This document shows, piece after piece, positions 1 through 64,000 of a DNA stretch of 64,000 nucleotides (position 1 is the first letter of the stretch; every line of letters starts with the position of its first letter). The DNA lies in contig OZ059894.1 of assembly GCA_964057225.1 (NCBI GenBank), positions 8,308,001-8,372,000 on the forward strand, written 5' to 3'. The notes beneath the pieces were generated by a model. That model saw nothing but the letters and a program-made list of their open reading frames with translations. It did no database searches and was not told where the DNA came from. The position numbers and the translations under genes were made by a program. This DNA comes from Auanema rhodensis. Its lineage: Eukaryota > Animalia > Nematoda.

Positions 1-169
1 ACAGTTCCAATTAAGCAAAATTAAAATTTTAATTCATCTACTTACGATCTCATTCATAAATTTTCTAGAAGGATTGGATAAGATAGACCAGAACATCAGA
101 AAATATGGATCATTGACTGATCTAAAACAGAAGTAGAAACTTCACAAGTCTAGATTGTTGATTATATGT

Positions 170-189
170 GCTTCCGTGGCGCAATAGGC

Positions 190-225
<36 letters not shown>

Positions 226-242
226 GAGCCCACCCGGGAGCG
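170..242 (+). tRNA. tRNA-Asn(GTT), representative copy of about 212
   Basis: GCTTCCG/CGGGAGC acceptor stem, GCGC/GCGC D stem, TTCGG/CCGAA anticodon stem with loop CT-GTT-AA, GGTGG/CCACC T stem with TTCGAGC loop, G73 discriminator, no encoded CCA, no intron. Matches my recollection of nematode tRNA-Asn. Confidence 0.97.
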
Positions 243-247
243 AAACA

Positions 248-252
248 TTTTT
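248..252 (+). terminator. Pol III oligo-T terminator (representative; T4-T7 follows each gene)
   Basis: TTTTT 5 nt after the discriminator base; T5 in most units, T4 in e.g. the 15016-type unit, T7 in e.g. the 17142-type unit. Confidence 0.85.
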
Positions 253-448
253 GGTTTCCACAGTTCCAATTAAGCAAAATTAAAATTTTAATTCATCTAC
301 TTACGATCTCCTTCATAAATTTTCTAGAAGGATTGGATAAGATAGACCAGAACATCAGAAAATATGGATCATTGACTGATCTAAAACAGAAGTAGAATCT
401 TCACAAGTCTAGATTGTTGAGTATATGTGCTTCCGTGGCGCAATAGGC

Positions 449-484
<36 letters not shown>

Positions 485-719
485 GAGCCCACCCGGGAGC
501 GAAACATTTTTGATTTCCACAGTTCAAATTAAGCTTCAAATTGAGCAAAATTAAAATTTTAATTCCTCTACTTACGATCTCATTCATAAATTTACTAGAA
601 GGATTGGATAAAATAGACCAGAACATCAGAAAATATGGATCATTGACTGATCTAAAACAGAAGTAGAAACTTCACAAGTCTAGATTGTTGAGTATATGTG
701 CTTCCGTGGCGCAATAGGC

Positions 720-755
<36 letters not shown>

Positions 756-978
756 GAGCCCACCCGGGAGCGAAATATTTTTGGTTTCCACAGTTCCAAT
801 TAAGCGAAATTAAAATTTTAATTCATTTACTTGCGATCTCATTCATAAATTTTCTAGAAGGATTGGATAAGATAGACCAGAACATCAGAAAATATGGATC
901 ATTGACTGATCTAAAACAGAAGTAGAAACTTCACAAGTCTAGATTGTTGAGTATATGTGCTTCCGTGGCGCAATAGGC

Positions 979-1014
<36 letters not shown>

Positions 1015-1237
1015 GAGCCCACCCGGGAGCGAAATATTTTTGGTTTCCACAGTTCCAATAAAGCAAAATTAAAATTTTAATTCATCTACTTACGATCTCA
1101 TTCATAAATTTTCTAGAAGGATTGGATAAGATAGACCAGAACATCAGAAAATATGGATCATTGACTGATCTAAAACAGAAGTAGAAACTTCACAAGTCTA
1201 GATTGTTGAGTATATGTGCTTCCGTGGCGCAATAGGC

Positions 1238-1273
<36 letters not shown>

Positions 1274-1508
1274 GAGCCCACCCGGGAGCGAAACATTTTT
1301 GATTTCCACAGTTCAAATTAAGCTTCAAATTGAGCGAAATTAAAATTTTAATTCATCTACTTACGATCTCTTTCATAAATTTTCTAGAAGGATTGGATAA
1401 GATAGACCAGAACATCAGAAAATATGGATCATTGACTGATCTAAAACAGAAGTAGAAACTTCACAAGTCTAGATTGTTGAGTATATGTGCTTCCGTGGCG
1501 CAATAGGC

Positions 1509-1544
<36 letters not shown>

Positions 1545-1767
1545 GAGCCCACCCGGGAGCGAAATATTTTTGGTTTCCACAGTTCCAATAAAGCAAAATT
1601 AAAATTTTAATTCATCTACTTACGATCTCATTCATAAATTTTCTAGAAGGATTGGATAAGATAGACCAGAACATCAGAAAATATAGATCATTGACTGATC
1701 CAAAACAGAAGTAGAAACTTCACAAGTCTAGATTGTTGAGTATATGTGCTTCCGTGGCGCAATAGGC

Positions 1768-1803
<36 letters not shown>

Positions 1804-2026
1804 GAGCCCACCCGGGAGCGAAATATTTTTGGTTTCCACAGTTCCAATTAAGCAAAATTAAAATTTTAATTCATCTACTTACGATCTCATTCATAAATTT
1901 TCTAGAAGGATTGGATAAGATAGACCAGAACATCAGAAAATATGGATCATTGACTAATCTAAAACAGAAGTAGAAACTTCACAAGTCTAGATTGTTGAGT
2001 ATATGTGCTTCCGTGGCGCAATAGGC

Positions 2027-2062
<36 letters not shown>

Positions 2063-2285
2063 GAGCAAACCCGGGAGCGAAATATTTTTGGTTTCCACAG
2101 TTCCAATTAAGCAAAATTAAAATTTTAATTCATCTACTTACGATCTCATTCATAAATTTTCTAGAAGGATTGGATAAGATAGACCAGAACATCAGAAAAT
2201 ATGGATCATTGACTGATCTAAAACAGAAGTAGAAACTTCACAAGTTTAGATTGTTGAGTATATGTGCTTCCGTGGCGCAATAGGC

Positions 2286-2321
<36 letters not shown>

Positions 2322-2544
2322 GAGCCCACCCGGGAGCGAAATATTTTTGGTTTCCACAGTTCCAATTAAGCAAAATTAAAATTTTAATTCATCTACTTAC
2401 GATCTCATTCATAAATTTTCTAGAAGGATTGGATAAGATAGACCAGAACATCAGAAAATATAGATCATTGACTGATCCAAAACAGAAGTAGAAACTTCAC
2501 AAGTCTAGATTGTTGAGTATATGTGCTTTCGTGGCGCAATAGGC

Positions 2545-2580
<36 letters not shown>

Positions 2581-2815
2581 GAGCCCACCCGGGAGCGAAA
2601 CATTTTTGATTTCCACAGTTCAAATTAAGCTTCAAATTGAGCAAAATTAAAATTTTAATTCATCTACTTACGATCTCATTCATAAATTTTCTAGAAGGAT
2701 TGGATAAGATAGACCAGAACATCAGAAAATATAGATCATTGACTGATCCAAAACAGAAGTAGAAACTTCACAAGTCTAGATTGTTGAGTATATGTGCTTC
2801 CGTGGCGCAATAGGC

Positions 2816-2851
<36 letters not shown>

Positions 2852-2983
2852 GAGCCCACCCGGGAGCGAAATATTTTTGGTTTCCACAGTTCCAATTAAG
2901 CAAAATTAAAATTTTAATTCATCTACTTACGATCTCATTCATAAATTTTCTAGAAGGATTGGATAAGATAGACCAGAACATCA

Positions 2984-3396
2984 CGTTCCATGGTGGTTCC
3001 CCAGGGTTCCGGCTGGGTAACCACATGGAATTACTTTCTTTTCTTCCAAATATAAATGATAAAGAGTATAGAGAGAAAGGTTTATTTATGATAAAGTATA
3101 CAAATTACAATAATAAAAGTTACATAATGATTCCTAGTCGCAGCCCAAAGGATTCGTAAGGAAACCTTATATAGTATTCCTTACGAGCATAAAAAGTGGT
3201 TATATCAGGTCCGCGGAACTTGGTTCCGCTTGAATTGGGCTTTCTTTAATTAAACTTAATATGAAAATGTGTTCGTTCATTGTTGCATTGAATTCCTGTT
3301 TCTCAAATGTAGCGTCAGCTATTTGTTTTTATAATGTTCCGTTTTATAAGCGATTGACGTTGTCAATCGCTCTACTTATAGGACACGTATGGAACA
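2984..3396 (-). repeat. 3' LTR of element A
   Basis: Identical by eye to 6726-7138; + strand ends CGTTCCAT...ATGGAACA (7/8 inverted match); minus-strand AATAAA at 3081-3086. Confidence 0.95.
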
Positions 3397-3599
3397 TGCC
3401 TAATATCGAAAAAGTAGCTGACCTCAGCTACATCGAGAAAGTGAAATTCCATGCAAATGTGAAAGTTGTATGAAATGTTTCAAAAAATAAAAGAATACTG
3501 ATAATACAGAACAATTTTATGAGAAAAAATAAAAGGAAAACAATGTAATTACAAAATAATATATCATATATCATACTGGGAATCTTTCAAAAGTTCTTT

Positions 3600-4202
3600 T
3601 TAGTATTCTTCATAATACTGGTGTATCTCTGGTAATGGTGATGATCCTAGGTCGTGGAGAAGATCCATAGTCTTGTTGCATAAATTCGTTTTTCTTTCCA
3701 TTTCTTCCTTGGTGGTTGCTGGTGATGCCAGAAATATTTGTAGAGCATTTATAATGCTTTTTCTTGCCTCTGTGGATGGCAGTTCGCTGCAATGTTGCAG
3801 GCTCCATTCTTGATAGGCCGAATGGGTCTCAGCAATAATCCAGTTTGGTGTCTGCTGTTCTGGTGAATCGCAACTAGGTGAATAACCTAGTTGGTCCCTT
3901 AGTTCAGCAATGGCATCTCGGATGACTCCTGCTGTGTTGGTCCATGGTCCTATGCAGTGGTCAACCTCCGACAGTTGATCCTTGTCGTATTGGTAACATA
4001 GGATTTTGAGCGTTTCAGTACTGGTGTTCGCTCTTGTTAGTCCTTGAACTAACTCTTTCAGGATCTTCTCTTTCCTGGGGCGGTTGGCGATGGTATTGGC
4101 GCCTAGCTGCTTCAATTCTCTTACTAATAGTTGAATTGAAAGCCATCTCTTTTTGGCCATCATGAGGGGAATTTCGACGGCTTCAGGGAGTTGGGTGGAC
4201 AT
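3600..4202 (-). CDS. Hypothetical 200-aa protein, probably alpha-helical, cargo of element A
   Basis: ATG-initiated uninterrupted ORF, GC-richer than the AT-rich flanks, amphipathic patterning; no CCHC, protease, RT or integrase motif recognised. Confidence 0.65.
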   Translation of the reverse strand: MSTQLPEAVEIPLMMAKKRWLSIQLLVRELKQLGANTIANRPRKEKILKELVQGLTRANTSTETLKILCYQYDKDQLSEVDHCIGPWTNTAGVIRDAIAELRDQLGYSPSCDSPEQQTPNWIIAETHSAYQEWSLQHCSELPSTEARKSIINALQIFLASPATTKEEMERKTNLCNKTMDLLHDLGSSPLPEIHQYYEEY

Positions 4203-4567
4203 TGTTATCTTTGTTACTGTTTTCTGTCCTTTTTATCCTTTTTAAAACTAGGTCGGTCTGTTCCTTCCTTTTTGTCGCCTCCTTTTTGACCAGTTAGGTG
4301 AAAAAAAATGATGAAGATTGTTGATTAAAACTTTGCAGTGATTTTTGAAAGATTCCAAGTATGATGTATAATTTTATTTTGAAATTTTGGTTATTGATAC
4401 AATATTTTTATGAGAGTGAAAAAATAAAAATGTACAATAATTTGTGTAGAATTTCATGTATTACTTAAATGAGAAAAAAAAATTATATATAGGTTCAAGT
4501 TTAGATGAAAATTATGAAAATGGTATTATACTTTTTGTGATTTTTATATAGAAATTATGGATTTTTA

Positions 4568-4846
4568 CTATTGTTCTAGCTTCTTACTTGTAGTCCCAAT
4601 AACTGTTGATGGTCTTTTCTTATGGATGACTGGTACTGTTGGTGCCACGAAGTTTGGGTCCGGGATCTGACTCTTCGAAACTCTCTTCTTCGGCTCTGTT
4701 ACTGGTATGGTGCTGTGATACCTTATCGGCACATGATAAGGCTTTGCTGGCGTTGTAGGAGAATTATCTTCTAATCCCAATGCCAATTTAAGTGCTGAAC
4801 TCCATTTCTTAATTGTGGGTGGCTCCTTCTTCCGTTCCTCATACAA
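4568..4846 (-). CDS. Basic Pro/Lys-rich ORF, probable continuation of the 5304 ORF
   Basis: Composition like the upstream ORF; this frame stays open upstream (LSEKIEENARKELYEERKK) and overlaps the end of 4867-5304 in the -1 frame. Confidence 0.45.
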   Translation of the reverse strand: MYEERKKEPPTIKKWSSALKLALGLEDNSPTTPAKPYHVPIRYHSTIPVTEPKKRVSKSQIPDPNFVAPTVPVIHKKRPSTVIGTTSKKLEQ

Positions 4847-4866
4847 TTCTTTTCTTGCGTTTTCTT

Positions 4867-5304
4867 CTATTTTCTCTGATAGTTTGGTGAATTTCGAGGA
4901 AGAGGAGAAGAAAGAATAGCAGTATTTGGGTATGAAAATGATATTTGAGAATAATCTTTACAAGGGGAAGTATTTGTGCTAACATAGCTAGAGCTTTTGA
5001 TAACGTTAGAATTGCGTTTAGGAGTTTGTTTGTTAATAGACGTTTTAATTTTACTAAGAGTAATAGCGTGGCGAGAAGTTTTGATAGCTGTTGTGCCTAT
5101 TTTTTTCGCGGGGGTACCCGGTATAGCGGGTGGTTTCTTTGCAGCAGTAGGTCGGCGCTTCGTGTCCGGCTCATAAACATTTGGAGGTCCTCTTTTTCTT
5201 TGATTCCGCTCGAGTACTGGCTCGACGTGCGTATCATTACCGGGGGCTGCGCTCTGTGGATTTGATTTATCCTGCGGAGGATTTTTACTCTTCGAGTCCG
5301 TCAT
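4867..5304 (-). CDS. Hypothetical basic, disordered protein (145 aa as read; NLS-like RNQRKR and KRRP)
   Basis: ATG start preceded 13 nt upstream by a TTTCCAG splice-acceptor-like site (5318-5324, minus); K/P/S/T-rich. Confidence 0.55.
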   Translation of the reverse strand: MTDSKSKNPPQDKSNPQSAAPGNDTHVEPVLERNQRKRGPPNVYEPDTKRRPTAAKKPPAIPGTPAKKIGTTAIKTSRHAITLSKIKTSINKQTPKRNSNVIKSSSYVSTNTSPCKDYSQISFSYPNTAILSSPLPRNSPNYQRK

Positions 5305-6027
5305 CTTGTTGGTTTTCCTGGAAAGGAAATTATTATACCAACGATGCGAATCTTATAAAAATATATATACAACGTGAGAGGCAATATGGGGTTGTATGCG
5401 TGACGCTTGCTAGGGGGCCAGCCTGCAGCGAATCTTCTAACGGAGAATTGCTCAATCGGGTACATACACGGGCCTGTGACCGGTGCGCCCTTTCTAGGAT
5501 CAAGTTCCCATCTCTCGAATAGGCGTGAAATATACGACGGTGATCTAAGCAGTATTCCCTTTCAGTCTTTCGACAAGATTAGGTGCTCAGGCCTCGTACA
5601 TTCACTTTCCCAGACTTCTCTTGCCTATGAAAAATCACAGAAATCGCTCCCTTAACGAAATTCTGCTCCCCTGATTTTTCATGGTGAGACCACTCTAACA
5701 CTTTCATTCTCGACTAATTCTGTCGTAATTTTCAAATTTGCAAAAATAGGACCAAAAAGGGATCTTCAAAATCAGGAATGCGTACGTCTTATATCAAAAA
5801 TAGTGGTTGCCTCCGCTCAGTTCTCGAGACAGTCTGGTATTGCTTCTCACGGGCTACTTTTAGGATCAAAATGCAAAATTATAAATCTTAGTTTCGGGAT
5901 TCAGATAAAAAAAACTTCAAAATTATTTGACTGTTTTCTGGGTTATATTAGGAAAAAGAGAAAAAATAATAGTAATAAGAGAGGGAAAAAGATAAAATTT
6001 AAAAGAAGATAAAAAAAAAATAAAATA

Positions 6028-6106
6028 GGAATATAGTAGGAATATAGTAGGAATATAGTACTAGTATAGAATAGTTTTGTACATAAATATATATATATAT
6101 ATATAT
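6028..6106. repeat. Three copies of 11-bp GGAATATAGTA plus a (TA)n microsatellite in the element A leader
   Basis: Directly visible; coordinates approximate. Confidence 0.8.
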
Positions 6107-6706
6107 AAAGGAGTAATACATTTTAAAGGATAGAATAGAAATTAATGAATTTTAATATATATAAAACAATGAATTTTGTGATGATTCATAAAAGAAACTA
6201 ATTCATTTTTGATTCAAAAATTGTTTGAAACTTTATAACAAAAATTTATAAGAGATAGAATAGATTTTGATTAAAAAAAACAGAAAAAGAAAAGATTGAC
6301 AGAAAAAAAAATATCGAAATACCTTTCTTTAAATGAATAAATATAAAAGAATTTCAAATTAATTTATGATAGTTATAAACAAAGTTTTTCCTCAAAAATG
6401 AATGAAAGATCTTAGAATATGGATAAAAATCGAAATGTTTCTTTTAAATGAATGAATATAAAATTTCAAAATTAAGTTGTTTCAAAATATATTTTTTTAA
6501 ATAAATGTATATAAGATTTCAGTATTAATTTATGAATCAAAATCAAAATAAAGTTCTTTGAATGAATGAAATAAAGAAGAGAAAGACTTCAAATTGAATT
6601 CATATAGCATAATCGAAATATAATTCTTTAATTAGATGTATGAAAGACAACAAAATTAAATTTATGTAGCGAAATATGGTTCTTAGAGATTCGTCGGTTA
6701 TAGACG

Positions 6707-6725
6707 AATCTCGGTGGAACCTCCA
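6707..6725 (-). promoter_or_regulatory. Primer-binding site for tRNA-Gln (element A)
   Basis: Minus strand TGGAGGTTCCACCGAGATT directly follows the 5' LTR; + strand AATCTCGGTGGAACCT-CCA equals the recalled metazoan tRNA-Gln 3' end plus CCA. Confidence 0.9.
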
Positions 6726-7138
6726 CGTTCCATGGTGGTTCCCCAGGGTTCCGGCTGGGTAACCACATGGAATTACTTTCTTTTCTTCCAAATATAAATG
6801 ATAAAGAGTATAGAGAGAAAGGTTTATTTATGATAAAGTATACAAATTACAATAATAAAAGTTACATAATGATTCCTAGTCGCAGCCCAAAGGATTCGTA
6901 AGGAAACCTTATATAGTATTCCTTACGAGCATAAAAAGTGGTTATATCAGGTCCGCGGAACTTGGTTCCGCTTGAATTGGGCTTTCTTTAATTAAACTTA
7001 ATATGAAAATGTGTTCGTTCATTGTTGCATTGAATTCCTGTTTCTCAAATGTAGCGTCAGCTATTTGTTTTTATAATGTTCCGTTTTATAAGCGATTGAC
7101 GTTGTCAATCGCTCTACTTATAGGACACGTATGGAACA
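6726..7138 (-). repeat. 5' LTR of element A
   Basis: 413-bp direct repeat of 2984-3396, adjacent to the PBS. Confidence 0.95.
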
Positions 7139-7233
7139 ATCAGAAAATATGGATCATTGACTGACCTAAAACAGAAGTAGAAACTTCACAAGTCTAGATT
7201 GTTGAGTATATGTGCTTCCGTGGCGCAATAGGC

Positions 7234-7269
<36 letters not shown>

Positions 7270-7492
7270 GAGCCCACCCGGGAGCGAAATATTTTTGGTT
7301 TCCACAGTTCCAATAAAGCAAAATTAAAATTTTAATTCATCTACTTACGATCTCATTCATAAATTTTCTAGAAGGATTGGATAAGATAGACCAGAACATC
7401 AGAAAATATAGATCATTGACTGATCCAAAACAGAAGTAGAAACTTCACAAGTCTAGATTGTTGAGTATATGTGCTTCCGTGGCGCAATAGGC

Positions 7493-7528
<36 letters not shown>

Positions 7529-7751
7529 GAGCCCACCCGGGAGCGAAATATTTTTGGTTTCCACAGTTCCAATTAAGCAAAATTAAAATTTTAATTCATC
7601 TACTTACGATCTCATTCATAAATTTTCTAGAAGGATTGGATAAGATAGACCAGAACATCAGAAAATATGGATCATTGACTGATCTAAAACAGAAGTAGAA
7701 ACTTCACAAGTCTAGATTGTTGAGTATATGTGCTTCCGTGGCGCAATAGGC

Positions 7752-7787
<36 letters not shown>

Positions 7788-8010
7788 GAGCCCACCCGGG
7801 AGCGAAATATTTTTGGTTTCCACAGTTCCAATTAAGCAAAATTAAAATTTTAATTCATCTACTTACGATCTCGTTCATAAATTTTCTAGAAGGATTGGAT
7901 AAGAAAGAGCAGAACTTGGGAAAATACGGATCATTGACTGATCTAAAACAGAAGTAGAAACTTCACAAGTTTAGATTGTTGAGTATATGTGCTTCCGTGG
8001 CGCAATAGAC

Positions 8011-8046
<36 letters not shown>

Positions 8047-8269
8047 GAGCCCACCCGGGAGCGAAATATTTTTGGTTTCCACAGTTCCAATTAAGCAAAA
8101 TTAAAATTTTAATTCATCTACTTACGATCTCATTCATAAATTTTCTAGAAGGATTGGATAAGATAGACCAGAACATCAGAAAATATGGATCATTGACTGG
8201 TCTAAAACAGAAGTAGAAACTTCACAAGTCTAGATTGTTGAGTATATGTGCTTCCGTGGCGCAATAGGC

Positions 8270-8305
<36 letters not shown>

Positions 8306-8528
8306 GAGCCCACCCAGGAGCGAAATATTTTTGGTTTCCACAGTTCCAATTAAGCGAAATTAAAATTTTAATTCATCTACTTACGATCTCATTCATAAAT
8401 TTTCTAGAAGGATTGGATAAGATAGACCAGAACATCAGAAAATATAGATCATTGACTGATCCAAAACAGAAGTAGAAACTTCACAAGTCTAGATTGTTGA
8501 GTATATGTGCTTCCGTGGCGCAATAGGC

Positions 8529-8564
<36 letters not shown>

Positions 8565-8799
8565 GAGCCCACCCGGGAGCGAAACATTTTTGATTTCCAC
8601 AGTTCAAATTAAGCTTCAAATTGAGCGAAATTAAAATTTTAATTCATCTACTTACGATCTCATTCATAAATTTTCTAGAAGGATTGGATAAGATAGACCA
8701 GAACATCAGAAAATATGGATCATTGACTGATCTAAAACAGAAGTAGAAACTTCACAAGTCTAGAATGTTGAGTATATGTGCTTCCGTGGCGCAATAGGC

Positions 8800-8835
<36 letters not shown>

Positions 8836-9058
8836 GAGCCCACCCGGGAGCGAAATATTTTTGGTTTCCACAGTTCCAATTAAGCAAAATTAAAATTTTA
8901 ATTCATCTACTTACGATCTCATTCATAAATTTTCTAGAAGGATTGGATAAGATAGACCAGAACATCAGAAAATATAGATCATTGACTGATCCAAAACAGA
9001 AGTAGAAACTTCACAAGTCTAGATTGTTGAGTATATGTGCTTCCGTGGCGCAATAGGC

Positions 9059-9094
<36 letters not shown>

Positions 9095-9329
9095 GAGCCC
9101 ACCCGGGAGCGAAACATTTTTGATTTCCACAGTTCAAATTAAGCTTCAAATTGAGCGAAATTAAAATTTTAATTCATCTACTTACGATCTCATTCATAAA
9201 TTTTCTAGAAGGATTGGATAAGATAGACCAGAACATCAGAAAATATGGATCATTGACTGATCTAAAACAGAAGTAGAAACTTCACAAGTCTAGATTGTTG
9301 AGTATATGTGCTTCCGTGGCGCAATAGGC

Positions 9330-9365
<36 letters not shown>

Positions 9366-9588
9366 GAGCCCACCCGGGAGCGAAATATTTTTGGTTTCCA
9401 CAGTTCCAATAAAGCAAAATTAAAATTTTAATTCATCTACTTACGATCTCATTCATAAATTTTCTAGAAGGATTGGATAAGATAGACCAGAACATCAGAA
9501 AATATAGATCATTGACTGATCCAAAACAGAAGTAGAAACTTCACAAGTCTAGATTGTTGAGTATATGTGCTTCCGTGGCGCAATAGGC

Positions 9589-9624
<36 letters not shown>

Positions 9625-9847
9625 GAGCCCACCCGGGAGCGAAATATTTTTGGTTTCCACAGTTCCAATTAAGCAAAATTAAAATTTTAATTCATCTACT
9701 TACGATCTCATTCATAAATTTTCTAGAAGGATTGGATAAGATAGACCAGAACATCAGAAAATATAGATCATTGACTGATCCAAAACAGAAGTAGAAACTT
9801 CACAAGTCTAGATTGTTGAGTATATGTGCTTCCGTGGCGCAATAGGC

Positions 9848-9883
<36 letters not shown>

Positions 9884-10106
9884 GAGCCCACCCGGGAGCG
9901 AAATATTTTTGGTTTCCACAGTTCCAATTAAGCAAAATTAAAATTTTAATTCATCTACTTACGATCTCATTCATAAATTTTCTAGAAGGATTGGATAAGA
10001 TAGACCAGAACATCAGAAAATATAGATCATTGACTGATCCAAAACAGAAGTAGAAACTTCACAAGTCTAGATTGTTGAGTATATGTGCTTCCGTGGCGCA
10101 ATAGGC

Positions 10107-10139
<33 letters not shown>

Positions 10140-10364
10140 CTCGAGCCCACCCGGGAGCGAAATATTTTTGGTTTCCACAGTTCCAATAAGCGAATTTAAA
10201 ATTTTAATTCATCTACTTACGATCTCATTCATAAATTTTCTAGAAGGATTGGATAAGATAGACCAGAACATCAGAAAATATAGATCATTGACTGATCCAA
10301 AACAGAAGTAGAAACTTCACAAGTCTAGATTGTTGAGTATATGTGCTTCCGTGGCGCAATAGGC

Positions 10365-10400
<36 letters not shown>

Positions 10401-10635
10401 GAGCCCACCCGGGAGCGAAACATTTTTGATTTCCACAGTTCAAATTAAGCTTCAAATTGAGCGAAATTAAAATTTTAATTCATCTACTTACGATCTCATT
10501 CATAAATTTTCTAGAAGGATTGGATAAGATAGACCAGAACATCAGAAAATATGGATCATTGACTGATCTAAAACAGAAGTAGAAACTTCACAAGTCTAGA
10601 ATGTTGAGTATATGTGCTTCCGTGGCGCAATAGGC

Positions 10636-10671
<36 letters not shown>

Positions 10672-10894
10672 GAGCCCACCCGGGAGCGAAATATTTTTGG
10701 TTTCCACAGTTCCAATAAAGCAAAATTAAAATTTTAATTCATCTACTTACGATCTCATTCATAAATTTTCTAGAAGGATTGGATAAGATAGACCAGAACA
10801 TCAGAAAATATAGATCATTGACTGATCCAAAACAGAAGTAGAAACTTCACAAGTCTAGATTGTTGAGTATATGTGCTTCCGTGGCGCAATAGGC

Positions 10895-10930
<36 letters not shown>

Positions 10931-11153
10931 GAGCCCACCCGGGAGCGAAATATTTTTGGTTTCCACAGTTCCAATTAAGCAAAATTAAAATTTTAATTCA
11001 TCTACTTACGATCTCATTCATAAATTTTCTAGAAGGATTGGATAAGATAGACCAGAACATCAGAAAATATAGATCATTGACTGATCCAAAACAGAAGTAG
11101 AAACTTCACAAGTCTAGATTGTTGAGTATATGTGCTTCCGTGGCGCAATAGGC

Positions 11154-11189
<36 letters not shown>

Positions 11190-11412
11190 GAGCCCACCCG
11201 GGAGCGAAATATTTTTGGTTTCCACAGTTCCAATAAAGCAAAATTAAAATTTTAATTCATCTACTTACGATCTCATTCATAAATTTTCTAGAAGGATTGG
11301 ATAAGATAGACCAGAACATCAGAAAATATAGATCATTGACTGATCCAAAACAGAAGTAGAAACTTCACAAGTCTAGATTGTTGAGTATATGTGCTTCCGT
11401 GGCGCAATAGGC

Positions 11413-11448
<36 letters not shown>

Positions 11449-11671
11449 GAGCCCACCCGGGAGCGAAATATTTTTGGTTTCCACAGTTCCAATAAAGCAA
11501 AATTAAAATTTTAATTCATCTACTTACGATCTCATTCATAAATTTTCTAGAAGGATTGGATAAGATAGACCAGAACATCAGAAAATATAGATCATTGACT
11601 GATCCAAAACAGAAGTAGAAACTTCACAAGTCTAGATTGTTGAGTATATGTGCTTCCGTGGCGCAATAGGC

Positions 11672-11707
<36 letters not shown>

Positions 11708-11930
11708 GAGCCCACCCGGGAGCGAAATATTTTTGGTTTCCACAGTTCCAATTAAGCAAAATTAAAATTTTAATTCATCTACTTACGATCTCATTCATAA
11801 ATTTTCTAGAAGGATTGGATAAGATAGACCAGAACATCAGAAAATATGGATCATTGACTGATCTAAAACAGAAGTAGAAACTTCACAAGTCTAGATTGTT
11901 GAGTATATGTGCTTCCGTGGCGCAATAGGC

Positions 11931-11963
<33 letters not shown>

Positions 11964-12188
11964 CTCGAGCCCACCCGGGAGCGGAATATTTTTGGTTTCC
12001 ACAGTTCCAATAAGCGAATTTAAAATTTTAATTCATCTACTTACGATCTCATTCATAAATTTTCTAGAAGGATTGGATAAGATAGACCAGAACATCAGAA
12101 AATATAGATCATTGACTGATCCAAAACAGAAGTAGAAACTTCACAAGTCTAGATTGTTGAGTATATGTGCTTCCGTGGCGCAATAGGC

Positions 12189-12224
<36 letters not shown>

Positions 12225-12446
12225 GAGCCCACCCGGGAGCGAAATATTTTTGGTTTCCACAGTTCCAATAAGCGAAATTAAAATTTTAATTCATCTACTT
12301 ACGATCTCATTCATAAATTTTCTAGAAGGATTGGATAAGATAGACCAGAACATCAGAAAATATAGATCATTGACTGATCCAAAACAGAAGTAGAAACTTC
12401 ACAAGTCTAGATTGTTGAGTATATGTGCTTCCGTGGCGCAATAGGC

Positions 12447-12482
<36 letters not shown>

Positions 12483-12963
12483 GAGCAAACCCGGGAGCGA
12501 AATATTTTTGGTTTCCACAGTTCCAATTAAGCAAAATTAAAATTTTAATTCATCTACTTACGATCTCATTCATAAATTTTCTAGAAGGATTGGATAAGAA
12601 AGAGCAGAACTTGGGAAAATACGGATCATTGACTGATCTAAAACAGAAGTAGAAACTTCACAAGTTTAGATTGTTGAGTATATGTGCTTCCGTGGCGCAA
12701 TAGGCAGCGCGTTCGGCTGTTAACCGAAAATTTGGTGGTTCGAGCCCACCCGGGAGCGAAATATTTTTGGTTTCCACAGTTCCAATAAGCGAAATTAAAA
12801 TTTTAATTCATCTACTTACGATCTCATTCATAAATTTTCTAGAAGGATTGGATAAGATAGACCAGAACATCAGAAAATATAGATCATTGACTGATCCAAA
12901 ACAGAAGTAGAAACTTCACAAGTCTAGATTGTTGAGTATATGTGCTTCCGTGGCGCAATAGGC

Positions 12964-12999
<36 letters not shown>

Positions 13000-13201
13000 G
13001 AGCCCACCCGGGAGCGAAATATTTTTGGTTTCCACAGTTCCAATAAGCGAAATTAAAATTTTAATTCATCTACTTACGATCTCATTCATAAATTTTCTAG
13101 AAGGATTGGATAAGATAGACCAGAACATCAGAAAATATAGATCATTGACTGATCCAAAACAGAAGTAGAAACTTCACAAGTCTAGATTGTTGAGTATATG
13201 T

Positions 13202-13274
13202 GCTTCCGTGGCGCAATAGCCAGTGCGTTCGGCTGTTAACCGAAAGGTTGGTGATTCGAGCCCACCCGGGAGCG
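13202..13274 (+). pseudogene. Triple-mutant tRNA-Asn copy (also at about 19741, 25740, 27035)
   Basis: AATAGCCAGTGCG (D-loop GG lost, D-stem C>T) plus B-box G53A (GTGATTCGAG). Confidence 0.7.
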
Positions 13275-13481
13275 AAATATTTTTGGTTTCCACAGTTCCA
13301 ATTAAGCAAAATTAAAATTTTTAATTCATCTACTTACGATCTCATTCATAAATTTTCTAGAAGGATTGGATAAGATAGACCAGAACATCAGAAAATATAG
13401 ATCATTGACTGATCCAAAACAGAAGTAGAAACTTCACAAGTCTAGATTGTTGAGTATATGTGCTTCCGTGGCGCAATAGGC

Positions 13482-13517
<36 letters not shown>

Positions 13518-13740
13518 GAGCCCACCCGGGAGCGAAATATTTTTGGTTTCCACAGTTCCAATTAAGCAAAATTAAAATTTTAATTCATCTACTTACGATC
13601 TCATTCATAAATTTTCTAGAAGGATTGGATAAGAAAGAGCAGAACTTGGGAAAATACGGATCATTGACTGATCTAAAACAGAAGTAGAAACTTCACAAGT
13701 TTAGATTGTTGAGTATATGTGCTTCCGTGGCGCAATAGGC

Positions 13741-13776
<36 letters not shown>

Positions 13777-13999
13777 GAGCCCACCCGGGAGCGAAATATT
13801 TTTGGTTTCCACAGTTCCAATTAAGCAAAATTAAAATTTTAATTCATCTACTTACGATCTCATTCATAAATTTTCTAGAAGGATTGGATAAGATAGACCA
13901 GAACATCAGAAAATATGGATCATTGACTGGTCTAAAACAGAAGTAGAAACTTCACAAGTCTAGATTGTTGAGTATATGTGCTTCCGTGGCGCAATAGGC

Positions 14000-14035
<36 letters not shown>

Positions 14036-14258
14036 GAGCCCACCCGGGAGCGAAATATTTTTGGTTTCCACAGTTCCAATTAAGCGAAATTAAAATTTTA
14101 ATTCATCTACTTACGATCTCATTCATAAATTTTCTAGAAGGATTGGATAAGATAGACCAGAACATCAGAAAATATGGATCATTGACTGCTCTAAAACAGA
14201 AGTAGAAACTTCACAAGTCTAGATTGTTGAGTATATGTGCTTCCGTGGCGCAATAGGC

Positions 14259-14294
<36 letters not shown>

Positions 14295-14517
14295 GAGCCC
14301 ACCCGGGAGCGAAATATTTTTGGTTTCCACAGTTCCAATTAAGCGAAATTAAAATTTTAATTCATCTACTTACGATCTCATTCATAAATTTTCTAGAAGG
14401 ATTGGATAAGATAGACCAGAACATCAGAAAATATGGATCATTGACTGATCTAAAACAGAAGTAGAAACTTCACAAGTCTAGATTGTTGAGTATATGTGCT
14501 TCCGTGGCGCAATAGGC

Positions 14518-14553
<36 letters not shown>

Positions 14554-14776
14554 GAGCCCACCCGGGAGCGAAATATTTTTGGTTTCCACAGTTCCAATTA
14601 AGCAAAATTAAAATTTTAATTCATCTACTTACGATCTCATTCATAAATTTTCTAGAAGGATTGGATAAGATAGACCAGAACATCAGAAAATATGGATCAT
14701 TGACTGATCTAAAACAGAAGTAGAAACTTCACAAGTCTAGATTGTTGAGTATATGTGCTTCCGTGGCGCAATAGGC

Positions 14777-14812
<36 letters not shown>

Positions 14813-15035
14813 GAGCCCACCCGGGAGCGAAATATTTTTGGTTTCCACAGTTCCAATTAAGCAAAATTAAAATTTTAATTCATCTACTCACGATCTCATT
14901 CATAAATTTTCTAGAAGGATTGGATAAGATAGACCAGAACATCAGAAAATATGGATCATTGACTGATCTAAAACAGAAGTAGAAACTTCACAAGTCTAGA
15001 TTTTTGAGAGTATGTGCTTCCGTGGCGCAAAAGGC

Positions 15036-15071
<36 letters not shown>

Positions 15072-15306
15072 GAGCCCACCCGGGAGCGAAACATTTTCGA
15101 TTTCCACAGTTCAAATTAAGCTTCAAATTGAGCAAAATTAAAATTTTAATTCCTCTACTTACGATCTCATTCATAAATTTTCTAGAAGGATTGGATAAAA
15201 TAGACCAGAACATCAGAAAATATGGATCATCGACTGATCTAAAACAGAAGTAGAACCTTCACAAGTCTAGATTGTTGAGTATATGTGCTTCCGTGGCGCA
15301 ATAGGC

Positions 15307-15338
<32 letters not shown>

Positions 15339-15574
15339 ATTCGAGCCCACCCGGGAGCGAAATATTTTTGGTTTCCACAGTTCCAATTAAGCAAAATTAA
15401 AATTTTAATTCATCTACTTACAATCTCATTCATAAATTTTCTAGAAGGATTGGATAAGATAGACCAGAACATCAGAAAATATGGATCATTGACTGATGTA
15501 AAACAGAAGTAGAATTTCTTGAACCTTCACAAGTCTAGATTGTTAAGTATATGTGCTTCCGTGGCGCAATAGGC

Positions 15575-15606
<32 letters not shown>

Positions 15607-15845
15607 ATTCGAGCCCACCCGGGAGCGAAATATTTTTGGTTTCCACAGTTCCAATTAAGCTTCAAATTGAGCAAAATTAAAATTTTAATTCCTCTACTTA
15701 CGATCTCATTCATAAATTTTCTAGAAGGATTGGATAAAATAGACCAGAACATCAGAAAATATGGATCATCGACTGATCTAAAACAGAAGTAGAACCTTCA
15801 CAAGTCTAGATTGTTGAGTATATGTGCTTCCGTGGCGCAATAGGC

Positions 15846-15877
<32 letters not shown>

Positions 15878-16104
15878 ATTCGAGCCCACCCGGGAGCGAA
15901 ATATTTTTGGTTTCCACAGTTCCAATTAAGCAAAATTAAAATTTTAATTCATCTACTTACAATCTCATTCATAAATTTTCTAGAAGGATTGGATAAGATA
16001 GACCAGAACATCAGAAAATATGGATCATCGACTGATCTAAAACAGAAGTAGAACCTTCACAAGTCTAGATTGTTGAGTATATGTGCTTCCGTGGCGCAAT
16101 AGGC

Positions 16105-16136
<32 letters not shown>

Positions 16137-16363
16137 ATTCGAGCCCACCCGGGAGCGAAATATTTTTGGTTTCCACAGTTCCAATTAAGCAAAATTAAAA
16201 TTTTAATTCCTCTACTTACGATCTCATTCATAAATTTTCTAGAAGGATTGGATAAGATAGACCAGAACATCAGAAAATATGGATCATCGACTGATCTAAA
16301 ACAGAAGTAGAACCTTCACAAGTCTAGATTGTTGAGTATATGTGCTTCCGTGGCGCAATAGGC

Positions 16364-16395
<32 letters not shown>

Positions 16396-16622
16396 ATTCG
16401 AGCCCACCCGGGAGCGAAATATTTTTGGTTTCCACAGTTCCAATTAAGCAAAATTAAAATTTTAATTCCTCTACTTACGATCTCATTCATAAATTTTCTA
16501 GAAGGATTGGATAAGATAGACCAGAACATCAGAAAATATGGATCATTGACTGATCTAAAACAGAAGTAGAAACTTCACAAGTCTAGATTTTTGAGAGTAT
16601 GTGCTTCCGTGGCGCAAAAGGC

Positions 16623-16658
<36 letters not shown>

Positions 16659-16893
16659 GAGCCCACCCGGGAGCGAAACATTTTCGATTTCCACAGTTCA
16701 AATTAAGCTTCAAATTGAGCAAAATTAAAATTTTAATTCCTCTACTCACGATCTCATTCATAAATTTTCTAGAAGGATTGGATAAGATAGACCAGAACAT
16801 CAGAAAATATGGATCATTGACTGATCTAAAACAGAAGTAGAACCTTCACAAGTCTAGATTGTTGAGTATATGTGCTTCCGTGGCGCAATAGGC

Positions 16894-16929
<36 letters not shown>

Positions 16930-17161
16930 GAGCCCACCCGGGAGCGAAATATTTTTGGTTTCCACAGTTCCAATTAAGCAAAATTAAAATTTTAATTCAT
17001 CTACTTACAATCTCATTCATAAATTTTCTAGAAGGATTGGATAAGATAGACCAGAACATGAGAAAATATGGATCATTGACTGATGTAAAACAGAAGTAGA
17101 ATTTCTTGAACCTTCACAAGTCTAGATTGTTAAGTATATGTGCTTCCGTGGCGCAATAGGC

Positions 17162-17197
<36 letters not shown>

Positions 17198-17432
17198 GAG
17201 CCCACCCGGGAGCGAAATTTTTTTGGTTTCCACAGTTCCAATTAAGCTTCAAATTAAGCAAAATTAAAATTTTGATTCATCTACTTACGATCTCATTCAT
17301 AAATTTTCTAGAAGGATTGGATAAGATAGACCAGAACATCAGAAAATATAGATCATTGACTGATCCAAAACAGAAGTAGAAACTTCACAAGTCTAGATTG
17401 TTAAGTATATGTGCTTCCGTGGCGCAATAGGC

Positions 17433-17468
<36 letters not shown>

Positions 17469-17691
17469 GAGCCCACCCGGGAGCGAAATATTTTTGGTTT
17501 CCACAGTTCCAATTAAGCAAAATTAAAATTTTAATTCATCTACTTACGATCTCATTCATAAATTTTCTAGAAGGATTGGATAAGATAGACCAGAACATCA
17601 GAAAATATAGATCATTGACTGATCCAAAACAGAAGTAGAAACTTCACAAGTCTAGATTGTTGAGTATATGTGCTTCCGTGGCGCAATAGGC

Positions 17692-17727
<36 letters not shown>

Positions 17728-17950
17728 GAGCCCACCCGGGAGCGAAATATTTTTGGTTTCCACAGTTCCAATAAAGCAAAATTAAAATTTTAATTCATCT
17801 ACTTACGATCTCATTCATAAATTTTCTAGAAGGATTGGATAAGATAGACCAGAACATCAGAAAATATAGATCATTGACTGATCCAAAACAGAAGTAGAAA
17901 CTTCACAAGTCTAGATTGTTGAGTATATGTGCTTCCGTGGCGCAATAGGC

Positions 17951-17986
<36 letters not shown>

Positions 17987-18209
17987 GAGCCCACCCGGGA
18001 GCGAAATATTTTTGGTTTCCACAGTTCCAATAAAGCAAAATTAAAATTTTAATTCATCTACTTACGATCTCATTCATAAATTTTCTAGAAGGATTGGATA
18101 AGATAGACCAGAACATCAGAAAATATAGATCATTGACTGATCCAAAACAGAAGTAGAAACTTCACAAGTCTAGATTGTTGAGTATATGTGCTTCCGTGGC
18201 GCAATAGGC

Positions 18210-18245
<36 letters not shown>

Positions 18246-18468
18246 GAGCCCACCCGGGAGCGAAATATTTTTGGTTTCCACAGTTCCAATTAAGCAAAAT
18301 TAAAATTTTAATTCATCTACTTACGATCTCATTCATAAATTTTCTAGAAGGATTGGATAAGATAGACCAGAACATCAGAAAATATGGATCATTGACTGAT
18401 CTAAAACAGAAGTAGAAACTTCACAAGTCTAGATTGTTGAGTATATGTGCTTCCGTGGCGCAATAGGC

Positions 18469-18501
<33 letters not shown>

Positions 18502-18726
18502 CTCGAGCCCACCCGGGAGCGGAATATTTTTGGTTTCCACAGTTCCAATAAGCGAATTTAAAATTTTAATTCATCTACTTACGATCTCATTCATAAATTT
18601 TCTAGAAGGATTGGATAAGATAGACCAGAACATCAGAAAATATAGATCATTGACTGATCCAAAACAGAAGTAGAAACTTCACAAGTCTAGATTGTTGAGT
18701 ATATGTGCTTCCGTGGCGCAATAGGC

Positions 18727-18762
<36 letters not shown>

Positions 18763-18984
18763 GAGCCCACCCGGGAGCGAAATATTTTTGGTTTCCACAG
18801 TTCCAATAAGCGAAATTAAAATTTTAATTCATCTACTTACGATCTCATTCATAAATTTTCTAGAAGGATTGGATAAGATAGACCAGAACATCAGAAAATA
18901 TAGATCATTGACTGATCCAAAACAGAAGTAGAAACTTCACAAGTCTAGATTGTTGAGTATATGTGCTTCCGTGGCGCAATAGGC

Positions 18985-19020
<36 letters not shown>

Positions 19021-19502
19021 GAGCAAACCCGGGAGCGAAATATTTTTGGTTTCCACAGTTCCAATTAAGCAAAATTAAAATTTTAATTCATCTACTTACG
19101 ATCTCATTCATAAATTTTCTAGAAGGATTGGATAAGAAAGAGCAGAACTTGGGAAAATACGGATCATTGACTGATCTAAAACAGAAGTAGAAACTTCACA
19201 AGTTTAGATTGTTGAGTATATGTGCTTCCGTGGCGCAATAGGCAGCGCGTTCGGCTGTTAACCGAAAATTTGGTGGTTCGAGCCCACCCGGGAGCGAAAT
19301 ATTTTTGGTTTCCACAGTTCCAATTAAGCAAAATTAAAATTTTAATTCATCTACTTACGATCTCATTCATAAATTTTCTAGAAGGATTGGATAAGAAAGA
19401 GCAGAACATCAGAAAATATAGATCATTGACTGATCCAAAACAGAAGTAGAAACTTCACAAGTCTAGATTGTTGAGTATATGTGCTTCCGTGGCGCAATAG
19501 GC

Positions 19503-19538
<36 letters not shown>

Positions 19539-20020
19539 GAGCCCACCCGGGAGCGAAATATTTTTGGTTTCCACAGTTCCAATAAGCGAAATTAAAATTT
19601 TAATTCATCTACTTACGATCTCATTCATAAATTTTCTAGAAGGATTGGATAAGATAGACCAGAACATCAGAAAATATAGATCATTGACTGATCCAAAACA
19701 GAAGTAGAAACTTCACAAGTCTAGATTGTTGAGTATATGTGCTTCCGTGGCGCAATAGCCAGTGCGTTCGGCTGTTAACCGAAAGGTTGGTGATTCGAGC
19801 CCACCCGGGAGCGAAATATTTTTGGTTTCCACAGTTCCAATTAAGCAAAATTAAAATTTTTAATTCATCTACTTACGATCTCATTCATAAATTTTCTAGA
19901 AGGATTGGATAAGATAGACCAGAACATCAGAAAATATAGATCATTGACTGATCCAAAACAGAAGTAGAAACTTCACAAGTCTAGATTGTTGAGTATATGT
20001 GCTTCCGTGGCGCAATAGGC

Positions 20021-20056
<36 letters not shown>

Positions 20057-20279
20057 GAGCCCACCCGGGAGCGAAATATTTTTGGTTTCCACAGTTCCAA
20101 TTAAGCAAAATTAAAATTTTAATTCATCTACTTACGATCTCATTCATAAATTTTCTAGAAGGATTGGATAAGAAAGAGCAGAACTTGGGAAAATACGGAT
20201 CATTGACTGATCTAAAACAGAAGTAGAAACTTCACAAGTTTAGATTGTTGAGTATATGTGCTTCCGTGGCGCAATAGGC

Positions 20280-20315
<36 letters not shown>

Positions 20316-20538
20316 GAGCCCACCCGGGAGCGAAATATTTTTGGTTTCCACAGTTCCAATTAAGCAAAATTAAAATTTTAATTCATCTACTTACGATCTC
20401 ATTCATAAATTTTCTAGAAGGATTGGATAAGATAGACCAGAACATCAGAAAATATGGATCATTGACTGGTCTAAAACAGAAGTAGAAACTTCACAAGTCT
20501 AGATTGTTGAGTATATGTGCTTCCGTGGCGCAATAGGC

Positions 20539-20574
<36 letters not shown>

Positions 20575-20797
20575 GAGCCCACCCGGGAGCGAAATATTTT
20601 TGGTTTCCACAGTTCCAATTAAGCGAAATTAAAATTTTAATTCATCTACTTACGATCTCATTCATAAATTTTCTAGAAGGATTGGATAAGATAGACCAGA
20701 ACATCAGAAAATATGGATCATTGACTGCTCTAAAACAGAAGTAGAAACTTCACAAGTCTAGATTGTTGAGTATATGTGCTTCCGTGGCGCAATAGGC

Positions 20798-20833
<36 letters not shown>

Positions 20834-21056
20834 GAGCCCACCCGGGAGCGAAATATTTTTGGTTTCCACAGTTCCAATTAAGCGAAATTAAAATTTTAAT
20901 TCATCTACTTACGATCTCATTCATAAATTTTCTAGAAGGATTGGATAAGATAGACCAGAACATCAGAAAATATGGATCATTGACTGATCTAAAACAGAAG
21001 TAGAAACTTCACAAGTCTAGATTGTTGAGTATATGTGCTTCCGTGGCGCAATAGGC

Positions 21057-21092
<36 letters not shown>

Positions 21093-21315
21093 GAGCCCAC
21101 CCGGGAGCGAAATATTTTTGGTTTCCACAGTTCCAATTAAGCAAAATTAAAATTTTAATTCATCTACTTACGATCTCATTCATAAATTTTCTAGAAGGAT
21201 TGGATAAGATAGACCAGAACATCAGAAAATATGGATCATTGACTGATCTAAAACAGAAGTAGAAACTTCACAAGTCTAGATTGTTGAGTATATGTGCTTC
21301 CGTGGCGCAATAGGC

Positions 21316-21351
<36 letters not shown>

Positions 21352-21574
21352 GAGCCCACCCGGGAGCGAAATATTTTTGGTTTCCACAGTTCCAATTAAG
21401 CAAAATTAAAATTTTAATTCATCTACTCACGATCTCATTCATAAATTTTCTAGAAGGATTGGATAAGATAGACCAGAACATCAGAAAATATGGATCATTG
21501 ACTGATCTAAAACAGAAGTAGAAACTTCACAAGTCTAGATTTTTGAGAGTATGTGCTTCCGTGGCGCAAAAGGC

Positions 21575-21610
<36 letters not shown>

Positions 21611-21845
21611 GAGCCCACCCGGGAGCGAAACATTTTCGATTTCCACAGTTCAAATTAAGCTTCAAATTGAGCAAAATTAAAATTTTAATTCCTCTACTTA
21701 CGATCTCATTCATAAATTTTCTAGAAGGATTGGATAAAATAGACCAGAACATCAGAAAATATGGATCATCGACTGATCTAAAACAGAAGTAGAACCTTCA
21801 CAAGTCTAGATTGTTGAGTATATGTGCTTCCGTGGCGCAATAGGC

Positions 21846-21877
<32 letters not shown>

Positions 21878-22113
21878 ATTCGAGCCCACCCGGGAGCGAA
21901 ATATTTTTGGTTTCCACAGTTCCAATTAAGCAAAATTAAAATTTTAATTCATCTACTTACAATCTCATTCATAAATTTTCTAGAAGGATTGGATAAGATA
22001 GACCAGAACATCAGAAAATATGGATCATTGACTGATGTAAAACAGAAGTAGAATTTCTTGAACCTTCACAAGTCTAGATTGTTAAGTATATGTGCTTCCG
22101 TGGCGCAATAGGC

Positions 22114-22145
<32 letters not shown>

Positions 22146-22384
22146 ATTCGAGCCCACCCGGGAGCGAAATATTTTTGGTTTCCACAGTTCCAATTAAGCT
22201 TCAAATTGAGCAAAATTAAAATTTTAATTCCTCTACTTACGATCTCATTCATAAATTTTCTAGAAGGATTGGATAAAATAGACCAGAACATCAGAAAATA
22301 TGGATCATCGACTGATCTAAAACAGAAGTAGAACCTTCACAAGTCTAGATTGTTGAGTATATGTGCTTCCGTGGCGCAATAGGC

Positions 22385-22416
<32 letters not shown>

Positions 22417-22643
22417 ATTCGAGCCCACCCGGGAGCGAAATATTTTTGGTTTCCACAGTTCCAATTAAGCAAAATTAAAATTTTAATTCATCTACTTACA
22501 ATCTCATTCATAAATTTTCTAGAAGGATTGGATAAGATAGACCAGAACATCAGAAAATATGGATCATCGACTGATCTAAAACAGAAGTAGAACCTTCACA
22601 AGTCTAGATTGTTGAGTATATGTGCTTCCGTGGCGCAATAGGC

Positions 22644-22675
<32 letters not shown>

Positions 22676-22902
22676 ATTCGAGCCCACCCGGGAGCGAAAT
22701 ATTTTTGGTTTCCACAGTTCCAATTAAGCAAAATTAAAATTTTAATTCCTCTACTTACGATCTCATTCATAAATTTTCTAGAAGGATTGGATAAGATAGA
22801 CCAGAACATCAGAAAATATGGATCATCGACTGATCTAAAACAGAAGTAGAACCTTCACAAGTCTAGATTGTTGAGTATATGTGCTTCCGTGGCGCAATAG
22901 GC

Positions 22903-22934
<32 letters not shown>

Positions 22935-23161
22935 ATTCGAGCCCACCCGGGAGCGAAATATTTTTGGTTTCCACAGTTCCAATTAAGCAAAATTAAAATT
23001 TTAATTCCTCTACTTACGATCTCATTCATAAATTTTCTAGAAGGATTGGATAAGATAGACCAGAACATCAGAAAATATGGATCATTGACTGATCTAAAAC
23101 AGAAGTAGAAACTTCACAAGTCTAGATTTTTGAGAGTATGTGCTTCCGTGGCGCAAAAGGC

Positions 23162-23197
<36 letters not shown>

Positions 23198-23432
23198 GAG
23201 CCCACCCGGGAGCGAAACATTTTCGATTTCCACAGTTCAAATTAAGCTTCAAATTGAGCAAAATTAAAATTTTAATTCCTCTACTCACGATCTCATTCAT
23301 AAATTTTCTAGAAGGATTGGATAAGATAGACCAGAACATCAGAAAATATGGATCATTGACTGATCTAAAACAGAAGTAGAACCTTCACAAGTCTAGATTG
23401 TTGAGTATATGTGCTTCCGTGGCGCAATAGGC

Positions 23433-23468
<36 letters not shown>

Positions 23469-23691
23469 GAGCCCACCCGGGAGCGAAATATTTTTGGTTT
23501 CCACAGTTCCAATTAAGCAAAATTAAAATTTTAATTCATCTACTTACGATCTCATTCATAAATTTTCTAGAAGGATTGGATAAGATAGACCAGAACATCA
23601 GAAAATATAGATCATTGACTGATCCAAAACAGAAGTAGAAACTTCACAAGTCTAGATTGTTGAGTATATGTGCTTCCGTGGCGCAATAGGC

Positions 23692-23727
<36 letters not shown>

Positions 23728-23950
23728 GAGCCCACCCGGGAGCGAAATATTTTTGGTTTCCACAGTTCCAATAAAGCAAAATTAAAATTTTAATTCATCT
23801 ACTTACGATCTCATTCATAAATTTTCTAGAAGGATTGGATAAGATAGACCAGAACATCAGAAAATATAGATCATTGACTGATCCAAAACAGAAGTAGAAA
23901 CTTCACAAGTCTAGATTGTTGAGTATATGTGCTTCCGTGGCGCAATAGGC

Positions 23951-23986
<36 letters not shown>

Positions 23987-24209
23987 GAGCCCACCCGGGA
24001 GCGAAATATTTTTGGTTTCCACAGTTCCAATAAAGCAAAATTAAAATTTTAATTCATCTACTTACGATCTCATTCATAAATTTTCTAGAAGGATTGGATA
24101 AGATAGACCAGAACATCAGAAAATATAGATCATTGACTGATCCAAAACAGAAGTAGAAACTTCACAAGTCTAGATTGTTGAGTATATGTGCTTCCGTGGC
24201 GCAATAGGC

Positions 24210-24245
<36 letters not shown>

Positions 24246-24468
24246 GAGCCCACCCGGGAGCGAAATATTTTTGGTTTCCACAGTTCCAATTAAGCAAAAT
24301 TAAAATTTTAATTCATCTACTTACGATCTCATTCATAAATTTTCTAGAAGGATTGGATAAGATAGACCAGAACATCAGAAAATATGGATCATTGACTGAT
24401 CTAAAACAGAAGTAGAAACTTCACAAGTCTAGATTGTTGAGTATATGTGCTTCCGTGGCGCAATAGGC

Positions 24469-24501
<33 letters not shown>

Positions 24502-24726
24502 CTCGAGCCCACCCGGGAGCGGAATATTTTTGGTTTCCACAGTTCCAATAAGCGAATTTAAAATTTTAATTCATCTACTTACGATCTCATTCATAAATTT
24601 TCTAGAAGGATTGGATAAGATAGACCAGAACATCAGAAAATATAGATCATTGACTGATCCAAAACAGAAGTAGAAACTTCACAAGTCTAGATTGTTGAGT
24701 ATATGTGCTTCCGTGGCGCAATAGGC

Positions 24727-24762
<36 letters not shown>

Positions 24763-24984
24763 GAGCCCACCCGGGAGCGAAATATTTTTGGTTTCCACAG
24801 TTCCAATAAGCGAAATTAAAATTTTAATTCATCTACTTACGATCTCATTCATAAATTTTCTAGAAGGATTGGATAAGATAGACCAGAACATCAGAAAATA
24901 TAGATCATTGACTGATCCAAAACAGAAGTAGAAACTTCACAAGTCTAGATTGTTGAGTATATGTGCTTCCGTGGCGCAATAGGC

Positions 24985-25020
<36 letters not shown>

Positions 25021-25501
25021 GAGCAAACCCGGGAGCGAAATATTTTTGGTTTCCACAGTTCCAATTAAGCAAAATTAAAATTTTAATTCATCTACTTACG
25101 ATCTCATTCATAAATTTTCTAGAAGGATTGGATAAGAAAGAGCAGAACTTGGGAAAATACGGATCATTGACTGATCTAAAACAGAAGTAGAAACTTCACA
25201 AGTTTAGATTGTTGAGTATATGTGCTTCCGTGGCGCAATAGGCAGCGCGTTCGGCTGTTAACCGAAAATTTGGTGGTTCGAGCCCACCCGGGAGCGAAAT
25301 ATTTTTGGTTTCCACAGTTCCAATAAGCGAAATTAAAATTTTAATTCATCTACTTACGATCTCATTCATAAATTTTCTAGAAGGATTGGATAAGATAGAC
25401 CAGAACATCAGAAAATATAGATCATTGACTGATCCAAAACAGAAGTAGAAACTTCACAAGTCTAGATTGTTGAGTATATGTGCTTCCGTGGCGCAATAGG
25501 C

Positions 25502-25537
<36 letters not shown>

Positions 25538-26019
25538 GAGCCCACCCGGGAGCGAAATATTTTTGGTTTCCACAGTTCCAATAAGCGAAATTAAAATTTT
25601 AATTCATCTACTTACGATCTCATTCATAAATTTTCTAGAAGGATTGGATAAGATAGACCAGAACATCAGAAAATATAGATCATTGACTGATCCAAAACAG
25701 AAGTAGAAACTTCACAAGTCTAGATTGTTGAGTATATGTGCTTCCGTGGCGCAATAGCCAGTGCGTTCGGCTGTTAACCGAAAGGTTGGTGATTCGAGCC
25801 CACCCGGGAGCGAAATATTTTTGGTTTCCACAGTTCCAATTAAGCAAAATTAAAATTTTTAATTCATCTACTTACGATCTCATTCATAAATTTTCTAGAA
25901 GGATTGGATAAGATAGACCAGAACATCAGAAAATATAGATCATTGACTGATCCAAAACAGAAGTAGAAACTTCACAAGTCTAGATTGTTGAGTATATGTG
26001 CTTCCGTGGCGCAATAGGC

Positions 26020-26055
<36 letters not shown>

Positions 26056-26278
26056 GAGCCCACCCGGGAGCGAAATATTTTTGGTTTCCACAGTTCCAAT
26101 TAAGCAAAATTAAAATTTTAATTCATCTACTTACGATCTCATTCATAAATTTTCTAGAAGGATTGGATAAGAAAGAGCAGAACTTGGGAAAATACGGATC
26201 ATTGACTGATCTAAAACAGAAGTAGAAACTTCACAAGTTTAGATTGTTGAGTATATGTGCTTCCGTGGCGCAATAGGC

Positions 26279-26314
<36 letters not shown>

Positions 26315-26537
26315 GAGCCCACCCGGGAGCGAAATATTTTTGGTTTCCACAGTTCCAATTAAGCAAAATTAAAATTTTAATTCATCTACTTACGATCTCA
26401 TTCATAAATTTTCTAGAAGGATTGGATAAGATAGACCAGAACATCAGAAAATATGGATCATTGACTGGTCTAAAACAGAAGTAGAAACTTCACAAGTCTA
26501 GATTGTTGAGTATATGTGCTTCCGTGGCGCAATAGGC

Positions 26538-26573
<36 letters not shown>

Positions 26574-26796
26574 GAGCCCACCCGGGAGCGAAATATTTTT
26601 GGTTTCCACAGTTCCAATTAAGCGAAATTAAAATTTTAATTCATCTACTTACGATCTCATTCATAAATTTTCTAGAAGGATTGGATAAGATAGACCAGAA
26701 CATCAGAAAATATGGATCATTGACTGCTCTAAAACAGAAGTAGAAACTTCACAAGTCTAGATTGTTGAGTATATGTGCTTCCGTGGCGCAATAGGC

Positions 26797-26832
<36 letters not shown>

Positions 26833-27314
26833 GAGCCCACCCGGGAGCGAAATATTTTTGGTTTCCACAGTTCCAATAAGCGAAATTAAAATTTTAATTC
26901 ATCTACTTACGATCTCATTCATAAATTTTCTAGAAGGATTGGATAAGATAGACCAGAACATCAGAAAATATAGATCATTGACTGATCCAAAACAGAAGTA
27001 GAAACTTCACAAGTCTAGATTGTTGAGTATATGTGCTTCCGTGGCGCAATAGCCAGTGCGTTCGGCTGTTAACCGAAAGGTTGGTGATTCGAGCCCACCC
27101 GGGAGCGAAATATTTTTGGTTTCCACAGTTCCAATTAAGCAAAATTAAAATTTTTAATTCATCTACTTACGATCTCATTCATAAATTTTCTAGAAGGATT
27201 GGATAAGATAGACCAGAACATCAGAAAATATAGATCATTGACTGATCCAAAACAGAAGTAGAAACTTCACAAGTCTAGATTGTTGAGTATATGTGCTTCC
27301 GTGGCGCAATAGGC

Positions 27315-27350
<36 letters not shown>

Positions 27351-27573
27351 GAGCCCACCCGGGAGCGAAATATTTTTGGTTTCCACAGTTCCAATTAAGC
27401 AAAATTAAAATTTTAATTCATCTACTTACGATCTCATTCATAAATTTTCTAGAAGGATTGGATAAGAAAGAGCAGAACTTGGGAAAATACGGATCATTGA
27501 CTGATCTAAAACAGAAGTAGAAACTTCACAAGTTTAGATTGTTGAGTATATGTGCTTCCGTGGCGCAATAGGC

Positions 27574-27609
<36 letters not shown>

Positions 27610-27832
27610 GAGCCCACCCGGGAGCGAAATATTTTTGGTTTCCACAGTTCCAATTAAGCAAAATTAAAATTTTAATTCATCTACTTACGATCTCATTCAT
27701 AAATTTTCTAGAAGGATTGGATAAGATAGACCAGAACATCAGAAAATATGGATCATTGACTGGTCTAAAACAGAAGTAGAAACTTCACAAGTCTAGATTG
27801 TTGAGTATATGTGCTTCCGTGGCGCAATAGGC

Positions 27833-27868
<36 letters not shown>

Positions 27869-28091
27869 GAGCCCACCCGGGAGCGAAATATTTTTGGTTT
27901 CCACAGTTCCAATTAAGCGAAATTAAAATTTTAATTCATCTACTTACGATCTCATTCATAAATTTTCTAGAAGGATTGGATAAGATAGACCAGAACATCA
28001 GAAAATATGGATCATTGACTGCTCTAAAACAGAAGTAGAAACTTCACAAGTCTAGATTGTTGAGTATATGTGCTTCCGTGGCGCAATAGGC

Positions 28092-28127
<36 letters not shown>

Positions 28128-28350
28128 GAGCCCACCCGGGAGCGAAATATTTTTGGTTTCCACAGTTCCAATTAAGCGAAATTAAAATTTTAATTCATCT
28201 ACTTACGATCTCATTCATAAATTTTCTAGAAGGATTGGATAAGATAGACCAGAACATCAGAAAATATGGATCATTGACTGATCTAAAACAGAAGTAGAAA
28301 CTTCACAAGTCTAGATTGTTGAGTATATGTGCTTCCGTGGCGCAATAGGC

Positions 28351-28386
<36 letters not shown>

Positions 28387-28609
28387 GAGCCCACCCGGGA
28401 GCGAAATATTTTTGGTTTCCACAGTTCCAATTAAGCAAAATTAAAATTTTAATTCATCTACTTACGATCTCATTCATAAATTTTCTAGAAGGATTGGATA
28501 AGATAGACCAGAACATCAGAAAATATGGATCATTGACTGATCTAAAACAGAAGTAGAAACTTCACAAGTCTAGATTGTTGAGTATATGTGCTTCCGTGGC
28601 GCAATAGGC

Positions 28610-28645
<36 letters not shown>

Positions 28646-28868
28646 GAGCCCACCCGGGAGCGAAATATTTTTGGTTTCCACAGTTCCAATTAAGCAAAAT
28701 TAAAATTTTAATTCATCTACTCACGATCTCATTCATAAATTTTCTAGAAGGATTGGATAAGATAGACCAGAACATCAGAAAATATGGATCATTGACTGAT
28801 CTAAAACAGAAGTAGAAACTTCACAAGTCTAGATTTTTGAGAGTATGTGCTTCCGTGGCGCAAAAGGC

Positions 28869-28904
<36 letters not shown>

Positions 28905-29139
28905 GAGCCCACCCGGGAGCGAAACATTTTCGATTTCCACAGTTCAAATTAAGCTTCAAATTGAGCAAAATTAAAATTTTAATTCCTCTACTTACGATCT
29001 CATTCATAAATTTTCTAGAAGGATTGGATAAAATAGACCAGAACATCAGAAAATATGGATCATCGACTGATCTAAAACAGAAGTAGAACCTTCACAAGTC
29101 TAGATTGTTGAGTATATGTGCTTCCGTGGCGCAATAGGC

Positions 29140-29171
<32 letters not shown>

Positions 29172-29407
29172 ATTCGAGCCCACCCGGGAGCGAAATATTT
29201 TTGGTTTCCACAGTTCCAATTAAGCAAAATTAAAATTTTAATTCATCTACTTACAATCTCATTCATAAATTTTCTAGAAGGATTGGATAAGATAGACCAG
29301 AACATCAGAAAATATGGATCATTGACTGATGTAAAACAGAAGTAGAATTTCTTGAACCTTCACAAGTCTAGATTGTTAAGTATATGTGCTTCCGTGGCGC
29401 AATAGGC

Positions 29408-29439
<32 letters not shown>

Positions 29440-29678
29440 ATTCGAGCCCACCCGGGAGCGAAATATTTTTGGTTTCCACAGTTCCAATTAAGCTTCAAAT
29501 TGAGCAAAATTAAAATTTTAATTCCTCTACTTACGATCTCATTCATAAATTTTCTAGAAGGATTGGATAAAATAGACCAGAACATCAGAAAATATGGATC
29601 ATCGACTGATCTAAAACAGAAGTAGAACCTTCACAAGTCTAGATTGTTGAGTATATGTGCTTCCGTGGCGCAATAGGC

Positions 29679-29710
<32 letters not shown>

Positions 29711-29937
29711 ATTCGAGCCCACCCGGGAGCGAAATATTTTTGGTTTCCACAGTTCCAATTAAGCAAAATTAAAATTTTAATTCATCTACTTACAATCTCA
29801 TTCATAAATTTTCTAGAAGGATTGGATAAGATAGACCAGAACATCAGAAAATATGGATCATCGACTGATCTAAAACAGAAGTAGAACCTTCACAAGTCTA
29901 GATTGTTGAGTATATGTGCTTCCGTGGCGCAATAGGC

Positions 29938-29969
<32 letters not shown>

Positions 29970-30196
29970 ATTCGAGCCCACCCGGGAGCGAAATATTTTT
30001 GGTTTCCACAGTTCCAATTAAGCAAAATTAAAATTTTAATTCCTCTACTTACGATCTCATTCATAAATTTTCTAGAAGGATTGGATAAGATAGACCAGAA
30101 CATCAGAAAATATGGATCATCGACTGATCTAAAACAGAAGTAGAACCTTCACAAGTCTAGATTGTTGAGTATATGTGCTTCCGTGGCGCAATAGGC

Positions 30197-30228
<32 letters not shown>

Positions 30229-30455
30229 ATTCGAGCCCACCCGGGAGCGAAATATTTTTGGTTTCCACAGTTCCAATTAAGCAAAATTAAAATTTTAATT
30301 CCTCTACTTACGATCTCATTCATAAATTTTCTAGAAGGATTGGATAAGATAGACCAGAACATCAGAAAATATGGATCATTGACTGATCTAAAACAGAAGT
30401 AGAAACTTCACAAGTCTAGATTTTTGAGAGTATGTGCTTCCGTGGCGCAAAAGGC

Positions 30456-30491
<36 letters not shown>

Positions 30492-30726
30492 GAGCCCACC
30501 CGGGAGCGAAACATTTTCGATTTCCACAGTTCAAATTAAGCTTCAAATTGAGCAAAATTAAAATTTTAATTCCTCTACTCACGATCTCATTCATAAATTT
30601 TCTAGAAGGATTGGATAAGATAGACCAGAACATCAGAAAATATGGATCATTGACTGATCTAAAACAGAAGTAGAACCTTCACAAGTCTAGATTGTTGAGT
30701 ATATGTGCTTCCGTGGCGCAATAGGC

Positions 30727-30762
<36 letters not shown>

Positions 30763-30994
30763 GAGCCCACCCGGGAGCGAAATATTTTTGGTTTCCACAG
30801 TTCCAATTAAGCAAAATTAAAATTTTAATTCATCTACTTACAATCTCATTCATAAATTTTCTAGAAGGATTGGATAAGATAGACCAGAACATGAGAAAAT
30901 ATGGATCATTGACTGATGTAAAACAGAAGTAGAATTTCTTGAACCTTCACAAGTCTAGATTGTTAAGTATATGTGCTTCCGTGGCGCAATAGGC

Positions 30995-31030
<36 letters not shown>

Positions 31031-31265
31031 GAGCCCACCCGGGAGCGAAATTTTTTTGGTTTCCACAGTTCCAATTAAGCTTCAAATTAAGCAAAATTAA
31101 AATTTTGATTCATCTACTTACGATCTCATTCATAAATTTTCTAGAAGGATTGGATAAGATAGACCAGAACATCAGAAAATATGGATCATTGACTGATCTA
31201 AAACAGAAGTAGAAACTTCACAAGTCTAGATTGTTGAGTATATGTGCTTCCGTGGCGCAATAGGC

Positions 31266-31301
<36 letters not shown>

Positions 31302-31524
31302 GAGCCCACCCGGGAGCGAAATTTTTTTGGTTTCCACAGTTCCAATTAAGCAAAATTAAAATTTTAATTCATCTACTCACGATCTCATTCATAAATTTTC
31401 TAGAAGGATTGGATAAGATAGACCAGAACATCAGAAAATATGGATCATTGACTGATCTAAAACAGAAGTAGAAACTTCACAAGTCTAGATTTTTGAGAGT
31501 ATGTGCTTCCGTGGCGCAAAAGGC

Positions 31525-31560
<36 letters not shown>

Positions 31561-31795
31561 GAGCCCACCCGGGAGCGAAACATTTTCGATTTCCACAGTT
31601 CAAATTAAGCTTCAAATTGAGCAAAATTAAAATTTTAATTCCTCTACTTACGATCTCATTCATAAATTTTCTAGAAGGATTGGATAAAATAGACCAGAAC
31701 ATCAGAAAATATGGATCATCGACTGATCTAAAACAGAAGTAGAACCTTCACAAGTCTAGATTGTTGAGTATATGTGCTTCCGTGGCGCAATAGGC

Positions 31796-31827
<32 letters not shown>

Positions 31828-32063
31828 ATTCGAGCCCACCCGGGAGCGAAATATTTTTGGTTTCCACAGTTCCAATTAAGCAAAATTAAAATTTTAATTC
31901 ATCTACTTACAATCTCATTCATAAATTTTCTAGAAGGATTGGATAAGATAGACCAGAACATCAGAAAATATGGATCATTGACTGATGTAAAACAGAAGTA
32001 GAATTTCTTGAACCTTCACAAGTCTAGATTGTTAAGTATATGTGCTTCCGTGGCGCAATAGGC

Positions 32064-32095
<32 letters not shown>

Positions 32096-32334
32096 ATTCG
32101 AGCCCACCCGGGAGCGAAATATTTTTGGTTTCCACAGTTCCAATTAAGCTTCAAATTGAGCAAAATTAAAATTTTAATTCCTCTACTTACGATCTCATTC
32201 ATAAATTTTCTAGAAGGATTGGATAAAATAGACCAGAACATCAGAAAATATGGATCATCGACTGATCTAAAACAGAAGTAGAACCTTCACAAGTCTAGAT
32301 TGTTGAGTATATGTGCTTCCGTGGCGCAATAGGC

Positions 32335-32366
<32 letters not shown>

Positions 32367-32593
32367 ATTCGAGCCCACCCGGGAGCGAAATATTTTTGGT
32401 TTCCACAGTTCCAATTAAGCAAAATTAAAATTTTAATTCATCTACTTACAATCTCATTCATAAATTTTCTAGAAGGATTGGATAAGATAGACCAGAACAT
32501 CAGAAAATATGGATCATCGACTGATCTAAAACAGAAGTAGAACCTTCACAAGTCTAGATTGTTGAGTATATGTGCTTCCGTGGCGCAATAGGC

Positions 32594-32625
<32 letters not shown>

Positions 32626-32852
32626 ATTCGAGCCCACCCGGGAGCGAAATATTTTTGGTTTCCACAGTTCCAATTAAGCAAAATTAAAATTTTAATTCCT
32701 CTACTTACGATCTCATTCATAAATTTTCTAGAAGGATTGGATAAGATAGACCAGAACATCAGAAAATATGGATCATCGACTGATCTAAAACAGAAGTAGA
32801 ACCTTCACAAGTCTAGATTGTTGAGTATATGTGCTTCCGTGGCGCAATAGGC

Positions 32853-32884
<32 letters not shown>

Positions 32885-33111
32885 ATTCGAGCCCACCCGG
32901 GAGCGAAATATTTTTGGTTTCCACAGTTCCAATTAAGCAAAATTAAAATTTTAATTCCTCTACTTACGATCTCATTCATAAATTTTCTAGAAGGATTGGA
33001 TAAGATAGACCAGAACATCAGAAAATATGGATCATTGACTGATCTAAAACAGAAGTAGAAACTTCACAAGTCTAGATTTTTGAGAGTATGTGCTTCCGTG
33101 GCGCAAAAGGC

Positions 33112-33147
<36 letters not shown>

Positions 33148-33382
33148 GAGCCCACCCGGGAGCGAAACATTTTCGATTTCCACAGTTCAAATTAAGCTTC
33201 AAATTGAGCAAAATTAAAATTTTAATTCCTCTACTCACGATCTCATTCATAAATTTTCTAGAAGGATTGGATAAGATAGACCAGAACATCAGAAAATATG
33301 GATCATTGACTGATCTAAAACAGAAGTAGAACCTTCACAAGTCTAGATTGTTGAGTATATGTGCTTCCGTGGCGCAATAGGC

Positions 33383-33418
<36 letters not shown>

Positions 33419-33650
33419 GAGCCCACCCGGGAGCGAAATATTTTTGGTTTCCACAGTTCCAATTAAGCAAAATTAAAATTTTAATTCATCTACTTACAAT
33501 CTCATTCATAAATTTTCTAGAAGGATTGGATAAGATAGACCAGAACATGAGAAAATATGGATCATTGACTGATGTAAAACAGAAGTAGAATTTCTTGAAC
33601 CTTCACAAGTCTAGATTGTTAAGTATATGTGCTTCCGTGGCGCAATAGGC

Positions 33651-33686
<36 letters not shown>

Positions 33687-33921
33687 GAGCCCACCCGGGA
33701 GCGAAATTTTTTTGGTTTCCACAGTTCCAATTAAGCTTCAAATTAAGCAAAATTAAAATTTTGATTCATCTACTTACGATCTCATTCATAAATTTTCTAG
33801 AAGGATTGGATAAGATAGACCAGAACATCAGAAAATATGGATCATTGACTGATCTAAAACAGAAGTAGAAACTTCACAAGTCTAGATTGTTGAGTATATG
33901 TGCTTCCGTGGCGCAATAGGC

Positions 33922-33957
<36 letters not shown>

Positions 33958-34171
33958 GAGCCCACCCGGGAGCGAAATTTTTTTGGTTTCCACAGTTCCA
34001 ATTAAGCTTCAAATTAAGCAAAATTAAAATTTTAATTCATCTACTTACGATCTCATTCATAAATTTTCTAGAAGGATTGGATAAGATAGACCAGAACATC
34101 AGAAATTATGGATCATTGCTGATCTAAAACAAAAGTAGAAACTTCACAAGTCTAGATTGTTGAGTATATGT

Positions 34172-34208
34172 GCTTCCGTGGCGCAATAGGCAGCGCGTTC
34201 GGCTGTTA
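34172..34208 (+). pseudogene. 5'-half tRNA-Asn truncated at A37 by the inversion junction
   Basis: ...TTCGGCTGTTA then one T, then reverse-complement spacer TATCTTATCC. Confidence 0.9.
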
Positions 34209-34209
34209 T

Positions 34210-34340
34210 TATCTTATCCAATCCTTCTAGAAAATTTATGAATGAGATCGTAAGTAGATGAATCAAAATTTTAATTTTGCTTAATTTGAAGCTTAATTGG
34301 AACTGTGGAAACCAAAATTATTTCGCTCCCGGGTGGGCTC

Positions 34341-34376
<36 letters not shown>

Positions 34377-34610
34377 GCCTATTGAGCCACGGAAGCACAT
34401 ATACTCAACAATCTAGACTTGTGAAGTTTCTACTTTTGTTTTAGATCAGCAATGATCCATAATTTCTGATGTTCTGGTCTATCTTATCCAATCCTTCTAG
34501 AAAATTTATGAATGAGATCGTAAGTAGATGAATTAAAATTTTAATTTTGCTTAATTTGAAGCTTAATTGGAACTGTGGAAACCAAAAAAATTTCGCTCCC
34601 GGGTGGGCTC

Positions 34611-34646
<36 letters not shown>

Positions 34647-34881
34647 GCCTATTGCGCCACGGAAGCACATATACTCAACAATCTAGACTTGTGAAGTTTC
34701 TACTTCTGTTTTAGATCAGTCAATGATCCATATTTTCTGATGTTCTGGTCTATCTTATCCAATCCTTCTAGAAAATTTATGAATGAGATCGTAAGTAGAT
34801 GAATCAAAATTTTAATTTTGCTTAATTTGAAGCTTAATTGGAACTGTGGAAACCAAAAAAATTTCGCTCCCGGGTGGGATC

Positions 34882-34917
<36 letters not shown>

Positions 34918-35152
34918 GCCTATTGCGCCACGGAAGCACATATACTCAACAATCTAGACTTGTGAAGTTTCTACTTTTGTTTTAGATCAGTCAATGATCC
35001 ATATTTTCTGATGTTCTGGTCTATCTTATCCAATCCTTTTAGAAAATTTATGAATGAGATCGTAAGTAGATGAATTAAAATTTTAATTTTGCTTAATTTG
35101 AAGCTTAATTGGAACTGTGGAAACCAAAAATATTTCGCTGCCGGGTGGGCTC

Positions 35153-35188
<36 letters not shown>

Positions 35189-35424
35189 GCCTATTGCGCC
35201 ACGGAAGCACATATACTCAACAATCTAGACTTGTGAAGTTTCTACTTTTGTTTTAGATCAGTCAATGATCCATATTTTCTGATGTTTTGCTCTATCTTAT
35301 CCAATCCTTCTAGAACATTTATGAATGAGATCGTAAGTAGATGAATAAAAATTTTAATTTTGCTTAATTTGAAGCTTAATTGGAACTGTGGAAACCAAAA
35401 ATACTTCGCTCCCGGGTGGGCTCA

Positions 35425-35459
<35 letters not shown>

Positions 35460-35694
35460 GCCTATTGCGCCACGGAAGCACATATACTCAACAATCTAGA
35501 CTTGTGAATTTTCTACTTCTGTTTTAGATCAGTCAATGATCCATATTTTCTGATGTTCTGGTCTATCTTATCCAATCCTTCTAGAAAATTTATGAATGAG
35601 ATCGTAAGTAGATGAATCAAAATTTTAATTTTGCTTAATTTGAAGCTTAATTGGAACTGTGGAAACCAAAAAAATTTCGCTCCCGGGTGGGCTC

Positions 35695-35730
<36 letters not shown>

Positions 35731-35966
35731 GCCCATTGCGCCACGGAAGCACATATACTCAACAATCTAGACTTGTGAATTTTCTACTTCTGTTTTAGAT
35801 CAGTCAATGATCCATATTTTCTGATGTTCTGGTCTATCTTATCCAATCCTTCTAGAAAATTTATGAAAGAGATCGTAAGTAGATGAATCAAAATTTTAAT
35901 TTTGCTTAATTTGAAGCTTAATTGGAACTGTGGAAACCAAAAATACTTCGCTCCCGGGTGGGCTCA

Positions 35967-36001
<35 letters not shown>

Positions 36002-36023
36002 GCCCATTGCGCCACGGAAGCAC
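34210..36023 (-). repeat. Tandem tRNA-Asn array, - arm, segment 1 (7 genes, most with point mutations)
   Basis: Reverse-complement 270/271-bp units; gene 5' ends at 34396, 34666, 34937, 35208, 35479, 35750, 36021. Confidence 0.96.
35949..36021 (-). pseudogene. tRNA-Asn copy abutting element B; B-box C56T, D-loop A>G, native 5' flank replaced by LTR
   Basis: GGTTTGAG replaces GGTTCGAG; AATGGGC replaces AATAGGC; the LTR begins 2 nt upstream of +1. Confidence 0.7.
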
Positions 36024-36368
36024 CGTTCCGTTACGCTCCTGCGTCGATAATATAAACCATTGTAGTTTATACTATGACGCGCATAGTATTCCTTGGTGTA
36101 GCGGTAAGGAATAAAGAGCATAAGGTCAATCATAAGATAAAAGAGAGAAAGATTTATTGGCATGAAACTACAACAATAATATACAAAGATAAAGATACAA
36201 TACAATAAGATAAATATAAGTATAAAGACTAAACTACAAGCCGTCCATGAGCTTGCTAAGAGGCGAACTCCCGACCAAGGGAACGAGGGAAGGCGGAGCC
36301 ATTCCTCGGTCCTCTGGTCGTCTGGCTCTAACCCTTCAGCTACATATATGGGGAGTCCGAATGGAACG
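36024..36368 (-). repeat. 3' LTR of element B
   Basis: Ends CGTTCC...GGAACG (perfect 6-bp inverted repeat); minus-strand AATAAA at 36153-36158. Confidence 0.95.
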
Positions 36369-37006
36369 TGCCCTTTCAAAGATTTTTCGCGTCCGCGCGA
36401 TATAAAGAGTTTTTAGTGTATATGTAGCTGAGTTTCAGAGTCTAGGAGTTTACAATTAAAATTAAAAGTTTTAAAATCTACATGTAGAAAGATATTTAAA
36501 TGGTATTAATAGGTTTCTTTATGGTATTAAGATAGAATTTGAATACAATAATGGGTTTTATGTTATTTTGTAACGGAGGATTAGAAAAATAAATTTAGTC
36601 ATTGTAGTACTGTAATAAAAAAAAATTGTTCCATGAATTTGAGATTTATGTGAGATAATAAGGAATTATTCAACTTTTTGCGTGCATGGTTACTCGTATC
36701 CTAATGATGATGGGGATAAAGATTTTTAGTTATTAATTGTTTTCGTCTTCATGTGTCTCTCTGAATGAATCCTTGAGTACTAATGGAGGCTACCACTCAG
36801 ATGGGGTGTGGCTTAGGCGCCTGCCAATTTTCGTCTCTTCTTGGAGATACATATGGAGCTCAATTTAGTGCGATAGACTATCTCTATCATCGTAAAGAAG
36901 TACGGTAGCCTATTATTTATATTATATTTTCACTTATTCCTTATTTTTGGTTGTTTATTCTCTTAATCTCTCATCAAAATTTTTCTAATTCACCGTTACT
37001 TTCATT

Positions 37007-37480
37007 TTACAATCTACAGAAAAGAAAAGAATGTATATAAAAAATTTTTCTGTCGTCGGCTATGATGAAGTCCGGATCTTCGTAGGTGTCGTCAGAAGGT
37101 GAATATGTTCCTTCTCGGGGAGTATAAAACTGGTCGACTTGCGACTTCGGCTTCTCGGCTGGTTGGTGCGGTTTTTCTATTTGAACACTAAGAAGTCGGG
37201 TACGGCTTCTGCGACGACTTGCGACAGTAGCGTCACTGTTGGTATCGGACGGGTAAAGGGCTCGGAAAGCCGATGAGAATCTTTTGGCCACCGTTATAGG
37301 ACTCTTGGTTTGGAAAACCCGAGAATGGTGAGCTACGTGTGGGATGTTGACGTAAGGTGCGTAAGATTCTTTTAGATGTGTGTTGGGAGAGAGAAAGATT
37401 CGGGAGCAATAGGATTTTCGTGCTTCGCTGGGCGATGCGGAGGGTAAATGAGAGGGAGTTTTCCAAATTTTGGCCAACAA
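37007..37480 (-). CDS. Ser/Pro/Arg-rich ORF, possibly a degraded gene
   Basis: 157 codons open, basic RRRSRTR patch and acidic tail, but no ATG start and all upstream frames are interrupted by stops. Confidence 0.3.
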   Translation of the reverse strand: MLAKIWKTPSHLPSASPSEARKSYCSRIFLSPNTHLKESYAPYVNIPHVAHHSRVFQTKSPITVAKRFSSAFRALYPSDTNSDATVASRRRSRTRLLSVQIEKPHQPAEKPKSQVDQFYTPREGTYSPSDDTYEDPDFIIADDRKIFYIHSFLFCRL

Positions 37481-37710
37481 TCTGACTCCGCCTATCTACC
37501 GTAAGCTTATTATAGTTAATGGTGTTTATCTTTTCTCAAAAACTATTTTTATCCGCTCTTGCACTTTCCGCTTGTACTTCCTTTAATTTCTCTCTTCACT
37601 AGTAGCTTTCAATCATGTTTTTGTCCCAATTTTTTCTCTTGTTTACCAAGCTAGATTTTATTATTTTTGAGAGCTAAGAATTCATAAAAATGAGCGTCTA
37701 GCCTACTGGA

Positions 37711-38225
37711 ATGACCTTTGTCATGCAAAAGCTGTATGACGTTATTGTCTTTTATGATGCTGAAGAGAGATTGGCTTATAGGCCCCATCCTGATATAGTA
37801 TTAATGGTTGGTGCATTAGTCAATTTCAGTATTTTCTTTTGCTATTTTAGTTTATTGAGGATCTGCAAATGTTCTATTTGGGCAGGGGCCTCGTTAATTT
37901 TTCCGCTATGGCGGAAATTGCGCCCGAGATTGAGCTCGTAGGGCGTCTCTGCCTCCGTGACCTCTGCGCGCATTCTTATGCCGCTCTCCCGTGTGGACTT
38001 GTAGGAAGTCCCTGGAGATGGTATACCGAGAGGCAGCCTTTATTCTATGAATTATTATGTAAAATTTTGTTTAAAATTTATGTATGTTATGATAGCTCTT
38101 CGCTTGGATTGCAGCTGAGGGCCTCACTGGGGAGAGAGTATCCCGAATACCTCACCCCCAGTTACGAGCCTATCTCTCTTGTTGCAGAGTTTGAGAGACA
38201 GCTAGCTTTCAAGTGGGGATTTTGA
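37711..38225 (+). CDS. Spliced hypothetical protein (about 156 aa), antisense cargo gene in element B; exons 37711-37806 and 37851-38225
   Basis: A 44-nt GTTGGT...TTTTAG intron (37807-37850) joins ORFs 37711 and 37869 in frame (...HPDIVLM|FIEDLQMFYLG...); AATAAA at 38229-38234 just after the stop. Confidence 0.6.
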
Positions 38226-39197
38226 CTGAATAAAGCTTGTACTCTGTGTTTTTATTTTTATGCGCTTTGCTCTGTTTTCGTCAAGAAAATGGACTTATGT
38301 TTTCAATCTTTTCCTCATTCTTTTTCCCTTAAATAGCATGTTTTGCTCAAAATGTTTTCGACATTGTGCATGCTAATGAGGTTTGAGGAGAGTTATTGAA
38401 AAGGCTGTCCTTTTTCTCGATCAAAATAAGCAAAAGTGCGTTTTCCTAAGCGAATTTCTTTTTAAAATGAGAAAAATACGTCTATTTTTAAACATTTCCC
38501 ATTTACTTAGGATTACTTTAGGAGATAAGGGGTATCTTATGAGTTGAAACAACGAAATGATTTGAGGAAGGTGACATAATCTACGGGGATAAAATCCGTA
38601 GCAGTTATGCTTCCGCCAACTTGACCTGACTGTCAAATAAGAGCTGAGAAGTCTTAATGCAGATTTACCAGGCTTTTTCGGACTAGTGTGGTCTCTTTTT
38701 ATATTCAATTTATGTAACCGTTTTTGGTTTCCCGCAAAATAATATGTAAAATGATCTTTTACGTCTGAATATAATAATTTTTCAAAATTCTAGTCCTGAC
38801 CACAAAATATACAAACTATAATCAATTGCACGCGTCTTTTAAATTTTTGTTCCGATAATCAAACTTCTCTATGCCCAAAAAAATGTGAACAATTATAATT
38901 TCTCGTTTGGCGAAAGTGTCCTCTATTTCAATCCAAACGTCCTCAAAATGGCATGAGAAGCGGTACAAGATACGATATAGAAAAGGGTGGATATTCAGAC
39001 GGTTTTAAATTGAGGACGGCGGGCAAAAATTTTATGGGTCCTATCTCGCATTTAAGCGAGATCCCTTGTATCTGTACCTTAAAACAAATTGGCGCCTTCA
39101 TTTTGTTGTTTCAAGTGGAGGAATTTATAATTTAGAATGCAAAAATGGACTTTTACAATAAAAAAAAAATTTTTTTTTTTTCAAAAGATGAGTTCGA

Positions 39198-39210
39198 GGT
39201 GGAACCTCCA
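39198..39210 (-). promoter_or_regulatory. Primer-binding site for tRNA-Gln (element B)
   Basis: + strand GGTGGAACCTCCA, the same 13 nt as in element A, abutting the LTR; preceded by GAGTTC, which matches the T arm of tRNA-Gln. Confidence 0.88.
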
Positions 39211-39555
39211 CGTTCCGTTACGCTCCTGCGTCGATAATATAAACCATTGTAGTTTATACTATGACGCGCATAGTATTCCTTGGTGTAGCGGTAAGGAATA
39301 AAGAGCATAAGGTCAATCATAAGATAAAAGAGAGAAAGATTTATTAGCATGAAACTACAACAATAATATACAAAGATAAAGATACAATACAATAAGATAA
39401 ATATAAGTATAAAGACTAAACTACAAGCCGTCCATGAGCTTGCTAAGAGGCGAACTCCCGACCAAGGGAACGAGGGAAGGCGGAGCCATTCCTCGGTCCT
39501 CTGGTCGTCTGGCTCTAACCCTTCAGCTACATATATGGGGAGTCCGAATGGAACG
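39211..39555 (-). repeat. 5' LTR of element B
   Basis: 345-bp direct repeat of 36024-36368. Confidence 0.95.
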
Positions 39556-39772
39556 GCACATATACTCAACAATCTAGACTTGTGAAGTTTCTACTTTTGT
39601 TTTAGATCAGTCAATGATCCATATTTTCTGATGTTCTGGTCTATCTTATCCAATCCTTCTAGAAAATTTATGAATGAGATCGTAAGTAGATGAATTAAAA
39701 TTTTAATTTTGCTTAATTTGAAGCTTAATTGGAACTGTGGAAACCAAAAATATTTCGCTCCCGGGTGGGCTC

Positions 39773-39808
<36 letters not shown>

Positions 39809-40043
39809 GCCTATTGCGCCACGGAAGCACATATACTCAATAATCTAGACTTGTGAAGTTTCTACTTCTGTTTTAGATCAATCAATGATCCATATTTTCT
39901 GATGTTCTGGTCTATCTTATCCAATCCTTCTAGAAAATTTATGAATGAGATCGTAAGTAGATGAATCAAAATTTTAATTTTGCTTAATTTGAAGCTTAAT
40001 TGGAACTGTGGAAACCAAAAAAATTTCGCTCCCGGGTGGGCTC

Positions 40044-40079
<36 letters not shown>

Positions 40080-40313
40080 GCCTATTGCGCCACGGAAGCA
40101 CATATACTCAACAATCTAGACTTGTGAAGTTTCTACTTTTGTTTTAGATCAGCAATGATCCATATTTTCTGATGTTCTGGTCTATCTTATCCAATCCTTC
40201 TAGAAAATTTATGAATGAGATCGTAAGTAGATGAATTAAAATTTTAATTTTGCTTAATTTGAAGCTTAATTGGAACTGTGGAAACCAAAAATATTTCGCT
40301 CCCGAGTGGGCTC

Positions 40314-40349
<36 letters not shown>

Positions 40350-40584
40350 GCCTATTGCGCCACGGAAGCACATATACTCAACAATCTAGACTTGTGAAGT
40401 TTCTCCTTTTGTTTTAGATCAGTCAATGATCCATATTTTCTGATGTTCTGGTCTATCTTATCCAATCCTTCTAGAAAATTTATGAATGAGATCGTAAGTA
40501 GATGAATCAAAATTTTAATTTTGCTTAATTTGAAGCTTAATTGGAACTGTGGAAACCAAAAATATTTCGCTCCCGGGTGCGCTC

Positions 40585-40620
<36 letters not shown>

Positions 40621-40843
40621 GCCTATTGCGCCACGAAAGCACATATACTCAACAATCTAGACTTGTGAAGTTTCTACTTTTGTTTTAGATCAGTCAATGA
40701 TCCATATTTTCTGATGTTCTGGTCTATCTTATCCAATCCTTCTAGAAAATTTATGAATGAGATCGTAAGTAGATGAATTAAAATTTTAATTTCGCTTAAT
40801 TGGAACTGTGGAAACCAAAAATATTTCGCTCCCGGGTGGGCTC

Positions 40844-40879
<36 letters not shown>

Positions 40880-41102
40880 GCCTATTGCGCCACGGAAGCA
40901 CATATACTCAACAATCTAGACTTGTGAAGTTTCTCCTTTTGTTTTAGATCAGTCAATGATCCATATTTTCTGATGTTCTGGTCTATCTTATCCAATCCTT
41001 CTAGAAAATTTATGAATGAGATCGTAAGTAGATGAATTAAAATTTTAATTTCGCTTAATTGGAACTGTGGAAACCAAAAAAATTTCGCTCCCGGGTGGGC
41101 TC

Positions 41103-41138
<36 letters not shown>

Positions 41139-41372
41139 GCCTATTGCGCCACGGAAGCACATATACTCAACAATCTAGACTTGTGAAGTTTCTACTTTTG
41201 TTTTAGATCAGCAATGATCCATATTTTCTGATGTTCTGGTCTATCTTATCCAATCCTTCTAGAAAATTTATGAATGAGATCGTAAGTAGATGAATTAAAA
41301 TTTTAATTTTGCTTAATTTGAAGCTTAATTGGAACTGTGGAAACCAAAAATATTTCGCTCCCGAGTGGGCTC

Positions 41373-41408
<36 letters not shown>

Positions 41409-41643
41409 GCCTATTGCGCCACGGAAGCACATATACTCAACAATCTAGACTTGTGAAGTTTCTCCTTTTGTTTTAGATCAGTCAATGATCCATATTTTCT
41501 GATGTTCTGGTCTATCTTATCCAATCCTTCTAGAAAATTTATGAATGAGATCGTAAGTAGATGAATCAAAATTTTAATTTTGCTTAATTTGAAGCTTAAT
41601 TGGAACTGTGGAAACCAAAAATATTTCGCTCCCGGGTGCGCTC

Positions 41644-41679
<36 letters not shown>

Positions 41680-41902
41680 GCCTATTGCGCCACGAAAGCA
41701 CATATACTCAACAATCTAGACTTGTGAAGTTTCTACTTTTGTTTTAGATCAGTCAATGATCCATATTTTCTGATGTTCTGGTCTATCTTATCCAATCCTT
41801 CTAGAAAATTTATGAATGAGATCGTAAGTAGATGAATTAAAATTTTAATTTCGCTTAATTGGAACTGTGGAAACCAAAAATATTTCGCTCCCGGGTGGGC
41901 TC

Positions 41903-41938
<36 letters not shown>

Positions 41939-42161
41939 GCCTATTGCGCCACGGAAGCACATATACTCAACAATCTAGACTTGTGAAGTTTCTCCTTTTG
42001 TTTTAGATCAGTCAATGATCCATATTTTCTGATGTTCTGGTCTATCTTATCCAATCCTTCTAGAAAATTTATGAATGAGATCGTAAGTAGATGAATTAAA
42101 ATTTTAATTTCGCTTAATTGGAACTGTGGAAACCAAAAATATTTCGCTCCCGGGTGGGCTC

Positions 42162-42197
<36 letters not shown>

Positions 42198-42420
42198 GCC
42201 TATTGCGCCACGGAAGCACATATACTCAACAATCTAGACTTGTGAAGTTTCTCCTTTTGTTTTAGATCAGTCAATGATCCATATTTTCTGATGTTCTGGT
42301 CTATCTTATCCAATCCTTCTAGAAAATTTATGAATGAGATCGTAAGTAGATGAATTAAAATTTTAATTTCGCTTAATTGGAACTGTGGAAACCAAAAATA
42401 TTTCGCTCCCGGGTGGGCTC

Positions 42421-42456
<36 letters not shown>

Positions 42457-42691
42457 GCCTATTGCGCCACGGAAGCACATATACTCAACAATCTAGACTT
42501 GTGAAGTTTCTACTTTTGTTTTAGATCAGTCAATGATCCATATTTTCTGATGTTCTGGTCTATCTTATCCAATCCTTCTAGAAAATTTATGAATGAGATC
42601 GTAAGTAGATGAATCAAAATTTAAATTTTGCTTAATTTGAAGCTTAATTGGAACTGTGGAAACCAAAAATATTTCGCTCCCGGGTGGGCTC

Positions 42692-42727
<36 letters not shown>

Positions 42728-42950
42728 GCCTATTGCGCCACGGAAGCACATATACTCAACAATCTAGACTTGTGAAGTTTCTACTTTTGTTTTAGATCAG
42801 TCAATGATCCATATTTTCTGATGTTCTGGTCTATCTTATCCAATCCTTCTAGAAAATTTATGAATGAGATTGTAAGTAGATGAATTAAAATTTTAATTTC
42901 GCTTAATTGGAACTGTGGAAACCAAAAATATTTCGCTCCCGGGTGGGCTC

Positions 42951-42986
<36 letters not shown>

Positions 42987-43221
42987 GCCTATTGCGCCAC
43001 GGAAGCACATATACTCAACAATCTAGACTTGTGAAATTTCTCCTTTTGTTTTAGATCAGTCAATGATCCATATTTTCTGATGTTCTGGTCTATCTTATCC
43101 AATCCTTCTAGAAAATTTATGAATGAGATCGTAAGTAGATGAATCAAAATTTTAATTTTGCTTAATTTGAAGCTTAATTGGAACTGTGGAAACCAAAAAT
43201 ATTTCGCTCCCGGGTGCGCTC

Positions 43222-43257
<36 letters not shown>

Positions 43258-43480
43258 GCCTATTGCGCCACGAAAGCACATATACTCAACAATCTAGACT
43301 TGTGAAGTTTCTACTTTTGTTTTAGATCAGTCAATGATCCATATTTTCTGATGTTCTGGTCTATCTTATCCAATCCTTCTAGAAAATTTATGAATGAGAT
43401 CGTAAGTAGATGAATTAAAATTTTAATTTCGCTTAATTGGAACTGTGGAAACCAAAAATATTTCGCTCCCGGGTGGGCTC

Positions 43481-43516
<36 letters not shown>

Positions 43517-43739
43517 GCCTATTGCGCCACGGAAGCACATATACTCAACAATCTAGACTTGTGAAGTTTCTCCTTTTGTTTTAGATCAGTCAATGATCCA
43601 TATTTTCTGATGTTCTGGTCTATCTTATCCAATCCTTCTAGAAAATTTATGAATGAGATCGTAAGTAGATGAATTAAAATTTTAATTTCGCTTAATTGGA
43701 ACTGTGGAAACCAAAAATATTTCGCTCCCGGGTGGGCTC

Positions 43740-43775
<36 letters not shown>

Positions 43776-43998
43776 GCCTATTGCGCCACGGAAGCACATA
43801 TACTCAACAATCTAGACTTGTGAAGTTTCTACTTCTGTTTTAGATCAGTCAATGATCCATATTTTCTGATGTTCTGGTCTATCTTATCCAATCCTTCTAG
43901 AAAATTTATGAATGAGATCGTAAGTAGATGAATTAAAATTTTAATTTTGCTTAATTGGAACTGTGGAAACCAAAAATATTTCGCTCCCGGGTGGGCTC

Positions 43999-44034
<36 letters not shown>

Positions 44035-44269
44035 GCCTATTGCGCCACGGAAGCACATATACTCAACAATCTAGACTTGTGAAGTTTCTACTTCTGTTTT
44101 AGATCAGTCAATGATCCATATTTTCTGATGTTCTGGTCTATTTTATCCAATCCTTCTAGAAAATTTATGAATGAGATCGTAAGTAGAGGAATTAAAATTT
44201 TAATTTTGCTCAATTTGAAGCTTAATTTGAACTGTGGAAATCAAAAATGTTTCGCTCCCGGGTGGGCTC

Positions 44270-44305
<36 letters not shown>

Positions 44306-44540
44306 GCCTATTGCGCCACGGAAGCACATATACTCAACAATCTAGACTTGTGAAGTTTCTACTTTTGTTTTAGATCAGTCAATGATCCATATTTTCTGAT
44401 GTTCTGGTCTATCTTATCCAATCCTTCTAGAAAATTTATGAATGAGATCGTAAGTAGATGAATCAAAATTTAAATTTTGCTTAATTTGAAGCTTAATTGG
44501 AACTGTGGAAACCAAAAATATTTCGCTCCCGGGTGGGCTC

Positions 44541-44576
<36 letters not shown>

Positions 44577-44883
44577 GCCTATTGCGCCACGGAAGCACAT
44601 ATACTCAACAATCTAGACTTGTGAAGTTTCTACTTTTGTTTTAGATCAGTCAATGATCCATATTTTCTGATGTTCTGGTCTATCTTATCCAATCCTTCTA
44701 GAAAATTTATGAATGAGATCGTAAGTAGATGAGTCAATGATCCATATTTTCTGATGTTCTGGTCTATCTTATCCAATCCTTCTAGAAAATTTATGAATGA
44801 GATTGTAAGTAGATGAATTAAAATTTTAATTTCGCTTAATTGGAACTGTGGAAACCAAAAATATTTCGCTCCCGGGTGGGCTC

Positions 44884-44919
<36 letters not shown>

Positions 44920-45154
44920 GCCTATTGCGCCACGGAAGCACATATACTCAACAATCTAGACTTGTGAAGTTTCTACTTCTGTTTTAGATCAGTCAATGAT
45001 CCAAATTTTCTCATGTTTTGCTCTATCTTATCCAATCCTTCTAGAACATTTATGAATGAGATCGTAAGTAGATGAATAAAAATTTTAATTTTGCTTAATT
45101 TGAAGCTTAATTGGAACTGTGGAAACCAAAAATATTTCGCTCCCGGGTGGGCTC

Positions 45155-45190
<36 letters not shown>

Positions 45191-45425
45191 GCCTATTGCG
45201 CCACGGAAGCACATATACTCAACAATCTAGACTTGTGAAGTTTCTACTTCTGTTTTACATCAGTCGATGATCCATATTTTCTGATGTTCTGGTCTATTTT
45301 ATCCAATCCTTCTAGAAAATTTATGAATGAGATCGTAAGTAGAGGAATTAAAATTTTAATTTTGCTCAATTTGAAGCTTAATTTGAACTGTGGAAATCAA
45401 AAATGTTTCGCTCCCGGGTGGGCTC

Positions 45426-45461
<36 letters not shown>

Positions 45462-45684
45462 GCCTTTTGCGCCACGGAAGCACATACTCTCAACAATCTA
45501 GACTTGTGAAGTTTCTACTTCTGTTTTAGATCAGTCAATGATCCATATTTTCTGATGTTCTGGTCTATCTTATCCAATCTTTCTAGAAAATTTATGAATG
45601 AGATCGTAAGTAGATGAATTAAAATTTTAATTTTGCTTAATTTGAACTGTGGAAACGAAAAATATTTCGCTCCCGGGTGGGCTC

Positions 45685-45720
<36 letters not shown>

Positions 45721-45955
45721 GCCTATTGCGCCACGGAAGCACATATACTCAACAATCTAGACTTGTGAAGGTTCTACTTCTGTTTTAGATCAGTCAATGA
45801 TCCATATTTTCTGATGTTCTGGTCTATCTTATCCAATCCTTCTAGAAAATTTATGAATGAGATCGTGAGTAGATGAATAAAAATTTTAATTTTGCTTGAT
45901 TTGAAGCTTAATTGGAACTGTGGAAACCAAAAATATTTCGCTCCCGGGTGGGCTC

Positions 45956-45991
<36 letters not shown>

Positions 45992-46214
45992 GCCTATTGC
46001 GCCACGGAAGCACATATACTCAACAATCTAGACTTGTGAAGTTTCTACTTCTGTTTTAGATCAGTCAATGATCCATATTTTCTGATGTTCTGGTCTATCT
46101 TATCCAATCCTTCTAGAAAATTTATGAATGAGATTGTAAGTAGATGAATTAAAATTTTAATTTTGCTTAATTGGAACTGTGGAAACCAAAAATATTTCGC
46201 TCCCGGGTGGGCTC

Positions 46215-46250
<36 letters not shown>

Positions 46251-46473
46251 GCCTATTGCGCCACGGAAGCACATATACTCAACAATCTAGACTTGTGAAG
46301 TTTCTACTTCTGTTTTAGATCAGTCAATGATCCATATTTTCTGATGTTCTGGTCTATCTTATCCAATCCTTCTAGAAAATTTATGAATGAGATCGTAAGT
46401 AGATGAATTAAAATTTTAATTTCGCTTAATTGGAACTGTGGAAACCAAAAATATTTCGCTCCCGGGTGGGCTC

Positions 46474-46509
<36 letters not shown>

Positions 46510-46744
46510 GCCTATTGCGCCACGGAAGCACATATACTCAACAATCTAGACTTGTGAAGGTTCTACTTCTGTTTTAGATCAGTCAATGATCCATATTTTC
46601 TGATGTTCTGGTCTATCTTATCCAATCCTTCTAGAAAATTTATGAATGAGATCGTGAGTAGATGAATCAAAATTTTAATTTTGCTTGATTTGAAGCTTAA
46701 TTGGAACTGTGGAAACCAAAAATATTTCGCTCCCGGGTGGGCTC

Positions 46745-46780
<36 letters not shown>

Positions 46781-47262
46781 GCCTATTGCGCCACGGAAGC
46801 ACATATACTCAACAATCTAGACTTGTGAAGTTTCTACTTCTGTTTTAGATCAGTCAATGATCCATATTTTCTGATGTTCTGGTCTATCTTATCCAATCCT
46901 TCTAGAAAATTTATGAATGAGATCGTAAGTAGATGAATTAAAATTTTAATTTCGCTTAATTGGAACTGTGGAAACCAAAAATATTTCGCTCCCGGGTGGG
47001 CTCGAACCACCAACCTTTCGCTTAACAGCCGAACGCGCTGCCTATTGCGCCACGGAAGCACATATACTCAACAATCTAGACTTGTGAAGTTTCTCCTTTT
47101 GTTTTAGATCAGTCAATGATCCATATTTTCTGATGTTCTGGTCTATCTTATCCAATCCTTCTAGAAAATTTATGAATGAGATCGTAAGTAGATGAATTAA
47201 AATTTTAATTTCGCTTAATTGGAACTGTGGAAACCAAAAATATTTCGCTCCCGGGTGGGCTC

Positions 47263-47298
<36 letters not shown>

Positions 47299-47533
47299 GC
47301 CTATTGCGCCACGGAAGCACATATACTCAACAATCTAAACTTGTGAAGTTTCTACTTCTGTTTTAGATCAGTCAATGATCCGTATTTTCCCAAGTTCTGC
47401 TCTTTCTTATCCAATCCTTCTAGAAAATTTATGAATGAGATCGTAAGTAGATGAATCAAAATTTAAATTTTGCTTAATTTGAAGCTTAATTGGAACTGTG
47501 GAAACCAAAAATATTTCGCTCCCGGGTGGGCTC

Positions 47534-47569
<36 letters not shown>

Positions 47570-47876
47570 GCCTATTGCGCCACGGAAGCACATATACTCA
47601 ACAATCTAGACTTGTGAAGTTTCTACTTTTGTTTTAGATCAGTCAATGATCCATATTTTCTGATGTTCTGGTCTATCTTATCCAATCCTTCTAGAAAATT
47701 TATGAATGAGATCGTAAGTAGATGAGTCAATGATCCATATTTTCTGATGTTCTGGTCTATCTTATCCAATCCTTCTAGAAAATTTATGAATGAGATCGTA
47801 AGTAGATGAATTAAAATTTTAATTTCGCTTAATTGGAACTGTGGAAACCAAAAATATTTCGCTCCCGGGTGGGCTC

Positions 47877-47912
<36 letters not shown>

Positions 47913-48147
47913 GCCTATTGCGCCACGGAAGCACATATACTCAACAATCTAGACTTGTGAAGGTTCTACTTCTGTTTTAGATCAGTCAATGATCCATATT
48001 TTCTGATGTTCTGGTCTATCTTATCCAATCCTTCTAGAAAATTTATGAATGAGATCGTGAGTAGATGAATCAAAATTTTAATTTTGCTTGATTTGAAGCT
48101 TAATTGGAACTGTGGAAACCAAAAATATTTCGCTCCCGGGTGGGCTC

Positions 48148-48183
<36 letters not shown>

Positions 48184-48665
48184 GCCTATTGCGCCACGGA
48201 AGCACATATACTCAACAATCTAGACTTGTGAAGTTTCTACTTCTGTTTTAGATCAGTCAATGATCCATATTTTCTGATGTTCTGGTCTATCTTATCCAAT
48301 CCTTCTAGAAAATTTATGAATGAGATCGTAAGTAGATGAATTAAAATTTTAATTTCGCTTAATTGGAACTGTGGAAACCAAAAATATTTCGCTCCCGGGT
48401 GGGCTCGAACCACCAACCTTTCGCTTAACAGCCGAACGCGCTGCCTATTGCGCCACGGAAGCACATATACTCAACAATCTAGACTTGTGAAGTTTCTCCT
48501 TTTGTTTTAGATCAGTCAATGATCCATATTTTCTGATGTTCTGGTCTATCTTATCCAATCCTTCTAGAAAATTTATGAATGAGATCGTAAGTAGATGAAT
48601 TAAAATTTTAATTTCGCTTAATTGGAACTGTGGAAACCAAAAATATTTCGCTCCCGGGTGGGCTC

Positions 48666-48701
<36 letters not shown>

Positions 48702-48936
48702 GCCTATTGCGCCACGGAAGCACATATACTCAACAATCTAAACTTGTGAAGTTTCTACTTCTGTTTTAGATCAGTCAATGATCCGTATTTTCCCAAGTTC
48801 TGCTCTTTCTTATCCAATCCTTCTAGAAAATTTATGAATGAGATCGTAAGTAGATGAATCAAAATTTAAATTTTGCTTAATTTGAAGCTTAATTGGAACT
48901 GTGGAAACCAAAAATATTTCGCTCCCGGGTGGGCTC

Positions 48937-48972
<36 letters not shown>

Positions 48973-49279
48973 GCCTATTGCGCCACGGAAGCACATATAC
49001 TCAACAATCTAGACTTGTGAAGTTTCTACTTTTGTTTTAGATCAGTCAATGATCCATATTTTCTGATGTTCTGGTCTATCTTATCCAATCCTTCTAGAAA
49101 ATTTATGAATGAGATCGTAAGTAGATGAGTCAATGATCCATATTTTCTGATGTTCTGGTCTATCTTATCCAATCCTTCTAGAAAATTTATGAATGAGATC
49201 GTAAGTAGATGAATTATAATTTTAATTTCGCTTAATTGGAACTGTGGAAACCAAAAATATTTCGCTCCCGGGTGGGCTC

Positions 49280-49315
<36 letters not shown>

Positions 49316-49622
49316 GCCTATTGCGCCACGGAAGCACATGTACTCAACAATCTAGACTTGTGAAGTTTCTACTTCTGTTTTAGATCAGTCAATGATCCAT
49401 ATTTTCTGATGTTCTGGTCTATCTTATCCAATCCTTCTAGAAAATTTATGAATGAGATCGTAAGTAGATGAGTCAATGATCCATATTTTCTGATGTTCTG
49501 GTCTATCTTATCCAATCCTTCTAGAAAATTTATGAATGAGATCGTAAGTAGATGAATTATAATTTTAATTTCGCTTAATTGGAACTGTGGAAACCAAAAA
49601 TATTTCGCTCCCGGGTGGGCTC

Positions 49623-49658
<36 letters not shown>

Positions 49659-49881
49659 GCCTATTGCGCCACGGAAGCACATGTACTCAACAATCTAGAC
49701 TTGTGAAGTTTCTACTTCTGTTTTAGATCAGTCAATGATCCATATTTTCTGATGTTCTGGTCTATCTTATCCAATCCTTCTAGAAAATTTATGAATGAGA
49801 TCGTAAGTAGATGAATTATAATTTTAATTTCGCTTAATTGGAACTGTGGAAACCAAAAATATTTCGCTCCCGGGTGGGCTC

Positions 49882-49917
<36 letters not shown>

Positions 49918-50144
49918 GCCTATTGCGCCACGGAAGCACATATACTCAACAATCTAGACTTGTGAAGGTTCTACTTCTGTTTTAGATCAGTCAATGATCC
50001 ATATTTTCTGATGTTCTGGTCTATCTTATCCAATCCTTCTAGAAAATTTATGAATGAGATTGTAAGTAGATGAATTAAAATTTTAATTTTGCTTAATTTG
50101 AACTGTGGAAACGAAAAATATTTCGCTCCCGGGTGGGCTCGAAT

Positions 50145-50176
<32 letters not shown>

Positions 50177-50411
50177 GCCTATTGCGCCACGGAAGCACAT
50201 ATACTCAACAATCTAGACTTGTGAAGTTTCTACTTCTGTTTTAGATCAGTCAATGATCCAAATTTTCTCATGTTTTGCTCTATCTTATCCAATCCTTCTA
50301 GAACATTTATGAATGAGATCGTAAGTAGATGAATAAAAATTTTAATTTTGCTTAATTTGAAGCTTAATTGGAACTGTGGAAACCAAAAATATTTCGCTCC
50401 CGGGTGGGCTC

Positions 50412-50447
<36 letters not shown>

Positions 50448-50682
50448 GCCTATTGCGCCACGGAAGCACATATACTCAACAATCTAGACTTGTGAAGTTT
50501 CTACTTCTGTTTTAGATCAGTCGATGATCCATATTTTCTGATGTTCTGGTCTATCTTATCCAATCCTTCTAGAAAATTTATGAATGAGATCGTGAGTAGA
50601 TAAATCAAAATTTTAATTTTGCTTAATTTGAAGCTTAATTTGAACTGTGGAAATCAAAAATGTTTCGCTCCCGGGTGGGCTC

Positions 50683-50718
<36 letters not shown>

Positions 50719-50953
50719 GCCTATTGCGCCACGGAAGCACATATACTCAACAATCTAGACTTGTGAAGTTTCTACTTCTGTTTTAGATCAGTCAATGATC
50801 CATATTTTCTGATGTTCTGGTCTATCTTATCCAATCCTTCTAGAAAATTTATGAATGAGATCGTAAGTAGATGAATTGAAATTTTAATTTTGCTTGATTT
50901 GAAGCTTAATTGGAACTGTGGAACCCAAAAATATTTCGCTCCCGGGTGGGCTC

Positions 50954-50989
<36 letters not shown>

Positions 50990-51212
50990 GCCTATTGCGC
51001 CACGGAAGCACATACTCTCAACAATCTAGACTTGTGAAGTTTCTACTTCTGTTTTAGATCAGTCAATGATCCATATTTTCTGATGTTCTGGTCTATCTTA
51101 TCCAATCCTTCTAGAAAATTTATGAATGAGATTGTAAGTAGATGAATTAAAATTTTAATTTTGCTTAATTGGAACTGTGGAAACCAAAAATATTTCGCTC
51201 CCGGGTGGGCTC

Positions 51213-51248
<36 letters not shown>

Positions 51249-51471
51249 GCCTATTGCGCCACGGAAGCACATACTCTCAACAATCTAGACTTGTGAAGTT
51301 TCTACTTCTGTTTTAGATCAGTCAATGATCCATATTTTCTGATGTTCTGGTCTATCTTATCCAATCCTTCTAGAAAATTTATGAATGAGATTGTAAGTAG
51401 ATGAATTAAAATTTTAATTTTGCTTAATTAGAACTGTGGAAACCAAAAATATTTCGCTCCCGGGTGGGCTC

Positions 51472-51507
<36 letters not shown>

Positions 51508-51742
51508 GCCTATTGCGCCACGGAAGCACATACTCTCAACAATCTAGACTTGTGAAGTTTCTACTTCTGTTTTAGATCAGTCAATGAACCATATTTTCTG
51601 ATGTTCTGGTCTATCTTATCCAATCCTTCTAGAAAATTTATGAATGAGATCGTGAGTAGATGAATAAAAATTTTAATTTTGCTTGATTTGAAGCTTAATT
51701 GGAACTGTGGAAACCAAAAATATTTCGCTCCCGGGTGGGCTC

Positions 51743-51778
<36 letters not shown>

Positions 51779-52001
51779 GCCTATTGCGCCACGGAAGCAC
51801 ATATACTCAACAATCTAGACTTGTGAAGTTTCTACTTCTGTTTTAGATCAGTCAATGATCCATATTTTCTGATGTTCTGGTCTATCTTATCCAATCCTTC
51901 TAGAAAATTTATGAATGAGATTGTAAGTAGATGAATTAAAATTTTAATTTTGCTTAATTGGAACTGTGGAAACCAAAAATATTTCGCTCCCGGGTGGGCT
52001 C

Positions 52002-52037
<36 letters not shown>

Positions 52038-52260
52038 GCCTATTGCGCCACGGAAGCACATATACTCAACAAACTAGACTTGTGAAGTTTCTACTTCTGT
52101 TTTAGATCAGTCAATGATCCATATTTTCTGATGTTCTGGTCTATCTTATCCAATCCTTCTAGAAAATTTATGAATGAGATTGTAAGTAGATGAATTAAAA
52201 TTTTAATTTTGCTTAATTGGAACTGTGGAAACCAAAAATATTTCGCTCCCGGGTGGGCTC

Positions 52261-52296
<36 letters not shown>

Positions 52297-52519
52297 GCCT
52301 ATTGCGCCACGGAAGCACATACTCTCAACAATCTAGACTTGTGAAGTTTCTACTTCTGTTTTAGATCAGTCAATGATCCATATTTTCTGATGTTCTGGTC
52401 TATCTTATCCAATCCTTCTAGAAAATTTATGAATGAGATTGTAAGTAGATGAATTAAAATTTTAATTTTGCTTAATTGGAACTGTGGAAACCAAAAATAT
52501 TTCGCTCCCGGGTGGGCTC

Positions 52520-52555
<36 letters not shown>

Positions 52556-52790
52556 GCCTATTGCGCCACGGAAGCACATACTCTCAACAATCTAGACTTG
52601 TGAAGTTTCTACTTCTGTTTTAGATCAGTCAATGAACCATATTTTCTGATGTTCTGGTCTATCTTATCCAATCCTTCTAGAAAATTTATGAATGAGATCG
52701 TGAGTAGATGAATAAAAATTTTAATTTTGCTTGATTTGAAGCTTAATTGGAACTGTGGAAACCAAAAATATTTCGCTCCCGGGTGGGCTC

Positions 52791-52826
<36 letters not shown>

Positions 52827-53049
52827 GCCTATTGCGCCACGGAAGCACATATACTCAACAATCTAGACTTGTGAAGTTTCTACTTCTGTTTTAGATCAGT
52901 CAATGATCCATATTTTCTGATGTTCTGGTCTATCTTATCCAATCCTTCTAGAAAATTTATGAATGAGATTGTAAGTAGATGAATTAAAATTTTAATTTTG
53001 CTTAATTGGAACTGTGGAAACCAAAAATATTTCGCTCCCGGGTGGGCTC

Positions 53050-53085
<36 letters not shown>

Positions 53086-53308
53086 GCCTATTGCGCCACG
53101 GAAGCACATATACTCAACAAACTAGACTTGTGAAGTTTCTACTTCTGTTTTAGATCAGTCAATGATCCATATTTTCTGATGTTCTGGTCTATCTTATCCA
53201 ATCCTTCTAGAAAATTTATGAATGAGATCGTAAGTAGATGAATTAAAATTTTAATTTCGCTTAATTGGAACTGTGGAAACCAAAAATATTTCGCTCCCGG
53301 GTGGGCTC

Positions 53309-53344
<36 letters not shown>

Positions 53345-53579
53345 GCCTATTGCGCCACGGAAGCACATATACTCAACAATCTAGACTTGTGAAGTTTCTA
53401 CTTCTGTTTTAGATCAGTCAATGATCCAAATTTTCTCATGTTTTGCTCTATCTTATCCAATCCTTCTAGAAAATTTATGAATGAGATCGTGAGTAGATGA
53501 ATCAAAATTTTAATTTTGCTTGATTTGAAGCTTAATTGGAACTGTGGAAACCAAAAATATTTCGCTCCCGGGTGGGCTC

Positions 53580-53615
<36 letters not shown>

Positions 53616-53838
53616 GCCTATTGCGCCACGGAAGCACATATACTCAACAATCTAGACTTGTGAAGGTTCTACTTCTGTTTTAGATCAGTCAATGATCCAT
53701 ATTTTCTGATGTTCTGGTCTATCTTATCCAATCCTTCTAGAAAATTTATGAATGAGATTGTAAGTAGATGAATTAAAATTTTAATTTTGCTTAATTGGAA
53801 CTGTGGAAACCAAAAATATTTCGCTCCCGGGTGGGCTC

Positions 53839-53874
<36 letters not shown>

Positions 53875-54097
53875 GCCTATTGCGCCACGGAAGCACATAT
53901 ACTCAACAATCTAGACTTGTGAAGTTTCTACTTCTGTTTTAGATCAGTCAATGATCCATATTTTCTGATGTTCTGGTCTATCTTATCCAATCCTTCTAGA
54001 AAATTTATGAATGAGATTGTAAGTAGATGAATTAAAATTTTAATTTTGCTTAATTGGAACTGTGGAAACCAAAAATATTTCGCTCCCGGGTGGGCTC

Positions 54098-54133
<36 letters not shown>

Positions 54134-54356
54134 GCCTATTGCGCCACGGAAGCACAAATACTCAACAAACTAGACTTGTGAAGTTTCTACTTCTGTTTTA
54201 GATCAGTCAATGATCCATATTTTCTGATGTTCTGGTCTATCTTATCCAATCCTTCTAGAAAATTTATGAATGAGATCGTAAGTAGATGAATTAAAATTTT
54301 AATTTCGCTTAATTGGAACTGTGGAAACCAAAAATATTTCGCTCCCGGGTGGGCTC

Positions 54357-54392
<36 letters not shown>

Positions 54393-54627
54393 GCCTATTG
54401 CGCCACGGAAGCACATATACTCAACAATCTAGACTTGTGAAGTTTCTACTTCTGTTTTAGATCAGTCAATGATCCAAATTTTCTCATGTTTTGCTCTATC
54501 TTATCCAATCCTTCTAGAAAATTTATGAATGAGATCGTGAGTAGATGAATCAAAATTTTAATTTTGCTTGATTTGAAGCTTAATTGGAACTGTGGAAACC
54601 AAAAATATTTCGCTCCCGGGTGGGCTC

Positions 54628-54663
<36 letters not shown>

Positions 54664-54898
54664 GCCTATTGCGCCACGGAAGCACATATACTCAACAATC
54701 TAGACTTGTGAAGGTTCTACTTCTGTTTTAGATCAGTCAATGATCCATATTTTCTGATGTTCTGGTCTATCTTATCCAATCCTTCTAGAAAATTTATGAA
54801 TGAGATCGTGAGTAGATGAATCAAAATTTTAATTTTGCTTGATTTGAAGCTTAATTGGAACTGTGGAAACCAAAAATATTTCGCTCCCGGGTGGGCTC

Positions 54899-54934
<36 letters not shown>

Positions 54935-55169
54935 GCCTATTGCGCCACGGAAGCACATATACTCAACAATCTAGACTTGTGAAGGTTCTACTTCTGTTTT
55001 AGATCAGTCAATGATCCATATTTTCTGATGTTCTGGTCTATCTTATCCAATCCTTCTAGAAAATTTATGAATGAGATCGTGAGTAGATAAATCAAAATTT
55101 TAATTTTGCTTGATTTGAAGCTTAATTGGAACTGTGGAAACCAAAAATATTTCGCTCCCGGGTGGGCTC

Positions 55170-55205
<36 letters not shown>

Positions 55206-55440
55206 GCCTATTGCGCCACGGAAGCACATATACTCAACAATCTAGACTTGTGAAGTTTCTACTTCTGTTTTAGATCAGTCGATGATCCATATTATCTGAT
55301 GTTCTGGTCTATTTTATCCAATCCTTCTAGAAAATTTATGAATGAGATCGTAAGTAGAGGAATTAAAATTTTAATTTTGCTCAATTTGAAGCTTAATTTG
55401 AACTGTGGAAATCAAAAATGTTTCGCTCCCGGGTGGGCTC

Positions 55441-55476
<36 letters not shown>

Positions 55477-55699
55477 GCCTATTGCGCCACGGAAGCACAT
55501 ATACTCAACAATCTAGACTTGTGAAGTTTCTACTTCTGTTTTAGATCAGTCAATGATCCATATTTTCTGATGTTCTGGTCTATCTTATCCAATCCTTCTA
55601 GAAAATTTATGAATGAGATCGTAAGTAGATGAATTAAAATTTTAATTTTGCTTAATTGGAACTGTGGAAACCAAAAATATTTCGCTCCCGGGTGGGCTC

Positions 55700-55735
<36 letters not shown>

Positions 55736-55958
55736 GCCTATTGCGCCACGGAAGCACATATACTCAACAATCTAGACTTGTGAAGTTTCTACTTCTGTTT
55801 TAGATCAGTCAATGATCCATATTTTCTGATGTTCTGGTCTATCTTATCCAATCTTTCTAGAAAATTTATGAATGAGATCGTAAGTAGATGAATTAAAATT
55901 TCAATTTTGCTTAATTGGAACTGTGGAAACCAAAAATATTTCGCTCCCGGGTGGGCTC

Positions 55959-55994
<36 letters not shown>

Positions 55995-56229
55995 GCCTAT
56001 TGCGCCACGGAAGCACATACTCTCAACAATCTAGACTTGTGAAGTTTCTACTTCTGTTTTAGATCAGTCAATGATCCATATTTTCTGATGTTCTGGTCTA
56101 TCTTATCCAATCCTTCTAGAAAATTTATGAATGAGATCGTGAGTAGATGAATCAAAATTTTAATTTTGCTTGATTTGAAGCTTAATTGGAACTGTGGAAA
56201 CCAAAAATATTTCGCTCCCGGGTGGGCTC

Positions 56230-56265
<36 letters not shown>

Positions 56266-56500
56266 GCCTATTGCGCCACGGAAGCACATATACTCAACAA
56301 TCTAGACTTGTGAAGGTTCTACTTCTGTTTTAGATCAGTCAATGATCCATATTTTCTGATGTTCTGGTCTATCTTATCCAATCCTTCTAGAAAATTTATG
56401 AATGAGATCGTGAGTAGATAAATCAAAATTTTAATTTTGCTTGATTTGAAGCTTAATTGGAACTGTGGAAACCAAAAATATTTCGCTCCCGGGTGGGCTC

Positions 56501-56536
<36 letters not shown>

Positions 56537-56771
56537 GCCTATTGCGCCACGGAAGCACATATACTCAACAATCTAGACTTGTGAAGTTTCTACTTCTGTT
56601 TTAGATCAGTCGATGATCCATATTATCTGATGTTCTGGTCTATTTTATCCAATCCTTCTAGAAAATTTATGAATGAGATCGTAAGTAGAGGAATTAAAAT
56701 TTTAATTTTGCTCAATTTGAAGCTTAATTTGAACTGTGGAAATCAAAAATGTTTCGCTCCCGGGTGGGCTC

Positions 56772-56807
<36 letters not shown>

Positions 56808-57030
56808 GCCTATTGCGCCACGGAAGCACATATACTCAACAATCTAGACTTGTGAAGTTTCTACTTCTGTTTTAGATCAGTCAATGATCCATATTTTCTG
56901 ATGTTCTGGTCTATCTTATCCAATCCTTCTAGAAAATTTATGAATGAGATCGTAAGTAGATGAATTAAAATTTTAATTTTGCTTAATTGGAACTGTGGAA
57001 ACCAAAAATATTTCGCTCCCGGGTGGGCTC

Positions 57031-57066
<36 letters not shown>

Positions 57067-57301
57067 GCCTATTGCGCCACGGAAGCACATATACTCAACA
57101 ATCTAGACTTGTGAAGTTTCTACTTCTGTTTTAGATCAGTCAATGATCCATATTTTCTGATGTTCTGGTCTATCTTATCCAATCTTTCTAGAAAATTTAT
57201 GAATGAGATCGTAAGTAGATGAATTAAAATTTCAATTTTGCTCAATTTGAAGCTTAATTTGAACTGTGGAAATCAAAAATGTTTCGCTCCCGGGTGGGCT
57301 C

Positions 57302-57337
<36 letters not shown>

Positions 57338-57560
57338 GCCTATTGCGCCACGGAAGCACATATACTCAACAATCTAGACTTGTGAAGTTTCTACTTCTGT
57401 TTTAGATCAGTCAATGATCCATATTTTCTGATGTTCTGGTCTATCTTATCCAATCCTTCTAGAAAATTTATGAATGAGATCGTAAGTAGATGAATTAAAA
57501 TTTTAATTTTGCTTAATTTGAACTGTGGAAACGAAAAATATTTCGCTCCCGGGTGGGCTC

Positions 57561-57596
<36 letters not shown>

Positions 57597-57823
57597 GCCT
57601 ATTGCGCCACGGAAGCACATATACTCAACAATCTAGACTTGTGAAGGTTCTACTTCTGTTTTAGATCAGTCAATGATCCATATTTTCTGATGTTCTGGTC
57701 TATCTTATCCAATCCTTCTAGAAAATTTATGAATGAGATTGTAAGTAGATGAATTAAAATTTTAATTTTGCTTAATTTGAACTGTGGAAACGAAAAATAT
57801 TTCGCTCCCGGGTGGGCTCGAAT

Positions 57824-57855
<32 letters not shown>

Positions 57856-58078
57856 GCCTATTGCGCCACGGAAGCACATATACTCAACAATCTAGACTTG
57901 TGAAGTTTCTACTTCTGTTTTAGATCAGTCAATGATCCATATTTTCTGATGTTCTGGTCTATCTTATCCAATCCTTCTAGAAAATTTATGAATGAGATCG
58001 TAAGTAGATGAATTAAAATTTTAATTTTGCTTAATTTGAACTGTGGAAACGAAAAATATTTCGCTCCCGGGTGGGCTC

Positions 58079-58114
<36 letters not shown>

Positions 58115-58337
58115 GCCTATTGCGCCACGGAAGCACATATACTCAACAATCTAGACTTGTGAAGTTTCTACTTCTGTTTTAGATCAGTCAATGATCCATA
58201 TTTTCTGATGTTCTGGTCTATCTTATCCAATCCTTCTAGAAAATTTATGAATGAGATTGTAAGTAGATGAATTAAAATTTTAATTTCGCTTAATTGGAAC
58301 TGTGGAAACCAAAAATATTTCGCTCCCGGGTGGGCTC

Positions 58338-58373
<36 letters not shown>

Positions 58374-58608
58374 GCCTATTGCGCCACGGAAGCACATATA
58401 CTCAACAATCTAGACTTGTGAAGGTTCTACTTCTGTTTTAGATCAGTCAATGATCCATATTTTCTGATGTTCTGGTCTATCTTATCCAATCCTTCTAGAA
58501 AATTTATGAATGAGATCGTGAGTAGATAAATCAAAATTTTAATTTTGCTTGATTTGAAGCTTAATTGGAACTGTGGAAACCAAAAATATTTCGCTCCCGG
58601 GTGGGCTC

Positions 58609-58644
<36 letters not shown>

Positions 58645-58879
58645 GCCTATTGCGCCACGGAAGCACATATACTCAACAATCTAGACTTGTGAAGTTTCTA
58701 CTTCTGTTTTAGATCAGTCGATGATCCATATTTTCTGATGTTCTGGTCTATCTTATCCAATCCTTCTAGAAAATTTATGAATGAGATCGTGAGTAGATAA
58801 ATCAAAATTTTAATTTTGCTTGATTTGAAGCTTAATTGGAACTGTGGAAACCAAAAATATTTCGCTCCCGGGTGGGCTC

Positions 58880-58915
<36 letters not shown>

Positions 58916-59150
58916 GCCTATTGCGCCACGGAAGCACATATACTCAACAATCTAGACTTGTGAAGGTTCTACTTCTGTTTTAGATCAGTCAATGATCCAT
59001 ATTTTCTGATGTTCTGGTCTATCTTATCCAATCCTTCTAGAAAATTTATGAATGAGATCGTGAGTAGATAAATCAAAATTTTAATTTTGCTCGATTTGAA
59101 GCTTAATTGGAACTGTGGAAACCAAAAATATTTCGCTCCCGGGTGGGCTC

Positions 59151-59186
<36 letters not shown>

Positions 59187-59679
59187 GCCTATTGCGCCAC
59201 GGAAGCACATATACTCAACAATCTAGACTTGAGAAGTTTCTACTTCTGTTTTAGATCAGTCAATGATCCATATTTTCTGATGTTCTGGTCTATCTTATCC
59301 AATCATTCTAGAAAATTTATGAATGAGATCGTAAGTAGATGAATTAAAATTTTAATTTCGCTTAATTGGAACTGTGGAAACCAAAAATATTTCGCTCCCG
59401 GGTGGGCTCGAACCACCAACCTTCGGTTAACAGCCGAACGCGCTGCCTATTGCGCCACGGAAGCACATATACTCAACAATCTAGACTTGTGAAGGTTCTA
59501 CTTCTGTTTTAGATCAGTCAATGATCCATATTTTCTGATGTTCTGGTCTATCTTATCCAATCCTTCTAGAAAATTTATGAATGAGATCGTGAGTAGATAA
59601 ATCAAAATTTTAATTTTGCTTGATTTGAAGCTTAATTGGAACTGTGGAAACCAAAAATATTTCGCTCCCGGGTGGGCTC

Positions 59680-59715
<36 letters not shown>

Positions 59716-59950
59716 GCCTATTGCGCCACGGAAGCACATATACTCAACAATCTAGACTTGTGAAGTTTCTACTTCTGTTTTAGATCAGTCGATGATCCAT
59801 ATTTTCTGATGTTCTGGTCTATCTTATCCAATCCTTCTAGAAAATTTATGAATGAGATCGTGAGTAGATTAATCAAAATTTTAATTTTGCTTGATTTGAA
59901 GCTTAATTGGAACTGTGGAAACCAAAAATATTTCGCTCCCGGGTGGGCTC

Positions 59951-59986
<36 letters not shown>

Positions 59987-60209
59987 GCCTATTGCGCCAC
60001 GGAAGCACATATACTCAACAATCTAGACTTGTGAAGTTTCTACTTCTGTTTTAGATCAGTCAATGATTCATATTTTCTGATGTTCTGGTCTATCTTATCC
60101 AATCCTTCTAGAAAATTTATGAATGAGATCGTAAGTAGATGAATTAAAATTTTAATTTTGCTCAATTTGAACTGTGGAAACGAAAAATATTTCGCTCCCG
60201 GGTGGGCTC

Positions 60210-60245
<36 letters not shown>

Positions 60246-60480
60246 GCCTATTGCGCCACGGAAGCACATATACTCAATAATCTAGACTTGTGAAGTTTCT
60301 ACTTCTGTTTTAAATTAGTCAATAATCCATATTTTCTGATGTTCTGGTCTATCTTATCCAATCCTTCTAGAGAATTTATGAATGAGATCGTAAGTAGATG
60401 AATCAAAATTTTAATTTTGCTTAATTTGAAGCTTAATTGGAACTGTGGAAACCAAAAATATTTCGCTCCCGGGTGGGCTC

Positions 60481-60516
<36 letters not shown>

Positions 60517-60751
60517 GCCTATTGCGCCACGGAAGCACATATACTCAACAATCTAGACTTGTGAAGGTTCTACTTCTGTTTTAGATCAGTCAATGATCCA
60601 TATTTTCTGATGTTCTGGTCTATCTTATCCAATCCTTCTAGAAAATTTATGAATGAGATCGTGAGTAGATAAATCAAAATTTTAATTTTGCTTGATTTGA
60701 AGCTTAATTGGAACTGTGGAAACCAAAAATATTTCGCTCCCGGGTGGGCTC

Positions 60752-60787
<36 letters not shown>

Positions 60788-61010
60788 GCCTATTGCGCCA
60801 CGGAAGCACATATACTCAACAATCTAGACTTGTGAAGTTTCTACTTCTGTTTTAGATCAGTCGATGATCCATATTTTCTGATGTTCTGGTCTATCTTATC
60901 CAATCCTTCTAGAAAATTTATGAATGAGATCGTAAGTAGATGAATTAAAATTTTAATTTTGCTTAATTGGAACTGTGGAAACCAAAAATATTTCGCTCCC
61001 GGGTGGGCTC

Positions 61011-61046
<36 letters not shown>

Positions 61047-61269
61047 GCCTATTGCGCCACGGAAGCACATATACTCAATAATCTAGACTTGTGAAGTTTC
61101 TACTTCTGTTTTAAATCAGTCAATAATCCATATTTTCTGATGTTCTGGTATATCTTATCCAATCCTTCTAGAAAATTTATGAATGAGATCGTAAGTAGAT
61201 GAATTAAAATTTTAATTTTGCTTAATTGGAACTGTGGAAACCAAAAATATTTCGCTCCCGGGTGGGCTC

Positions 61270-61305
<36 letters not shown>

Positions 61306-61799
61306 GCCTATTGCGCCACGGAGGCACATATACTCAACAATCTAGACTTGTGAAGGTTCTACTTCTGTTTTAGATCAGTCAATAATCCATATTTTCTGAT
61401 GTTCTGGTCTATCTTATCCAATCCTTCTAGAAAATTTATGAATGAGATCGTGAGTAGATAAATCAAAATTTTAATTTTGCTTGATTTGAAGCTTAATTGG
61501 AACTGTGGAAACCAAAAATATTTCGCTCCCGGGTGGGCTCGAACCACCAACCTTTCGGTTAACAGCTGAACGCGCTGCCTATTGCGCCACGGAAGCACAT
61601 ATACTCAACAATCTAGACTTGTGAAGTTTCTACTTCTGTTTTAGATCAGTCAATGATTCATATTTTCTGATGTTCTGGTCTATCTTATCCAATCCTTCTA
61701 GAAAATTTATGAATGAGATCGTAAGTAGATGAATTAAAATTTTAATTTTGCTCAATTTGAACTGTGGAAACGAAAAATATTTCGCTCCCGGGTGGGCTC

Positions 61800-61835
<36 letters not shown>

Positions 61836-62070
61836 GCCTATTGCGCCACGGAAGCACATATACTCAATAATCTAGACTTGTGAAGTTTCTACTTCTGTTT
61901 TAAATTAGTCAATAATCCATATTTTCTGATGTTCTGGTCTATCTTATCCAATCCTTCTAGAGAATTTATGAATGAGATCGTAAGTAGATGAATCAAAATT
62001 TTAATTTTGCTTAATTTGAAGCTTAATTGGAACTGTGGAAACCAAAAATATTTCGCTCCCGGGTGGGCTC

Positions 62071-62106
<36 letters not shown>

Positions 62107-62329
62107 GCCTATTGCGCCACGGAAGCACATATACTCAATAATCTAGACTTGTGAAGTTTCTACTTCTGTTTTAAATCAGTCAATAATCCATATTTTCTGA
62201 TGTTCTGGTATATCTTATCCAATCCTTCTAGAAAATTTATGAATGAGATCGTAAGTAGATGAATTAAAATTTTAATTTTGCTTAATTGGAACTGTGGAAA
62301 CCAAAAATATTTCGCTCCCGGGTGGGCTC

Positions 62330-62365
<36 letters not shown>

Positions 62366-62600
62366 GCCTATTGCGCCACGGAAGCACATATACTCAACAA
62401 TCTAGACTTGTGAAGTTTCTACTTCTGTTTTAGATCAGTCAATGATCCATATTTTCTGATGTTCTGGTCTATCTTATCCAATCTTTCTAGAAAATTTATG
62501 AATGAGATCGTAAGTAGATGAATTAAAATTTCAATTTTGCTCAATTTGAAGCTTAATTTGAACTGTGGAAATCAAAAATGTTTCGCTCCCGGGTGGGCTC

Positions 62601-62636
<36 letters not shown>

Positions 62637-62871
62637 GCCTATTGCGCCACGGAAGCACATATACTCAACAATCTAGACTTGTGAAGTTCCTACTTCTGTT
62701 TTAGATCAGTCGATGATCCATATTTTCTGATGTTCTGGTCTATTTTATCCAATCCTTCTAGAAAATTTATGAATGAGATCGTAAGTAGAGGAATTAAAAT
62801 TTTAATTTTGCTCAATTTGAAGCTTAATTTGAACTGTGGAAATCAAAAATGTTTCGCTCCCGGGTGGGCTC

Positions 62872-62907
<36 letters not shown>

Positions 62908-63130
62908 GCCTATTGCGCCACGGAAGCACATATACTCAACAATCTAGACTTGTGAAGTTTCTACTTCTGTTTTAGATCAGTCAATGATCCATATTTTCTG
63001 ATGTTCTGGTCTATCTTATCCAATCCTTCTAGAAAATTTATGAATGAGATCGTAAGTAGATGAATTAAAATTTTAATTTTGCTTAATTGGAACTGTGGAA
63101 ACCAAAAATATTTCGCTCCCGCGTGGGCTC

Positions 63131-63166
<36 letters not shown>

Positions 63167-63401
63167 GCCTATTGCGCCACGGAAGCACATATACTCAACA
63201 ATCTAGACTTGTGAAGTTTCTACTTCTGTTTTAGATCAGTCAATGATCCATATTTTCTGATGTTCTGGTCTATCTTATCAAATCTTTCTAGAAAATTTAT
63301 GAATGAGATCGTAAGTAGATGAATTAAAATTTCAATTTTGCTCAATTTGAAGCTTAATTTGAACTGTGGAAATCAAAAATGTTTCGCTCCCGGGTGGGCT
63401 C

Positions 63402-63437
<36 letters not shown>

Positions 63438-63660
63438 GCCTATTGCGCCACGGAAGCACATATACTCAATAATCTAGACTTGTGAAGTTTCTACTTCTGT
63501 TTTAGATCAGTCAATGATCCATATTTTCTGATGTTCTGGTATATCTTATCCAATCCTTCTAGAAAATTTATGAATGAGATCGTAAGTAGATGAATTAAAA
63601 TTTTAATTTTGCTTAATTGGAACTGTGGAAACCAAAAATATTTCGCTCCCGGGTGGGGTC

Positions 63661-63696
<36 letters not shown>

Positions 63697-63931
63697 GCCT
63701 ATTGCGCCACGGAAGCACATATACTCAACAATCTAGACTTGTGAAGTTTCTACTTCTGTTTTAGATCAGTCAATGATCCATATTTTCTGATGTTCTGGTC
63801 TATCTTATCCAATCTTTCTAGAAAATTTATGAATGAGATCGTAAGTAGATGAATTAAAATTTCAATTTTGCTCAATTTGAAGCTTAATTTGAACTGTGGA
63901 AATCAAAAATGTTTCGCTCCCGGGTGGGCTC

Positions 63932-63967
<36 letters not shown>

Positions 63968-64000
63968 GCCTATTGCGCCACGGAAGCACATATACTCAAC
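39556..64000 (-). repeat. Tandem tRNA-Asn(GTT) array, - arm, segment 2 (about 91 genes; 259/271/343-bp units)
   Basis: Reverse-complement units continue to the right edge; short higher-order duplications of 4-6 units. Confidence 0.97.
63915..63987 (-). tRNA. tRNA-Asn(GTT), last copy in the window
   Basis: Exact reverse complement of 170-242. Confidence 0.95.

Follow-up and report, generated by a model that had tools for sequence, protein, structure and literature searches.

Two young LTR retroelements, hereafter elements A and B, were identified within the tandem tRNA gene array that occupies the whole of the 64-kb stretch of DNA analyzed here (the window), and they are probably single copies of two unrelated, LARD-like families of non-autonomous LTR retrotransposons in a nuclear genome, most likely that of an invertebrate animal. 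The array consists of 212 tRNA-Asn(GTT) genes in units of 259/271 bp, and both insertions, A at positions 2984-7138 (4155 bp) and B at positions 36024-39555 (3532 bp), have the minus strand of the window as their sense strand (Table 1). When an element and one copy of its TSD were deleted, the reconstructed empty site aligned without gaps to a neighbouring array unit, with mismatch counts, taken from the alignment, of 4/334 (A) and 8/346 (B), and the tRNA-to-tRNA spacing minus the element and one TSD came to 259 bp for A and 271 bp for B. The two LTRs of A show no mismatch over 413 bp, and those of B show one over 345 bp, at position 36159. Both insertions are recent, and the tRNA-Asn array had already been amplified locally when they took place. 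The first-pass annotation, which had described two distinct, young LTR elements inside a tRNA array, is borne out: the TSDs are exact, removal of each element restores an intact array unit, and the array is one of tRNA-Asn genes. No further copy of either element was found in the 64-kb window, searches of public protein and DNA collections gave no usable match to another copy or to a helper, and we infer both the family status and the mobility in trans of A and B from one copy each.

Table 1. Features of elements A and B and of their insertion sites (positions in the window; LTR and primer-site sequences in sense orientation)
Feature	Positions	Strand	Remarks
A, TSD, left copy	2980..2983		ATCA; from empty-site reconstruction
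A, 3' LTR, 413 bp	2984..3396	-	Identical to 6726-7138; sense start TGTTCCATACG, end CCATGGAACG
A, plus-strand primer (polypurine-tract) site	3397..3408	-	...ATATTAGGCA directly before 3' LTR; poorly purine-rich
A, inverted-repeat arm, 46 nt, imperfect	3547..3592		8 nt past ORF2 stop codon; partner 4343-4386
A, ORF2, 200 aa	3600..4202	-	ATG start; acidic, pI 5.4; predicted all-helical
A, inverted-repeat second arm	4343..4386		141-184 nt upstream of ORF2 ATG
A, ORF1b, 129 codons, stop-free	4568..4957	-	-1 frame relative to ORF1a; 88-nt overlap
A, ORF1a, 145 aa	4867..5304	-	ATG start; basic, pI 10.4; Pro/Ser/Lys/Thr-rich
A, long leader	5650..6706	-	~5850-6650: G+C content 17-26%, a (TA)n run, and degenerate short repeats
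A, PBS	6707..6725	-	TGGAGGTTCCACCGAGATT; 19 nt complementary to tRNA-Gln 3' end, then 10-bp hairpin
A, 5' LTR, 413 bp	6726..7138	-	U5 hairpin ~6728-6772 directly before terminal GGAACG
A, TSD, right copy	7139..7142		ATCA; from empty-site reconstruction; 72-75 bp upstream of next tRNA-Asn (7214-7286)
tRNA-Asn(GTT) gene	35949..36021	-	5' end abuts element B; GCAC duplication is positions -2 to +2 of mature tRNA
B, TSD, left copy	36020..36023		GCAC; from empty-site reconstruction
B, 3' LTR, 345 bp	36024..36368	-	Sense start CGTTCCATTCG, end AACGGAACG
B, polypurine-tract-like run	36369..36380	-	TTTGAAAGGGCA directly before 3' LTR
B, longest sense open piece, 162 codons	37007..37495	-	No ATG; no codon periodicity
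B, antisense ORF, 118 aa	37869..38225	+	ATG start; G+C-richer island; AATAAA 5 nt past stop
B, PBS	39198..39210	-	TGGAGGTTCCACC; 13 nt complementary to tRNA-Gln 3' end
B, 5' LTR, 345 bp	39211..39555	-	U5 hairpin ~39219-39272 before terminal GGAACG
B, TSD, right copy	39556..39559		GCAC; from empty-site reconstruction

The features common to A and B were limited to GGAACG followed by TGGAGGTTCCACC, GGCA before the LTR start YGTTCCATWCG, and AATAAAYCTTTCTCTCT, plus the 4-bp size of the TSD. The 19-mer GGAACGTGGAGGTTCCACC occurs exactly twice, both times at a U5/PBS junction, with a chance expectation of 0. The polyA-signal block AATAAAYCTTTCTCTCT is confined to the four LTRs (for example AATAAACCTTTCTCTCT at 3070-3086 in the 3' LTR of A and AATAAATCTTTCTCTCT at 36142-36158 in that of B), and GGCA joined to YGTTCCATWCG is confined to the two 3' LTR junctions. 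The LTRs of both elements carry the short inverted terminal repeats YGTTCC/GGAACG, and their termini are TG...CG in A and CG...CG in B, as opposed to the canonical TG...CA; non-canonical termini are known in other LTR families (PMC5659011). In both elements the PBS follows the 5' LTR with a gap of 0 nt and matches tRNA-Gln when compared with mouse tRNA-Gln probes, and a stable U5 hairpin lies directly before it (z-scores of -5.3 in A and -4.4 in B). At the polypurine-tract site B has a tract-like run, GAAAGGGCA, and A only the purine-poor ATATTAGGCA, with GGCA at the junction in both. Outside the common motifs the LTRs of A and B align poorly, and no similarity between the interiors was detected by blastn or tblastx. 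Judged from these alignments, A and B have unrelated LTR bodies and interiors and probably belong to distinct families.

Replication genes were sought by scanning stop-free pieces of both elements with Pfam, the scan covering the longest antisense pieces and, except for three very A+T-rich, low-complexity sense pieces of A, the sense pieces of at least ~45 aa. No Pfam family at all was significant in any piece scanned, gag and the enzymes RT, RNase H, integrase, and protease included, although a very divergent gag would escape such a search. The earlier statements that the two elements share a tRNA-Gln PBS, LTR termini, a 4-bp TSD size, and a polyA-signal block, and that they lack pol, thus hold for both elements and, in the case of pol, for the pieces scanned. 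Rfam scans of A and B with E-values up to 1 returned the flanking tRNAs only, with no hammerhead, and tandem repeats are almost absent from both elements.

Since the two elements have nothing in common except these cis signals, they probably rely on one helper or on helpers that are close relatives, and an autonomous helper that is the same or related for the two is plausible on this evidence. In the life cycle that we propose, A and B would be transcribed from the 5' LTR and polyadenylated after the common AATAAA block in the 3' LTR, and the element RNA would enter particles made by an autonomous LTR element. Minus-strand synthesis would be primed by host tRNA-Gln annealed to the PBS directly after GGAACG, and plus-strand synthesis would begin at the ...GGCA / YGTTCC junction. 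The integrase of the helper would then recognise the YGTTCC...GGAACG ends and make a 4-bp staggered cut. GGAACG followed by TGGAGGTTCCACC, the YGTTCC ends, and the 4-bp duplication together provide a search key for the active helper.

The interior of A contains three sense open frames (145, 129, and 200 codons), each longer than those in all 500 shuffles, and the codon-position periodicity of ORF1a is significant (p = 7e-8). ORF2 lies between the arms of an inverted repeat that are identical in 39 of 46 columns (E = 8e-11). There is thus some support, from frame length and codon usage, for A carrying coding-like sense frames, and with three such frames A may be not fully dependent on a helper and could supply an unrecognised Gag-like protein. 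This leads to the possible, though doubtful, alternative that A is semi-autonomous, with ORF1a/1b and ORF2 encoding very divergent Gag-like structural proteins of its own rather than cargo, and with only pol being borrowed. BARE2 is a gag-only element of this kind, with pol functions coming from a helper. All three frames of A lie downstream of the leader, ORF1a is basic and probably disordered, as is often the case in nucleic-acid-binding Gag regions, and ORF2 has a helical prediction throughout. The leader, however, is unusually long at 1.4 kb, and the ORFs of A gave no match to a gag family and no sign of a zinc knuckle or capsid-like fold, although the structural model was of low confidence (pLDDT 56). 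Searches of 5.8 billion clusters and 1.84 billion representatives with ORF2 and ORF1a found no homologue, a result that one would not expect if these were gag proteins of a widespread lineage. The -1 frame of ORF1b is accompanied by a heptamer of the form X_XXY_YYZ within the overlap (C_CCA_AAT at 4930-4924), but such a heptamer has an estimated ~16% likelihood of occurring there by chance, and no stable structure that could be stimulatory follows it.

The location of the insertions was considered with regard to an integrase of the helper that is directed to RNA polymerase III genes, the tRNA array being its preferred landing pad, which we regard as unlikely. Ty3, Ty1, and the tRNA-targeting elements of Dictyostelium integrate at genes transcribed by RNA polymerase III, and here both insertions are in the array, with the duplication of B spanning the 5' end of a tRNA-Asn gene and A a short distance upstream of the next tRNA. 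The insertion positions (-2..+2 for B versus -75..-72 for A) and the orientations relative to the tRNAs nonetheless differ, and by estimate a pair of random insertions would include one touching a tRNA 5' end in ~5% of cases, which is not compelling. Since the whole 64-kb window is array, the location of the insertions within it is uninformative on tRNA targeting. Enrichment of insertions at tRNA genes, if established, would make the elements a rare animal example of integration directed to polymerase III genes.

The open frames of B are longer than nearly all shuffles, and codon periodicity was not found in any of them. The longest sense piece, given that it also lacks an ATG, is probably not a gene, and the antisense ORF had no family match, the ORFs of B having been scanned against family libraries only. 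By these measures B looks non-coding. These observations bear on the reading of A and B as LTR elements that transduce genes, carrying functional orphan genes of the host and spreading them in the manner of the maize element Bs1; we consider this quite improbable. LTR elements of plants, namely rice and sorghum, are known to capture genes (PMC3726574), and A has a mosaic look in which the G+C-richer blocks correspond to the ORFs and the spacers have ~19-21% G+C. The lengths of the open frames relative to shuffles and the AATAAA just past the antisense ORF of B would also fit. Against this, no donor gene is identified, since neither the homology search with ORF2 and ORF1a of A nor a look-up for exact copies, in which none was on record for any ORF tested, found a homologue. 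Moreover, the ORFs of B lack codon periodicity, and a frame change interrupts ORF1 of A. The transport of orphan genes proposed in the first-pass annotation accordingly survives for A only, as long coding-like sense frames without homologues, and has little support for B, whose frames lack codon periodicity and whose longest lacks an ATG. If the frames of A were expressed and conserved, A would be a retroelement carrying orphan genes. A broader version, in which an animal LTR lineage with a tRNA-gene-directed integrase has satellites that spread functional lineage-specific genes (ORF1 and ORF2 of A), making tRNA arrays a site of gene shuttling, is highly improbable.

Although long tandem arrays are easily mis-assembled, the exact 4-bp duplications, the gapless empty sites, the tRNA-complementary PBS immediately adjoining the LTR in A and B alike, and the junction motifs common to A and B leave practically no room for the LTR-like repeats being an assembly error or segmental duplication instead of products of retrotransposition.

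A and B are thus most readily taken as non-autonomous LTR elements, and they are clean, very young examples whose exact empty sites make them useful for marking recent retrotransposition events in the host. The suggestion that they form a possibly undescribed system was not upheld, as non-autonomous LTR elements without a recognisable master copy have already been described, including in animals (PMC3286476, PMC3532108). On our analysis they appear to be genomic parasites of a common and familiar kind, and on present evidence A and B are routine repeat annotation.

Comparison with known systems places A and B among several types of element without pol. The gene-capturing LTR elements known from rice and sorghum (PMC3726574) and gag-only LTR elements likewise have interior ORFs that are not replication enzymes, but in these elements a homologue of the ORF can be identified in the host or among gag genes, and none was found for ORF2 or ORF1a of A. 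LARD and TRIM elements, known from plants and, as PbTRIM, from an ant, have a layout of LTR, PBS, interior, polypurine tract, and LTR with pol absent, which A and B broadly follow (the tract being a polypurine-like run in B and poor in A), and they are mobilised in trans, as is proposed for A and B. The first LARDs to be described, from barley, have LTRs of ~4.4 kb, as quoted in PMC3532108, far longer than those of A and B. PbTRIM also has 4-bp duplications, young copies, and no known helper, but its primer is tRNA-Leu instead of tRNA-Gln (PMC3532108). TRIM elements are shorter than 1 kb, so A (4.2 kb) and B (3.5 kb) fall outside the TRIM size range. Retrozymes have 4-bp duplications, as do A and B. 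They are also non-autonomous LTR elements but are small and carry hammerhead ribozymes in their LTRs (PMC4918200), and the Rfam scans of A and B gave no match to a hammerhead or to another family within the elements. In Culex quinquefasciatus, 38 non-autonomous LTR families (cqUNK) have been reported (PMC3286476). In the listed cqUNK families, as compared by description, the duplication is 5 bp and the interior contains tandem repeats; in A and B the duplication is 4 bp and tandem repeats are nearly absent, and A, unlike the cqUNK families, has long open frames. As with A and B, the cqUNK families have no gag/pol coding capacity and no identifiable master copy, and they share with A and B LTRs of a few hundred bp, a total length (3-7 kb) that spans those of both elements, and a tRNA-complementary PBS, which in two of the families (cqUNK_35 and cqUNK_45) is likewise that of tRNA-Gln (PMC3286476).

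The whole window (G+C content ~38%) was resolved by ARAGORN into one tandem array of 212 tRNA-Asn(GTT) genes with a repeat unit of either 259 or 271 bp, consistent with the location in a tRNA array given in the first-pass annotation. The array genes are plus-strand as far as 33975 and minus-strand from 34323 onwards, and within these 64 kb the array is broken only at 2984-7138 (element A) and 36024-39555 (element B), the two LTR retroelements considered here. Neither the array spacer nor the body of the tRNA-Asn gene had a match in scans of public genome and viral contigs. The array tRNA-Asn is closer to invertebrate than to vertebrate, plant, or yeast sequences, which makes an invertebrate animal the probable host. 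The direction of the array flips at 34172-34330 in a convergent, palindrome-like junction, where a plus-strand tRNA-Asn (34172-34208) is cut off in the anticodon loop, ends in GCTGTTA, and is fused to an inverted spacer followed by minus-strand units. Four units, located at 44523-44940, 47516-47933, and 48919-49679, measure 343 bp instead of the usual length, and the two of the four that were aligned carry an internal spacer duplication of roughly 70-85 bp. The tRNA-Asn gene adjoining element B (35949-36021) may be a weakened gene copy, as its T-arm region reads CTCAAACC on the plus strand, compared with CTCGAACC in the aligned gene at 39755-39829 and in the later units aligned. In the nearest unit on the opposite side, this region likewise reads CTCAAACC.

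Both elements have long terminal direct repeats and are flanked by exact target-site duplications. When each element was removed together with one copy of its duplication, the resulting empty site aligned to a neighbouring array unit without gaps (4/334 mismatches for A and 8/346 for B), and the tRNA spacing returned to 259 bp at A and 271 bp at B. Based on the exact duplications, the gapless empty sites, and the restored spacing, A and B are true insertions with 4-bp target-site duplications, as had been annotated. They were inserted after amplification of the local array units, and the insertions are recent. The description of two distinct young LTR elements thus holds, with 0 and 1 difference within the LTR pairs and dissimilar LTRs and interiors between the elements.

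Coordinates of the repeats, target-site duplications, and open reading frames (ORFs) of elements A and B
Feature	Position	Strand	Properties
Element A LTRs (direct repeats)	2984-3396 and 6726-7138		413 bp, identical
Element A target-site duplication ATCA	2980-2983 and 7139-7142		
Element B LTRs (direct repeats)	36024-36368 and 39211-39555		345 bp, one difference at 36159
Element B target-site duplication GCAC	36020-36023 and 39556-39559		
ORF1a (element A)	5304-4867	minus	145 aa, basic, Pro/Ser/Lys/Thr-rich, codon-position periodicity p = 7e-8
ORF1b (element A)	4957-4568	minus	-1 frame, 88-nt overlap with ORF1a, periodicity p = 0.006 to 0.03
ORF2 (element A)	4202-3600	minus	200 aa, acidic, marginal periodicity p = 0.07

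The sense strand of both elements is the minus strand of the window, and the two share a set of cis signals limited to their own sites within it, in agreement with the earlier description of a common kit. The primer-binding site (PBS) directly 3' of the 5' LTR reads TGGAGGTTCCACCGAGATT in A and TGGAGGTTCCACC in B and is identical, along 19 nt in A and 13 nt in B, to printed mouse tRNA-Gln probes, supporting the annotated tRNA-Gln primer. The 19-mer spanning the U5/PBS junction, GGAACG followed by TGGAGGTTCCACC, occurs exactly twice in the window (chance expectation 0), the motif YGTTCCATWCG preceded by GGCA is confined to the two 3'-LTR junctions, and the polyA-signal block AATAAAYCTTTCTCTCT is confined to the four LTRs. 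The LTR ends form short inverted repeats (YGTTCC...GGAACG), and a stable U5 hairpin is located just before GGAACG in both elements (z = -5.3 and -4.4). Element A has TG...CG termini and element B CG...CG, as opposed to the canonical TG...CA. A moderate polypurine run adjoins the 3' LTR of B (GAAAGGGCA), and A has just ATATTAGGCA at this position. Outside the shared blocks the LTRs of A and B align poorly, and nothing in common was found between the interiors by blastn or tblastx. Of the last 12 nt of the U5 of A (CACCATGGAACG, sense; within 6726-6745), 11 match the reverse complement of the start of a printed tRNA-Gln forward primer (GGTTCCATGGTG), and the end of U5 can thus base-pair with the PBS in the manner of a tRNA acceptor stem; B has just GGAAC in common.

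Potential coding sequences were searched with Pfam in the start-to-stop ORFs of at least 60 aa and in the stop-free pieces of both elements (the longest antisense pieces and the sense-strand pieces of at least ~45 aa except for three in A that are of low complexity and very A+T-rich), and no family reached significance. Neither A nor B therefore encodes a recognisable reverse transcriptase (RT), RNase H, integrase, protease, or gag, and the annotation of both as lacking pol stands for the pieces scanned. The Pfam, PHROGs, and NCBIfam scans returned sub-threshold noise alone (TRH, ITI_HC_C, and Chordopox_E11, E >= 0.1). Rfam identified no family in A and B beyond the flanking tRNAs and no hammerhead, the absence of which rules out a retrozyme identity.

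With LTR retroelement anatomy and no replication enzymes of their own, A and B are non-autonomous LTR retrotransposons of a LARD-like size class. Following the established retrotransposition cycle, transcription would start in the 5' LTR and polyadenylation would follow the shared AATAAA block, the RNA would be packaged in the particles of a helper (a putative autonomous element acting in trans), tRNA-Gln would prime the minus strand, and plus-strand priming would occur at the GGCA/YGTTCC junction. The helper integrase would then read the YGTTCC/GGAACG ends and cut with a 4-bp stagger. As the cis signals are all that A and B share, the economical reading is that both probably live off one helper or off helpers that are close relatives. 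No further copy of A or B is present in the window, the collections searched yielded no helper, and an ORF reading through the LTR of B, used as a probe for LTR copies in called genes, had no match. Scanning viral contigs with the U5/PBS 19-mer likewise gave no match, and the same scan of metagenomes resulted in two, one of which is a bacterial coding sequence matched by chance. The other (contig Ga0126342_10016451, 9874-10080) is eukaryote-like and carries GGAACGTGGAGGTTCCACCTC, 21 nt identical to the U5/PBS junction of B, with CGTTCC ~190 nt upstream. Possibly this locus is the edge of a related LTR from a different organism; the other 2.8 kb of the contig contain neither a second LTR nor a long ORF, and the contig does not otherwise resemble A or B.

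Element A cannot be called simply non-coding. The longest stop-free frames in it, three in number (210, 161, and 129 codons), all run along the sense strand, and every one of them is longer than those of all 500 dinucleotide shuffles. The frames correspond to G+C-richer blocks (roughly 40-52%), between which lie spacers of 17-22% G+C. The ORF1a/ORF1b overlap contains one X_XXY_YYZ heptamer, for which we estimate a chance of occurring there of roughly 1 in 6, and no stable structure lies 3' of it (z = -0.2). Programmed -1 frameshifting is thus unsupported and cannot be told apart from a simple frameshift mutation. ORF2 is predicted to be helical at low confidence (AlphaFold, single sequence, pLDDT 56), and this model had no Foldseek match at E <= 0.001 in PDB or viral libraries. 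For ORF1a and ORF2, no homologue was identified in a word-indexed collection of 5.8 billion clusters, nothing meaningful in PDB by sequence (phmmer), and no relative in viral contigs; exhaustive HMMER against 1.84 billion representatives gave no homologue of ORF2. An exact look-up of ten ORFs, array-unit ORFs among them, found none on record. A might still be semi-autonomous, encoding an unrecognisably divergent structural protein of its own and borrowing pol alone, which we consider possible if rather unlikely. ORF2 is bracketed by a 46-nt imperfect inverted repeat (3547-3592/4343-4386, 39/46 columns identical), with one arm 8 nt past the stop codon and the other 141 nt ahead of the ATG. The repeat may form a long-range RNA stem or may reflect the way in which the ORF block was acquired. 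A nested transposon bounded by this repeat is unsupported, as no duplication was seen outside the arms.

Targeting of tRNA genes by the helper would fit the duplication of B, which covers the 5' end of a tRNA-Asn from -2 to +2, and the position of A, which has the next tRNA 72-75 bp downstream. However, the array fills the whole window and the positions and orientations of A and B differ, so two insertions are nearly uninformative on this point. We regard targeting as unlikely.

The lengths of the open pieces of B (162, 124, and 122 codons) are reached in <1% of shuffles; the pieces show no codon periodicity (p = 0.16 to 0.84), and the longest lacks an ATG. An antisense ORF of 118 aa in a G+C-richer island of B, with AATAAA 5 nt after its stop, is at most weakly suggestive of fragment capture. 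The proposal that these elements carry cargo genes exceeds this evidence: the long sense frames of A and their periodicity favour it, but the ORFs of A have no homologue and the frames of B are non-periodic. That A and B move functional orphan genes by transduction is improbable; no donor gene or homologue was found. The target-site duplications, the PBS, and the alignments of the empty sites effectively exclude an assembly artefact.

The observation made in the first pass is confirmed and its interpretation partly supported; the suggestion of an undescribed system does not hold, as elements of this class are already well known. Culex harbours 38 families of non-autonomous LTR elements with neither coding capacity nor a master copy, two of them with a tRNA-Gln PBS (PMC3286476), PbTRIM of ants is young, has 4-bp duplications, and has no known helper (PMC3532108), and the search for an autonomous partner of bivalve TRIMs was likewise empty (PMC6934838). 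Non-canonical LTR termini are documented in plants (PMC5659011). A and B may already be catalogued for their host in Dfam or Repbase. They differ from retrozymes in having no ribozymes and from gene-capturing LTR elements in having no identifiable captured gene. As further members of the described class, they are set apart from TRIMs by their size and from the LARDs originally described in barley by the length of their LTRs.
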